Positions 1-64,000 of a DNA stretch of 64,000 nucleotides are shown one piece after another. The stretch lies in the NCBI GenBank assembly GCA_001662655.1, contig KV460208.1, one strand, 5' to 3'. How positions within the stretch are numbered: position 1 is the stretch's first letter; every line of letters begins with the position of its first letter. The stretch is from Pseudogymnoascus verrucosus (taxonomy: Eukaryota). The notes under the pieces are model-generated. The model searched no databases and was not told the DNA's origin. It worked only from the letters and a program-made list of their open reading frames with translations. The position numbers were made by a program, and so were the translations under genes.

Positions 1-1088
1 ACCGTATGATCCCCAATCAAGTTTACAGACTGTATTCGACATATACTAATTACCTTGTAGTCTTTACCACGCATTTGGACAGGTGCTGTACAGCTCTATT
101 GGGCCCAAGCGCGGAATTCCAATCTACATCATGCCCAAATTCGACTTCCTCGAGTTCCTGGGACACATCTCAACCCACCGCGTCACCGAGCTCCTGATCG
201 TGCCGCCCGTCGTCACTGCTCTTGCCAAACACCCCGCGGCTAAGAAAGCAGACCTCAGCAGCGTCAATTACGTCTCCTGCGGCGGTGCGCCACTAAGCTC
301 CTCTCTCGCCCGTGAGGCCGAGACCCTATGGGGTGGCAATCTGAACATCAAGGTGAGACGCTCGCGTGCAACTTACCTCTCCCATTAACAGACTAACAAC
401 CCCATAGCAAGGTTATGGCATGACAGAAACCACGGTTATAGCCACGGGAATGAACCCTGCCTTGCTCTCTACCGACGCTTCCGTTGGCTCCCTCGTCTCC
501 GGCCTCTCTGCCCGCCTCGTCGACCCTAAGACTGGCATCGACGTCCCCGTTCATCCCGATTCGACAGGTGAGATCTGGGTCCGCGGTCCCAACATCATGA
601 AAGGCTACTGGCGCAACCCAACCGCCACGGCGGGCACGATGAGTGACGGGTGGCTAAAGACCGGTGATATGGCGAGGGTTGAGAATGGCCGCTGGTTTAT
701 CGTTGATCGGTTGAAGGAGCTGATTAAGGTCAAGGGGTTCCAGGTTGCGCCGGCGGAGCTGGAGGGACTGATACTGGAGAACCCTAAGGTGGGCGATGTG
801 GGTGTGGTGGGTGTTATTGTCCAGGGTGAAGAGTGCCCGAGGGCATATGTTGCGCTCAAGCCGGGGATGACAGCGACGAAGAGGGAGATCGCCGAGTTCG
901 TCGAGAAGCAGACCACCAGGTATAAGTGGCTCACTGGAGGTGTCGTGTTTGTGGATGAAATACCTAAGAATCCGGTAAGTTTTGCGCTCGAGAATGATAG
1001 GTGGGACTGCATGCTAACGATTCCATAGTCCGGGAAGATCCTTAGAAAGGCTCTGCGGGACCTTGCGGCGAAAGATTCGAAGCTATAG
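1..1088 (+). CDS. 4-coumarate-CoA ligase-like / acyl-CoA synthetase (ANL superfamily), 5' part outside window, peroxisomal PTS1
   Basis: Spliced ORFs 83..388 and 420..1028 carry ANL motifs SCGGAPL, (Q)GYGMTE, GEIWVRGPNIMKGY, WLKTGD, DRLKELIKVKGFQVAPAELE and IPKNP. After an intron (GTAAG ~975 to TAG 1028) the last exon 1029-1088 reads SGKILRKALRDLAAKDSKL*. Confidence 0.9.
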
Positions 1089-1986
1089 TATCATTGTGAG
1101 CACTGGTGCAGCATCATCATTTTTGGAAGGACCATTTTCAATCCATCTTAGCGTAAGCGTAGATATATATAGATATGTTGCCATATACCATCACACTATA
1201 TATATACACACGAATGGCTTCAGATCTTCCATAGATGGATTTCATATGCCTTCTTTGCTCTCGCACTGGTTTATACATTCCCATTCGTTGCGTATCACTT
1301 TCGCTTCCATGGCATGGAGGAGCATTTCTCTGGAAGTCTCATGTTCTATTGGGCTTGTTATCCAAGTATGGCTTACTTTTGCATCTCACAGTACAATCCG
1401 GCGAGCAACAACGGAAACAGCATGGATACGAAGAACATCACTGATTTAATACATAGAAACCTTGGTTATGAATTCTTCAAGATAACACATTTCCTTGATG
1501 TTGTTATATTCATGATAAAGTTCATCTGGCATTGCGGCAACGACACTGTCGAAGTGCCCAGCGATAAATTTATCCTACATTCTTGTAGATACTTATTTAA
1601 CTAGAGATGCTGCGCACGAGGCAGATCTAGCGAACATAACCCCAAAAAATCCAACGAGCATAGCAATCTTCAAAGAATCTGCCACATTAAATAATAAGCT
1701 TTGTATTTATGAAGAGGGGCGCGAGTCGACCATGTTGGGGGAGTAATGATATATTAGAGCCATTCAAGTTCTAACGGCTAATGCTATAGTGGTTCTAGAG
1801 TATCTATTGTGGAATTTATACGAGATAACGGGCACGGGGATGGACATAGTAGTGAGTAGTTTGATCTGATTTTCTAGTTGCAAATAATTAAATTATGTGC
1901 CATCCTATTCATTTAACCATACAAATATGCTCCATGCAGTGATATAGCAACACCAGGCAAACCGGTATTAGAGCCTATAGGCCCGA

Positions 1987-2580
1987 CTAGCATTTGAAGT
2001 CATTGCCATACATTTCAATCCCATTGATTCCCGACCCGTTCTCAGCTGTGTGAGTAAAGGTAAGATGGTCACCAGCATCAGGATTCAGACTGTATGAAAA
2101 ATCGCCGTTCTCTGAGGCGGCAATAGCTGCATCCACAATGGCAAGCCTGTCGTCTTCACTGAGCTGATGGTTTCCCCACAGCATAGTGTTCTGAGCGGCC
2201 TGGAGCAAACTGTTTCCGTTGGCACATGGAGACCCCTCGCCACTAATGCATGCTGAATTTTGGCTGGTGTGCAATCCAGTGAGACATGTGGTCATGTCTT
2301 TTTCAGCGGCTGTGAACTTTTCATTTCCAGAATACCAACAGTATTCCCACGTCTGTCCGGTAGGGGCTGTTCCAGAGACTGAGTTACAGCCGGTACCACC
2401 AACACAGCATGCTGTGCCTGTGCCTGCGTTGCGATCTTTGACGACGGATGAGTCGCGCTGGACGGCCAAGGCGTTGCTCATGCTGGCGAAGGCTGTGGCT
2501 ACTGCGGCGATTTGGCTATTCTCTATCAGTCAAATTCTTGGAGAGAGCATATTTGCGGAGGCATACGTGAAAGAAACCAT
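1987..2580 (-). CDS. small secreted cysteine-rich protein (~180 aa, 8 Cys)
   Basis: ATG at 2580; a 51-nt GT-AG intron (2566-2516) joins into ORF 1987..2481, giving MVSFTQIAAVATAFASMSNALAVQR... (signal-peptide-like). Eight Cys including the C-terminal residue. Confidence 0.75.
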
Positions 2581-2989
2581 TTTGGATGTTTAGAGGTGAT
2601 TGGTCGAAGGATTATGATTCTTAACGTGGAATATGTTGCGAAGTGGTGAAGATTGGTTGGAAGAATGCGAAAGACTATCGATTTAATTGTAGATATTGAT
2701 GTGTTGGCTTGTTGATGACCTGGATTTATTGAAGAATATAGAGGGCACTATGTCCATATTTATAGCTGTTCATCAGCTTTCAAGATGCTGCAACATCATA
2801 TCCCTCATTCCAAATAAATCCGATTGCGCCAGGCTAGTACAGATCCTAAGGGGTAGAGTTGCCCAGAGGAGGCTCCTTTCAAGATCCTTTCAAGATCTTG
2901 CTAGATCTTGGAGAGAGTAGTAGCGTCGATCGTGCGCAGTACCGATACGATCTGCATACCCGTTCCAGCACATGGGTCGCCCTGTTCAT

Positions 2990-3225
2990 CCTATGGCATC
3001 GCTTTGAATCCTTCAGCATCATTTAGCATCCTGCAACATCAATTAGAATCCTTCAACATCATTAACGTCTTTTAGCGTATATTTTTTCGACATCATTCAG
3101 TATTCCTCAGCATCCTTCCCAATCCCCACCCTACCCATTTAAACTTTTTAGCATGCATCCTTCCGCGTCATTCAGCATCCCTCCGCATCCTTCCTCACTC
3201 CCACCCCACCCATTTAAACCCGACT
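2990..3225. repeat. degenerate low-complexity repeat (CAGCATC-type units) with a duplicated ~40-nt block
   Basis: Recurring cagcatc/caacatc units; catccttcc..cccaccc..cccatttaaac occurs twice (~3111 and ~3186). Confidence 0.5.
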
Positions 3226-5554
3226 TAACAGGACTTGGAATCTAATTGGCAAGTATTAAAGTGATAAACGTCATAGCCATTTTTTTGTTCCTGTATAAAC
3301 GTTAAACAACCTATTCTTAGAAGCTACGCTTACGCGAAATTGGCACGAAAGCTTGGTTTGCGCCACACCCTTATCACCCTGCTCACCCCACCGACACCCC
3401 TGCTTCACCCTTTTAGGTAGTAAGAGGTTTAGCAATAATGAAAGCAGGGAAGTCTTCTGTGACCAAATTTTTTTATATTCTAAAGCTATTGTAGATATTC
3501 TTGCTCGAGACAAAAATAGACAGGATTGAGGAGCCAAAGAAAAAGTGGTCTAAGATGTCGACACGTTTTCTCACCAACGCAAACGAGAGGGAGAGGACCG
3601 AAGCGAAGAAGAATTCACAGGCATGGGGAAACTATCATGGCAGCTGAGGTCCTGATTGACAATTGACTTCCCTTCCTTGGTTGTATTCTGCGAGATGGCC
3701 AAGATCGAGGTTCACATGGCATGTGCTAATTATAGTTGACACCATCGTTGGCCTTTTGAGATATGATCGACAACCCCAAACAAAACCTTCTCTGCGCAGA
3801 TCGCATCGGCGGTGGTGGTTTGCCGAATTCACCTACACGCACACGCCTGCCAGGATTCGAGCGTCTTAACGAGGCTAACCAGGAGTCGCTCGCGCGCACT
3901 CGCCAGATATGGGGTATGAGCGAAGCATCTGTTCGCCATCCCACGGCTACCCAATCGACAAGCTTCGACAATTCTAGGGGTTCAGCGAGCACATCGAGTC
4001 CCGCTGGTGGCAAGAAGCCCTGTTGGTGAGAAGAAGTCCTGACGGCGGGAAGAATCTCTGTCGGTGATGTGAAAATGGGAATGGCAGTGGGTGCGACAGC
4101 GATAGAGTTGGTTTGGGAACAGATCGACAATCAAATTTAGAATTCGCTTTGGATCCAGAACCGGGGAACGGTGACATCAATACAACTCCAGTTGATTTCC
4201 TGATATGTAAGAAAGAAAGAGAAAATCTTAGAGGAGCGAAGTGAGGTGCACGGTTGGAGGAGGCCCCTTGTTAGTGATTCTGTCCACCAACGGGTTTAGA
4301 CTCTGCAAAATTATTCATCTCTTTTGGAAGAAAATCACGCACCAATAGCCACCCAACCTCTTCCCCCCTCCTCTATCCTTGGATTATAGTTACTTTTTTG
4401 CGCAAAGAAGTTCGCACTGATACATTTCTAGAGCAATTATACATAGATCCATGAACTCAATCCAAAGTCGGCATATGTGAGAAAGCGGGGTAATGGTAGT
4501 AATATCCATATGTGCAAATAAAGGGATCAACAGTAGACGCGTGCCAGGTGAATGGGCGAGACGAAGCACAATCGTGAGGTTGTCAACATTATGAACGATA
4601 ACGAGGCTCCGGGATCAGAGAATAAGAACCAACCCCCCCCAAAAAAAAGATTCACTCCCTAAATCGGAGATCAATACACTGACCAAGACGAACGAGGGCC
4701 ATTCAACAATCTAAAGCTGCAAATGTGCTTCAGCCACATGACAAGATCGCTGTTAAGCTATCGATTGTCTCCAACGGAGAAATATACAAGGTAAAGCAGG
4801 TGGTTTGATCCGGGGTGCGGATGGGCGACTGTGGTTGGCCGTGGCAGCCTAGCGATGGTGGGAAGCTTCGTTGGTGGTGAGAAAAGGGCGACAACTGAAT
4901 AATGACAGTGGGAGAGGGGCAGTGACAAGACTATCGTAGCCTTCACTCCATCTGCGAGCGGCATATCCTTTGGAATGCAGCTGATAATAACGGTCTGCAC
5001 CGACCGCCTGGCGCTAGACTTTGAGTTGACCTTTAACACCCACAGGTTTCTCATTTCGATTGTTGATTCAGTGGCTATTTATGGGGTTACTGTTCCGTCC
5101 AGTGGAATATTTCCCATGGCTTGTTCGGAAAGTGGCTTCTTGACTTATATTTACTGATTCTATTTCCCGGGGGATAGAATACCCAAGACATAGAACGGGC
5201 GATGTGAAGGAAGTTACAGGTTATCATCTTCAATAACTATCTCATCCTCCTCTCCTCTCATCCCATCCACCTAAGTCCAACACTATCTATGACACCCCCC
5301 ACTCTTCCATCACCAGCACCATGAAATCACAAATAAAAAAAAGGCGCCTCCAGCGCCCCCCAAGAAAATGCCCGAGCCCTCCAATCAAATAAACCCCCCT
5401 ATTCTCCATAAAAACCCCGCGCAGAAAGACAGAACCTCCAGCAAACAAGGTTCCAAAAAATGTACAGCGCGAGACAAAACGGAACAGTTCAAATCTACCA
5501 ACACGCAGTGTGCACACCGCGGAGGGAGGGATGTGGCGACGAAGCAGAGGTTGA

Positions 5555-8500
5555 CTAAACATCCCCACCAGCCTCCCTAACCCTCACCCTCTCCGCCTCC
5601 GCCTCAACAGCAGCAACCAGCTCTCCCCTCTCCACCCCCCCAAGTCCCTCCTCATCCCCCTCCCCCTCCTCCTCCCCCCCAAACTTAGCACCAAACCTTA
5701 ACATCCTCCCCTCCTCCTGCGACAGTGCCTTCGACGCAAGCGAAACATCCGAATTATGTCTCGACAATATCGGGCGGCTCGTCCGGCCCTCTTCAGGAAC
5801 AGCATCGATGTCCTCATCCGACAGAGCCGTTTCATCGGGGTACGCGTAGTCCCCTGCTGAGGCGCTGGCGGGCGCGGGGGCGGAGGGGGTGTGGAAGGTG
5901 GTGGGGAGGGCAGTGGTGAGGGGTGGGGAAGGGGGGAGGCGTGTGTCGGGGTATTCGTTTTCGAAGCGGGTGATCATGCGGGAGAGGGTTTGGTCGAGGA
6001 AGAGGAGTTTGTCTGGGTTGTGTGTTAGTCATGGATAAACTGCATGGTATAATAAACCGCGGAAAAGGGATAAAACTCACGATAATTCAACCCCCCAGAC
6101 TCCTTCGCCTCCTTCAACAGCGCCGGCTGCAACCTTGCTCTGATTCTCCTCGCACTCCCTAACAGATTCTTCGACATATCCCTCGCCCTCCCCGCCCCAT
6201 TTGCACCACCCGCCGCCGCACCATCATCACCCCTGCGCAAATCAACAGACGACCTCATACGATCCCTATCAATACTAGCCCTTCTCGAATCCCCCGACCG
6301 ATTCTTCAAGCAGATCCCGAGCGCCTTGACAACGCCAGTGCCACCAATAACGTAATCCTCATCCGGCGCCCCCGCGCCCTCCCCATCAACACCATGGAAC
6401 GCAGCATCAGCATCGTCATCCGCATCATCTGCGTTAGAATTATACTGGTACCCCACCAAATGCGCCAGCACATCCGGGACCGCGACCTCATCGCGCTGCG
6501 TCTCGCCAGCAGGGGGCGGCGCAGACGGATCCTGCGTTATCTCCGCCACAGGGCCACGCTCCATATTGCGCAACGAGTAAGCGACGACCTGTTTCGCGAG
6601 GGCCTTGACGACTTCGCTCGACGCCGCGGAGGGGAGGTCGATATCGATGCATATCAGACTCCTCGATACGCGAACCGCAGCCATAAGGGAAGCGTACAGC
6701 GCGCACGCTTCCTCTTGTTGTCCCTCTTCCCCTGCCGTAGCGAGGGCGGTGAGTTCCGGGTTCCCGAGGAGGTTGACGTGTGCCAGCCCTGGGGAATCGG
6801 GGAAGATCTCCGCGAGGGCGATGGCTTGTTCGGGGGACATGGCGCAGGACGAGAGGTGGATGCGTTTTAGCGACTGCAGGAGGGGGAGGTACTTGCGCAG
6901 TAGGTGCACGGCGGAGGGTTTGGTGGCGAAGAGCGCGGCGTTGTGGCTTAGATCTATGAAGCGAAAATTGCTGAGCCGTACGAGCGCGGGGAAGAGGTAT
7001 GCGAGCTGGTCGGGGGTGAGACCGCAGTTGGCAAGGGAGAGGGCGAAGAGGGGGTGAGAGGGGGAGATGGAGTCGACGAGTGGGTCGAGGAGGTCGCAGA
7101 GCTGGTTACCGCCTAGGTCGAGGCCTTCGCATTTCCCGGCTTCGAGATAGCGCGCTACGTGCGCCATGCCTTCGGCGTCGAGGTTGTTGCCGGCGAGCCC
7201 GAGACGGCGGAGACTTGTTTGGATGGCGCCGTCGACAATGAGGCCAATTTGGGGGGCTATTAGGCCTGTCTCGGCCATGTTGAGGAGCTCGAGTTCGGCG
7301 CCTGCGAGGCGCGTGCCGAGAGCTTTTGATAATATCGCTGCTGGATCTGTGGCTGCTGCCGTTGCTGTTGCTGTCGCTGGAGTGCCGGTCCTTGCGGGTG
7401 TCGCTGGAGCTGCACCAGAAAAACCACCAATAACAGGTGACGCATGCTCCGTGGACTTTGGCGACGCAGCCTGCGGGAATGGAATCATCGAGACGTCCAG
7501 GTTCCGCAGCGAGCGCGACATATTAACAAATAAACTAATATGTCTCCACCCATCGCGCCCGATCTTGGGGTTGTTCTTGAGAGTGACGCGCTGCACAGCG
7601 CCGTGGCGCGGGACCGTTGCAGTAGCGCCATGGTGGCCTCCTAATGGAGACCGGCGTGGCTTCACCTGGTCGGGAGAGCTGACGGCTAGGAGACCGGCGA
7701 GGATGATGCGTACGCCTTCATCGGTGAGGCCACAATTCTCCATAATGAGCTCCTTAATAGGGACGACGGCTAGATAGTCACCCAGAGTGGCTAGATCGGC
7801 GAGCTGAAGCCAGCAGTCCGTCAGATCTAGGCGCGTAACGACCCCGGGTTTGTCGGTCGTGTTGGATGGGAGGGCAAGCTGCTCAGTAATCTTCTTTAAG
7901 ATGGGAGTCTCACGGAGCTGGCAGCAGCGGCGGTAGATACGGACTGGGTCCGTGGTAGGCGAGGATGACGAGCGTGGTATAGGCGCTGTTGCAGACGCGC
8001 CAGAGGCGGAGCTATCGCTGTCACCTCTAACGAGCTCGACGGGGATAGTCCCGCTTTCCTCGGCGAGCTTGCGCTTCTTCTCCTTGCGGGCCTTGCGCTC
8101 CTCGTCGCTCTTCTTCTTTTTCTCCTTCTTGCGCGTCATCGTTTTCTCCCCTGAGGCAGGCGCTACGCCGTTCGTCGCTGGTTCTGTACCTTCCTTAGCC
8201 GGTTCCTTCCCCACCTGCTCCCCAGATACATGTACCACCCCATCCTTCTCTTTCTGCTCCTTAACCTCAGTAGCATGCTTCAGCGCCTCCCCCTCCCCTT
8301 TCTCCCCCAACTTCTTCTTCCTCGACTTATCCACCGCCTTCTCCACAGGCTCCTCATCATTATACCTTGGGCGACTCGCAATCTCCACATCCACACAAAA
8401 CGCCACCCTCCTCAACTTCGCCTGATCCAGCTCTGGCATACAGCACCTCTCCCTCCCCATATCAACATTAAGTATCCTCCTCTCGCAGATCCCGCCATTC

Positions 8501-9427
8501 CCCCTAGGCGATCCCGACGACGCAAGCTGCCCCCCCGACGACAGCCGCCTCAGCGCACTAGTCAGGAAATTCGGATGCGTCGACTTGGGCGGGACAGGAG
8601 TGTACGGCGCATTGCCATCCCCCGCCCTCTGTCCATGCGGGAGTACCGCATTCCGCGGCGCCGTCTGCACAGGCGGGCGCGGCTCCTCTTCTTCAGGTGT
8701 GCTTGATAGCGGAGCGACAGGCGAGCGCGGTGTCTGTTCGCTACCAGCTGCAGCTGCGGCAGCGGGCTGGGCGCTGGAGGGCGAGGAGGAGAACTTGGAG
8801 GAGATGCTGGAAAGCCAGGAGTTACGACGGATGCCGGTTGGGCCCTGGAGGGGCGATTTTCCGGGCAGGCTCGAGGGAGAGCCTACTCTCTCTGGGATTG
8901 TGCGCGCGGGGGGCCCGGCGCGTTGGGGGATCTGGCGGGGGGTTGAGGGAGGGGTTTCGCGCGGTGCGGAGGTGGTGGTTGTGGTTGTGGTGCCGTTTGT
9001 TTTGGGGGCTGGGGATGAGCGGCGCGCTACGTCGGATATGAGGGAGGTTGATCGTTCTGATCGTGTGGAGCGGGTGCTTTCTGGATAGAGGGAGATGTTA
9101 GCTGTGGTCTGAAGTGTGTTTAGTTCCGTCAATCCGTGGGGTGCCTCTGGTTTCAGCGCTCTGAATGGAGTTTGCAGCTACAGCTCTTTGAATCTTGCCT
9201 CACTTGATAGCACAACTCAGCACCCCCAGCCTTATCGGTGGTCTTTGAGGCATGTCCTCAGGACCAGCTCTCCCCGTGGCTTCAGCTTCAGCCCCCCAAA
9301 CCATGCCTACTACCCTCAAGACCACACCCCCCACCACACCACCACAAAAGAACAGGACACACAACAACATACCTCTACTATTTGTATTATGCAACCACGA
9401 CACATCCACCCCATGTATATTCTCCAT
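5555..9427 (-). CDS. Mhp1/Gip3-like RNI/LRR protein (cell wall biogenesis, putative PP1 regulator)
   Basis: N-terminal exon MENIHGVDVSWLH (9427). The 1035-aa ORF 6025..9132 has RRVAFCVDV (RVxF), IYRRCCQLRETPILK and RNI-like LRRs. The last exon reads LLFLDQTLSRMITRFENEYP...LASKALSQEEGRMLRFG to the stop at 5555. 5' exon structure uncertain. Confidence 0.8.
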
Positions 9428-10139
9428 CTTGGTGTCCTTCTCTTTCTATCCCACCCGTCTCCGTCGTGTCAATGTCTCAGACCGGCGCTGCGCGTGGCGT
9501 GGGGACGTATAGTCCGATCGTAGAACCAAGTCAAGTCAAGTCGCAGTCGCAGACGCAGCAGTGTGACCGTTCAAGGCGAATGTCACGATCGCGAACGCAC
9601 CATGATGAACCACAGCGCAGTGTTGAGTGTAGGAGCCTCGCGGGCGTTTTTTTGGCGGCGCGGGGGAGCTGGTCTGGCTATATGAGGTAGTGGTGGGAGG
9701 TGTTCGAAGTTGTAGAAGTGGTCGAAGGGTTTCTGTGAGGATAGATTGTCTGGATGAAATGAAGTATAGTATAAGCGCGGCTAGGGAAATGATGCTGTTA
9801 TCGGTTGGATTGATTACTCAATAGGTGAAAGGGCGGCGGCGTTGATTGCTAAAGCTATGGTGTGTATGGTGTATTGGAGTATTGGTACTCGAGTACAACG
9901 AAACCGTGTGGTTAATGCGTGGGGGGGACGGTGATGACGGTGATGGGTTGAGGGAAAGGGATCGGGGGACCAAGTATTGCCTTTGCTGGGTGGAGGTGGA
10001 AAGCGGTACTTGAGATTAGGCGAGAGATACTATATAATCAGAAGTACCAATGGGTGGACGGTTTGGCGGCTGATAGGTTGACGGTTCGTCCATTCACACG
10101 CGATGGATGTGGAGAACGGCCAACCAGAGGAGTTGTTTA

Positions 10140-10530
10140 TCCTATTAGTACTTTATAGTAAGTAGTAAGCACGGCAGTAGAGTAGTGAAGGGTCTTTAGT
10201 GGAAAGTTAGGGAAGTTATGGAAGTTAAGGAAGTTAGTAGAAGTATTTTATAGCAGTAAGCACGGCAGAAGAGCACGGAGTTCGCAGTAAAGTATCCTTA
10301 GTGGAAAGTTAGGGAAGTTTAGGGAAGTTAAGGAAGTTAGTAGAAGTATCTTATAGTAGTATACATGGTAGTAGAGATACTTTCTGACAACCAGAGTGGT
10401 GGGAATAGCGTGATCGGCGGAGTTCGCAGCCATAGGGCTTATAGGAGGGTAGTAGTATAGTGTTAGTATAGTGTTAGTATAGTGGTAGTATAGTGGTAGT
10501 ATAGCAGTAGTATGGTAATTAGTATACATA
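10140..10530. repeat. C-poor tandem duplication and low-complexity TAG/GTA-rich tract
   Basis: An ~90-nt unit (gtaagcacggcag...tagtggaaagttagggaagtt...aaggaagttagtagaagtat) occurs at ~10161-10247 and ~10253-10349, followed by (tagtgttagta/tagtggtagta)n. Confidence 0.7.
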
Positions 10531-10865
10531 GGATAAATGAATTATAGGTGGATGTACTACGGTATATATACGGAGTATAGCCTCTAGATACAAAGTAGTC
10601 GCTGCTGTTGAGAATATTTTATAGAATGAACGCCGTATCTAAAAGCAATGCTATTACGGCTATAAGCATCCTATAACTAACATATAAGCATAACTTACAG
10701 TACTGACTGTACTTTTACGGCACTTCGGTACTGAAGAAAAAAAAACCGTTGACCCATCTATCCGTCAATCCGATAATCCTTCGTGCATGATCGTAAAATC
10801 AACTTCCCAGCCCTTTGGTCTCCCCGCTTCTCCACAAGTCTACGGACCACAGAATACTTCAGAAA

Positions 10866-11160
10866 CACGTGACTATGACTACCTATGAGGAAAGTGGTCT
10901 TGCCGCACAGTCAGGCGTTAGATAGACCGGCTCCGGCTTGATTATACAGTATAATTAACATATCATCCCTCACCGTCTCGTCAGCGTCAGCTTTAGGGAG
11001 TCAGTTGGTCCGCAGTCCACCTAGCACCCTGGTTCCCTTTCCCGTAATATTGATTTTAGGTTGATTTTAGGTCACGTGATGCATAATTTAAACTCTGACG
11101 TCTGCCAAGTACCATGGTACCGAACTACCAAAATATGCCAAGCTCTCAACTAGTCACGTG
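10866..11160. promoter_or_regulatory. three GTCACGTG E-box sites and two GCCAAG sites upstream of the MFS permease
   Basis: CACGTGAC 10866-10873, GTCACGTG 11071-11078 and 11153-11160; GCCAAG at ~11104 and ~11137. Confidence 0.5.
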
Positions 11161-11617
11161 AAATAGATGATGGACAACAACCAATATCAGAAATATCCTC
11201 ACGAGAAGCGATTAATTAGTATAAATTGAATTAAATCTAAAAAAATCCCTTTAACAGATATATAACTAGATATATCATAAACAAGCTCTACATCTCCTCC
11301 GAGCATGAGCCGATCCAACCCCCACTCCACCGTACATCGGAGCTCCCCATGCATGTCCAGCCGTCCAACAAAAAAATTAAGCGGGGCGGGTGGTCTGGCC
11401 CGCCCTCACTTCCCCCTCCAAATTATATTTTATATTTTATATTGCTCGTCCTATCATTGCCATCCCTATTTTCCAGTTGAGAGTAGAAGACAGTAGAAGG
11501 GATCTCTACGTGCAAGAGGATCTGTAGGATTTGTGCGGTACTTTAGCTAGCAAGACTAGACTCTCGTCAACAACCCTCGAGACTGTTAGCACGCGCTCCC
11601 ATTGCTACCCAGTCGAG

Positions 11618-13480
11618 ATGGCAGACGACGACAAGATGGTGGACCGCGGTGATACGGTGTCTGACCTCGGAGATTCTAAGCAGGATTTTAAGGCTGTTGA
11701 TGGTGGTAGAGCTGTGGTGGGAGACACGGAAGCTGCTATCCAAGAAGATGTCGAAGTCGCGAAGGTCGAGGCTGTCTACAGGTACGTGACCGCAGACTCA
11801 TATCCATAGAATGCACGACTAACCATCTACTAGAAAAATCGACCGCAGGATTATTCCTCGTGAGCCTCACTCTCCCCATCAACCCTTCCATCACCCGCCC
11901 TTCCCCTTACCACTTCCCCTACCCCCAGCACCCTCACTAACTCCCCTCCCCAGCATTCTGGATCCTCTACTTCCTCTGCTCCGCCATCCGCTCCAACGTC
12001 GGCCTCTCCCAAACCATGAACGCCTCCGTGCACCACGACCTAGCCTCCATCCTCCACCTAACCGCCAAACAAGTCTCCCTCGGCCTCGCCCTCTTCTACG
12101 TCTCCTACGTCATCTTCGACCTCCCCTCCAACCTCATCATGTCCCGCCTCAGCCCCCGCGTCTGGATGGCCCGCATCGTCTTCGCCGTCGGCGTCATCGG
12201 CGCCTGCTTCGCTGCCATCAAAGCAGCATGGTCGCTCTTCCTCCTCCGCTTCCTCCTCGGTGTTGTGACGGCCGGTATGTGGCCTGGGATGGCGTATTAC
12301 CTCACCCTCTTCTACCCGCCCTCCCGCACTGGAAAGCGTATCGGCTACTACTTCTCCGCTGCCCAACTCTCCGCCGCCGTTGTGGGCCTTGTTTCCGCTG
12401 GTTTCCAGAAAATGGACGGCCTCCACGGCCTGGTCGGGTTCCAATGGATGTTCCTCGTCTACGGCGTCCTCGGCGCCGCCCTCGGCATCGCGCTGCTCTG
12501 GTGGCTCCCCGAGCGTCCCCTGATCCCCGGCCAGACCGCGCCGGAGAAAAAGGGACTGCTCCGCTGGCTACCGAGTCCGAAGCCCATACTGACGGGCGAG
12601 GACGCCGAAATCCATTATCGGGATCTGGGAAGGGTGTATCACGTGCGTCCATGGACGGCGAGGGATCTGCTCCGCGTCCTGGCGGATTGGAGGTTATGGC
12701 CGCTGGTGATTATGTATTTTGGAGTTGTTGGCGTGGGAATTGGGACACAACTTTACGGCTCCGTCATCATCGCCGGCATCGACCCTGGTTTCTCATCCAT
12801 CACCGTCAGCTTGCTCTTCGCTCCCATCTGGATCGTACGTCCATGCTACCACCCCCTCCCCACCATTAAGCTAACAAACAAAACAGATGGACCTCATAGC
12901 AATCCTCCTCGTAACCCCCCTCTCGGACCGCTTCCACCGTCTCCGCCCCCACTTCTTCATCACCGCCGTCCTCGTCCAAATCGCCGGTCTCCTCACCACC
13001 ACCTTCGCCCCCTCCTCCCGCCCCTGGGCCCGCTACGTCGGCCTCCTCCTCGTCGGCGCCGGTCTCGGCCCTACCGTCCCCATCACCATGACATGGACCT
13101 CCGAGATCTTCCAAGCACGCCATGGGGAGGTTGGCGTCGCTGCCGCCTCCGCGCTGGTGAGCGGCCTGGGGAATCTGGGCAGTATTACCACGACGTATGC
13201 GTTGTACACTGGGTGGCCGGCTGATGCGGTGAAGGGGCCGCATCGCTTTAGGGGGAGTAATTTGGCCATGATTGGGATTCTTTGTGGGAGTATCATTGCT
13301 GCTATCACGATGACGCTGTTGCTTCGCTTCTTCGGGAACGAACCCGCCAAGGTCCTCAGCAGCGGCAGCTCCACCACCACTACGAACGCCGCCGCGGACG
13401 CGGTCATCGTAGACGGTGCCGCGCGTCGCGAGGTCCAGCAGCGGGGTCTAGGACGGCGTTGGTGGACACGAAGCGCTTAG
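11618..13480 (+). CDS. MFS transporter, anion:cation symporter (Dal5/Tna1/Soa1-like) family
   Basis: Spliced model: MADDDK...VEAVYR, micro-exon KIDRRIIP (~11834-11858), ORF 12016.. with FYVSYVIFDLPSNL, LRFLLG and YLTLFYP, last exon 12887..13480. Multiple hydrophobic helices. Confidence 0.9.
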
Positions 13481-14084
13481 TTCGCCCGGCTTATTTGCTA
13501 ACTGAGAGATCTCATCATGGGGATGGAGTGCCCATAACCCTGATCCTGCATCTGACCCGCTGTGTATGGTCGTTGCTCGAGAGGGGGTGTGGGTGCTACT
13601 CCTTATGATGAGATGGGGGGTTGGTTCAACAGCTATTTTTCATTTGTTTCCGCAGCACAGCGCAGTTCAACCTGCGCATCGCACTGCATTCACTTCTCAC
13701 ACGACCTATCAACCCCCCTCCCTCCCCTCACCCCCTGTCTCCACAACAGCGGCGGGACGGGGCAGGACGGGGTACGATCCGGTCCATTTACCTGACCTTT
13801 TTTTTATTCACACGCATCATCATCATCACAGAGATACCCACGCATACACCACGACAGGCGTTTACCCTCATGAACTACATCCCGAGCCCACTCCATATAC
13901 CCATTATTAGACAGAAAGGAGCGGGGGCTCGGGCGGCGACAGTGCTTTTTACGCCATCGCTGGGACGGAATTGGCGTTTGAATGGGGTGTATTTTGGGAC
14001 GCGGGGGAATGACAATGCTGCGCGCTATTGTTCTTGCTGCGTCTCGTGGGGTCTAATTTATTTTTTGTATTTTTTAAACTTCTA

Positions 14085-14170
14085 GGGGAGAGGAGAGGGG
14101 AGGGGGAAGGGATAGGGAAGGCGAGGGATTTAGGGGAGGGATTTAGGGGAGGGATTTAGGAGAGGGTGGT
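14085..14170 (+). repeat. G-rich tract with three GGGATTTAGG(G/A)GA units
   Basis: gggatttaggggagggatttaggggagggatttaggagaggg at ~14125-14166 within a purine-rich run. Confidence 0.6.
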
Positions 14171-15163
14171 TTGGAGGGCAGTACATATGACTGCGGTATA
14201 TATGATAGAGGGGAATATATATTTCTCATTTATCCATTTATCATGGTCATAACGTCTATATGTGCAAGTAGCCGAGCAACCCCGCCACATATGAACAGAA
14301 ACCCCATATCCAACCACCATCTGCACCAACTCGGAAATAGAAATCCATGTATATAAACACTAGCACACGAGACGTCCCACGTTGCATCCCCTCCCCATAT
14401 GAACAGACATATCACATTTACCCACCATCCGCACCCTACCTAGGGATAGAAATCCATGTATATATAAGACCCCCCGCCACGCCAACTCTAGCCTTGGCTG
14501 CCTCATCACAGACCCATAAATATGGAGCGGACAACTCCTGCCTCCAACCACTGCGGCGCGAGAAATTCAACCACTCTTGATAGATGCGTGGTGTCTAACA
14601 ACCGACGTGGTGTCCCTAACCCGCATCTGGCTATGCTCCGGTCATTCACCCGAATCATCCCCTGTCGTCGTTGTTGCCGTTCCAGGCTATCGGTAGCTGT
14701 TGTTGCACCACCTAGCTGTTGTCGCGCTTTTCTCACCACCTAGGGAATTTCTCACCGCTGCGCTCACACCTTCCGCACCTCACATCAAACCAACCGATCC
14801 CTCCCAACTATTACCACCCCGTCGGTGGTAGTAACACCACCTTCCTTGTCGTATATGTTGTATATGGTGTGGCCAATATGTGCACCTGCAGACTCGTGTC
14901 TTGCCCCGAGCTAGATCAAGTATATAACGTCTTTCTAAATCCCATGTATGTCATAAATCCTTTTCTTTGTGCCCATACCCTCCACCTCCGCTTCTCGATG
15001 GGATGAAGGAACAGCTCTTTGCTGTACCCAGGTTATCGTCTAATCCGTATAATCCACAATCCACTTCTCTGTTTCTAAATCTACGCAAAAATTGCAGTCT
15101 GGTTTATAATAAAAAAACAGCCTCCATGCAATATGTCAAGCTCACAGAGCGTCAGAAATTGCA

Positions 15164-16130
15164 TCACACAACGATGGCAGCTCGGTCTGCCCCTCGGCCC
15201 AGAAATAGACGCACTATATCGTCGTGGCCCAACATGACAGCGACATGTAAAGGAGTGCATCCCGTCATATCTCGCATATGAAGACACTCTAGGCGACGGT
15301 CTACCAGCAGCTGAGCTGGAGCATGTGCACCAGTCAGCACGGCGACATGAAGTGGTGTCCGGCCTTGGTTGTCTTGGAGCTCTAAATCTGCCTCATAGTC
15401 CAATAGCGCGAGGACGACATCGATATGCAGCCCTGCGGTAGCGATGTGCAGGGCGGATTGACCATGATCCGTTAAGAGATCAACGTCTGCAGGGTGTGTT
15501 TTCAGGAGCAACCGCACGGTGCTGGCCTGCCCATAGTAGGCTGCGAGATGCAGTGCGTTGTAGCCTGAAAGCTTATCCGGGTCCCCGAGCCAAAGTAGGT
15601 TTTTGAGATCATGCATTATGTAGGATGTGTTGTTGAACGGCTGATCATTACTGAATAGCATGGTGTCCACAACATTATGGTTGTCATTGTGGCCTTCGTC
15701 GATAGGAGCAGGAACATCCAGGGCCTGAACCTGGTTTTGCCCTTGATCCTGTTGTTCTGGTAGAGGTAGATTGTATGTTTCGGAGACTTGATCCGTAATA
15801 GTGAGGCAATCCCGAGACTGGGTCTTGGATTTGGACGTTGGTGGGGATCGCCGGTCCTGCTGCTGCTTCTCTTGCCAGACTCGTGCTGGCGGCCGAGGGA
15901 TGGTATAAGGTTGGGTCCAGGTAACGGTGTCGCTGATATGTTGCGACGAGTGACGCTTCCGCTTCTCGCCTGGCATGACAAGGATGTGGGTCAACATTTG
16001 CTCGTGCTCCGGTGGTACAGCAACGCGGACGGGGACAATACCTACGATGATTGCGCTGTGCTATTCTGTTCTGCAACCGTCTCCGCTCCGCTGCGTTCAT
16101 GTCATTTATATCAGAATGATGGAGAAGCAT
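15164..16130 (-). CDS. bZIP-basic-region plus ankyrin-repeat transcription factor (bANK type, ToxE/Aps2-like)
   Basis: Exon 1 MLLHHSDINDMNAAERRRLQNRIAQRNHR (basic region); GT-AG intron ~16045-15970; exon 2 has four ankyrin repeats (GYNALHLAA, GQSALHIA, GRTPLHVAV, GCTPLHVAV). No clear leucine zipper. Confidence 0.85.
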
Positions 16131-18015
16131 TCTGTCGTCTGAGAAGTGATCTTTACGCGGCGAAGCTGAGCATATAGATTCCTATTTCCTGACTAGGGGC
16201 CAGATCCCCAGCGTCCTTCAGAACAAGCCAGAACGCCATGTTTCCTCCCCCACGACAAGGGTCCCAGCAAGGAAGCTGCGAAGATGGGATGGCAGGCCAC
16301 AAAGCATATCCAATTGCTAACGAACGATGAGCCTATGACATAGACACGGATACGTCACCGTCTTGCCCGTCTTGACTCAATGGCCATAGCCAACCATGTA
16401 AGCATTCCGCCATCTACTGATCTATGTCGCCAGCCGCAACCAGTGCTGGCCGTGATATCTCCGTATTCCAGCACCTGCAAAACTATTGGTTACATCGTCC
16501 CATCTGTTGCATTGAAGGATTGGCATCCTTCCATCCTAAACTCAGATAACTTACCTAAAATAAGGGCTGCATGCAACTGATCTGTCGATTACGGCGCTAG
16601 ATATGCTAGATACTCACGTCAGGCCGCTTGGCGACTAGTGTTAGTCACGATGTCTCTGCAGTCCAGCAAATACAAATCTCCTGGTCACATTAAGAGCACA
16701 TATAATGGTTGGCACATATAATGGTTGATATACAGGGTCATGGATAGCAGTGGAGCCCTACCAATTATTACCCGTAGATACCCCCCAAGGTAAGATGCAC
16801 CATTACTAAAGAGGAAAATGATGACATGCGTGAGGTACTGTATCTTCAGGGGATCGTTTAGGTTATGTTTTAGGCGCAGGGGCGCATCAGGGTCTGGCAC
16901 CTTGCATCAAAGGATTTCCCAGGATTGTGGACCCGACGGACCCGAGCCAGTCCGAAGGAATTCACGATGCAAAAACCATGTAGTCGCGAGTTTGAGCTGC
17001 GCCTCGAGCTTGCTCTCCTTCCCTTTTTTCCGAGGATCAGACGGGCAATTGTAGGGCACCATTATGTTTAAGAAACAGCGCCACGGCATCCCATGCTAAC
17101 GCCATTTTGGGACGGCCTGCCCAAGATGGAAGCTCATAAGGACCCTACTTCCACTATTCCTTAAGTAATCTGATCCCATGTTTCCACGGGCAACATATGC
17201 CGGATATGTCTTACATGTAGGCATGCATGTGAAACGCTTCTGACCATCGACGGGGAACTCGGTAAATGATTCCCCATGTGGCCAAGAAGGTGAGAATGAG
17301 ACGAGAACAATTATCGAGGGTGTGATAGTAGTGAGAAACACCGTTTGGATGCCCGAGAAGTCTTAATATGAAACTTTCACTAGCGGGTAAATTCAGCGAT
17401 CCACAGAGTGGAAGAGTCAGCTTCAATACAGGAATCTTCAGCCACCCGTGTTAAGCATATATGTTCCTATAATTATTTAGTCAAATAGTGCTTTACCACC
17501 TTGGCCCCCACGCAGGTATCTCCACCCTGTTGCTATGATTGGGTTGTAAATGTCTCAGTGCGTCGCGGAATTGTCCGAGCAATTATGGAGCTACCTTCGT
17601 ATATTTTGAGGCACAATACGAGACAACGTAAGCTCAAAAATATCTGTAGATTATCTGCCAGTAAAGATTCTTCAGATCTACATGTGTGGCTTCAGGTAGA
17701 GGAGGACCATCTGTAAATGCCGCCGGTTCCGTTTTCGGTCAAGTGGAAGTGGTTGGTGCGTATTTAGCTCAAGTCTAACGAACTAAAGGTGCATCGATTG
17801 CCTAGCGCTGGACCGCTGCTAATGACCGTTGAACGGGTTCCGGATTGGGAACGAGTCGGTCCGACCCGAGAGCATAAACGCTCCCTCAACTGCAGGATCG
17901 ACATTACCCACGAACCGCGCCTAAATCCAGTGCCATGTAGCGCTATCATCACCTTATTGAGTATGATACGGGACTCTATCTACCATCAACACTACGCAGT
18001 TATTTATAATAGCTT

Positions 18016-18140
18016 GGCAGATGCTTCGCTTCCGTGGCAAATGCTTCTCTTTCGTGTTAGACGCCTCTCTTCCGTAGCAGATGCTTCTCACCCATCGCCG
18101 ATGTTTCTCTTTCGTGGCAGATGCTTTGCTTCCGTGGCAG
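18016..18140 (+). repeat. degenerate ~20-nt tandem repeat (GGCAGATGCTTCGCTTCCGT) upstream of the second ankyrin gene
   Basis: About 5-6 imperfect copies are visible between 18016 and 18140. Confidence 0.65.
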
Positions 18141-18223
18141 CATTTAATCTATACAGGAGGCCTGGAGAGGATCACTTCCTCATGAGTCGTGCGATTTCTC
18201 GACTTGTGCAATCTTGAAAGCAA

Positions 18224-19258
18224 ATGTCCAACCGACGGCCGCGCCTGCCACCCAAACCAGGGAACCCCTCGGGCCAGGAGAAGAGCGGTAGGTAACGCCA
18301 CAAGTTACCATATATAATTTTTTGAGCTACCATAATGTAGCGAGTCGGTGCCAGACTGACAATGATTACAGATTTTCCGCAGCCCAGCCAGAGCTTAGAA
18401 AGCCGCAGACAAACCCGCCATGCCCCAAAGGAGCTGGTATGGACAGAGCCACGTACTATTCCAGCAGCTGTCCACAAGAACGCCCCAATATATTCGACGC
18501 CGCCGAATGAGATTCTGTTGAGCAGGGATGGCGAAATAACAGACTTAATGAAACCGCTTTGTGCGTTACAGGACGGCTTAGCACAGAGCTGGAAGACGAA
18601 TTCGGAGTTCCTCGATCTTGAGAACATGTCAGATGTGGCAGACGACCTCGATGATGTCCAAAGCTTCTTTAATTATCCCACACCACTACCCGTTGTTGGA
18701 CCCGTAACTACACGTTCCCTCGAATCAATGGACCAGCAATCTTACCAACTGCACCTCAGCTCAAACCACATGGGCAGCCACATACAAACCAGCAATAGCG
18801 AGGATATGAGTGATAACTCCTCACCTTCGTGCGAGTTGGCACGTCTCAATGGGTTTAGTGCTGTCCATCTCGCTGCGTACTTTGGAAAGCTTTCCATCAT
18901 TCGCCTTGTTCTGTCAACTTCTCCTGAAGATGCAGACTTACTCAACAACAACGCCCAAGCTCCTCTTCACATTGCGGCTTCTGAGGGCCACGCCGAAGTA
19001 GTGGGCGAGCTCCTCCGTTTAGGTGCAAATGCGACCCAGCAAGACAATGATGGGCGCACAGTTTTGCACGTAGCAGTGTTAAAGGGACGTTTGAACATTG
19101 TGCGCTTACTGCTGCGCAGCGTTGACGCTCAAGGTATAATCAGCATGGCGGACAACGCTGGGAAGACTCCTTTGCACCTTGCCGTAATGCAAGGGCGCAA
19201 TCAAATTGTGCAAGTACTGTTAGAGAGGGGTGCAAATACACGAACTCCAATCCGTTAG
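18224..19258 (+). CDS. ankyrin-repeat protein, paralog of the bANK regulator, no intact basic region
   Basis: Probable ATG 18224 (MSNRRPRLPPKP...), intron GTAGGT 18287 to ~18370, then ORF 18362..19258 with four ankyrin repeats (GFSAVHLAAYFG, QAPLHIAA, GRTVLHVAV, GKTPLHLAV). Shares WT[EQ]PxTIP with the 15164..16130 protein. Confidence 0.8.
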
Positions 19259-20783
19259 GGAACAGAAGAGCCGATAAATACTACATAGAACGATTGGAAT
19301 AATTAGACAATTCAATTTACTACTGTACTACTACTCAATATACTGTACTGTTGTGAAGCCAGCTTCCGTTTGTGCCAGGAGACATTTTCGTTCACCGGGG
19401 AAATGCGCCAAAAATTAAGTGCAGTTCTCCACAACCCTGAAATATGCTCAACGGCTTTAACCTTGAGTACCCCTCACTCCTGACCATCGGATAAAGCGGC
19501 AAGAGACGTCGGGTTCTCTGCGGCAAAACTTCCCCGAACAAAGCTACGTACGTAGGGTTTGAGACATCAGGGGCCCCGCACCCCACGCACCCCACGACGA
19601 GTCTGGAGGAGCTGTTAAGCCACGAATCCTTTAGTTGCTATCTTTCTGCATATGCACAGACTATGGTGCAAGAGTCATGGCACAGTACTGAGTAAATACG
19701 GTGCGAATGATGCAGCTACGCTAGGCCAAGGACTGAGACATACCCTGCAGAAGGAATACGATATAGAGTGAGTGGGGAGGAGGCGCTTCAACTAGCTCGA
19801 TATTACTATAAACACACACCCTTCCCTGACAAGGGTAAAAATAGACCCGATTGGGGAGGAGCGGACGCTAAGACGCGCGTCCTAGCGTCAGATGGAGGCT
19901 GCGCTGATGTGTGCGCTAAAGAATCAAGCATGACCCCAGTAACGATCTGATAGTCTTGGTAGCCGCCTCATTGGTTGATCGGCAATGGATGGCCGTTTCC
20001 CGCTCAGGCTCGGTGGTGATATTGGGTGATATTTGGTGATATTGATGAATAGCGTGGCACCAAGTATTCCGAGTGCTGTTGAGCAGAGCTATTGATTTGG
20101 GTTAAGGAAAAACGAAAGAAACCCAGCCTCCAGACAGCGGCCAGATTGGTGATGAAAGGGGGACATTTTCATAATAATTTTATGACAGATTAATAAACGA
20201 CCAGGAAACAATTAACTGCCTCTTCAACAATGACCATAGCTAATACGAATCTCATTACTTGATGGTATCATGGACGTTCAAGTTCTAGAGCAGGCGAATA
20301 GGTGAGACAGAAAGGCCCTCAGCGAGTTGGTAACAGAAGATTCACACGATTGTATATTTTGGAATATGGGTACTCCCTCAGAGACATATATTGCCTACTT
20401 TACAGCCTGTTGGCCATGAGTGAGCTGCCACTCCAGGGGTCCAGGGGGCTAGGTTATAAGGCCGCGGGACACTCCGGACGATATGCCACCCCATTTCGGG
20501 TCATAAGCTGCGAAGCTCTTCTGTTCGTTGGATGTGCGAACCAAAGCGGACTCAGACCATAAACAGCAAGACTCCCAATCACATCCAGCTCTACGGCTAA
20601 TACCCAACTTATTCCCACAGGACCCTGCTGAGGCGGTGTATTTTATATACTCAGAGTCCGCAGGTATAAGTATGCCGTCTGCCAAGTAACTTGGCCCTTC
20701 GGATTCCAAAGTCAGCTTACTTCACTTGCTCTACCAGCGCCTTTCCTTTTTTATACTAGGGATCTCAGCCATAGTCCTCGCCC

Positions 20784-21825
20784 ATGGACAGTGCACACAG
20801 GGCATCTGCCATTGCGCAGATTGTCTTTTACGCACCGACTGTCCCGGCGACTTTGTACGTGGGCATCCGAGCCTGGAAGTATGGACCACGCCTGGCGTGG
20901 TATCCTGCCATGGCATTTGCATGTGGTAGGATGACTGGAATCCAGCTGAGGATTGGTGCGAGGTTGCTAACAACTATGATGCAGCCCGACTTACTGGCGG
21001 CGCTCTTGTTCTCGCGAGCCAACACGACCCCGAAAATACCCACCTACTTACCGCTACTATCGTCCTGCTCAACATCGGTCTTGTCCCGCTTATTATGCCA
21101 TTTCACGCCTTGACTCGTATCGTGTAAGTCAAAACATCTTGCTCTCTATCATACAAGTATCGTTTCTAAAACCCAGATGTTTCCACAGAGTACAAGCAAG
21201 CTTCCCAGGCGATCGGAGAAAGAACATGTTCCTTAGAGTTACTAGATTCCTGCTTTTTGCCTCTGTTTTACTCCTATCTGTTTCTGGGGGCTTATATGGC
21301 AACCCGGATCGCTCTAAGGTGCAGTCAACACTATCCAGGGTTGCATATTTCGAATTTGCCTTTGTTCTCGTAGCACTATTTGGCATGGCTGCTTGGCTAT
21401 ACTTTGTGGCCCGAGACAAGATTCAGGACGGTCAAGTCATTGTATGTATAACCCACCATTCCACGTCAGTATCCATAACCCTAGTGCCGCAAAATATTGA
21501 CCTTCAACCTCAGTATATCAAGTGGCTGCTTATTGCTTCTCCAATTCTCTGCATCCGTACCGTATTCGGGATTATCAGTGTGTTTGAGGCCACGGGCAAA
21601 CACTTCCTTACTTCGATATGGAGTCCGATGTTTGGTAACGCGGTTCTCTTCTCGCTCATGGCCCTTGTGCCCGAATTCATCGTACTTTGTATTTTTGTCT
21701 ACCTCGGACATTATCGTTACAGCACGGCTGACCAGTATGGGTTGGTTCCGCGGAAGGGGTTGTTCGAGAGGAGCGGCAAGAAGGATGAGGGAGAGCAAAC
21801 GAGCGATTCAGTCAAGATGACATGA
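20784..21825 (+). CDS. RTA1-like multi-pass integral membrane protein
   Basis: Spliced ORFs 20784.. and 21139..21825 encode about 7 hydrophobic segments ending ...PILCIRTVFG...LMALVPEFIV, typical of RTA1-like fungal membrane proteins. Confidence 0.7.
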
Positions 21826-22079
21826 TTATGCCAGAATTCTAGAGCAGGGCTGGATTTTTAGGAGACGATAAATTATTTTTATTCTGAAGACATTTTATAT
21901 TTTTATTGATTTAATAAATAACATTCAATAACAATGAAGTCGTGGACGTAATAATTTTACCCTAGAGATATTGATATCAATACCACACCACGTCGCCGTA
22001 TATTAATTTCATAATTATTTTTACTGCCTTCAGTCTTTACATGCAAGTATTGCCCAAAAGTCTATCATTCCTTGCTCTA

Positions 22080-22484
22080 TTATTCCTTTTTCTTATGCGC
22101 GATCACTCCATCAACCCTCTTCCACGCTCTAATCCCCTCCACAGCGCAACTAATCTCCCACATCCACCAAACCCTCGACCACCTTCTCACCCCATGTCTC
22201 CGCATCCGCAACTGGTCAAACAGCACCACCTCTCCCGCATGAGCAAAGGCAAGTAAAGGCACAAGAGTGCGAGCCATCCAAAGCGCCTGTTCGGCGCCGC
22301 CGGGAAAGTACTGCGTAAGCAGGTTCCATATGTGGTCTCCCGGTGTAATCCACGGCGATGCTACTCCCGTACCGAAGAGAGCTAGCATGCAGCCGATGAC
22401 GAACCAGTCCAGGGGGGACGGTGTTGCGTATTCCGTGATAGTTATGGCGCTGGTATTGACATTGTTGCGGCGGTAGCTAGTCAT
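22080..22484 (-). CDS. small integral membrane protein (134 aa), resembles the C-terminal membrane part of fungal DUF2470 proteins
   Basis: Single ORF with hydrophobic helices and the motif AHAGE..F...RMRRHGV..WS.VWW.W..SCAVEG..AW.R. Confidence 0.65.
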   Translation of the reverse strand: MTSYRRNNVNTSAITITEYATPSPLDWFVIGCMLALFGTGVASPWITPGDHIWNLLTQYFPGGAEQALWMARTLVPLLAFAHAGEVVLFDQLRMRRHGVRRWSRVWWMWEISCAVEGIRAWKRVDGVIAHKKKE

Positions 22485-23000
22485 TTTGACAGTATGGGTG
22501 AATGGTGGAAAGTGTACGTGAACTTGTAACCAAAGAAATTGCTGTATTGTGCTGGGAGTACTTGTACTTGTAGTTGAAAAGAATGCGGCTTTGGAAGGAG
22601 ACGTTCAGAGTTTGTCAATTTCCAATGTTTAAGAGATTGTTGGCGCGTGAAAAAAATCGGAGGTGGCCACCGAACTTTATATATTCGCCTTGGGGACTGC
22701 GGCTGCCCTCTTTGTTCGGCTGATCGACTCGGAGGGGCTGACAGGCACCTATAAGGACCTACCGTAAAACGATTAGATCTTATTCTGATATCCGAAAACG
22801 ACGTGTAATTTGCATAGATCACAGAGGCATCCAGTAAAAGGAAGACATGGGAATTTAATCATGCCGATTTGTGATTCTAAATTACAATATTCCAAGATTA
22901 TCTAACCAGCTTGCCCGCCGAGATGATCAATAAACAGGAAAGATAAAACAACGCTCGACGCCGCCTCTATATAATATACGCCAAGCCAATCTCGCGGCAA

Positions 23001-24429
23001 CTATCTACGGGCCATAGACAGGCTGGGTTGCCGTCCAATGAGCAGCTGAAATGCAATAACGACGCCCTTAGCGGTCTCGACGGGATTCACCACATCAATG
23101 AATGCCCTGACTCCGAGAAACCCTCCCTGATACGTCCTGGGATAAGTTTCTCCAGGCTCGCGCTCGCATGCTTCGCCAGCCGGCCCATACTTGTAAGGGG
23201 CCACGGGGTACGCCCAGATGACGAGGAGAGAGATGGGAACCATCTCCAGGCAGCTGAGAAGAGCCGGAATGCCAATGTTTAAGTCGGCGTAGGTGAGCTT
23301 ATCGGTGGGATTCAGCACGGGGGTACTTTCGAGGATCCAGAAGATAATCTGCACATAATTATGTTAGCAATGGTGTTCTTGGTGGTGATAGTTGCTCTTG
23401 TTCTCTCGAGGTAGTTGGACTCACCCTTTGAGTGAAACCGAGGCCAACAACAAGCTTAGCGGAAAGAAGCTTGAAAATAAGCCTCTGCTGCGGCATATGA
23501 GGCTTCATGGTCAGTGCGACGAATACCACCGATACGAAGGCAATGGTCGGCGAGATACTGTCGATAATGGCGAGCTATAGTAGAAAGTGTTAACACCAAG
23601 CAACAGTCTGGTAAAAGGCGGCAATAAAGAGCGTGCTCACCCATAGTTTGGCGTAGCGCGGCATGATCTTGTACTGGCAAAAGACGCCGACTGCTTCGGT
23701 CACGACGGTTGCGATTGCGCATAGCACCGAAATGAGGACGTATTGAAAGACGCAAATCCAGCGTTGCTATAGTGTGATGGTTAGTAAATATCATGCATTG
23801 CCAAAGAGGCGGGGAGCATATAAAATCCGAGGAAAGAACTTACTCGGAACCATTTCGCGCCGTCCATCCCCTGTTTTCGAGCCCTCTTATCCTTGAGCTC
23901 AATAGTAGAAAAGAAGAGATCCCTCCCATGGTCGTGGGGCGACACATATTCGCAGAGAAGGAGGAAGTAGGCGGCTAGGCAGCTGGCCGTGAAGACGTCA
24001 AGCCAAGGGAGGAGGTAGACGGCAGCGTTGGGCAAGCAGATGCAGAGGAAGCAGATGATGGAGTAGGAGGGGACGAGAAGAGCGACTCTCATGATCCTAG
24101 ATAAGGCAAAGTTTGTCAGTAAAAAAATTGAGAGCGACAAAATAGGGCAACATATGAACGCTAGTAGTGGGCGTACTTTAGTTGTTCGCGGGGCACGCTG
24201 AGATGTGTCGCGTGGTTAAGCAAGTGCAGGAAAATAGCGATGACAGCAAACGCAGCGGATGCGCCGCCCAGTATCATGTCAAATGTGTAGAAGGTCATGG
24301 ACCCGAAACTTGGCGAGGTAGCATCTGCACGGGGGTTAAAAAATTGTTATTTCATAGATTCCCCTTCAGCTTTCAGCTTTGCTTACCTGCGGAAAGGTCG
24401 TGTACTGGGCACGACGCCGAATTACCCAT
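23001..24429 (-). CDS. organic solute transporter Ost-alpha / TMEM184 (DUF300) family protein
   Basis: Multi-exon model from ATG 24429: MGNSASCPV...HATHLSVPREQLKIMRVALLVPSYSII...FLLLCEYV...WICVFQY...LSCLEMVPISLLVIWAYPVAPY...YQGGFLG.RAF.DVVNP. Confidence 0.85.
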
Positions 24430-26025
24430 CTTTGCGTGTGTATAGCGCTGTTTGCGCTGGAAATTTCACTTGTGCCCAACCCAAAAAAAAGAAAGAAGGG
24501 TAGCTGGCGATGAATCGTAAAATCGGCGGCAGTACAAAGGCAGCTGGCGAAGAGTTATAAAATTCAGTTGGACACGAAGGTGAACAACGTCTCTTTTTGT
24601 CTCTAATTGTAAAAACAACAAAGAAAAAAACTTGGGCAAGCAGCTTTGGGGATAAAAACTCCCAGGGTGGCCCTGCGGTTCCATATATGCAAGCACTCAC
24701 TCGGGCAGCATCTACAGTGCGCACTGTGATGACAGGGCAGTCCTAGCGACCTCCTGAGACGGTTTGTCTTACCACGGTCCAACAGCACTCCAACAGCACT
24801 GAAAGCAATCTCACCGAGGGCAATCCCACACGCCATTGGCCTACTGAATGTGCCTCCATAATTACTGTATAGCCACATCGTGGGGGCATGCGTAATGGCC
24901 CTACGTCCTGCCATTGCACATAGTACTGTGCTAGTATTGTTGTGTAGTGTTGTATTGATGATTGTACCATATCCGGCACTAGCAAGGGGTAAGATCTCGT
25001 TCCCAAATAGGAAGAGCGAGAGCGAGCCACTTTTAGATCACGCAGAACCCCGAAACCCCGAGAGTGTAGCAGCAACATTAGGCGGCGACCACTCAAAACC
25101 CAGGCCGCGCGGTTGGGGTATGAGTCTCGTACCCGATTAGGAAACGAGTCGATGCAAACGAGTCGATGCGATGTGACATGGCACGTAAAATACCTCCTTG
25201 CAGAATTTACTTAGCTATCAGGGCCACAGAACATGATTATATCAGTCAGCGAGCACACACTGCAACCACCCAAGCCACCAGTTTTCTCGCAGGGACCATT
25301 TGGTGTCCAACGTCAGATAACCTTCCCGCTCCATAGATTTCCCCCATACCCTCCCTGTAGGACAAGCCTAACCAAGGCGACCGTTAAGGCTTGGGCTACT
25401 TTAGTTTCGATCAACACGGCTACGCTAGGACGGCTTACATCCTTGGCCGATGGCAGGTCAAGGGTCCCTGTTTAGTGTGACAGAAGGCATAAAAGTGTGA
25501 GTGGAGCCTCCAGGGACAGGACTAGAACTGGGATAACCTTGCCGCTTTTGTTATTTCCACACCGCGTCAGCCGTGGGGTCCTATTTCGTATCGGCCGATA
25601 GCTGATATTGTCGCGCGACTAAATCCGCCGTGTAACCCGAAGCAGTATCTTTCAAGGTAGCACAGTACGCAAGATGCCGCGTGTAAGGAACGGGCTGGCC
25701 TGGGGGGAGTTTAGCCTGTTCTCGCCTTTAGTTCCGCACCAAGAGCCGAGCTCACTTTTCCCCTTCCTTCCGTCAACGACAGGCCTTCCCACCTGGCGCC
25801 TTACAGGGCCGAGTGGGATGAACTTGAGAGCTTTCCTCTACTTCATTTTATTTCATATTTTATCTTTCTTATTTGACTTTTATATAGTCATGGCTGTTGA
25901 CTAACGAGCTGTTAATATACACGCTTGGGAAGTTATAATTATTTATTTCATATACTAAAGCTAATCCATTTTCATATGTCACGAATAGACTCACTTTGGC
26001 CCAAAACAATAGCCAAATAACTACG

Positions 26026-27673
26026 CTATCTTCTCCATAACGCAACCTTGACACCGCCAAAGTGACTGAACGTCAGGGCTAGATTTTCCCGAAAAACGCC
26101 CCCTCGCGGCTCTATCTGTTTAAAGCTCTGCACAAGACGAGTAACAACATATCCGGCTTCCATCAACGCGCTTTGTTGTCCTAAACATATGCGTGGACCG
26201 CCGTTAAAAGGAAGATACGCCCAGCCCGGCCGCAGCGGCTTCTCCGAGTCCAGCCAACGGCCAGGATGGAAGTCTTCCGCATTGGATCCGTAAACCTCGG
26301 GCAAGCGGTGCATCGTCCATACACCGTAGCTCAATGCTGTGCCTTTGGCGATGAACACCGGGGATTTTCCGTCCGGCCCGCCGCCGCGCGGGATGGTGGT
26401 ATGGCGGCTTGCGAAGCGCATGTTTAGAGGAACCGGAGGATGTAGGCGGAGGGCTGTTGACCAGGTTAGCACTCTTTCAATTTGAATCTTCGTCGCGCGG
26501 ACAGCAAATACACCAATGTATAGAGAATATACTCACTTTCGTCTAAAACGGCCCTGAGATATCGCATTCTCTTCAGAGTATCGTAATTTGGGAGCTCACC
26601 CCCCAAGTCATCCACCTCGGCCACCAGCTTACGCCAGACTTCCGGGGATCGGGCCAGAAAGTACATGATACTACTTAACAATCCAGCAGTTGTATCTCGA
26701 GCGGCCAGTAGGACATTCAATAGCTCATTTCGTAGCTGGATGGGATCACTGCACACCGCAGAGAGCTCAGACAGGAGGTTGTATCGTTTGGCCTTCACGT
26801 CACCACTACCAAGGGCAGCCCCTCCTTTCTTAGTACTGAGAAATTCAGCAATATAGTTATCAACAACGGAGTGAACAATGTCGCAGGAAGACTCAAACTT
26901 GGCATCTCGCATGAGGAAGGCTAGCTTTCCAAGCCGCAGCCGATCATTCGAGCGGCTCTCAGCATAGTCCCAGGCCTCGGAAAAATACTCCATGCTTGGA
27001 TCTGTCTGACAGTTAATGGAGCGCCCCAGCAGGAACTCTGTAGCGTTATCTATGGTGAAATTGAAAAACAAATGCTGCATGTCCACGGTGCCGCCATCCT
27101 CGGGTAGTTTCTTGATGAGATTCTGGACGTGCGTTTCGATGCTGTCCAGGTCGGCTACTTGAGCCCTGGTGAAACTTGGCCGAATAAGAGCCTGTGGTCA
27201 ATTTTAGCCTCTGGTTCAGCATCAGATTCCAATAGACAGACTCTGGAATGCTCCCAATGAACGCCATCAGTGGTAAAAATACCCCTCCCCATCAGCCTTC
27301 CCATGGCGCTCATTCGGGGACCAACAACAAAATCGTCGAAGTTTGTGGCGAGAATGGATTTTACGTTCTCTGGCTCGCATGTTGATACAAATGTTTGGCC
27401 CATGAGATTTATCGTCATTGTGCGGGCCACGGTCAAGCTGCGCCGGACATTGGTCTCAAGTGCCTTTCTCTCAACGGCATTTTGCTTGATAGTCTTGAAG
27501 AGGTCCAGACCCAGAATCGGATCGAGCTGGGGAAGCCGTGTCGGCGGTTTACAACCGTGCAGTCTTTTAAACGTCGATGTCTCTACTGAATATATGACCC
27601 GACGTACAATGGCATAGCCGATCAGGCCGATCAGCGCTATGAAAATGCTCTGGCGGAGGTTCAATGAGTCCAT
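26026..27673 (-). CDS. cytochrome P450, CYP52-clan (alkane/fatty-acid omega-hydroxylase-like)
   Basis: Three exons: TCEPENVKSILATNFDDF, GIFTTDG.HWEHSR, I-helix LLNVLLAARDTTA, LRLHPPVP.N.R, TTIPRGGGPDGKSP and heme motif YLPFNGGPRICLG. Confidence 0.92.
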
Positions 27674-28370
27674 TGTGATGGTGGGCATAAACACATTGAT
27701 TATCACAATGCGTAGAAAGTAGCCGTTATTATGCGTGGCATGTAAAACTAACTATTGGTGGAGTCGATGACAATTGCCAACTGGGGGGAATTTGTGAAGT
27801 GCGTTTCTACATTGATTCTAACACTCAATTTAGTATATATTCCAGTCAGCATCCCCCCACAACATGACCCGACGATAGCCCACCTATGGGTAATATTCGG
27901 CATTCGCATCCTTTCATGATTATTGTCATTGGAAGAATTCTAATGACTTATTTCAAACGGCTAATATTTTGATCCATACTTTCGACTCTTTCGGTATGTC
28001 ATAAGACTGCCTAAAGTAGCAGTGGTATCCCATTCAGGCTGACACATGAATAGATAGATGAACTAGGCCGAACGAGCGCTGACTTAGTCCGAATTAGTCC
28101 AGTCATATCAGTGTCTGATTCTTTTTTCGTCTAACCCAAATATACCATCAACCTGATTAAGAGGTGTTATCATATTTGTTAGCTAGGTGAATTAGTATGA
28201 AGCTCCACAGATAGACTTGCCAGTTATATGTCCGCCATCAACTCAGAGACACCGCAAAAAAATAATCGCCATTACTTTGATATACATATTTTGTTTTACT
28301 GAACCATCAACTGTGTTCTTTACCTCGTACATGCTATATTTTACTGCATAGACCAAATAATTCGTTCACA

Positions 28371-29489
28371 ATGGCCAGCGCAGCAATCCTACAATACCCT
28401 GTGACGCTGCCAACAACACAGACAGCCGTCATAGCGAGCGAGACGGGAGATTTCGAGATCTCTTCTAATGTCCCTCTGCCATCCCTCCAACCCGATGAGA
28501 TTCTTATCAAGACAGCCGCAGTAGGCTTGAACCCCGTCGATACCAAACTTGTCGGAGACTTTGTTACACCAGGATGCATTTTTGGTTTCGACTGTGCAGG
28601 AATTGTGGTTGCCATTGGATCAAGCGATGTGCACAAGGCTCGTGGTATATCTGTCGGTGACCGCGTCTGTGGCTCTGCCAGTGGCATGAACAAACTGAAA
28701 CCTCTGGGAGGTGCATTTGCCGAGCATGTCGTGTTACCAGGAAGTTTGACTCTGAAAATCCCCGACTCTCTACCTATGGAGGATGCAGCGGCTCTCGGTA
28801 CCGCTGTTGCCTCTGCCGCCATGGCCCTCTTTTGGTCCTTGGGGATAGACCCAGCTCTGTTTGGCACGGGGGGAGATAATAAAACCGGCGATGAGGCACC
28901 AAAAGCTCTCGTTTACGGAGGTAGCACCTGTACGGGCACCATGGTCATCCAGCTCCTGCGACTATGTGGCTTCCACGTCCTCACCACCTGCTCTCCACGC
29001 AACTTCAAACTCGCCAAGTCCTTCGGTGCCCATGAAACCTTCGACTACAAGTCATCGGGATGTGCTGCCGACATCCGTGCGCATTGCGATAACGCTCTTG
29101 AATACGCCGTCGACTGCGTTGCCGAGGACTCAACCATGAAGTTCTGCTACGCAGCTATCGGGCGTGCTGGCGGAAAATACACGGCCCTCAACCCTTTTAA
29201 CGACACACTTGCCACACGCAAAGTCATTCAACCCGACTGGATTCTTGCCACGCGTATCACGGGCGACGCCTCGTCCTGGCCTGCTCCGTACGCGTGCGAG
29301 CCCGAGCCGCGTCTGCTTGAAATGGCCGGCCCGGTCTTTGAGAAAATACAACAGCTCCTGCTTGAGGGCAAGATCCGTGCTCATCCTGTTCGCGTGGAAG
29401 AGGGCGGATGGCACGGCTTACTTAATGGAGTCCAGATTATCCGCAAGGGGGAGGTTAGCGGGCAGAAATTGGTGTACAAGCTTTCCTAG
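28371..29489 (+). CDS. trans-acting enoyl reductase (LovC/TenC/CcsC-like)
   Basis: 372-aa intronless ORF: AVGLNPVDTK, GFDCAG.VV.IG, GGAFAEHV, LVYGGSTCTG, TTCSPRNF.L.KSFGA, GEVSGQKLVY. Confidence 0.95.
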   Translation: MASAAILQYPVTLPTTQTAVIASETGDFEISSNVPLPSLQPDEILIKTAAVGLNPVDTKLVGDFVTPGCIFGFDCAGIVVAIGSSDVHKARGISVGDRVCGSASGMNKLKPLGGAFAEHVVLPGSLTLKIPDSLPMEDAAALGTAVASAAMALFWSLGIDPALFGTGGDNKTGDEAPKALVYGGSTCTGTMVIQLLRLCGFHVLTTCSPRNFKLAKSFGAHETFDYKSSGCAADIRAHCDNALEYAVDCVAEDSTMKFCYAAIGRAGGKYTALNPFNDTLATRKVIQPDWILATRITGDASSWPAPYACEPEPRLLEMAGPVFEKIQQLLLEGKIRAHPVRVEEGGWHGLLNGVQIIRKGEVSGQKLVYKLS

Positions 29490-30011
29490 TCCTAGCGGAT
29501 GGATTTGGGTATGGTTTTAGTTTTGTCTGTGAGCTGAATTTGAAGTTGGAATAGACACGATGAAATGCCTTTAGGCCGCGATGCTTTTAAATCAATTGCT
29601 ATTACTGTTTTACCTCTAGGCTCGTTCGAGTACCTAGCTTTTTTATTTTATTTTATTTTTGTTTTGGCACAACCACCGAAATTGTCTCTCGGACGTCTCT
29701 TTAATTAACTAACATATTTTTACGAAATAGTCTGTATAAGAACCATTAATTTTTTACAGCGTGGCTATGATTTAGCGAATAATTAAACCGAGTTTAAATC
29801 GCATGTGTAGGATACAATGAATTAGATTGGTGATTTTCTCTGCCCCGAACTAAATAATCAACCAAAACCAGCAATTTAAATACAGTATTGCAAACCTATT
29901 GCTAGTAGAGCATCAGCACCACGTATAATAGTTGATATGCTAAGCGGCCACCGGTGCCAGAGTTCTGTGGATTCTTACCTATGGGTACCTATAACGAACG
30001 GGAGCACATCT

Positions 30012-30094
30012 GGCCGGGTGGTGTAGTTGGTTATCACGTTTCGTTAACATTTAATGTGCCGAAAAGGTCCTGGGATCGAACCCCAGCCTGGTCA
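30012..30094 (+). tRNA. tRNA-Val(AAC) with 9-nt intron
   Basis: Acceptor GGCCGGG/CCTGGTC plus A; A-box TGGTGTAGTTGG; anticodon arm TTTCG-TT AAC A[tttaatgtg, 30050-30058]C-CGAAA; T-arm CTGGG-ATCGAAC-CCCAG; oligo-T Pol III terminator ~30099-30103. Confidence 0.9.
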
Positions 30095-30518
30095 ATTCTT
30101 TTTGCCGTTCTCGGTGTCGTTATTGATGCAAAAACAAATTACTTTTTGAGCGGGGCCGTTACTAGTGCGTTTATCGTTTTTTAGGTGGTTTAATGTGGGA
30201 CTTTCGGCTAACCTACAACCTCCTATAAAGGTAAGGCGCGCCATTCTTGAAGAGGAAATTGATGACATGCGTGCTTCAGGGAAAGGTTTGGCTTGTATTT
30301 TTTGGCACATGGGCGTGTCAAAGTCCGAGTCTCCGGGCTTCGGAACCGAAACAATGGAGATGAGAGGAATAGTGCCCCTTTAAATTCATTCGGACGTAAT
30401 CAGCAATCTCTCGTTAATTCCTGATGTTGTTGCTCTTTCTACAAGGGCCGATGCCTCACGTCGGACGCAAAGTTGAACACTGAAAACTTCTAATATCATA
30501 TTCCCATCTTGCTAAATC

Positions 30519-32306
30519 ATGGCTATTCTCAGTGCCAAATTGATATTGGTTGCATCTGGGGCACTTTCTTATGTCTTGGTTCAACATGCCCCCGAATCTC
30601 TGCCTCCGCCTCTGAGAACCAGCTATATCGGAGTGTTTGCTTCGCTATGTCTCGTTCAATTTGTAGCATTGTTCACATATGCCATGTTTCTGAAACCATT
30701 CTGGCTCAGTCCTTTAACCAAGCTGCCACAGCCAAAGGTCCGTACGGAATCTAGTCTCGGACGTGTTTTTAGCGTTTTAACATGTTCCAGGGGGGAGGGC
30801 TTCTGAATGGCCATTTCAAGACAATCTATTCCTCTGGAGCCGGAGAAACTGAAAAGAAATGGTACGTTTTCCGCACGGTATTTGCCATGATGATGTGAAG
30901 AAAACGTCAAATAGCAGCTGAGAAATTGCGGATGCAGGTTCAACGAAATACCAAACGACGGCCTCATTTATTATCGCGGATTGTTAAATAATGCTAATGT
31001 CATTGTCACCTCACCTGAAACCCTCCAAGAGGTCTTGACGAGAACGTACGAATTTCCCAAGCCCGTGGGAATTATATACTTGGTTGGTCGAGTACTAGGT
31101 ATTGGCCTAGTGCTGTCCGAAGGCGACGTTCACAAGCAGCAACGAAGGACTTTCCTGCCAGCATTTGCTCCCAGACACGTTCGCGACATGTATCCCATAT
31201 TTTGGTCCAAGGCTTGCCAGGCAGTAACAAATCTAACTTACATCGGCAATGGAGAACAGCTGGAATTTGAAGTCGGTCATTGGGCCTCCCGAACTGCAAT
31301 CGATATCATCACCATGGCCATGATGGGCAAAGATTTCGGTGCCATTGCCGACGCTAATGCCCCTCTCTTTAAGGTTTATCGGGCTTTGCTTGAGCCCACT
31401 CGAGCCTTTCTCGTTCTGGCGATGATGAAGGCCTTCTTCCCAGCGCCCCTCGTCGACCGTCTTCCTGTGAAGTGGAACAGGTGGATGGACGAGGCAGTGG
31501 AGACCATCCGTGGTACTTGCCGCGGCATGCTGCGCGAGAAGAAGCAAAAATTAGCAGAAAAGTCCCTTCTTGAGAAGGACTTTCTCAGCATAGCTGTTCA
31601 GTACGAGGATATCGCCCAAGTATCCGAAGATGGTGTTATCGACCAGTTGACCAACGCCCTCGGCGCCGGACACGAGACCATCTCCGTCGCCATTACATGG
31701 GTTGTTTACATGCTCTGTGTTCATCCTGAATGGCAAACACGATTACGAGAGGAGGTTCGAACAAACTTCCCTAGTCCTACTGAACTAGCGGAGACCGGAC
31801 GGGAGGCCACGGCTTCGGATGTCGACAACATGCCCTTCCTGCAAGCTTTCATCAACGAAACTCTCCGTCGCTTCCCCCCGGTCCCTGTGACTGCGCGTTG
31901 GGCTACCAATGATTCCATTATCGCCGGCCAATTAATTCCCAGTGGTACACGCATAGCTATCCCTATCAAAGCTGTGAATTGGGACAAACGTCTCTGGGGC
32001 CCTGATGCTCACGAGTTCAAACCCGAGCGGTGGCTGGGCCCGGATGGCAGGCTATCAGGGACCGGCGGTGCAAACTCCAAATACTCTAACTTAACTTTTT
32101 TGCAGGGAACGCGTGCTTGCGTCGCTCAAGTTCTTGTCAAGGCGGAAATGGCCTGCGTTGTCGGCTCTTGGGTTGGACGCTTTGACCTTAGTCTCGTGGA
32201 TGAGACCCTTCTAGACGAAGCAAACATGAAAATTTCGGGGGGCAGTCTGTCTGGAAAACCTCTTCACGGTTTGCATGTCAAAGCACGGGTGTTGGAAGGG
32301 TGGTAG
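30519..32306 (+). CDS. cytochrome P450, CYP617/FUM15-like
   Basis: N-terminal anchor exon 30519.., two introns, then NEIPNDGLIYYRG, GLVLSEGDVHKQQRR, I-helix GAGHET, ETLRRFPPVP, FKPERW and heme motif TFLQGTRACVA. Confidence 0.9.
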
Positions 32307-33425
32307 ATGGAGAAGCCAAAAGGCCGTGAGATAGAAAAACGGCCCAAAGATAGCAAGTAGTTCCATTATTGCTAGTCAATCAATGCCGAGATAGTTATGC
32401 GGAACTATTTGCGTTAGAATGGGCTGCATGCCTAAAGATCAGGCTATAGTTTTGCTCTTGGTTCGGATTTTTGCTACGTATGTGCGCGAGTTTGGGGTGT
32501 TGTTATTATTAGCCTCATTAAGCTAGCTAATCTTGAACTTTGTTTCGTATCCAATCAAAGTACAGGGGTTAGCCAAATACAGTATAGTTTAGATGTACTT
32601 CGCCTCAAATGGCAAGAACGGCCCTCACCAGTCAGCAAGCGGTTACTAGATGTAGCTGAGATGTTCAAATTGCTAAACTGGGAAACAAGAAATATACGCT
32701 TGCTCCTCATCTCAAGTAGGAAATCTGACAAGAGACATGAAGTTATAAGACTGTCCGCAAATGGCATCTCTATGTCATAACTCTGGCCTACAGGCGACTA
32801 CAAAGGTATTGCTGACAGGAAGAGCTACCGGATTGAGCATCTACAGCTGCGTGCTGACATCTTCCACGGAACATTCAACCTCGCCCTGACCCTTGGCTCG
32901 TGCTGATACCCCCGCGTACTATTCCTAGCCTTCTTCTCTGAGCTATGCTTTAGATTATAGCTCGTTCCAACCTAGGCGATGGGATATCGAACTGCCTCGT
33001 GGCTTGGCTACGCCATCCATAAGCTGTAGTTCTGTGTGCATTTTCTGTAGCTGCACACAAATTTAAATCCGATTAAAGCATGCTCGAAGTGGCAACTCGT
33101 AAGGTGCTTCAACCGCTGCTTCACAGGAGAGAAGGAGAATCCTCGGGGTTTCTAGGGTAGTGCGGTTTGTGCTAAATCTAGATAACTCTCGGCAATGAGA
33201 CGTGGTCAAGTCGACTTTGGTTGGCGTAGTGCTCCCAGTATTACCGTTTGAGTTTCGAGCACCCGAAACTCGGCCATCTACTTGCAGAAATAAAAAAGAC
33301 ACTAATGGCCCGGTCATAGTGCCTAGTCTTGTGAGACCATCAGGCTGTTTTGTTTGATACAATTGCTGGCTCCGTCTGGTCTCCATCTTCAACAGCTTCA
33401 AAACTACACCTGTGAAATTGTCACA

Positions 33426-34841
33426 ATGGGCGTCAATCTTCCCCAAATCACTCTCGACACCACCCTTACTACTCTATATACTCTCGATGGCGGAAACCCT
33501 CAAGACCTGTCCATTGTCACCGTGATCCCGCCTCCAACCCAGGTGTCCTCGTCTCTTCCATCCAACACCAAGTTCGTGTACCAGCATCCGAATCATGAAA
33601 AGTTTGACGACGATATTTACGCCCGCATTTTACTTGGGGCGGTCGCCCAGCACCTCAGCTTTGTTGCGGGTTCTATTCCCGTCAACCTATTCGATATCGA
33701 CAAGACCTATATCCAATCCTGGTTGAGTTTGATTTGGACTTCGATTCCGGGACACCAAGTGGACGCGCAGCGAGTTTACGATGTTCTCGTTCCAACACAA
33801 AGACCGAGACTAGACTTCATCACCAGTCCAGACGACTTTCTGCCCATTGCGCCGAGTGGGAAACTCGCTACTGTGGTTGCAAGCAATCCTCTAGATTGCC
33901 TGAGCAAACTTCCGGGAATTATTACTCCTGAAATCCATTACAAGCTTCTTTCCAAGCATGACCTCGTCCACTCTGGACTGCCGATGCCTCCCAGCGACGT
34001 ATTGACGACGTCCCTCACACCTGCAGAGGTAGAAGACGATTCTCTCGTTAGACGCGAAAGCAGTCGCTTTATCAATGCCGTGAAAAGTCGCGCATTGCCC
34101 TTCGTGCTCAAGTTCCCACAGTCTCTCGCCGGATACGGTGTATTTGTCGTGCGCACAGAAACAGACCGAGACGCCTGCATCGCAATTCTTCAGACTGAAA
34201 TTGCCCTAATGATCCGCTCACTCAATGCTTCTAACGCACATCTTAATCCTGTGAGCCTCATATTCCAGGATATGCTTCCTGGCGGGGCTGTCGCGCACAA
34301 CATCTTTGTCACCAAGACAGGTCGGCCTGTATTCATAGGAACCTGCGAGCAAGTCATTGACAAACAAGGTAACTGGTCCGGCGCCATGGCCGACTACAAA
34401 CGCCAAGAGGAGCTGGGCAAGTTGTACGCACCAACGACAGCAAAGATGGCTGAGTACGTCTTCTCAAAGGGATACTACGGTCCTATGGGGGCTGATATCA
34501 TGATATCTGAAGGCCAGCAGTATGTGATTGACCTCAATGTTCGCCTTACCGGGTCGTACTCCCTGAGTCTACTCAAGGGACACTTTAGCGAGTGCCGTGG
34601 ACTGCATTTTGCCACTCTGATGTCGCCGGTCCCGATGATGGGAGACAGGAATGCATTCGAGAGGAAGTTTGTGAGCCAGCTGGAGAGCGGCCGGCTTGTC
34701 ATTGTTGGCTGGTGCGAAGGGCGTTTTGGCCCTGGACGTCTTATCAAATATAGCATGGGCTGTATCGTGGTCGGTGGGGAGGATAAAGCTACGATGATGG
34801 ACCTGGTCGAGCGTGTGAACGAGGTCAAGATTAAGCGCTAA
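33426..34841 (+). CDS. ATP-grasp fold protein, putative carboxylate-amine ligase (471 aa)
   Basis: Intronless ORF, probable start MGVNLPQ. ATP-grasp-type motifs LPFVLKFPQSLAGYGVFVV, LIFQDMLPG, GYYGPMGADIM and YVIDLNVRLTGS. Confidence 0.8.
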   Translation: MGVNLPQITLDTTLTTLYTLDGGNPQDLSIVTVIPPPTQVSSSLPSNTKFVYQHPNHEKFDDDIYARILLGAVAQHLSFVAGSIPVNLFDIDKTYIQSWLSLIWTSIPGHQVDAQRVYDVLVPTQRPRLDFITSPDDFLPIAPSGKLATVVASNPLDCLSKLPGIITPEIHYKLLSKHDLVHSGLPMPPSDVLTTSLTPAEVEDDSLVRRESSRFINAVKSRALPFVLKFPQSLAGYGVFVVRTETDRDACIAILQTEIALMIRSLNASNAHLNPVSLIFQDMLPGGAVAHNIFVTKTGRPVFIGTCEQVIDKQGNWSGAMADYKRQEELGKLYAPTTAKMAEYVFSKGYYGPMGADIMISEGQQYVIDLNVRLTGSYSLSLLKGHFSECRGLHFATLMSPVPMMGDRNAFERKFVSQLESGRLVIVGWCEGRFGPGRLIKYSMGCIVVGGEDKATMMDLVERVNEVKIKR

Positions 34842-35158
34842 TGCGTTTTGTGTTAACACTTAGCTCTGCTGAAGTATGCTACAAGCAACGGTGAAAGGGG
34901 CCTTAGTCATGGAATTATCCAACATCCGCTATTTTGAATTGCCGCGTTCTTCCTCAACCAGAAGTTCCAACGTCACCGAACTTCACAGCTTGCCAGAAAG
35001 ACGAAAGCATATTGCCCAAAGTGTTAAAATTATTGTCAAGGATTTCGAGCTTTTCGCAAATAAGATTAGTTATATATCTCTAGATAATGCGTCTGACAAT
35101 GAATCCCCAATCTCATACATGCCTCATTCTCTGTTCATGTCCAGTAAATATATGCTAG

Positions 35159-35758
35159 CTATTCTACCCAATCGTAGACCATTTTTACAGTTACAGCCTC
35201 AGGAGTAACATGTCCAAATTCCGTGCCTTTCTGCACCACTACTCGGCGCACATGGTAGCGTTTGCCGTCAATAACCTCAAAGCCCCATGCCTGCCAGCTT
35301 GTCCAACCAGCACCCAGACTTTGGACTTCAATGAGCTCTTCTGTTCCATCCTCCCAGTTGTTGAGCAGTAACTCGTTCTCAATTTCGTGAACGGCGCAAA
35401 TACGATTCTTAGTTTTCACATCACCAAATACAACGTGAGACGTGGCTGCTTCCACCCAGTCAAGAGCTCGCTCTTCTGTCATGGTGCGGCCAATTGTGCT
35501 TTGCTTCGTAATTATTTTTTCGACTCCTGTATCCGAATCTCGGATCTGTTCGAGCGATAGAGAGATAGGAGCTCGAGATAGTGCAGTGCGGAGTAGGATG
35601 TTGACACCCTGGACGGCCATGGCTGCCGCTATGTCATCAGATAATCCATGGTTCTAACCACCGATTAGAAACTTGGACTTTATCTTTGATGGCAGTAAAC
35701 TTGCAAATTTCCATTGACCGTTCAAGTCGTGGACACTTTTTTCCTGTGGCGCTGCCAT
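35159..35758 (-). CDS. PydY-like putative pericyclase (small beta-barrel-type protein, ~182 aa)
   Basis: Exon 1 MAAPQEKSVHDLNGQWKF, GC-AG intron 35704-35654, exon 2 NHGLSDD..AMAVQGV..LLR.A...EERALDW...HVVFG...WTSWQAWGFEVIDGKRYHVRRVVV. This pattern matches my recollection of the PydY-like family. Confidence 0.7.
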
Positions 35759-36688
35759 GTCGCTGTTGCAACTCTGTCCTTGTGATGCTCAAGGTTTGAG
35801 TTTCCAGAAAAAATACACGATTAGTTTTATTGCAGAATAAGATTCGGTTCATCTGTTTCAGTTTCACGTAACTGTCATACTTTCAAACCTGGTTCCTGGC
35901 ATGGTACCTGATGTGGTTCCTGATATGATTGCTGACATGACAAGGAGTCTCTCCAAATATGGATGCTGACACAGCTGTGCCCCGATTTGGGCATCATCCA
36001 CTAACCTCCGTTATATCAGCAATTCACATACGCCCAATCGCGTAATTCTCTAAGAGGACAAAACTAGGCCTCCAAGTAGGTCCTAAGACTTAGTGTTCTA
36101 GTCTGCTTTAGATGGATCAGCAATGTAACATAGTCTATGTAATATCACCCACGTGTTAGGTGCATGAACGTCGCGGCTTTCTATATGAAAATAGGCATCA
36201 TAAATATATATATTTTCGTCGCACACTATATACTAGGTTTAGGATCAAGCACTCGTTACATCACCGGGTACACTCTTCAATTTCAACATTACTGGTTACA
36301 TGATTCTATCTGTTGTTGAAGCCTCCATCGCCTTCAAAACAACACCAGTGTTTCTCGCATCTTTCAACTAGAAAGCATACACCCAACCTACTCGCAAGCT
36401 CTTGTCGATACTCTGTCACCTCTCCACCAATATAAAATCGGAATTTATTACCGGTAGTTGTTGTCACGAACGAATTGTCACTCTGGTCTACCTTGCGTCC
36501 ATTAGCTTCCATAAGCCTTCAAACAGATCACTATCTCGGCGGTTTTCACGAACGTGTTATCACTTTATATACCTTGCTTCCATTAGCCTCCAAACACCCC
36601 GCTATATCTGGGCGGTTTCTAAACACTCGAGGTTATCAAATAACATCAAATTTACTTTACGGAAAGTTTACACACCAGATTCGCCACA

Positions 36689-39600
36689 ATGAGCCATTCC
36701 AACGAACCTATTGCCATCATTGGCAGCGGCTGTCGTTTTCCGGGAGACTCTTCCTCGCCTTCTAAGCTTTGGGACCTCCTAAAAGATCCACGAGATGTAT
36801 CCAGAAAAATCGACAGGTTCGAAGCCGAGGCTTTCTACCATGAAAATGGTCATCATCATGGAACGAGCAATGTTCTTCACTCGTATCTCCTGAACGAGGA
36901 TACTCGCGCTTTTGATGCACAGTTCTTTAGCATTCCTGGGGGAGAAGCCAGTACCATTGATCCGCAGCAGCGCTTCTTGATGGAGGTTATCTACGAAGGA
37001 CTCGAATCTGCTGGCCAGAAGATTGAGGATCTCTCTGGTTCCTCGACTGGTGTCTACGTTGGTGTCATGTGCAACGACTTCGCACAGGTCACGTATGCGG
37101 ATATTCAGAATGTCCCCAAGTACGCCGCCACCGGAACGGCCCTAAGCATTCTCTCAAACAGAGTTTCCTACTTCTTCAACTGGACCGGCCCCTCCATGAC
37201 TATCGATACTGCTTGCTCCTCCAGTCTTATTGCTGTTCACCAGGCAGTTCAGCTTCTCCGCAGCGGCCAATCCCGAGTTGCCGTCGCTGCTGGAACCAAC
37301 CTTATCTTCACGCCTAGTGAGTAAACGAGCTTTCTGTCAATGCAATGGGAAAAGAGCTAACAACGTTATTCAGCCAATTACATCGCTGAGAGTAACGTAA
37401 ATATGTTGTCCCCAACGGGTCGCAGCCGCATGTGGGACAGCAATGCAGACGGTTACGCACGTGGCGAAGGCGTAGGCTGTGTAATCCTGAAGCTGTTGAA
37501 GGATGCCATCGCTGATGGCGATGTCATTGAGTCCGTCATCCGTGAGACGGGAACTAACCAGGATGGACGAACTACAGGTAAGGTTTGAGATATCATGAAA
37601 CCTTAACGCAACTTCTAACTTGAAAAGGAATCACCATGCCCAGCAGCAAATCTCAGGCGGCCCTCATCCGCGAGACATACAATAGAGCTGGTCTGGACCC
37701 GCTAAGTGAGACTGATCGTTGCCAATACTTCGAAGCCCACGGCACCGGAACCAAAGCTGGTGATCCACAAGAAGCAAGTGCAATCCATCAAGCTTTCTAC
37801 CCGGCTGGTGGTCCAAGCAAAGAGGATGATATTCTCTATGTCGGATCTATTAAGACTGTCATCGGACACACAGAAGGCACAGCTGGAATTGCTGGTCTTC
37901 TGAAAGCGTCCCTCTCCGTCCAACATGGCATCATTCCAGCAAACATGCTTTTCACAGACCTAAATCCTGATGTTGAACCATACTATGGATTTCTCCAAAT
38001 ACCGACGTCGGCAAGGCCATGGCCTGCCCTACCCCCCGGCGTGCCTCGAAGGGCCAGTGTAAACAGTCAGTTATTCCCTCCCATAAAGATTTTAATGACG
38101 CCATGTAATTTGATGCTAACATGTCCAAATGTATTTAGGCTTCGGATTTGGTGGTGCCAATGCTCACGCTATTGTTGAGAACTACGTTCCTGCCGAGGAG
38201 CAATCTATCGCACGCAACTCTTCGGCCTCAGTACCCTTTGTTTTCTCGGCAAACTCCGAGAAAGCCTTGACTTCTCAAATCAAGGCGATTCGCAGCTTTG
38301 TAAACCGAGTAGACGACAGCGTCAATGCTCGAGATGTAGCTTGGACGTTGTCTCGCAAGTCGTGCTTCTCTCACCGAGCGTCGTTCGCGGCAGCCACCCT
38401 GCCTGCCCTAGCCGAGAAGTTATCCAAGGCTTTAGAGTCCAAGGAAGCCGACGACAAGGACGTGGGATTACGATTCAACCCCAAGAAGCAAAAGATTCTT
38501 GGTATTTTTACCGGTCAGGGAGCTCAGTGGCCTACTATGGGATATGCACTGATCCAGAGTTCGCCGGCTGCGTTAGCAACCATCCAGGCCTTGGAAGAAT
38601 CCCTACAAAGTCTTCCAAAGAAAGACAGACCATCATGGTCAATTCAGGAGGAGCTTTCTAAGGCACCAGAGGTTTCCAGTGTCATGCAAGCTGAATTTTC
38701 TCAGCCTCTCTGCACCGCTGTCCAAATCGTATTGGTCGACTTGCTTCGGGCTAGCGGCATCGAATTCAGCGCTGTCGTGGGACATTCCAGTGGTGAGATC
38801 GGCGCGGCATATGCAAGCGGCTTCCTAACAGCGTCCGATGCTATCAGGGTTGCGTATTATCGCGGTGTCCTAGGGTCTCTAGCTAATGCCGATGGTGCTA
38901 TGCTTGCCGCCGGTACTTCCATGGAAGATGCTACAGAGCTCTGCCGTCTCCCAGTCTTCCGTGACCGCATAACTGTGGCTGCGAGCAACTCTCCTGCCAG
39001 TGTGACGCTTTCCGGTGACAGGAAGGCCATCGAGAGAGCCCAGTTAATTCTGGAGGACGAGAGCAAGTTCGCCAGAATGCTGAAAGTAGACAAAGCCTAC
39101 CACTCTCATCACATGGCGCCTTGTGCTGAGCCCTACATGCAAGCAATGTCCCAGGCCAAGGTGCAAATCCAGGAACCATCTTTCACCTGTCGGTGGTTCT
39201 CATCAGTTCTTGGAGGCCCAGAGGTCACTACTGAGATGGCTGACCAGCTATCTGGTGCTTACTGGCGAGATAATCTCATTAATCCTGTTCTCTTCTCCCA
39301 GGCTCTTGAAGCTGCCCTGGAGGCTATTGGTGAGCCAGCGGTGGTGGTGGAAGTTGGTCCTCATCCCGCCTTAAAGGGCCCAGCTAGCCTGGTCATCGGA
39401 GACAAGTTCAAATCGGATGTGTCGTACACTGGTGTTCTTGCAAGAAACATCAACGATGTTGAAGCCTTGTCCGAGGGCATTGGTGCCATCTGGAAGAACA
39501 TTGATTCGTCTATACTGAGCTTTGCCAACCTAGATGCCCTCTTCTCTGATGTCCAGGACAAGCCCATGTTTCTCAAACAAGTGCCCAACTACGCCTGGGA

Positions 39601-42600
39601 CCATGATCGTACTTATTGGAATGAGTCTCGAGCGACCAAGTCGATGTACCAGCGTACTGAGCGTCACCACGAACTGCTTGGTGTTAGGCTTGACGGCGGT
39701 GAACATGACTTCCGCTGGAGGAACTTCATCAAGCCTTCCGAAATGCCTTGGCTACGCGGACATCAAGTCCAGGGCCAGATGGTGTTCCCGGGAGCTGGGT
39801 TTGCCAGTATGGCCTTCGAAGCTTGTAAAGCCCTGGCGCCACTTGAGCAGATATCTATGATTGAGCTCATTGATCTTCGCGTTAGTCGCGCCATGGCCCT
39901 TACTGACGAGAGCCCTGGCGTTGAGTCTCTGGTGACTCTGTCCAATGTTCAAAGAGATGGGAAGAACGGCGTCATTTTCTGTGACTATGAGTGCTCCATT
40001 TGCCCAACCCCTGACAGTGTACCTGTCCGTGCTTCAACTGGTAGCATCCGTCTCGAACTCGGAACCGTTTCTTTGGAATCTCTTCCCTCGCGGAATGCTT
40101 TGGGCTTGGACATGAACAATGTCGACATGGATCACTTCTATAACTCGCTGGCAGCCCTGGGCTACAATTACAGCGACATGTTCACGGGCATCAGTTCTCT
40201 GAAGCGAACCACCGACACGGCTTCCGGGATTATCCATATTGACGGGGCGGAGGGTTATGATCCTGCCTTCATTTTCCACCCCGCGCCTCTAGATGTCGCT
40301 TTTCAATCTATCTTCGGAGCACTAGGTGCACCCGGCGATGGTCGTCTCTGGACTGTTCTGGTACCAACCTTGATATCTAGAATCAGAGTCAACCCACATG
40401 CTTGCCGAAACGCAGGATTAGGCATGGACATGCCTTTCGATTCCGTTATTTCGGTTACTCCATCCAATGGAGTTTCTGGTGACGTCGATATCTGCGATCA
40501 GGATGGTAATACTCTGGTGCAGGTTGAACGTCTACACGTTTCGCCCCTTACCGCTACCACCGAGCAAGATGATAGGCACATGTTCTCTTCTACGGAATGG
40601 ACTCCCTTTTACCCGGATGCCACCAAGGACTTCTCTAAGTGGGTTCTAAGTGAGGAGGAACACGGCCACATGGTATTTATTGAGCGGGCATGCTTTCTTT
40701 ACATGAAGCGAGTCCATGATGTCCTTACTCAGGAAGAACGTGAGAACTGCGACTGGCATCGCAAGAAGTACCTTGCCTGGGTGGCTGAAATTGTGGGAGA
40801 AGTTGCCGAGGGCAGGCATCCAACTGTCAGCAAGGAGTGCATGAATGACACCTGGGAAGAGATGAAAGACGAGCTTGAGGACTTTTGCTCATTATATCCC
40901 GACTTCCGCCTGCTAATTGTTGTCGGTGATAATCTCGTTGGCTGGATGCGTGGCGAGGTAGACTTCCTTGAGATGTACCGTGAAACAGGCATGCTTGAGC
41001 ACATCTACAAGAACACCTACGGTTTCCCCGAGTATAATGCTTACCTAGGTAAGCTGGTTCGCCAACTGTCCCAAAGGTTCCGTCAAATGGACATCCTTGA
41101 GATCGGAGCTGGTACTGGATCGGCGACCGAGGCAATTATGAGCCGCATTGGCGATAGCTATGCTTCGTACTCCTATACTGACATCTCGGCGGGCTTCTTC
41201 CTCGAAGCTAAGGATATTTTTAACAAGCAGGGAGACAAGTTTGCCTACACCACTTTTGACGTGGAGAAGGATCCCATTGCCCAAGGTTACGCCGAGCACA
41301 GCTATGACCTGGTTGTGGCATCCAACGTCCTACACGCGACCAAGTCTTTAGAGACCACGTTGACCAATGCCAGGAAGCTTCTCAAGCCCGGCGGGTACCT
41401 TGTCATTCTTGAGATCACTGACACGGATCCTCTACGACCTACTTTCTTCTTTGGCACGCTTTCCGGTTGGTGGGTTGGCGAGACGGATGGACGTCCTCAT
41501 CATCCTCTCCTCACACAGGCGAAATGGGACGCTGTCCTCCGAAAGTCTGGCTTCTCTGGACTTGACACGGCAACTCCTCCTTCGGGCGAGTTCATGGTGC
41601 CTCAAAGCATCATGCTCAGCCAAGCTGTGGACACACAAATGAATCTCATTCGTCAGCCGTTCTCCCCCAAGAGCAACGTGCAGCTGGATGACTTACTTGT
41701 CCTTGGTGGCCAGTCCATGTCTAGCTTCCAACTTCAGGAGGATATCATAGCCTTGCTGCAGCCTATTGCAAAGAATATCACTTTTGTAGAAAACCTCGAT
41801 CTTTTGGAAGAATCCCACTTCACTTCGAAGCAGATCACTCTCAGTCTTCTGGAACTTGACGAGCCTGTCTTCAACCCCTTCACGCCTGCCAAATGGGCCG
41901 GTTTACAGCTGTTTAGCGAAAAGGCCCAGAATGTCCTTTGGATCACTCAGGGAGGTAGTGGCGAACATCCATACGCAAACATGATGATCGGCGTTGCACG
42001 TTGCTTGACATGCGAGAAGCCCGATCTACGATTCCAAACCATTGATTTCGACGCTATAGACAGTCTTAATCCCCAAATGATTGCCGAGGCAGTGTTGCGC
42101 CTACATATTTCCGATACTTGGGGCTCATTTGTCGAGGCATATGATACAGCCTGGCTTCTGGAACGTGAAATCCGTGTCATTGGTGGAGAGATGACAGTCC
42201 CCCGTTATATTCCAAACAAGGTTTTGGATGGTCGATATAATTCATCGCGCCGAACAGTCCAGAAGGATACTAACCTGAACGGCTCTGTTATTGCTATCTC
42301 CGCCGGAGAGGCGTCCTATGAGCTCCAGCAGGTTGTGACACCAGAATGGGAAGCTTTTACTAACTCGGGTCTTGCAGAAATAAAGGTAGAGCGATCCTCA
42401 CTAGCGACAGTCAGCTTGGGATCCTTTGGATCGCTTTTCTTGACAATCGGAAAGCTGAGCGGTTCGGGAGAGAAGGTTCTTGCGTTCTCAGACTTAAATG
42501 CATCAGTCGTCAGTGTTCCCAAAGCCTGGGCTATTGCCTATAACGGAACCGGCGAAGAAGACTTGGGTGTTCTAAAGGCGGCCTTTGACGTCTCCTTGGC

Positions 42601-45600
42601 TCAAACTCTCATTACTGCGATAACGCCGTCAAGCGCACTTCTTGTCTATGAGCCTACGGCTGAGCTTGCAGAAGCACTCAAAGAGATCGCCGCGGATCAA
42701 GGCAAAAACGTCACTTGCACCACCTCGAGGACAGAAATTGCAAACAAGGATATCCTATACATCCATCCGTCAACCCATGCAAGAGCCCTTGCTTCAATAT
42801 TCCCCAAAAGGTTGACTGCATTTGTGGACCTCTCTGGCCGAGGACATACAGGAAGCCTTGCTCCCCGTATTGAGAAACAACTACCTATCCAGTGTCGGCG
42901 ATTGGACGTTGCCGATTTGATCGGCAGACAAGCTTTCACACGGCCTTCTGGTAACGAAGATACTGTGGTCAATGTCCTAAAGCGTACTTTATCATACGCT
43001 ATTGCCCATCCTAGCAGCTCTGCTGAAGAGTTTCCAGTAGGTGATATGACCGGGCAGACACTCGCGAACTTCGATGCCCGCGTGAAGGTGCTGAACTGGA
43101 CTACCAGCGAGACACTTCCCGTCAATCTGTCTCCCCCTGAGGACGTCATCCAGTTCCGTTCCGACAAGACCTACTGGCTGGTTGGCCTTGCTGGACAGCT
43201 GGGTCTTTCCATTTGTCAATGGATGGTCAAGCGTGGAGCTCGTCATGTTGCTTTGTCTTCTAGAACCCCCAAGATCAGCGAGAAGTGGCTCAAGTTTGTT
43301 CAGGCTGACGGCGCAGAGGTGCGCGCAGTGCCTTGGTATGTAAAATTTTCACCCCTTTCCACATAATTTTAGTTTGTAACTAACGAACTGGTCACTCTTA
43401 TCAGCGATGTCACTGATCGTCGATCGGTCATGCGGGCTCACAAGGCCATTTGTGACACAATGCCACCCATCGCAGGTGTTGCCAATGGTGCTATGATTTT
43501 AAACGATGGAATCATTGCACAGCAGCCTCATGATATGTTCAACCAGACTCTCAAGCCCAAGGTTGACGGCACGCGCTTCTTGAACGACATCTTCAGCAAG
43601 CCTACGCTTGACTTCTTCGTGGTCTTTTCTTCCCTTGCCTACGTGACCGGAAACATTGGTCAGTCCAGCTATGCTGCTGCCAATGCATTCATGGCCAGCG
43701 TCGTCGAGGGTCGCCGTAAACGCGGCCTTGCTGGAAGTGTCATGAACCTTGCCGGGATCTTTGGTATTGGGTACATCACCCGCACAGATCGTGGCATCAT
43801 TGAGCGTCTCGGAAAGATGGGGTACTCCAACGTGTCTGAGTGGGATTTCCTACAGTTCTTTGCGGAGTCCGTCAACGCCGGCCACCCTAATGTAGGATCT
43901 GGTCATGATCACGAAATCTCATCGAGTCTCAGACCGTATGACCCTAGCCGAGATGAAAATCCTCCGGCCTGGCTTAATATCCCCCGCTTCTGCTACTATA
44001 AGCGTTCTACGGCTCTCTCTTCCGCCCAGGAGGATGGCAAGAATGAATCTGTGCGCTCTCAGCTCAAGGAGCAGAAGACCAAAGATGACGTTTACAAGGT
44101 GCTACTTGCTGGTCTCACAGCCGTCTTGTACAAGAATCTCGGTCTGCGACCAGAAGACAACAATATTGCCCCTCATACTCGACTTATTGAGCTCGGGATC
44201 GATTCTCTTGTTGCTGTGGACATGAGATTCTGGTTTACCAAGGAACTGGATCTTGACATGCCCGTGCTAAAGCTGCTGGGAGGCGCATCAGTAGAGGAGA
44301 TGGTCCAGGACACGATGGAGCGACTGTCACCAGAACTTACCCCTAACTGGGTTAAAGAGCCGGCAGAAGCGGAGGCCTCTACGGGTGAAGAAGAGGTGCC
44401 GACTATTGTCATCCCAGACGACGACAGTACGTCCAACGGCTCCCCGTTGAGTGTCAGCGAGAATGAGACCCCCGATAGTGAGGCCACCACGCCGCCAGCT
44501 AGTCGCAGTCTCTCGGAAGCCGGTTATCCCAAAGAGGGACTATCGACACCGCCACTGGATCTAGAGCTAGAGCTTGCGTTCGAACGGAAGGTGAAGATGT
44601 CGTACCCTTCTTTGCAGTTCTGGTTTCTGATCCAACATCTAGGACAAGACGCCCCCCACGCTTTCAACGTCAGCTTCCGAGTCGCTCTGAAGGGCAGAAT
44701 GGACATCAGCCGCATGGAGGAGGCAGTCAAGTCGCTTGGAGAGAGACACGACGCACTTCGCACTGCTTTCTTTGACGACTCCGAGAATGATTACGAGCCT
44801 ACCCAAGGCGTCTTGTCACTCGACAACTCCCCATTACGCCTAGAGGTTCAGAAGATTGCTAGTTTACAGGAGGCCATTGACTTCAATGAGAAACTTGACC
44901 ACTATGTGTTCGATATCCAGCGTGGTCGTACCATCCGCATGGCAATGCTTTCGGAAAGTGATACTGCCCATTACCTTATCCTTGGATTCCATCACATTGC
45001 CATGGATGGTTTCAGCTTCGACGTCTTTTTGCGCGAGCTTGGTGCGCTATATGAAGGCAAGGCGCTGCCTCCCGTGACAATCCAGTGGAACGATTTGATG
45101 GAAGAACAGCGACTTGGCGTCGGGAATGGATTATTCAAAGCGGAAACAGACTACTGGCGGTCTACTCTCGCCACGATTCCTGACCCTATCCCGATGCTCC
45201 CAATGGCCAGATCTCAAACCCGAGTGTCTGTCACAAAATTTGCCTTCGAGGAGTGCCCTATAACAGTCTTAGATGAGAAGACTGTCAGGGGTATTCGCGA
45301 GCGCTGCCGTGAGATGAAGGTGACGCGCTATCACTTTTTCCTGTCTATTCTGCGCATCATGCTATTTGAACTTACAGACGTTGAGGAACTATGCATTGGA
45401 ACTGTCGACGCCAATCGAGGTGACAGTCGCGCGTCGAGTACCATTGGCCTTATGGTTAACGTCTTGCCCATGAAGTTCCAGCGCAGCACCAATAAGAGCT
45501 TCACTCAATTAACACAGGAGGGCCGTGACCAGGCCTATGCCGCTCTTGCGAACTCCAGGCTCCCTTTCAAGGCCATGCTGGATCAGCTTGCAGTTCCTCG

Positions 45601-48600
45601 CTCGACTCAATGCTCGCCAATCTTCCAGGTAGTCTTGGACTATCTGCCGCACAAAATCGAGACCCCCGAAGGCCTGGGAGCCCCTGGAGATGAAGTTAAG
45701 GCTACTCTGAACTACAGTTTGGCCGACATGGTTATTGATGTCAACGATATTTCGTCGACCGAGATCCGCCTTCGCTGGCGCGGACAGACTTCTTTGTACT
45801 CCGAGCGAGCAGTTAAATTGATGCTGGATATGTTTACTGAGCTAGTCAAGAAATATGCTGTTGCCGATCCGAAGCTGCTAGTCGATGGCAGTAAGCTCAC
45901 GTTATATAATTCAGCCCAGGTTCAAGCTGCCACAGGGATTGCTCTAGGTAAGTCAGCTTCTCGATACTAACTTTATACTCGAGGGGTGGTGGGGAGGAGG
46001 ACAATTTTGCTAACAGCTTATTACAGGCTCCTCTATGGTATCTCAGTGGGGACCAACTGTCTCTCACGTCATTGATGAGAACAGCGTCACCCATCCCGAT
46101 ACTCCTGCTCTGAAGGATGGTCTCGGAAACTCTCTCACATATTCTCAAGCATCCAAGCGTGTCAATCAGATTGCTAACGCGCTTCTGGAGTCTGGCATCG
46201 AGCACCGTCGCGTGGCCGGGTACCAAGAGCCCACCGCGGATTGGGTCTGCTCACTTCTTGCAGTGTGGAAGATTGGTGCTGCTTACGTGCCACTGGACTC
46301 GAGACAGCCTACCGCAAGAATCGCCGTCATGCTAGCCGGTTGCAATCCATCGGCCGTCGTTTGCCACCAGGAAACAGTTGACAATTTGACTGGTATTAAC
46401 GGCGACGCCATTGTTATCAATATTTCTGATCTTCCTTCTATGTCAACCACTGTGGAATCTCTAGCCACCAAGGCAAAGCCAGAGCAACCAGCGCTTCTCA
46501 TCTTTACATCTGGATCCACCGGAACTCCAAAGGCCGTCGAAGTCCGTCACTCCAGCTTGAAGAACATTATCGAGGGTGTCACAGCCACGTATGGGTTTGA
46601 CCAAGCGAGACAGACAGTCCTCCAGCACAGCGCGCATAGCTTTGACATTTGCTTCGGACAGATCCTTCTAGGTCTCTGCAACCGTGGAAGCGTCTTTGTT
46701 GCGCCCAAGGATAAGCGTGCGGATCCTTTGGAGCTGTGTAAAATCGTTCGAGATGAGAAGATCACCATCGTCATGTCCACTCCTGGTGAGTACAGCCAGT
46801 GGCTTCGTTTTGGCAGGTCCGAGCTCCAGGCCGCGGATTCTTGGAAATTCGGATTCTCTGGTGGTGAAGCAATGCACGGCTCTCTCAAGGCTGCCTTCAA
46901 TGACCTTGGTATGGATGTGACTTTGATCAACGCCTACGGCCCAGCTGAGACGATCATTCTAAGTACAACAAAGGTTGTAGACTACAAGAATGAAACTAGC
47001 GACTACTCAGAAGCTGTTTCCATCGGCAAGCCCATTCCCAACTCTGGAGTTTTCATCGTTGACAGGAACATGAAACCGGTTCCCAGCGGGGTCACCGGCG
47101 AGATTGTCATTACAGGTGCAGGCGTAGCTAATGGCTACTACGGCCAGAGCGAGCTCACCAAAGCCACTTTCATTCGTGATACTCTCACCCCAAGTGGATA
47201 CTCTGCTAACTACGGCGGTGGTGTTATGGCGAAGATGTATCGCACCGGCGACAGCGGTCGCTATGATGAAAATGGCGAGCTGCACTTTGAAGGACGAATC
47301 GCCGGTGACTCCCAGGTCAAGCTAAACGGGATCCGTATTGAGATAAAGGAAATCGAGTCTGTCATTGTCAAGACCTCCGCCGGTGTGCTCCACGACACTA
47401 TCGTCTCGGTGCGTCGAAACCCGGACTTTCTTGTCGCCCATGTCGAGTTCGCCCAACCACTGGAGCAAGCCGAGCAGAAGAGCTTTCTGTCGTCTCTTCT
47501 TGCGCGCCTCCCACTTCCCAAGTACATGAGTCCCGCTTTGCTTGTGCCGATTGATGCAATTCCTCTCACACCGCATGGCAAAGCCGATAGAAAGGCTGTG
47601 CAAGCACTCCCATTGCCAACCCGCGACGATGACGGCAATGAGCAGAGTCTCACTGAGACGGAGCGCGCTTTGAAGAACCTCTGGATAGAGGCTCTTCCCG
47701 AGGAGTGCACTCTTGCCGTTGCTATCAAGCCTGAAACCGAATTTTTTAACCTTGGTGGCGGCTCCTATCTTCTAGTCCTAATTCAGGGACTAATCCGCAA
47801 ACGCTTCCATGTCCTGATACCTGTTATGAAACTCTTTGACGCCAGCAGTCTACGGGACATGGCTTCAAAAATTGATGCTGCGGCTGCTATCGCAGCCGTT
47901 GATTGGGAAGCAGAGATAGCTCTGGAAGAGGGTCTCAAAGCCGGAACTAATACACCGAACAGAAAGCCTTCATCAGGCGAGGGTCTTATCGTGGTACTCA
48001 CGGGTGCCACCGGATACCTGGGCAAACGATTGCTGCGGGAGCTGATCGAGAATAAGGCAGTATCTAGGGTCCACTGTGTTGCTTTTCGCGGCACTGACAA
48101 GGACTCAGTCTTGGAGCCAGTCCCAGAAGACTTCAGGTCTCGCGTGGAAGTTCACTCGGGCGACCTAGCCTCACCTTTACTCGGCCTGGAGGCCGAAACG
48201 TTCAACGCTTTGGCCCTGGAAGCCGACGTTATTATTCATAGCGGTGCTAACCGATCGTTCTGGGACTACTATCAGTCGCTTCGTGGACCGAACGTCGTCT
48301 CGACGAAGACGCTGGTCAAAATGGCCGCTATTGGTTCTACCCCCGTCCACTTTATCTCCAGTGGCGGATTGATCCAGCCCGGTTTAGACGCAGAAAGTTC
48401 CCCGGCATCGATTACAGATATCGGAGCACCTCCCATCGACGGATCCAATGGTTATATTGCTTCCAAATGGGCGTCTGAGGCGTACCTAGAGCGCGCTGGC
48501 CGCGAACTTGGTTTGCCGGTTTATATTCACCGAGTTACCCGTGCACCTGCTCAGGATGATACCAGTCCGACTGCTCTGCCGGAGGGCCTTATTTCTGACT

Positions 48601-48974
48601 TCCTCGACCTCACCTTCAAGCTTAAAGCTGTCCCGCAGCCTCAGGGCTGGCGCGGCTCTTTCGACCTGCTGCGAACATCGGAGTTGTCGCATCAGCTAGT
48701 GGACAGCTTTATCCAGTCGTCGGCCGACCCGACCAACGATAGTGAGAGGGTTCAATATGTTCACTATCCTTCGACCGTCCGCTTACAAATGGAGAATGTG
48801 GTGGAAGGGTTACAAGCTGCCAAGCAGGTGGCCAATGGTGATGATGTGGAAGGTTTCGAGACCCTCCCCCCACATGTTTGGGTCGGCAAGGCAAAGAAGG
48901 TCGGCCTAGATTGGCATTTCGCTGGCCAGGACTTTTCGGCATTTGGGGCCGAGGGTGTTTCATTGAGAAGATAG
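36689..48974 (+). CDS. hybrid iterative PKS-NRPS, KS-AT-DH-CMeT-(inactive ER)-KR-ACP-C-A-T-R, roughly 3,980 aa
   Basis: Six exons. [130 protein letters not shown]...YIASK. Confidence 0.97.
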
Positions 48975-49406
48975 ATTGATGATTTAGTTTGTGTTGATAT
49001 AGATTGTGGTGGCGTTATAGTGTTATTATTTCGTCGTCTGTTTATTTTTTTGTCTTGAGCTGAATAAACAGTTTAATCTTAGTTTAAATACCCGATATAT
49101 TTTCTTCCTTTCGAGCACTTACTTTTCATAACTATTTTTTTTTAACTTATAGTACATTATTTATCTCATCATTTAGCTTTAGGATTAATTAAGTCATTGG
49201 TTTTATCAGTATATTGTAAGACAGCAAACGGAGCGCTGTTTTTTTCTCACGCGCGCGCGCTTCACCCTACATCTTTCACGTGTATGGTGTACGTCATCTT
49301 GCGTCCCTGTCAGTTTTCCATTCTTCTAACAAAACATGATTTGCACAGAGTTTCTAAGATTAGCGCTGTGCGCAATTGAGTTGAGAAGCACCAGAACGTT
49401 ACGAAT

Positions 49407-50472
49407 ATGGCCACTACTGCACAGAGCCCGGACTGCCTAGTATCTGCTTTAAATGATAGCCCTGATACCAGTTCCGAGGATATCGAAGAAGGGAGAGATG
49501 TATACCGGCCAGGCGGATTCCATCCCGTCTACATCGGCGATGTATATCATGACAAGTACAAAGTGCTGAACAAGATTGGATACGGCGTGTATTCCACTGT
49601 CTGGCTCGCCCGAGACCTTCAGGCGTCGTTAGTTTACCAGCGTGTCTATTTCGTTAAACACTCTCCCCATAACTTAACATACGCCATCCAGGACCGACGG
49701 CGATGCCCGTGAATTTGTTGCCCTCAAATTCCTCACCGCTGAAGCCTATGGCACAGAAAAGGACATCTTCGAGAGGGACATCCTGAAGCACTTGAAAGCC
49801 CAAGATGAGGAACAGCTAGGGTATGCACAAATCTGTCATCTCATTGACGACTTTGAGCATAAGGGCCCGAACGGGACGCACGTGTGCCTTGTGTTCGAAC
49901 TTATGGGCGAGACTCTCCGAAGCTTTGGCGCCTGGTTCCCAGATAGCATGATCCCGAACGAGGTGATGCGGCGCATCACTATCCAACTACTGTTAGCGAT
50001 TCACTTTGCACACAATAATAATGTCATTCACACTGGTATGAGTTATTATTTCCCTATTTCTACTTTTGTCCAGATGCCGAAGTCTCGTCTTCATCTCTAA
50101 TCTTGATCTTAGATATCCAACCGAGCGATATCTTCGTCAAGATCAGGGACTACACACTCATTGAATCCGGGTATCTCGTTGAGGCGCCCATTCCGCAGCA
50201 AGACAAGGCTGAGAAACGATACACCGTCATCCGTTCTCGCCCCCTTCGTCAGCATTACTTTAACAACGACGACAGATTCGACCACTTCGATATTGTCCTC
50301 GGTGACTGGGGCGTCGCAAGCTGGGCCGATAATCACCTCACAGAGGTCATCCAACCCCTCGCTCTCCGTGCCCCTGAAGTTCTGATCGTTGATGAAGATC
50401 AATCCCTTGGAACGGCCATCACCCGAAGATCTTCTTCGAGGTCGCTGGCTATATGCACTTCCTAGCCTCTAA
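49407..50472 (+). pseudogene. SRPK-like Ser/Thr kinase relic with internal deletion and frameshift
   Basis: YRPGGFHPVYIGD, KIGYGVYSTVWLA, VALK, HVCLVFELMG, HTDIQPSD, GDWG and LRAPEVLI are present. Directly after APEVLI, a different frame gives the kinase C-terminus LMKINPLERPSPEDLLRGRWL; subdomains IX-X are absent. Confidence 0.8.
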
Positions 50473-51192
50473 GTTGCTCTTAGATATTCCCTTGTTTCAT
50501 TATTCAAAGGTCGCCTCATCAAGTAACTAAGGTGCACAACCGGATCACCGTGAGGGCATCAAAATCGTGAGGGCGGCGCCAGTCACCCGCTAGTCCAGAT
50601 GACATTGTCACAACCATCGAGCCGGTCCCACTAGAATTTGCGCATGACAGCAGCCACGGCGCTGGCGATGTTCTCAGTAGTCCTGGAGGATTCAGAAGCT
50701 AGGATAAGAAGAATTTCTGAATTTTGACGACAATGTATAAGCTTGGTGGTGGTGTTGCATAGTAGAAGAGTTCTCCTACACCATAATTTCGGTTTATTGC
50801 TAGAATTTCACGCGTCAATACTCAGTTGCGAAACGATAGAAGAGAGAAATTTGTCATAATCTGGCTCGGAAGCAACCACTCCTATTGAATACTAGAAATT
50901 ATCAGGGGCTGTGGTGTCTCTAAAAAGGTGTTTATGCGGCGAACTAACCCTAACGCGTTTTGGTGTTTTAGTGTTTTAGTGGCCTACTCGTACGTGAAAT
51001 ACGTTACCTTATTTTTTACAAAACTTAAAATTATGTATACTTAGTGTCGCAGGAAGGGATCTAGAGTGTTTCTCCGTTGTAAAAATATTCATTATATCAA
51101 AGCTCTATCTAAATATATCAAAACTCTCTGCATTATGCATTTATAAACACCTCCGTGCCTATATATAGTATGTCCAATTTAGAGTAGGCCGG

Positions 51193-54100
51193 TTAGTTTA
51201 AGAAACCGATTTCTTTCCAAATGTGAATGTATTTCCTCGCCACCTCCTCAGGCACGGGCCCAACGGCAGCAAGGGTCTTAGAATGTTCAAGAGTGTTTTT
51301 CACGTCCAAAACGAGCCCGCCGCAAGACATCCGAAGATAGTTGCTGTCTAAGAATTCAAGGAGAGTGGAAGCTGGGTTGTTTCGCTGCGGTGCTGCTCGT
51401 ACGCGCTCGACCCACTCCTTGAATGGGATTAGGTTTGGGATCTTCAGCGCATCTGCTAGGATAGCATTCATCTCGCGCCACGGTTGGCCAACGGGATTTT
51501 CGATGTGGTAGATGGGGTGAGGAGTGCGATCAGACAGGACCAGGTCTGACAACGTACCGGCAATATCGTTAACCGAAGTCCAGTAGACCTTGCCGTCCAC
51601 GTCTGGCAAAACGTTCAATGTCTGCGACGACTTGATCAAGAATCCAAAATGCTCCATGGGATTCCAGTACCCGCTAGTCTTAGACCCGGCAATCTGTCCT
51701 AGACGAACAGCCATTGTGCGGATACGGTTTGTATGCTTTTGTATTGTGTCCTCGAGCATCCTCTCACATCCCCATTTTGCGTCACCGTAGCCGTTTGGCA
51801 ACACCGAGTCGATGGTGTGTCTCTCCTCGGGCACGATTGTTTTAGCCTCGCCATTTCCAAGACCATAATTGCCAACGACGCCGATGGAAGACACCATCTG
51901 GAAACTAAACTTGAAGCTCTCTGGGCGCCCGGACGCGACTTCGCAAGTAAAATCGATGAGATTGCGCATAACTTGGAACTGCGACTCAAAGCCGGCTAAG
52001 GGGCGCTTCGCACTCATGGGCCATGCATTATGGATGATGTGGGTCACGGAACTGACGAGTCCTTCGTATTCACTCTTCGACAGGCCAAACATTGGCTTCG
52101 AGCTGTCAGTCTGCAACACAAGCAGCTTCGGCTTGAGGGCTTCAGGGAATCGAATGCCCTTCTCCCTCATAGCCTTGTATTGACGGTTGTAGGGCTCGGC
52201 TCTGTTCTCACGATTTAAGCAGACGACTGTCTTCACATCAGGAAGCTGTGCGATATGGTAGACTAGGTTACCTCCTAGGCTTCCTGATGCTCCTGTTACC
52301 AGAACAACTTTCTCGTTCTCTTTTGGTGCGGTAGATGATGGCGAGGAACCGGGCGCGGAGAACCCGATCGTGTACTTGTGGACGTAGTCGTCGACGGCTT
52401 TCTTGCGAGCTGCTAGTGCCGCAGTTTCGCTCTCAGTACGCTGCGGCGCACGGTTCCGCCTTGTGAAGTCTGCCTCTATTGTAGGAGCTGCATGGAGCAT
52501 CGGCTCAAGCTGTGTTTGCGGATTGACGGCATGGCTTGGATTTATCAACCCAAGCAACAATTGCTTCAGATCCGCCACGGTCGGACACTCGAGGAAAAGA
52601 GACTCGTGCTGGATGTCAAGCTCGAGCTCGTCTCGGAGCCGACTCACAATGACAAGCGACAAAAGAGAGTCTACGCCAGACTCTGCGAAGTTTGTATCAT
52701 CGGTGAGATCCTCGATTGCAAATCCACTCTCCTCTGAGATAATCTGGAGAGCACACTGAAAGTCGACAGGGGGAGAAGGAGTCGTCAACCCCGTTCCACT
52801 GGTCACCGGAGTCGATGACCTAGAGTCGGTGGAGCTCGCAGAACTGTTGGCTCTAGGCTCCCCTAGGAACTCTTTAAGATCGCTAACGCTGGGGTATTCG
52901 TAGAACAGTGCGTTGAAATCAAGGTCCATATCAAGTTCCTCCCTGAAGCGAGCTGAGATGGTTAGCCCGAGGAGAGAGTCGATGCCGACCTCGGCGAAAA
53001 CGGTGCTATCGGTCAAGTCGGCCATAGAGAGCCCGCTCTCGTCCGAAATTATCGACAGTGCCTTTTCAAGCTTGTATGAATGGGACTCCCTGGTGGCTGG
53101 AGGAGGGGATTGACCGAGACCCGGTGCAAAAGCTGGGGTCGTACTAGAAGGCTGCTGCTTGATCTGTACGGGTTGCTGTTTCTGTGACTTGATTCCGCTT
53201 TCGATTGACAGGACTATCTTTAGGACTCTACGTGGTACGCCTTGTATCTAGAGGGGAAAGTCAGCACGAATTGGTTTTTATACGAGGGAGGGCGAGGAGC
53301 ACGAACCGAAATCTGCCCAAAGAAGGCAACGACTTTCTCGCCGTCAAAGATGACAACATCGCCGTGCCACAACTTGTCGGCCCCCTCTTCCATGCGTGTG
53401 TAGGTGGTGTACTCCTTTTCAAAATCTATTGGCTCAAAGATTTGCAGTGTGCCCCATCCATGGTTCATGTAGACCTCGACGTCTAGGTCGGTCCTATCAT
53501 TGCAGTTCATTGTGAATCCACAGGATTGCGTCAAGGAATCAATAATGGCGGGATGAGTATGATAGGTGCCGCCTCTTTTCACACTCCCATAACTGAGGCG
53601 ACTTGAGGCCTCGAGCGTCGTGCTGTTCAGGACAACTTCGTCTATGGCACGGTAGTCGTCGTGGAACCGTGCCAACGGCCGGATAGCACGATACACCATG
53701 GGGCGGTTGAATCGCGCAGTGGTTTCGGCGGCGATCCCGTCCCGGAGAGCTTGCATCTTCCTCTTCACATTGGCTGAATCTTCTTGGAGTACTTGCTGGA
53801 GGCTTCTGTCCTTGAAGCGAAGAACGCATCGTGCATGCTCTTGTAGTTTCTCCTTGTTCTGCAATCAAATCGCGTTAGCTCACTATTAGATAGAGGTTAA
53901 TAGGTGACGGGGTACACTCACATCAAAGGACATAAACTTCACAGATGCAGATTGGGATGGCCAATCCACTTCAGCGTGTGCCTGAAGGAGCTGTTGGGTA
54001 GCACCGACCCGCAGGATCAGTGCCTTCGAAATAGTCATGTCCGACACATCTACAAGATCATCCTGCAAATCAGGACGATAGCGCTCACGGAGGTAGGTGC

Positions 54101-57100
54101 CTAGGGTCAACGCCATATCGGCGTAGACAGATGGGGTGCAGAGTGGAATCCCGTCGACCTCGTGTCCTTGTACGAGCGGGCTTAGATCCTTGCGCGCGAT
54201 ATCTGCCTCGACGACAATATGAGTGGCTTGTGAATCGCCTGTCTCTTCTACAACCCGATGCACGGTTGTGCTCTCGAGCTTCGAAGAGTTGATCATCAGG
54301 GGTGGATCCCCTTTACGTAGAGACCAGTCGTTCACATATTGCATCCAGTACTCCTTCAAGTCCCAGCTATAAGCTGGCAATGGGATGACGGTATGAGAAG
54401 CCTTGAAATCGCGCTGGTATTCTGCCCAGCGGATATCAGATCCTGCAGCGTAGAGAGTCTTCAATGTAGCCCCCAGGACCTGCCAGGCCGTTCTGCCACG
54501 CTGTGACGAGGCGAGAGATGTTACTTGCGACCCTAGAACAGCCTTGACCATGCCTGCGATAGCCGGATGCGGGCCGATTTCGAGCATCATCGTGCGGTCA
54601 GTTATGATATTTTTGCCTTGTGCGGCCAGGAGTGCCTTTTGCATGTTGACAGGCTGGCGAGAATGGCTTGCAAGGTACTCGGGGTTGAAGCTACCACTGC
54701 CATCCACAACCGTGCCATCCAAGGGGCATAAGACGGGGATCTTGGCACTCAAAAACGTTACACCGCTTGCGATTTTCTTAAAATCCAAAAGCATTGGGTC
54801 CAATTGAGAGGAATGGAATGCGTAGGGAACACTGAGAAGTGTGGATTTCATACCCGAGGATGTGAGCACTCCCTTCACCGCGGATACTTGCTCCTTAGAT
54901 CCCGCCAAGACAGTCTCGATTGGTGAGTTGATGCACGCGATTTCGTATTTGTTGTCTTTCAGAACGCCTGCGATTTCATCCACCGACCCCTTAACAACGA
55001 GCATTGCGTGAGTGTCACGCGTGCATTTTTCTTGAAGCAAATTAGCTCTATTGCCGACAAGATAGATCGTGTCTGCGTCAGAGAGCACTCCCGCAACGTT
55101 AAGCGCAGCATATTCTCCTAGGCTGTGCCCGACAACAGCAACGGGGGTGATATTCCACGATGCCCACATCTTGCTTAGCGCGATTTGCATGCAGACACTC
55201 GCGAGCTGGACAGCAGTAGGGGCAAAGACGCCAATGTCTTGTTCCTCGGATTGGATAACCGACAACATGGATGGGAAGCCTAGACTCTGCCCAACCTGAT
55301 CCAAGCGGCACATCTCATTGCGGAAGATGGAGAAGTTGTCGAACAGCTCCTTTCCCATCCCGGGGTACTGGGCGCCCTGACCAGTGAAGGTGAAGACAAT
55401 CTTCGGGGAGCTCTTTGGCCTCGTCATTCCCGCCTTGTCCCGAAGGGCTGTCTCAATCTGGGCACCGATTTCTGCGGCAGTCGAGCCAGCGACCATCACA
55501 CGGTGCTGATGATGCATGCGACGTGCAGTGGTGGTGTACGAGAGCTGACCTAGAGAGACATCGGGGTTCTGCTTCAGAAACGCAAGTATGGAACTGAGGT
55601 TATTTTGGAGCGATATGCCAGTTTTGGCCGATATAGCCACGAGGTGAGAGCTTCGTGGGTCTGCGTCTGCAGTGAATTTCTGCCGAATGGGCGCATCTTC
55701 GATCAGCAGGGCCGAGTTCCCACCTGCGGCACTGAAGTTGTTTACAAAGGCTCGCCTAGGCTTAGAGGGGTCGGAGTTCCTGTCCCAGCGCCTCGGCTCG
55801 AGAGCTATATTGACGTTTCTTTCCTGTAGATCGGTTGGGAAATTGTGGTTAATCTTTGTCTTGATTCCTACGTGAGGAACCATCGTATTTTTCTGCATCA
55901 TCAGCAGCACCTTGATGAGACTCGACACACCCGAGGAAGCCTCGCCATGGCCGATGTTGGCCTTGGCTGATCCGAGATAGAGCGCCTCGTCACTTTTCCT
56001 TCCCCGTTTGACCAGGGACAGTGGTGGTGCAAAGGTGTCTAGCACACTAGACATCTCTCCAGCATCGCCAGCTTGTGTACCTCTGTAACATGAGAATTAG
56101 CATCAATCTATATGGGAACGAATAGGGGCAATGATGCCCTTAGGGAGCTAAGGAGCTACTTACGTGCCATGCATCTCAACGTAGCTAACAGTATAGGGAT
56201 CAACAGCACCTTGGTTCAAAATTTTGCTGAAAATAGCACGCTGAGCTCCAGAATGTGGTCGGGTGATCGACTCTGACTCTGCTGAGTGGTTGGTGTAAGC
56301 ACCTAGAATAACTCCTAATATCGGGTCATTATCCGCAAGAGCATCATCAAGGCGCTTGATGATAACAGTCCCGATTCCTTCTCCACGGCAATACCCATCG
56401 GCACTATCATCGAACGTCTTGCAATTTCCTGTCCGTGAAAGAAAGTGTCCTCGATCGAGACCTGCTGTGAAATCGGGGTTGGTTAGGACGTTCGTTCCAC
56501 CCGCAATGGCCGTATCGATATCCCCACGCCATAGCGAGTTGCACGCCAAGTGTATTCCAGCTAAGCTAGAGGAGCAAGCCGTATCAACCGCATAACTCGG
56601 GCCACTGAACTTAAAGCAGTAGTTTATGCGGCCCGGAATAAACGCTCGATTCCCACCTGGGATGAAGTAGGTATCGATATTTTGGGCGCTATTTGTCTCC
56701 ATCCAGTCATTGCTCGTCACGCCATAAAAGACGCCGATACGATCAGGTCTGGTGGAAGGAGTGGCATCCGAAACAATACCGGCTTGTTCGATTGCTTCAT
56801 AGGCCGTCATCAAAGCAAGTCGTTGCGCAGGGTCGATTTGGGGTGCCTCTCGCGGGGAAATATTGAAGAAACGGGCATCAAACCCGGCCGGATCGTCAAG
56901 CCAGCAGCCGAATTGCGCAGCGCTCGTGTTTTTCTTAGTTTCGGTGGGGTCGACGTGTGTTTTGGTATCCCATCGCGAGGCCGGGACGGGTTTGTGAACA
57001 TCTAAGCCTTGGTGCAAAAGATCCCAGAATGCTTCGTTGTCTTTGGCACCAGGGAATCGCCCAGACATGCCGATGATGGCAAGCTTAGGCTGCTTAGGAC

Positions 57101-58340
57101 CAGAATATGAGGAATCTCCATTGGAGGTTGGTTTGACATGAGTTATCGTGGAAGGCACCAACGTTCTCAACGGTGTCTGCTTGAGAGCGGTATAGATGAG
57201 CTGGTCGGCAGCAGTCGCAATAGGAATGATCCTGAATGATTCTGGCCCTACCTTCTGAATGTAGTCCTGCAATTTATCAAGGATATCGCTCCATCGGATT
57301 GGTTGAAGTAGAACTTGCCTAACCGCAGCCTCTAAATGTTTTGCAAAATTTCCCTCTACAATAGCTCCTGTACTTGAGGAGAGAGGAATGTGCTTAGAGG
57401 ATAAGATCGACCTAGAGGTTATATCTCTAATGATGTGGCTAATATCAAATTCAGAATATAAATGCTGGGCGTGATATGGTCCGTATATTGGGATGCTCTT
57501 GAACCTAAGACCCCTGAAGCTCTCGGAATTTATGAGTTGTGCGAGTGATTTTGGTGGTCCGCTCACGGTAATTCCGGTTGGCATATAGGCGCTCACATAG
57601 GGCCTGCTTGTTAATGGCAGTGCCTTCAAAAGACGAAAATTAGTAAGTTCGTAGCAGATAATGGTGCAGATGCACTAAAAAATTACTAGGAGCTGTATGC
57701 ACTCACAGTTTGCTCACAGAACTTATGAACGGCTTCAAATGAAGTCGATCCACTGACGATGATGGACCAGCTCTGGTCAGAATTATCGTGCAGAACGGGT
57801 GCCACTCGGTTTGCAGCAGCAGACACGCATACGCCTGTCCTGAAGGCTATGGTAACTGCACTCACGGCCTTTGGAACGAGATCCAGTATGCTATGGCTGC
57901 AGCTGACAGCGGATGCAGAAAATGCACCTGTACAAAGACCGCTAATCCGAGACTTGTTTACATCATAATGCCAACTGTCTGCTTGGCTATTATTGATTAA
58001 CTGTTAGCTTTCATCATATAGTAGGCCATGGAGGACATTTCTTGAGCGCGTACCTAATGAAAATCGCCAACTGATATATGCAAGTAACAGCCATATCAAG
58101 GGGTATACATCGCTTGCCACTCTGGTTCCACAAGAGTAAGTCGTCAAGACAGGTAAATCGAGGAACATCCTCTCTGGCCTGGTGCGGGAGTTTGTATATC
58201 TCCGCTCTAACTGCATCGTATGCTTTGACGAGGAAGTCCTCTAGGACTGGGTTGTCTCTGTGCTGAAGCAGATCTCTCAAGTGCGGCTGTATATCATATG
58301 TTTGGTCTCCAAAGAGATACAACTTGAGAAGACCTGCCAT
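51193..58340 (-). CDS. fsr1: non-reducing PKS SAT-KS-AT-PT-ACP-ACP-R, Fsr1/PGL1 (fusarubin-type) like
   Basis: N-terminus KLYLFGDQTYDIQPHL...PRFTCLDDLLLW...RCIPLDMA resembles Fusarium Fsr1 as I recall it. KS DTACSSS, AT GHSLGE, PT GHEVDGIPLCTPS, two ACPs (GIDSL, GVDSL), terminal reductase VTGASGSLG...YGDAKW; no methyltransferase or TE domain. Confidence 0.85.
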
Positions 58341-58525
58341 CGTCGAGACTTGCACTGTAAATTTCAAAACATCGACGAAATATCCTAAACTCTTGATTTT
58401 GATCTGAACTCTTTTGCCAAAATAATTTTTGACATTTCTGCGTTTCTTTTGTACATTTCTATGGCCACCTCACTCAGATGCAAATACAGGATTATCCTCG
58501 CATGCAACTCGAGATCCAGCGACGT

Positions 58526-58724
58526 GCCCATGTTTCCCGGTGCTTGCGCCTCGTGGATAACTCAGATCTAGGAACAAGCCCATGTTTCCCGGTGCCTGCG
58601 GTTCTCTCGCTGCACAACGGGGAGTATGTGAAAGCGAAAATAGATGATTACCCGATGCCATCGTCGACACCGGGAGAAATGAGAGGTATGTGAAAGTGAG
58701 GATTGATGATTTCCCGATCCCATC
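58526..58724. repeat. two pairs of direct repeats in the NR-PKS promoter
   Basis: gcccatgtttcccggtgc at 58526 and 58578; gtatgtgaaag...gatgatt(a/t)cccgat(g/c)ccatc at 58624-58662 and 58686-58724. Confidence 0.75.
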
Positions 58725-59919
58725 ATTAACGCCAATGGAAGTATGCGGAACTCACCAAGAGAAGCTTACCTGGAATACCGGCGCCACGTGCAAGGTATAC
58801 AGTATAAGGAATGTTTCATTCCCCGACGCTGTCGAGTGGCTGATATATACTTCGGCGGGTTTTTCTTGATCCTTTGGTCCTGAGCCGCACCACAGCGCAT
58901 AGCTCGACGTTAGTGAGGGCGCAGCCGAATCACTGTAATTAGGCCCTGTTACAGCCGATAGAAATGGCTCGCTACCTTAATGTATACACGCAGTATTCCG
59001 CTTAAGGTAAGGTGCAGTGGAGGCGTTGTTTAGTATAATTAAGAACTATTTTAGTACTGTATCAGGAAGGGTGTGTTTGCCCTGTTGAGATAGGATGTTC
59101 GGGAAAGGCTTTTGTTGCCAACTGTTGCTAATGTCGATGACACGTGCACAGGCAGTTCCTTAGAGTTGGCAGGTGGTATTCGGGGAAGCGTAGTAAGCTA
59201 AGCAAGTCCGCGGAAGCCTCCCCTTACTCTACTTCGCCGCCTTGTCGGGGAATCCTACGGGGAAAATTTGCCGGCGGAATTATCGGGGACAGTCGGGTTT
59301 TTGTCTCCAAGGTCGAGGAGCATACGTGCAGCAATTGTGGGACTTGGTGTTCCGATTGCTGCATGTCAAAGCTAGCTCATAGCTCATAGCGTGGAAAGAT
59401 AGCTGACGGGGATAATGGCGGGGAGAAGGACGGGAAGAATGGATGTGGCGAGTGGAGATTGAAGGGGAAGAGTGGAGAAAAGAGTGGAGAAAAGAGGAGA
59501 GGAGAAGATCCCCCGAAGCGATCTGGCCAAAGTGGAGTTTATATGTGCTTGACATCTATAACATACTTATCTTTAAATATACTTCAGTGTAGTTAGTTAC
59601 ATCATACCAAAGCATGTGAGGGACACGGAAGTGCATGGATGCATGCACCGACATGCGCCGAGCACGATATGCATGATCTAAACGTGCGCGATATACGTTA
59701 CGTGACACTGATCTTACCTAGGGTGGTCAGACAAAGCCAACCCTGCGTAAGAGACGTTGCGCAGGCGGATAGCAGGGGGCTGGGATAAAGCCAGGATTAG
59801 AGAGTGCATTAGCCAATCGCCAAAGTAGGCTACGAGGAATATGAGGGATACGACCTGGTATGGAGATATTACTCATCTACAAAACCAAGATAACGTAAGA
59901 CATGGCATGGGTGTTGACA

Positions 59920-60235
59920 TTTGCATTGGCGTATTGGCGTTATTGGCGTTATTGGCATTGGCACTAGCATTGCCACTACTAGCACTACTAGCAGTAGCAC
60001 TAGCACTATAGCACTCTAGCATTATTACTCTAGCTAGCACTGGCACGGTACGGTGTAGCACTGGCACTCTAGCCTCTAGGACTGACTGGCCTGGCGTGCT
60101 TCTTGCCCTCCACTCGTCCTCCCTTCCTCCACATGTTCCACCTGTTCAACCTCGCTTACACCGCGGGTAGCCGATTAGACCCAGATTGACTCGATTGACC
60201 AGATTGACACGATTCGACTTAGAGATCAGATTGAT
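59920..60235. repeat. microsatellite-like tracts (TTGGCGTA, CTAGCACTA, CAGATTGAC units)
   Basis: Degenerate 6-9-nt tandem units at 59920-60075 and cagattgac units at 60174-60235. Confidence 0.6.
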
Positions 60236-60983
60236 CGGCCCGCCCGTTTCGAGACGCCCCTGCCTACCAATTGCCTGCCCTTGCCCCTCCCCCTGAAGAC
60301 TCTAAGCGACATCCTATAAAAGTAAGCAATAACAAGAATACACCCCGACGGAGCGGCCCGCCTCACTATTATACACCGTGTCCTGCGCAACATCGCTCAC
60401 AGTCAACATTATCGTTCAATGACCCGCTGCTGTACCCACTACTGTACTGTATGTACTCGATTTACATACAGCACAGTAAGATCATGGTGCGAAGAGGATT
60501 TATATAGTGAGATAGAGCAATGTACTAATTATAGCAAATAACGCCCTCTTTGTCGCAATTGGCGCATACGGAGAGCCGGATGAAGTCCGTACGTATATGA
60601 GGCTGCACAGCTGAGACGAACAGTGGAGACCTACACATGGGGTCAGAAAGCTGCGTTCAGGGGCCTAAAGCTGCATCATCTGGGGCCTGAAAGCAGAGGA
60701 ACTCTTAGAAGGAATCCTGTAGTGTACGCATCTTGCGAATGTGGCGCTGTACCTAAAGTGCTAGTCTCGTAATTTGAAATGACTGAATGCCAACTCTGCA
60801 CCTACCACTGCACGTATCGCGGCCGTGTGGCAGTGTAGTAACGACGGACGGAAGCGTGAACCAGAAACAAGGTGGGTAGGTCTATTATTGGTGTACATAT
60901 GTAACCGTTGTGCGCTGGGCCGATGTGCCATCATTTCACTATCACTGCCTGCTCCTCCGGACGTGTTTCCTATTCCTCTCCAA

Positions 60984-62447
60984 ATGGCCGATCAACCGCG
61001 AATGCCCAAACGATGGAACCCGAAACTGCGATCAAGCTGTGATGGGTGTGGTGCGGCCAAATTGAAATGTGATCGCGAGCAGCCCGAGTGTGGACGCTGT
61101 GTCTCACACGGCATGCAATGTGTCTACGGCTTCTCGCGGAAGATGGGCAAGCCGCCGCGAGACAAGCTTCGTGCAACCTTACTTCCGGCGTCCAGCGAAC
61201 ATCCCGAACAGCCCAAAACCGCTGGTTCCACGTATGTGGATAGGCCACAGAGTGGTAGTGATAGCAGTGGAAGTGGTGTTTTGATGGATATAGATATGGG
61301 ATGTCTGGTACCCGATTCGAGGGCCGTTGATGTGCCTGGTGCATGGGATACGGTCGGCGACAACACCAGCAGCAACTTTCCCATGGCCAACCTAAACGAC
61401 GGGATAGATGACCTGTTTAGCTTTACTCCGGTTGATTTCGCCTCTCTGGAATTTGGCGAATGGGGACATTTCAGCGACGACGTACTTTCCTCCAACCTGC
61501 AATTTGGACCTGGATCCGCATCCACGCCGGAATCGTCTGAGCTGAAGAACTATCTATCACCAGGGGCTCTGACATTCCAACAAACAGCGCATCAATCTCA
61601 CACTGACGATGTCCATAAGAGTTCACACTCCGACAGAGCGTCAATACCGCCTCCGGACATCAACATCACAGGCCACGACTGTCCTCGGGAAGCGTACGGA
61701 ATCCTTGGAAGTCTCGCCTTCCATAACCTCAGCAAGGCATCATGTGTTCCTAATGAAGGGACGGGCTCAGCAAGAGGCACTGGTAGTCTAGTGTCTTCGG
61801 ATGTTCCTTTAGATTGTGTGCTTCGTCTCAATCGCGAGGCTAGCGAGCGACTTAGTCGTCTCCTCCGCCTCCTAAATTGCTCCTGCGCTAGATCGCCGCA
61901 TCTTGCATTACTCTATGCATCAATCATTTCTCGAGTCCTTACTTGGTACCAAGAAGCAGCGAATTGCATGGATAGTGCTTCATGCAGCCCTATAGCCACA
62001 GCGTTGGACATGGCGTCACACCATGTGCCAACGTCGGGTCCCTCATCCTACTCTAGCAAGAGCTCCGGGTCCAGGGCCGGGCCTTTCGTGTGGTCGAGCA
62101 CGGCGACTAGCTCCTATACCAGTAGCGCAAGTGGTACATCGCCATTGCCACAGTCTGCAGGGCTAGCTGTTGCACCAACCAAGATGGCAATCGGGACATT
62201 TGATGTCGACGACTTGCATGTTCAGATCGCCTTGAAGATCCAGTTGCTCTTAGGCGAGATGAGAAGAGCCGGTCGTCTGATTGAACTATTTATTACTTCG
62301 CATAACACCGGTGGCGAATGTCTTACCGATAAATCTACTCATGGCGGCATTGATAGTTTGTATATAAGTCTAGATTCGTGGCTAAAGGGTGAGCATTCCA
62401 CGATATCTAATATGATGAGGTTGAAATTGAGGGAGCTTAGCACTTGA
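60984..62447 (+). CDS. AflR-like Zn(II)2Cys6 pathway-specific transcription factor (Fsr6/PglR-like position)
   Basis: KLRSSCDGCGAAKLKCDREQPECGRCVSHGMQCVYG.SRKMGKPP; C-terminal AflR-type region LD.VL..NR.A...L..LLNCSCA...HLALLY.SIIS.VL.WY. Confidence 0.9.
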   Translation: MADQPRMPKRWNPKLRSSCDGCGAAKLKCDREQPECGRCVSHGMQCVYGFSRKMGKPPRDKLRATLLPASSEHPEQPKTAGSTYVDRPQSGSDSSGSGVLMDIDMGCLVPDSRAVDVPGAWDTVGDNTSSNFPMANLNDGIDDLFSFTPVDFASLEFGEWGHFSDDVLSSNLQFGPGSASTPESSELKNYLSPGALTFQQTAHQSHTDDVHKSSHSDRASIPPPDINITGHDCPREAYGILGSLAFHNLSKASCVPNEGTGSARGTGSLVSSDVPLDCVLRLNREASERLSRLLRLLNCSCARSPHLALLYASIISRVLTWYQEAANCMDSASCSPIATALDMASHHVPTSGPSSYSSKSSGSRAGPFVWSSTATSSYTSSASGTSPLPQSAGLAVAPTKMAIGTFDVDDLHVQIALKIQLLLGEMRRAGRLIELFITSHNTGGECLTDKSTHGGIDSLYISLDSWLKGEHSTISNMMRLKLRELST

Positions 62448-63189
62448 ATAGATAAAAGATTTCTTTTTAGAGTTAGAGAAGAATCAAGATTTGCCCACCA
62501 AATTTTGGTTCCAGTTGCTTCCAGCAGATGCGCCATCCATCTGCCACCTCTTTATACTTTATGCATGCCGCACATATTCCGAAGACCCCGCGAATGAATC
62601 AATTTCACGAGAATATGCTGCACCAGTAAATGGGCATTTCCTACCAGAGAAGGCATTTCGGAGAACAATGGCATATGAGACCAATGGAATATATCCCGAA
62701 AGGAGGCATAATTTCGGGATATAAAACACCTCGAGAACCAGTGACACTCGCGGTTGGGCCCAAGTGCATATTGCAGTGGGGTACATAGGGCAGGACCCCA
62801 GCAGGATGCCTCGAAGGAAAGCCTTGGCAATATATAAAGTCTAGGGAAATATTAGGTAAATGAAGTTTAAAGATCGATGTAGTCCTTCTTGGTCTCTCCG
62901 ATAGTCCATGCCTCATTAACGGTACTGAGAAGCACGTATACTTTCCGCAAAAATATCAACGATGGGATAATTTATGTCGGAGATAATACACCATCAGGCT
63001 TTCACAATATCAACTTCTGCCATCTGTTTAGAATAGAGCCTTACGTCTTGATGGTAGAAATACGGTTGGCTTTGTGCCTAAGAATCATGGTGCAACACAC
63101 AACAAGTATATGGTTGTGTAGTCAAGTATAGAGGTAGTGTAACGTCTCCTCAGCCAACATCTTATTTATATTAAATACCCGAGGCCATT

Positions 63190-64000
63190 TCAGCTATTGT
63201 GTGAGCTACAAGCGACCTCTAAAACAGACATGGCACTACCAAACGGTTGGACAACATTGACCAGCTGCAGATTTGGATCGGTAGCAGCAAGCAGATTTTC
63301 CCAATCCTCCAAATCTCTCTCTTTACTGTTGAAAGCCTGCATCATGGTCAGGTCTCTGACGCGTACGATACGCTCTACAGAAACTGGCACCGACCCTGGC
63401 GCTGGAAGCACCGTGTCCATGATAAGTAACCTCGAATTTGGTCTGTCGGCCATAGCCGCGACGATGCTTCTGATAATAGTGGCAGCTTCATTGTCAGGCC
63501 AATCGTGGAGGATCATTCTAAGGAGATATACATCTGCGCCACGCACTGGCTGCGGCTGCATAAAATCGTGCGCTTGGAAGGTAAGGCGAGATGCAACATC
63601 AGCAGGCAATGACTCTGCCGCTTTTTGCCCAATGTCTACGTTTGCAGGCAGGTCTTCTACCACAAAGTTGAGATTGGGAAATGCCTTGGCAAGCTCTATA
63701 GCAGCGCCGCCAGTGGATCCTCCGACCTATGCAGAGCGACAAGATTAGCAGAGTCCGCACCACGGGGTATAGTTTAGTCTTTCTGGAAATAAAACTCACA
63801 TCGACGACTGTCCCATTATCACAGATATCACTCCATTGGTAACCAGCCACAAGATGTTTGAAGTCAACGCCTTCGCTGCTCCTCACATTCCGCATGTACC
63901 TCGCAAACTCGCCCATCTTTTCTTTGTCCCGCGAAAGGTGATCGAAGAATGGCAGATCAGTGTCGAAGGCAACATTGTACGCCGTCTCATACGTGCGCGT
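63190..64000 (-). CDS. SAM-dependent O-methyltransferase (Fsr2-like), 5' part outside window
   Basis: GYQWSDI..GTVVD / VGGSTG (intron ~63799-63728), VVEDLP, HDFMQPQPVRGADVYLLRMILHDWPD, RDLTMMQAFNSKER. Confidence 0.9.

Follow-up and report, generated by a model that had tools for sequence, protein, structure and literature searches.

On balance, we favor the view that the PKS-NRPS cluster of the soil fungus Pseudogymnoascus verrucosus belongs to the burnettramic acid (bua) type of PKS-NRPS clusters, carries a different set of finishing genes, and is expressed, and that it probably yields a novel form of a lipid-like antibiotic class already known, not an entirely new class. The cluster is complete and contiguous within the 64,000-nucleotide stretch of DNA analyzed here (the window), and all 11 of its protein genes lie where they had been predicted, over an interval of 33,811 bp (15164-48974). 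The original prediction had also spoken of an unfamiliar toolkit, a description that does not suit the core, as the core is of the known bua type and its megasynthase is 51% identical to BuaA (Swiss-Prot BUAA_PETAA) along its full length (2059 of 4033 alignment columns), the closest characterized synthetase found here. The accompanying claim that no characterized counterpart has the same accessory genes was borne out.

The megasynthase gene (36689-48974, + strand) consists of six exons, mapped against protein P0051, and encodes a 3985-aa hybrid PKS-NRPS with the Pfam domain order KS-AT-DH-cMT-KR-ACP-C-A-T-R, 100% identical to the annotated P. verrucosus PKS-NRPS protein of the same length. Its catalytic motifs are intact, as predicted: of 16 motif patterns, 15 were found, namely the KS Cys and two His, AT GHSxG, DH HxxxGxxxxP, and the cMT, KR, and ACP motifs in the PKS part, and C HHxxxDG, A3, A5, A7, A10, the T Ser, and the R-domain TGxTGxxG and YxxSK further on, while A8 escaped the pattern only and is itself visible in the sequence. 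Domain by domain, identity to the Aspergillus alliaceus orthologue is 75% for KS, 67% for KR-ACP, and 45% each for C and A-T-R. The residues of the A-domain pocket, whose positions were anchored on motif rules, read DIGMFGAILK in the window, DVQHFSVV-K in BuaA, and DMGLFGVLWK in the closest orthologues; because the window differs from BuaA at most of these positions, the amino acid incorporated is probably not the proline of BuaA.

Pfam matched no ER domain in the megasynthase, and a trans-acting enoyl reductase of 372 aa is encoded in a single exon nearby (28371-29489, +; Pfam ADH_N and ADH_zinc_N). On either side of it are genes for two cytochromes P450, earlier labeled CYP52-like and CYP617-like and assigned here at the level of Pfam p450, both with open spliced models and two introns: P450A (26026-27688, -; 509 aa; Pfam p450 on two exons, with a weak match on the N-terminal exon) and P450B (30519-32306, +; 552 aa; Pfam p450 E 7e-62). 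A trans-acting ER and two P450s are likewise part of the bua cluster; those encoded here are putative homologues of BuaC, BuaD, and BuaG, judging only from the published similarity score of ~29 and its formula. Both clusters also share the megasynthase architecture, identical NADPH and Tyr/Lys motifs in the R domain, a PydY-family gene adjoining the synthetase gene, and the lack of an alpha/beta-hydrolase gene. In the FunBGCeX PydY table, five sister Pseudogymnoascus clusters have bua as their nearest known BGC, at low scores (28.5-29.8, versus 99.4 for the A. alliaceus cluster), and one of the five, that of WSF 3629, comprises 11 genes over 33,758 bp, close in size to the 33,811 bp here.

What sets the P. 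verrucosus cluster apart is its finishing set. Among 80 ORFs of at least 85 aa (9600-36700 and 48900-51250), Pfam detected no alpha/beta-hydrolase, FAD monooxygenase, glycosyltransferase, 2OG oxygenase, or methyltransferase, and so neither a counterpart of BuaB, the mannosyltransferase of bua, nor one of the 2OG-type proline hydroxylase BuaE. The extra genes here encode an ATP-grasp ligase, a DUF7702 protein, an Ost-alpha-like protein, a small membrane protein, and two ankyrin proteins. The missing hydrolase is no oddity, since tetramate-type clusters show the same absence according to one paper, in which the alpha/beta-hydrolase 'Knoevenagelase' adjoins the hybrid gene in clusters of the pyrrocidine/hirsutellone or cytochalasan type (PMC7421883); the P. 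verrucosus cluster differs from the latter in having no hydrolase family among the 80 ORFs.

The absence of genes typical of related clusters had thus been predicted correctly, at the Pfam level, for the alpha/beta-hydrolase and the FAD monooxygenase; for an MFS pump it was only partly right, as an MFS gene (11941-13480, +) lies on the left flank, with ~1.7 kb between it and the start of the cluster. Flanks said to be unrelated proved only partly so, the right flank being a second BGC with an NR-PKS of SAT-KS-AT-PT-ACP-ACP-R architecture (51193-58469, -), an AflR-like regulator, and an O-methyltransferase. We considered and rejected a joint PKS-NRPS and NR-PKS super-cluster: in WSF 3629 the 11-gene cluster is found far from the ends of a 385-kb contig, and its sole core enzyme is the PKS-NRPS. 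Across the region, 13 of 19 large stop-to-stop ORFs matched Pfam; three of the other six are coding exons, one each from the basic-region/ankyrin gene (exon 1), the gene for the small membrane protein, and the PydY-like gene, and the rest are non-coding or antisense ORFs. Rfam detected a tRNA where ARAGORN found none.

Spliced contigs in public runs indicate that nine of the cluster genes are transcribed, within an examined span of 17.6 kb that stops short of both ankyrin genes and reaches a small part of the PKS-NRPS; the check for co-expression of the accessory genes was accordingly positive. In run X3, contigs bridge 10 intron-like gaps, distributed over five genes, and also cover the ER gene (an unspliced contig of 1466 bases) and the ATP-grasp gene (1773 bases), and three intergenic bins are empty in this run. 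We infer from its splice joints that X3 is RNA-derived; runs X2 and X4 read straight through the intron-like gaps. The joints fall at 26453/26537 and 27190/27241 in P450A (X3) and at 30735/30789 (X1 and X3) and 30860/30937 (X1) in P450B.

Three of the accessory genes encode membrane proteins. The DUF7702 protein (20784-21825, +; ~305 aa; Pfam E 1.3e-7) is a multi-pass protein with at least five hydrophobic segments, and its two introns are defined by X3 joints at 20925/20987 and 21123/21189, the model being open once the first joint is shifted by 2 bases. The small hydrophobic protein of 134 aa (22080-22484, -; an ORF without a Pfam or NCBIfam match) has one hydrophobic segment in a crude scan, is partly covered by diverged X3 contigs, and may be a candidate pathway member. 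The Ost-alpha/Solute_trans_a family protein (23001-24298, -; 332 aa; Pfam Solute_trans_a on three exons) has at least six hydrophobic segments and an open model with four introns, all four joints occurring in X3 and one also in X1; it is a candidate exporter.

Regulators of the bANK (ToxE-like) kind combine a bZIP-type basic region, without the zipper, with ankyrin repeats. Two ankyrin regulators had been proposed for the cluster, and both ankyrin genes exist, but the basic DNA-binding motif was found in one only. The putative pathway regulator (15164-16127, -; Pfam Ank families E 5e-26) carries in exon 1 the motif RRRLQNRIAQRNHRR, the only place where the window matches the pattern NR.AQ[RK]. 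The second gene (18362-19258, +; Pfam Ank E 8e-27) is its paralogue, with an ankyrin part 47% identical over 133 aa, and no basic region was detected for it, with no K/R-rich stretch in 16400-18400.

The unusual part of the cluster is the ATP-grasp ligase, a 470-aa protein encoded in a single exon (33429-34841, +; Pfam ATP-grasp_3). In a profile search of the PDB (four hits), its best solved relative was LdmS (7r8p/7r8q; E 3e-11), the L-aspartate-L-methionine ligase SAOUHSC_02373 of Staphylococcus aureus, which ligates two free amino acids. The AF2 model (pLDDT 92.9) matched LdmS in Foldseek over the whole chain (E 3e-22; target-normalized TM 0.74-0.76), a Streptomyces peptide ligase also being among the top hits, and the protein is thus modeled with a three-domain, carboxylate-amine-ligase-like fold. 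Invariant columns in all 36 aligned sequences include K228, D356, D368, N370, and R372, which we take to be ligand-binding (nucleotide/Mg) residues. Whole-chain fold and best profile match notwithstanding, identity to LdmS is only 16-17%, the context here is a fungal PKS cluster, and the score against the LdmS family model (NCBIfam, 47 bits against a cut-off of 475) means that the protein is no LdmS equivalog. Sequence profile, NCBIfam, and predicted fold together make the earlier suggestion of a possibly amide-extended product a reasonable one.

Stand-alone ATP-grasp enzymes in fungal biosynthetic clusters are not without precedent. A 2025 paper lists Cp1B as the only validated case and, as proposed ones, FsqD and AnkG alone; Cp1B, of the E-64 pathway, is annotated as hypothetical, is said to have no detectable identity to other characterized ATP-grasp enzymes, and joins an L-amino acid to a non-amino-acid carboxylate (PMC12568646). 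The P. verrucosus protein resembles Cp1B/Cp2B, AnkG, and FsqD in this setting, and the chemistry of Cp1B is that proposed here, but Cp1B belongs to another sequence family and its entry was not among the four PDB hits, whereas the P. verrucosus protein matches Pfam ATP-grasp_3. The protein is outside every characterized fungal family. In the open-access literature searched (subscription journals being mostly uncovered), we found no described fungal cluster in which an ATP-grasp enzyme accompanies a PKS-NRPS or HR-PKS, and no such ATP-grasp/PKS cluster described in Pseudogymnoascus.

The ATP-grasp gene recurs in similar company elsewhere. Of 15 metagenome loci, on unrelated contigs, 13 contain homologues (35-47% identity); in five of these (L008, L009, L011, L012, and L013) a P450A homologue (30-40% identity) lies directly downstream, and in three the neighbor is a PKS with 66-69% KS identity. 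In L011, the one locus with enough flank, homologues of the ER (38-46% identity) and P450B (35%) stand beside the ATP-grasp gene with a DUF7702 gene between them. No PydY-like gene was detected by HMM in the 15 loci, a suspected ORF that follows the ATP-grasp gene in L001 being no exception, and the ATP-grasp and PydY-like genes therefore travel separately; in four other Pseudogymnoascus genomes the two have consecutive locus tags. These recurrences answer positively the question of whether the accessory genes co-occur.

Another accessory gene encodes the small PydY-family protein (35159-35758, -; 182 aa; no Pfam family; exon 1 identified by HMM), 931 bases upstream of the PKS-NRPS start. Its spliced model is open across a single 51-nt GC-AG intron (35654-35704), and the GC..AG joint is present in an X3 contig. 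The AF2 model (pLDDT 95) retrieved FABP5, FABP3, and CRABP as top Foldseek hits (target-normalized TM up to 0.75), and a profile of the family, which has 816 representatives, matched FABPs in the PDB (E 1.4e-5), the single sequence giving chance hits only; the protein is therefore predicted to have a fatty-acid-binding-protein fold. A search of the ESM Atlas with the small protein returned unnamed fungal clusters. Its putative kinship to PydY comes indirectly, from the published HMM, which flags orthologous BGCs in eight Pseudogymnoascus genomes in a survey of 1990 fungal genomes. Like the PydY homologues ScpY, PN3-20, g73/CHGG_01244, and MGG_15096, it is 'domainless', ~180 aa long, and located in a BGC picked by the PydY HMM, and the 6-gene versions of the BGC contain no other domainless gene. 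Its closest named relatives, however, sit in bua-type clusters making linear chains: the third-best family hit (ETB97_008324/BDW43DRAFT_310754/QBE85648.1) has tags and accessions consecutive with those of BuaA in A. alliaceus/burnettii.

From these components, a pathway can be proposed. The megasynthase and trans-acting ER would build a methylated, largely reduced polyketide chain, which the megasynthase would condense with an amino acid, probably not proline. For release, the most likely route would be Dieckmann cyclization to an acyl-tetramic acid, with which the lack of an alpha/beta-hydrolase agrees; BuaA, which has the same R-domain motifs, is reported to use this route. The two P450s may then oxidize the chain; in bua, BuaG is reported to hydroxylate the chain, and glycosylation comes after (PMC9685919). 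The ATP-grasp ligase would replace the mannosyltransferase step, phosphorylating a carboxylate for coupling to an amino acid or amine; this carboxylate would most plausibly be a chain-end acid from P450 over-oxidation, which is a guess. The FABP-fold protein may bind the hydrophobic chain, acting as its chaperone, presenting it to the tailoring enzymes, or possibly catalyzing a step itself. The Ost-alpha-like protein would export the product, and the bANK protein would switch the cluster on.

The main competing account begins at release. The R domain retains TGATGYLG and GYIASK, an intact NADPH motif with the Tyr and Lys of the Ser-Tyr-Lys type, and such motifs are treated in the literature as a mark of reductive release (PMC5667575, PMC3202784), a less likely alternative to the Dieckmann proposal. 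It is conceivable, if unlikely, that an amino-aldehyde is released, forms a pyrrolinone, and is cyclized by the PydY-like protein acting as a pericyclase, giving a new carbocyclized, oxidized PK-NRP family akin to the pyrrocidines and hirsutellones. The small protein does fall in a family detected by the PydY HMM, and PydY has been called the pyrrocidine pericyclase (PMC11109268). The absence of an alpha/beta-hydrolase from the 80 ORFs, which speaks against such a route, is not fatal to it, since deletion of the xenoacremone hydrolase left the end products (PMC8642415); the lipocalin-like partner of the pyrrocidine route is, like the hydrolase, absent from the window. The R-domain residues fail to discriminate between the two modes of release, because the Tyr and Lys are kept in all 15 relatives examined and in BuaA, which carries the very same motifs and is reported to release its product by R-domain Dieckmann cyclization (PMC9685919). 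Nor does membership of the PydY family imply pericyclase activity: the homologue g73 of chaetoglobosin clusters lies next to a separate Diels-Alderase, g68 (PMC7399079), and the authors of the PydY survey allow that homologues may have other functions (PMC11109268). A relative also adjoins buaA, whose pathway product is described as a linear hydroxylated chain. The PydY-like gene thus gives no evidence of pericyclic ring closure, and the predicted cyclized metabolites did not gain support.

Two further accounts concern the ATP-grasp gene. By analogy with LdmS, its nearest solved and curated relative, a role in supplying building blocks would fit the protein equally well, and the A-domain pocket, unlike that of BuaA at most positions, is compatible with an unusual substrate; the ligase would then act upstream, making a dipeptide or modified amino acid for the A domain, or a separate small peptide. 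We consider this rather improbable, given the distance from the LdmS equivalogs, the loci in which homologues accompany a PKS paired with an FSH1/LovG-type hydrolase and no NRPS part is visible in the available DNA (in L003, where the reading frame continues for more than 100 aa past the ACP to the locus end, an NRPS part may follow), and the two ATP-grasp paralogues of one such locus, L013, which look more like serial tailoring. Least probable of all, to our mind, is that the ATP-grasp and membrane-protein genes are bystanders and that the PKS-NRPS, ER, and two P450s (with the small protein) make a plain hydroxylated compound resembling the burnettramic aglycone. FunBGCeX does delimit only 6-7 genes in four Pseudogymnoascus genomes, and the 37 ATP-grasp hits include none from Lasiosphaeris, Cercophora, or Coniothyrium, which have the closest PKS-NRPS orthologues, or from bua-bearing Aspergilli. 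The 6-gene span of isolate 05NY08 (22,965 bp), however, corresponds to the stretch from P450A to the PKS-NRPS here and includes the ATP-grasp gene, which moreover recurs with P450A, ER, DUF7702, P450B, and PKS homologues on unrelated contigs and is covered in the same run as its spliced neighbors.

Returning to the bua-type pathway, a broader reading can be offered tentatively, as possible but not probable: the ATP-grasp protein would found a new fungal ligase family that caps oxidized chains, those of the PKS-NRPS here and of HR-PKSs in the metagenome loci, with amino acids, yielding 'two-headed' lipo-amino-acid tetramates, and the widespread PydY family would consist mostly of FABP-fold lipid-chain chaperones rather than pericyclases. 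The FABP fold and the buaA neighbor already counsel caution against calling every PydY homologue a pericyclase in genome mining. The cluster itself is a good genome-mining target: it is compact, contigs taken to be RNA-derived place its introns, and at least one public data set shows its transcription.

Burnettramic acids and epicoccamides are antifungal lipids of a rare, 'two-headed' kind. If the proposal is true, the swap of a sugar cap for an amide made by an ATP-grasp enzyme would extend this class, and the few stand-alone amide-forming enzymes of fungal natural-product pathways, which are sought as biocatalysts, would gain a second family, unrelated to the first.

The hybrid PKS-NRPS cluster that had been predicted at 15164-48974 has the gene content expected of it, as confirmed by Pfam, megasynthase motifs and a scan of 80 ORFs. 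The window DNA is fungal, and the megasynthase gene (36689-48971 plus the stop codon, + strand) comprises six exons, as mapped from a 3985-aa protein that carries the annotation 'putative Hybrid PKS-NRPS biosynthetic cluster [Pseudogymnoascus verrucosus]', to which its A-T-R exon is 100% identical. Its Pfam domains run KS-AT-DH-cMT-KR-ACP-C-A-T-R, and 15 of 16 catalytic motif patterns were present in it; the one miss lies with the A8 pattern itself, as the A8 sequence is present. Pfam families were matched in 13 of the 19 large ORFs of the interval, with further exons matched in a second round. These include a stand-alone ADH-type enoyl reductase (ER; 28371-29489, +), two P450s (P450A, 26026-27688, -; P450B, 30519-32306, +), an ATP-grasp_3 protein (33429-34841, +), one protein each of the DUF7702 and Ost-alpha (Solute_trans_a) families and a pair of ankyrin proteins. 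No Pfam family was matched by two further ORFs, a small hydrophobic one and the 164-aa ORF of the PydY-like gene (35159-35758, -). The 80 ORFs scanned (at least 85 aa; 9600-36700 and 48900-51250) held no alpha/beta-hydrolase, FAD monooxygenase, glycosyltransferase, 2OG oxygenase or methyltransferase, bearing out the predicted absence of a hydrolase and a BVMO-type gene.

Other elements of the original prediction require amendment. Both ankyrin genes called regulators are present, and the second is a paralogue of the first (47% identical in the ankyrin part); the basic motif RRRLQNRIAQRNHRR is carried by the first only, no basic stretch being found upstream of the second. The supposedly missing MFS pump has a candidate just left of the cluster, at 11941-13480 (+; Pfam MFS_1, E 2e-25), with about 1.7 kb between it and the first ankyrin gene. 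The left part of the window also holds an AMP-binding (acyl-CoA-synthetase-like) gene, represented by its 3' end (1-1028, +), and a 1050-aa ORF (6025-9177, -) with only a weak leucine-rich-repeat match, in a GC-richer stretch (58-60% GC). Nor are the flanking genes all unrelated, for the right flank is a second biosynthetic cluster, with an NR-PKS (SAT-KS-AT-PT-ACP-ACP-R; 51193-58469, -), an AflR-like Zn2Cys6 regulator (60783-62447, +) and an O-methyltransferase that runs on from 63190 (63190-64000, -). Between the two synthase genes lie three short overlapping ORFs (49380-50468, +), one with a weak protein-kinase match (E 6e-7) under the Pfam cut-off, which may be an intron-bearing kinase-like gene or a remnant.

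The closest relatives of the megasynthase are found in Lasiosphaeris hirsuta, Cercophora newfieldiana and Coniothyrium glycines (KS 79-83%, A-T-R 51-54%). The same species supply the closest named non-Pseudogymnoascus relatives of the small PydY-like protein (55-57%), and in Coniothyrium the locus tags of synthetase and small protein are three apart. A more distant relative is an Aspergillus alliaceus protein whose 90% cluster holds the Swiss-Prot entry 'Hybrid PKS-NRPS synthetase buaA', the synthetase of the burnettramic acid cluster (bua). Over 4033 aligned columns the window megasynthase shares 51% identity with BuaA, which makes the core of the cluster one of burnettramic acid type. A mining study that searched a PydY HMM across 1990 genomes points the same way: its table has nine Pseudogymnoascus rows, eight with a PKS-NRPS core, and for five of the clusters the closest curated BGC is bua, with scores (average identity multiplied by the share of genes in the known cluster that have a match of at least 45% identity) of 28.5-29.8 (PMC11109268). 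Three more, P. verrucosus among them, were merged with the neighbouring NR-PKS and were therefore scored against the fusarubin cluster (36.7-36.8 for the merged region; PMC11109268). The table also gives an 11-gene cluster of 33,758 bp for isolate WSF 3629, close to the 33,811 bp of the interval originally predicted, and a 6-gene version of 22,965 bp for 05NY08, corresponding to the span from P450A to the PKS-NRPS in the window (PMC11109268). The adjacency of the PKS-NRPS and NR-PKS clusters is not kept in WSF 3629. If bua has seven genes, a score of about 29 would fit four of them at about 52%, presumably those for the two P450s, the ER and the synthetase.

None of the runs listed for the region is recorded as RNA. 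Contigs, which do not allow expression to be ranked, were taken from four public sequencing runs (X1-X4) and placed on 20600-38200, with both ankyrin genes and most of the megasynthase lying outside. Those of X3, a run whose kind is not on record, bridge 10 intron-like gaps (two in the DUF7702 gene, four in Ost-alpha, two in P450A and one each in P450B and the small gene). X1 contributes three joints, the second P450B intron among them, and the two runs together give 11 distinct joints. The majority are GT..AG on the coding strand, some only with the 1-2-base shift that the tool permits, and the first DUF7702 joint has the ends GT..CC plus two additional letters. Also under X3 contigs are the ER and ATP-grasp genes, which have no introns, and X3 depth is zero in 3 of 30 bins, all intergenic (24709-25882, 35862-36448). 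X2 and X4 are continuous across introns and spacers, like genomic DNA. We infer that X3, 10 of whose 17 pieces are at least 99% alike, and X1 contain spliced transcripts from a close relative. With the contig joints, open models were obtained for Ost-alpha (332 aa), P450A (509 aa), P450B (552 aa), DUF7702 (305 aa) and the small protein (182 aa). In the last of these an upstream exon, MAAPQEKSVHDLNGQWKF, predicted beforehand from homologues and also found by an HMM, is spliced via a 51-nt GC-AG intron (35654-35704, -; GCAAGT...TTAG) in an X3 contig; public annotations of its orthologues leave this exon out and begin instead from an internal Met, giving 153 aa. Between ER and P450B there is also a tRNA gene (30012-30094, +; Rfam RF00005, 47.8 bits, E 7e-9), missed by ARAGORN in its bacterial setting, whose length of 83 nt points to a probable short intron and whose anticodon, by eye, looks like AAC (Val). 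Short high-depth contigs and many loose ends of the matched runs at 30011-30114 fit a multi-copy tRNA.

The small protein had been taken for a pericyclase, and hence as a sign of cyclised products. Its profile matches 816 representative proteins, mostly of 150-230 aa, and a 69-member profile retrieves fatty-acid- and retinoid-binding proteins from the PDB (best E 1.4e-5). Its AlphaFold model (pLDDT 95) matches FABP5, FABP3 and CRABP (target-normalised TM at most 0.75), so that a lipid-binding role would fit the predicted fold. Ranked third in the family is the A. alliaceus/burnettii protein ETB97_008324 / BDW43DRAFT_310754 / QBE85648.1, annotated as hypothetical only, whose tags and accession are consecutive with those of BuaA. 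The A. alliaceus cluster, selected for its PydY homologue, scores 99.4 to bua in the mining table, and bua is the closest known BGC for 31 PydY-containing clusters, of which the 30 shown comprise 13 with a PKS-NRPS core and 17 with HR-PKS or other cores (PMC11109268). The burnettramic acid chain is saturated and hydroxylated (PMC9685919, PMC7421883). For the chaetoglobosin P cluster of Discosia, the PydY homologue is g73 (orthologue Chaetomium globosum CHGG_01244), tabulated as a 'hypothetical protein' and separate from the Diels-Alderase g68 (orthologue CHGG_01241; PMC7399079, Table 2). A pericyclase function is not implied, because a PydY-family gene stands beside buaA, with its saturated product, and because g73 is distinct from the Diels-Alderase. 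Thus, membership of the PydY family holds on indirect evidence, and cyclisation does not follow from it.

The ATP-grasp protein (a single exon, 470 aa), the unusual member of the cluster, is ligase-like, as predicted, by its Pfam family, profile and fold. It has 37 relatives in a large protein collection, at 96% and 89% identity in Pseudogymnoascus-like sources, 69% in Hirsutella minnesotensis (HIM_08292), 46% in Cytospora mali (VP1G_08281), about 38-48% in numerous lichen-forming fungi and 35-36% in proteins named 'solid-state culture specific protein'; neither the bua-bearing Aspergilli nor the three species whose synthetases are closest contribute any of the 37. The nearest solved relative is LdmS of Staphylococcus aureus (profile E 3e-11; Foldseek E 3e-22, TM 0.74, whole chain), and an NCBIfam LdmS score of 47 bits against a cut-off of 475 makes the two only distant cousins. 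LdmS is an L-aspartate-L-methionine ligase of solved structure; the window protein is a putative ligase. According to PMC12568646, FsqD and AnkG (proposed) and Cp1B (validated) had been the only fungal natural-product ATP-grasp enzymes, and Cp1B shows no detectable similarity to others that have been characterised; a PDB profile search with the window family did not return Cp1B. The open-access literature searched contained no report of a fungal PKS-NRPS or HR-PKS cluster that includes an ATP-grasp enzyme.

Scanning metagenome contigs with the ATP-grasp family alignment gave 15 loci, six of them too short to reveal neighbours, which were compared by tblastn with 24 window protein pieces and by Pfam on 21 neighbouring ORFs. 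ATP-grasp homologues were found in 13, with a P450A homologue immediately downstream in five (L008, L009, L011, L012, L013); L011, the only locus with sufficient flank on that side, also has ER, DUF7702 and P450B homologues. Three loci (L002, L003, L013) carry a PKS (KS 66-69% identity), from which an FSH1/LovG-type hydrolase separates the ATP-grasp gene, itself followed by an SDR. ABC transporter pieces occur in four loci and two ATP-grasp paralogues in L013. None of the 15 contains a PydY-like ORF; in four further Pseudogymnoascus genomes the ATP-grasp and small genes have consecutive locus tags. Co-occurrence of accessory genes is therefore seen for the ATP-grasp gene, a recurrent companion of the P450/ER/DUF7702/PKS set independent of the PydY-like gene. 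The metagenome loci (L013 2680-4062 and 11180-12616, L011, L003) also outline a related cluster type of PKS, FSH1/LovG-like hydrolase, ATP-grasp, SDR and ABC transporter, continuing with a second ATP-grasp paralogue, P450, ER, DUF7702 and P450. The PKS frame of L003 extends more than 100 aa past the ACP to the locus end, so a further domain is likely. To our knowledge, no product of such a cluster has been described.

The R domain of the megasynthase retains TGATGYLG and GYIASK, and an intact NADPH motif with a Ser-Tyr-Lys triad is held to separate reducing R domains from Dieckmann cyclases such as CpaS, in which Leu replaces the triad Tyr (PMC5667575, PMC3202784). The same motifs are found in BuaA and in 15 of 15 relatives examined, and burnettramic acid is listed among R-domain Dieckmann releases (PMC9685919), so the triad does not decide the mode of release. 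A putative Knoevenagelase hydrolase is a conserved feature of pyrrolinone-type clusters that tetramate-type clusters lack (PMC7421883), and the lack of an alpha/beta-hydrolase among the 80 ORFs favours a tetramate, with reductive release as a live alternative. One rival reading is the reductive and pericyclic chemistry of the original prediction. In others the ATP-grasp ligase could supply a building block, or the accessory genes could be bystanders; the recurrence of the ATP-grasp gene with the P450/ER/DUF7702/PKS set speaks for an enzyme that tailors the polyketide.

From the genes, kinships, folds, transcription and co-occurrence, we infer a pathway of the tetramate kind. The synthetase and ER would make a chain, reduced and methylated, and attach it to an amino acid, probably not proline, as suggested weakly by hand-anchored A-domain pocket residues unlike those of BuaA, and release would probably yield an acyl-tetramic acid. 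The P450s would oxidise the chain, as BuaG does in bua (PMC9685919). Perhaps the ATP-grasp ligase then phosphorylates a carboxylate, possibly a P450-made acid at the chain end, and couples it to an amine or amino acid through an amide bond, a step that would replace the mannosylation of bua. The FABP-fold protein may handle the lipid chain, the Ost-alpha-like protein or the neighbouring MFS transporter may export the product, and the putative bANK protein, with its basic motif and ankyrin repeats, may regulate the cluster. No description of the Pseudogymnoascus cluster was found in the open-access literature searched. The cluster is an orphan whose core is of a known kind and whose finishing enzymes are new; it is a good and well-defined target for genome mining rather than a surprise.

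What the first reader, a model, noticed from the sequence alone, without database searches (positions are those of the whole stretch)
33426..34841. ATP-grasp ligase two genes from the PKS-NRPS: possible post-assembly amide formation
Seen: 471-aa ORF with ATP-grasp motifs (VLKxxQSxAGxG, GPMGAD, IDLNVR) and two copies of the cluster motif TGCTGACA upstream (32810, 32852). Known: ATP-grasp enzymes activate a carboxylate as an acyl-phosphate for attack by an amine; fungal secondary-metabolite examples (FsqD, AnkG) are in non-PKS-NRPS pathways. Inference: it could add an amino acid or amine to a carboxyl made by the CYP52-like P450, close a macrolactam, or build a non-standard substrate for the A domain.
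Basis: partly seen in the sequence, partly recalled or inferred. Interest (0 to 1): 0.8.

Follow-up and report, generated by a model that had tools for sequence, protein, structure and literature searches.

The report
Amide ligase in fungal tetramate cluster
A fungal gene cluster related to those that make sugar-capped, long-chain tetramic acids shows no sugar-transferring gene and instead carries an intact, transcribed amide-bond-forming enzyme, which probably caps the oxidised tail of the product with an amino acid or amine; the product itself is unknown.

Summary
Observation confirmed. The intronless 471-aa ORF is an ATP-grasp ligase. Its closest solved relative is bacterial LdmS (Z 30.2), and all five catalytic and metal residues are invariant in 42 of 42 relatives, but the LdmS aspartate pocket is changed. 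By sequence and fold it does not group with Cp1B, the relative that a preprint names for AnkG. The neighbouring PKS-NRPS is 51% identical to BuaA and was placed in the burnettramic acid clade by Minami 2020, without the glycosyltransferase note its sugar-capping relatives carry. The ligase is syntenic in 6 of 6 other Pseudogymnoascus genomes. It shares a TGCTGAY promoter motif with the core genes and is covered by a gene-sized contig in a run with spliced cluster transcripts. Relatives lie beside a PKS and/or a CYP52-like P450 in 8 of 22 metagenome loci, all in one clade with this protein; 9 of 22 are unlinked. Best reading (0.5, inferred): it amidates the P450-made omega-carboxyl of an alanine-type acyl-tetramate. 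Macrolactam closure and A-domain supply are unlikely. No product or activity is shown. I found no paper on this pairing, and the scan had not noted it on other DNA.

The parts
33426..34841 (+). LdmS-like ATP-grasp ligase, 471 aa, intronless
   Evidence: a gene-sized contig covers 33246-35018 in run X3; single match in the genome
32631..32907 (.). four TGCTGAY sites upstream of the ligase (32637 -, 32810 +, 32852 +, 32901 +)
35930..36122 (.). four TGCTGAY sites in the divergent promoter of the 182-aa gene and the PKS-NRPS
35159..35758 (-). 182-aa protein of an unnamed ascomycete family, with a GC-AG intron at 35654-35704; 'lipocalin-like' is a recalled label, not tested
   Evidence: splice joint in X3; model; no Pfam hit; Atlas clusters without a family
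36689..48974 (+). PKS-NRPS hybrid KS-AT-DH-MT-KR-ACP-C-A-T-R, burnettramic acid clade Ib-A
   Evidence: domains; its exons match named record OBU00869; 51% to BuaA; clade listing
30519..32306 (+). second cytochrome P450; 35% to a P450 in related locus L005
   Evidence: two splice joints
28371..29489 (+). trans-acting enoyl reductase
   Evidence: 70% to an Epicoccum nigrum ER and 58% to an A. alliaceus ER on a contig of the same length as the BuaA-cluster contig
26026..27688 (-). CYP52-like P450, 3 exons, intact heme-cysteine motif
   Evidence: model without internal stops, 45-47% to Diaporthe P450s, three of them named 'N-alkane-inducible' or 52A13 by their sources; both introns spliced in X3
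23001..24299 (-). organic solute transporter (OST-alpha-like), multi-exon
   Evidence: Pfam Solute_trans_a; splice joints in X1 and X3
22080..22481 (-). small predicted membrane protein with no family; membership of the cluster uncertain
20784..21825 (+). DUF7702 membrane protein; the same family lies in ligase locus L005
   Evidence: splice joints
18362..19258 (+). ankyrin-repeat protein (5' end uncertain; no bZIP basic region found)
15164..16130 (-). bZIP-basic-region plus ankyrin-repeat protein, the candidate cluster regulator
   Evidence: ankyrin Pfam hits; basic-region pattern at 16082; the regulator role is inferred

Best explanation
The gene is a tailoring ligase of a burnettramic acid/epicoccamide-type cluster. 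Shown: an ATP-grasp fold of the LdmS type with an intact ATP/Mg/carboxylate site, membership of the cluster, and transcription. Inferred, step by step: (1) the PKS-NRPS and the trans-ER build a long reduced chain, join it to a small amino acid (probably alanine) and release a 3-acyl tetramic acid; (2) the CYP52-like P450 oxidises the chain end, here as far as the carboxylic acid; (3) the ligase phosphorylates that omega-carboxylate with ATP (Arg373, Asp357, Asp369, Asn371, Lys229) and an amino acid or amine attacks the acyl-phosphate, giving an amide; (4) the two-headed amphiphile is exported. The ligase would take the place that the mannosyltransferase (BuaB/EpiB) holds in the known clusters.
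For: Fold and catalytic residues; K229, D357, D369, N371 and R373 are invariant in 42 of 42 rows and align with LdmS Lys173, Asp288, Asp301, Asn303 and Arg305. LdmS aspartate-pocket positions Tyr252, Asn255 and Asn307 read W317, A320 and T375 here, which is less polar. Clade Ib-A lists OBU00869 with no glycosyltransferase note, while 7 of 24 rows have one; none was found between 15164 and 48974. The R-domain motifs equal those of BuaA, which releases a tetramate, so the head would carry no free carboxyl. ER, ligase and PKS-NRPS share a contig in 6 of 6 other named Pseudogymnoascus genomes, with locus tags two apart in three of them. A CYP52-like gene follows the ligase in 6 of 22 metagenome loci and has the adjacent locus tag in two Diaporthe species. 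L005 holds ligase, CYP52-like P450, ER, DUF7702 and a second P450. All linked loci placed in the tree fall in one 47-row clade with this protein (100/97), and all six unlinked ones outside. Shared promoter motif and spliced cluster contigs.
Against: No product, substrate or activity is known. Oxidation to the acid is assumed: in burnettramic acid and epicoccamide the chain end stops at the alcohol. The closest PKS-NRPS relatives (Lasiosphaeris, Cercophora, Coniothyrium, Ophiobolus, Apiospora marii; 56-61%) have no named ligase among the 46 hits, so the ligase is not a fixed part of this lineage. The nearest non-Pseudogymnoascus ligase (Hirsutella, 69%) is not on the contig of its best ER match, and Monosporascus ligases and hybrids have distant accession numbers. 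In this window the ligase is next to the second P450, not the CYP52-like one. 9 of 22 loci have neither PKS nor CYP52, and the linked loci come from few samples. The pocket residues shared with CYP52-adjacent ligases are largely shared with unlinked ones too, so they are ancestral and weak evidence. The equivalent of LdmS Arg47, which binds the acceptor carboxylate, could not be fixed (R67 or H76), so the acceptor type is open.
Confidence: 0.5

Rival explanations
1. Head extension: the ligase adds an amino acid to the free alpha-carboxyl of a hydrolytically released N-acyl-alanine, giving a lipo-dipeptide.
For: LdmS uses an amino-acid alpha-carboxylate as donor. In L002, L006 and L009 a ligase paralogue sits beside an FSH1 hydrolase and the PKS. 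The window's ligase groups with those paralogues in a 35-row clade (96/90).
Against: No FSH1-type hydrolase was found in this cluster. The R domain is complete and BuaA-like. The window's ligase lacks the K/R318, S320, D377, S396 and Y397 residues found in the three full-length and one partial FSH1-side ligases.
Confidence: 0.15
2. Stand-alone dipeptide ligase: like LdmS, it joins two free amino acids into a separate small product that is only co-regulated with the cluster.
For: The closest characterised enzyme is a free dipeptide ligase. The family also occurs without PKS genes, beside MFS transporters (L013, L014, L018, L020).
Against: The cluster-linked members form their own clade and recur beside CYP52-like P450s in distant fungi. 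No amino-acid-modifying gene or peptide transporter was found in the cluster.
Confidence: 0.17
3. Passenger: a recently inserted gene with no role in the pathway.
For: No ligase was found for the species holding the closest PKS-NRPS relatives. The Hirsutella orthologue is apparently unlinked.
Against: Intact at 471 aa and 90-99% identical in six genomes, comparable with the PKS-NRPS at 92-98%. Its upstream region holds 4 of the 11 motif copies, and it is transcribed with the cluster.
Confidence: 0.08
4. Macrocyclase: the ligase activates the omega-carboxyl and an amine or hydroxyl within the same molecule closes a macrolactam or macrolactone.
For: Acyl-phosphate chemistry allows it (established knowledge), and the acceptor-binding arginine could not be confirmed.
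Against: The A-domain code DIGMFGAILK has no acidic residue beyond Asp235 and shares 5 of 10 positions with alanine-loading EpiA and 6 of 10 with EasA5, so no side-chain amine is expected. The tetramate ring nitrogen is a poor nucleophile (established knowledge).
Confidence: 0.06
5. Substrate supply: the ligase makes a non-standard amino acid or dipeptide that the A domain loads.
For: The code differs from every row of the reference table, and fungal codes predict poorly (established knowledge).
Against: The code is closest to alanine-loading domains. It does not explain the recurrent CYP52 adjacency.
Confidence: 0.04

Closest known systems
LdmS (SAOUHSC_02373; PDB 7r8p/7r8q), L-aspartate-L-methionine ligase of Staphylococcus aureus (PMC9486568)
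   Same: Best match by sequence (E 3.4e-06; profile E 2.5e-09) and by fold (Z 30.2, next family 21.9). The nucleotide, metal and carboxylate-binding residues are kept.
   Different: About 18% identity; 47 bits against a cut-off of 475; aspartate pocket changed; fungal; lies in a PKS-NRPS cluster rather than the hmrA/ldmS operon.
Burnettramic acid (bua) and epicoccamide (epi) clusters, PKS-NRPS clade Ib-A (PMC7421883, PMC9685919)
   Same: PKS-NRPS 51% to BuaA with the same R-domain motifs; trans-ER; chain-oxidising P450; a second P450 as in bua. An ankyrin gene buaF is recalled, not seen in a call.
   Different: No glycosyltransferase, proline hydroxylase or N-methyltransferase was found. It has an ATP-grasp ligase, a 182-aa protein, DUF7702 and an OST-alpha-like transporter. 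The A code is nearer EpiA (Ala) than BuaA (proline type).
Fungal ATP-grasp enzymes Cp1B (E-64) and AnkG (NK13650) (bioRxiv 10.1101/2024.10.09.617497)
   Same: Same proposed chemistry: a dicarboxylic or non-amino acid joined to an L-amino acid through an acyl-phosphate, in fungal secondary metabolism.
   Different: Cp1B resembles homoglutathione synthetase, has no Pfam domain and works in an NRPS-independent pathway. No such entry is among the PDB sequence hits or the listed structural rows.
FsqD of the fumisoquin pathway (recalled; nothing seen in a call)
   Same: A fungal ATP-grasp enzyme in a secondary-metabolite cluster (recalled).
   Different: Not a PKS-NRPS pathway (recalled).
Wortmanamide (twm) PKS-C cluster (passages in PMC9505148 and PMC11153888)
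   Same: Long reduced chain amidated with an amino acid; thioesterase, P450 and ER beside a PKS-NRPS-type gene.
   Different: The amide is made by the C domain of TwmB; no ATP-grasp gene is named in the passages seen.

Membership tests
ATP-grasp superfamily | ATP-grasp fold | tested here: met
   Pfam PF02655 above its cut-off; the model matches ATP-grasp structures, with Z 30.2 to 7r8q
ATP-grasp superfamily | Nucleotide-binding Lys, Mg-binding acidic and Asn residues, carboxylate-binding Arg | tested here: met
   K229, D357, D369, N371 and R373 are invariant in 42 of 42 rows and align with LdmS residues
ATP-grasp superfamily | ATP to ADP + Pi via an acyl-phosphate | not testable with these tools
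   needs an enzyme assay
LdmS equivalog (NF047900) | Score above the curated cut-off | tested here: not met
   47.2 bits against 475
LdmS equivalog (NF047900) | Aspartate pocket Gln244/Tyr252/Asn255/Asn307/Ser309 | tested here: not met
   reads Q309/W317/A320/T375/S377: 2 of 5 kept
LdmS equivalog (NF047900) | Arg47 binding the acceptor carboxylate | tested here: inconclusive
   R67 (40 of 42 near relatives, 22 of 68 in the wider family) or position 76 (R in 31 of 68, H here); no residue-level superposition was available
Cp1B/AnkG-type fungal ATP-grasp | Homoglutathione-synthetase-like sequence and fold, no Pfam domain | tested here: inconclusive
   this protein has a Pfam hit and its best structural match is LdmS; no Cp1B-type entry is listed, but absence from a ranked list does not exclude it
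Burnettramic acid clade Ib-A cluster | PKS-NRPS in clade Ib-A with a trans-ER and a P450 | tested here: met
   OBU00869 is listed under Ib-A and matches the window's exons; ER and two P450s are present
Burnettramic acid/epicoccamide pathway proper | Glycosyltransferase that mannosylates the chain end | tested here: not met
   none among the ORFs between 15164 and 48974; no note for this accession; a copy elsewhere in the genome was not searched
Burnettramic acid/epicoccamide pathway proper | Dieckmann release of a tetramic acid by the R domain | tested here: inconclusive
   the motifs equal those of BuaA, but both keep the Ser/Tyr/Lys residues also used by reducing R domains, so sequence cannot decide

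The most novel reading that the evidence does not exclude
An LdmS-like ATP-grasp subfamily has been recruited across ascomycetes as a tailoring ligase of PKS-NRPS lipids. It replaces sugar capping by amino-acid capping of a P450-made omega-acid and defines an undescribed family of amide-capped two-headed tetramates. A sister cluster type (PKS, FSH1 hydrolase, SDR, ABC transporter, CYP52-like P450, ER, DUF7702, second P450) carries two diverged ligases that may add two different amino acids without extra NRPS modules. This would be the first characterised member of this fungal enzyme family and, as far as my searches reach, the first ATP-grasp tailoring step on a fungal PKS-NRPS product.
Probability: 0.45. 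Interest if true: 0.72.

Novelty: new variant of a known kind. Interest (0 to 1): 0.55.

Why it matters
[quoted passage not shown] This ligase belongs to a different, uncharacterised family (176 representatives at E up to 1e-30) whose only name in the hits is 'solid-state culture specific protein'. The cluster gives that family a compact, testable pathway: about five core genes, transcribed in a near-identical strain. If the reading holds, it adds a new capping route to a clade known for sugar-capped tetramates (burnettramic acids, epicoccamides), gives a marker for mining related clusters, and may supply a ligase that amidates long-chain acids, which is of biocatalytic use.

Tried and rejected
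1. Eucalactam B (Diaporthe) as the product of the two-ligase clusters. It is a polyketide-Thr-Gly-Gly macrolactone with no oxidised chain end, so it leaves the P450s unexplained; it is more simply a PKS plus multi-module NRPS product (inference). Dropped.

2. The R-domain tyrosine as a sign of reductive release. BuaA has the same motif, so it does not discriminate.

3. TGCTGACA as an exact 8-mer. Not significant window-wide or against an any-8-mer control; only the relaxed form holds. Upstream of related ligases it gave 0-2 copies in 900 bases (less where the locus is short) whether linked or not (16 genes), which is uninformative.

4. Pocket residues as proof of kinship with CYP52-adjacent ligases. 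Of 7 diagnostic columns, 4 were like those ligases, 2 like the FSH1-side ones and 1 like neither, and unlinked ligases share the state.

5. Prokaryote genomes: 56 stretches matched a pattern and none was a relative. The LdmS family was found in 0 of 14 control genomes.

6. The metagenome contigs could not be read beyond the loci held, so whether the PKS in L002, L006 and L009 has an NRPS module is open. L006 ends in a post-ACP linker.

7. No RNA holder is on record; the expression evidence rests on spliced contigs only.

8. Literature: 'ATP-grasp'+'tetramic acid' 0 papers; 'ATP-grasp'+'PKS-NRPS'+'fungal' 11 listings, none on such a cluster by title or abstract start; searches likewise. 'ATP-grasp' occurs 0 times in the main text and the six supplements held for Minami 2020. 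The library lacks most subscription journals, where such a paper would most likely appear.

9. Earlier notes of this scan: nothing by sequence or place; the word search gave only other systems.

10. No Cp1B-type entry appeared among the listed structural matches.

Full report
Observation. It passes Pfam ATP-grasp_3 (E 5.4e-09). Its only significant PDB sequence match is LdmS of Staphylococcus aureus (7r8p, E 3.4e-06), which is also the best hit of two family profiles. An AlphaFold2 model from 42 sequences (pLDDT 93.3) aligns to LdmS with Z 30.2 over 369 residues, well above the next family at Z 21.9. The genome gave one match.

Active site. From the printed alignment and the LdmS paper (PMC9486568; passages and section 7 read), K229, D357, D369, N371 and R373 correspond to Lys173, Asp288, Asp301, Asn303 and Arg305. 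All five are invariant in 42 of 42 rows, so the enzyme looks catalytically intact. The aspartate pocket differs: Tyr252, Asn255 and Asn307 read W317, A320 and T375. The score against the LdmS family is 47 bits against a cut-off of 475. It therefore probably works like LdmS but is not LdmS. The equivalent of Arg47, which binds the acceptor's carboxylate, could be R67 or position 76, so whether the acceptor is an alpha-amino acid is open.

The E-64 preprint (passages read) relates AnkG to Cp1B, which resembles homoglutathione synthetase, has no Pfam domain, and is called the first validated fungal natural-product ATP-grasp enzyme. This protein belongs to another family, with 176 representatives at E up to 1e-30, named only 'solid-state culture specific protein' in the hits. 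FsqD is recalled only and was not compared.

The cluster. From 15164 to 48974 lie a bZIP-ankyrin protein, an ankyrin protein, a DUF7702 protein, a small membrane protein, an OST-alpha-like transporter, a CYP52-like P450, a trans-ER, a second P450, the ligase, a 182-aa protein without a family, and a complete PKS-NRPS. The PKS-NRPS exons match the named record OBU00869 of Pseudogymnoascus verrucosus and are 51% identical to BuaA.

Placement among known clusters. Minami et al. 2020 (PMC7421883; passages, a supplement search and part 1 of 2 of supplementary file 3 read) list OBU00869 in clade Ib-A, the burnettramic acid clade. There 7 of 24 hybrids are noted with a glycosyltransferase and this one is not; 'ATP-grasp' does not occur in their text or the six supplements held. 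The epicoccamide paper (PMC9685919; passages, section 15 and the supplement read) describes the logic: tetramate release, P450 hydroxylation of the chain, mannosylation of the end. The original burnettramic acid paper was not seen. The window's A-domain code is DIGMFGAILK. The same extraction gave the published EpiA code for several related hybrids, though it differed from the published BuaA code at 2 of 10 positions. The window's code shares 5 of 10 positions with EpiA (Ala) and has no side-chain acidic residue. The R-domain motifs equal those of BuaA.

Membership of the cluster. ER, ligase and PKS-NRPS lie on one contig in 6 of 6 other named Pseudogymnoascus genomes that list the ligase, with locus tags two apart in three of them. 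The ligase is 90-99% identical there and the PKS-NRPS 92-98%. TGCTGAY occurs 11 times in the four core promoters (0.99 expected; 0 of 2000 shuffles), 4 of them before the ligase, and 0 times in eight other intergenic stretches. In a best-word control 9 of 600 shuffles score as high. The exact 8-mer alone is not significant. That the bZIP-ankyrin protein binds the motif is a guess.

Expression. No run is on record as RNA. In run X3, however, contigs skip the predicted introns of the CYP52-like, second P450, DUF7702, transporter and 182-aa genes, and one contig spans 33246-35018. Run X1, from another study, shows spliced joints in two cluster genes and a 245-base piece on the ligase. Contigs cannot give levels or show co-regulation.

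Relatives elsewhere. A metagenome scan gave 22 loci holding 23 ligase genes. All 22 were compared with the window's proteins, and 93 ORFs of 16 loci were scanned with Pfam. Eight loci have a PKS and/or a CYP52-like gene beside the ligase: PKS in L002, L006 and L009; CYP52-like in L003, L005, L008, L009, L015 and L016. Two more (L004, L011) show part of that layout, three are under 2 kb, and nine have neither. Several loci come from the same few samples or are near-duplicates. L009 shows the order PKS, FSH1 hydrolase, ligase A, SDR, ABC transporter, ligase B, CYP52-like P450, and L005 adds ER, DUF7702 and a second P450. The PKS of L002 and L006 is 42-44% identical to both this PKS-NRPS and BuaA, so this is a sister cluster type, not an orthologue. 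In two Diaporthe species ligase and P450 have adjacent locus tags. In Clohesyomyces and Lojkania, ligase and ER lie on contigs of identical length, and the Clohesyomyces Ib-A hybrid is 20 accession numbers from the ligase.

Tree. A tree of 56 rows (16 of the 23 locus genes; near-duplicates and some fragments left out) puts every linked locus and this protein in one clade of 47 rows (100/97). The six unlinked loci fall outside, some on long branches. Within the clade this protein is not clearly type A or type B.

Against. The closest PKS-NRPS relatives (56-61%) come from species with no named ligase among the 46 hits; that search scored only 8000 candidates. The 69% Hirsutella ligase is not on the contig of its best ER match. 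Monosporascus ligases and hybrids have distant accession numbers. The pocket likeness to CYP52-adjacent ligases is mostly ancestral. Known clade products stop at the terminal alcohol.

Mechanism. ATP-grasp chemistry needs a carboxylate. If the R domain releases a tetramate, as BuaA does, the head has none, and the likeliest source is oxidation of the chain end by the CYP52-like P450; CYP52 enzymes take alkyl ends through to acids (established knowledge). The best reading is therefore amide capping of an omega-acid in place of mannosylation (0.5). Rivals are a separate dipeptide (0.17), extension of a released N-acyl-alanine (0.15), a passenger (0.08), macrocycle closure (0.06) and A-domain supply (0.04). 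Fold, intact site, linkage and transcription are shown; every chemical step is inferred.

Novelty and verdict. The searches found no paper pairing an ATP-grasp ligase with a fungal PKS-NRPS or tetramic acid (listings seen; passages only for the papers named). Subscription journals are mostly missing from the library, and the preprint's supplements were closed, so a report may exist. Other papers seen in passages only were PMC10381184 (also section 13, part 1), PMC10143158, PMC9505148, PMC11153888, PMC9710679 and PMC12917493. This is a new variant of a known cluster kind with an uncharacterised enzyme family and a direct test. Interest 0.55.

Noticed in passing
window 51193-58469 (-), 60984-62447 (+), 63190-63726 (-): A second cluster abuts the first: a non-reducing PKS (SAT-KS-AT-PT-like-ACP-ACP) ending in a reductase domain, an AflR-type Zn2Cys6 regulator and an O-methyltransferase fragment. 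Its promoter has no TGCTGAY site.
   Followed up: no
L009:848-14467 and L005:1-13897: A sister cluster type with two diverged ATP-grasp paralogues (A beside FSH1 and the PKS, B beside the CYP52-like P450). Type A carries its own pocket residues K/R318, S320, D377, S396, Y397. Relatives occur in lichen fungi, Dothideomycetes and Xylariales.
   Followed up: partly
window 35159-35758 (-): A 182-aa gene with a GC-AG intron confirmed by a spliced contig. It has no Pfam family and two 33-36% paralogues elsewhere in the genome; function unknown.
   Followed up: partly
window 15164-16130 (-) and 18362-19258 (+): Two divergent ankyrin-repeat genes; only the first has a bZIP-type basic region. It recalls TOXE-type regulators (recalled).
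   Followed up: partly
window 49380-50465 (+): Protein-kinase-like ORF pieces between the two clusters, possibly a spliced or decayed gene.
   Followed up: no
window 29632-29670 and 30011-30114: Short repeated or multi-copy stretches between the ER and the second P450; several contigs pile up at about 30020-30110.
   Followed up: no
L020:5764-13501: An unlinked ligase relative lies between an AMP-binding enzyme, an MpaB-like oxygenase and an MFS transporter: a possible small cluster without a backbone enzyme.
   Followed up: no
window 420-1028 (+), 6025-8460 (-), 12016-13224 (+): An AMP-binding enzyme fragment, a GC-rich 811-aa ORF with a weak leucine-rich-repeat hit and an MFS transporter lie left of the cluster; probably outside it.
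   Followed up: no
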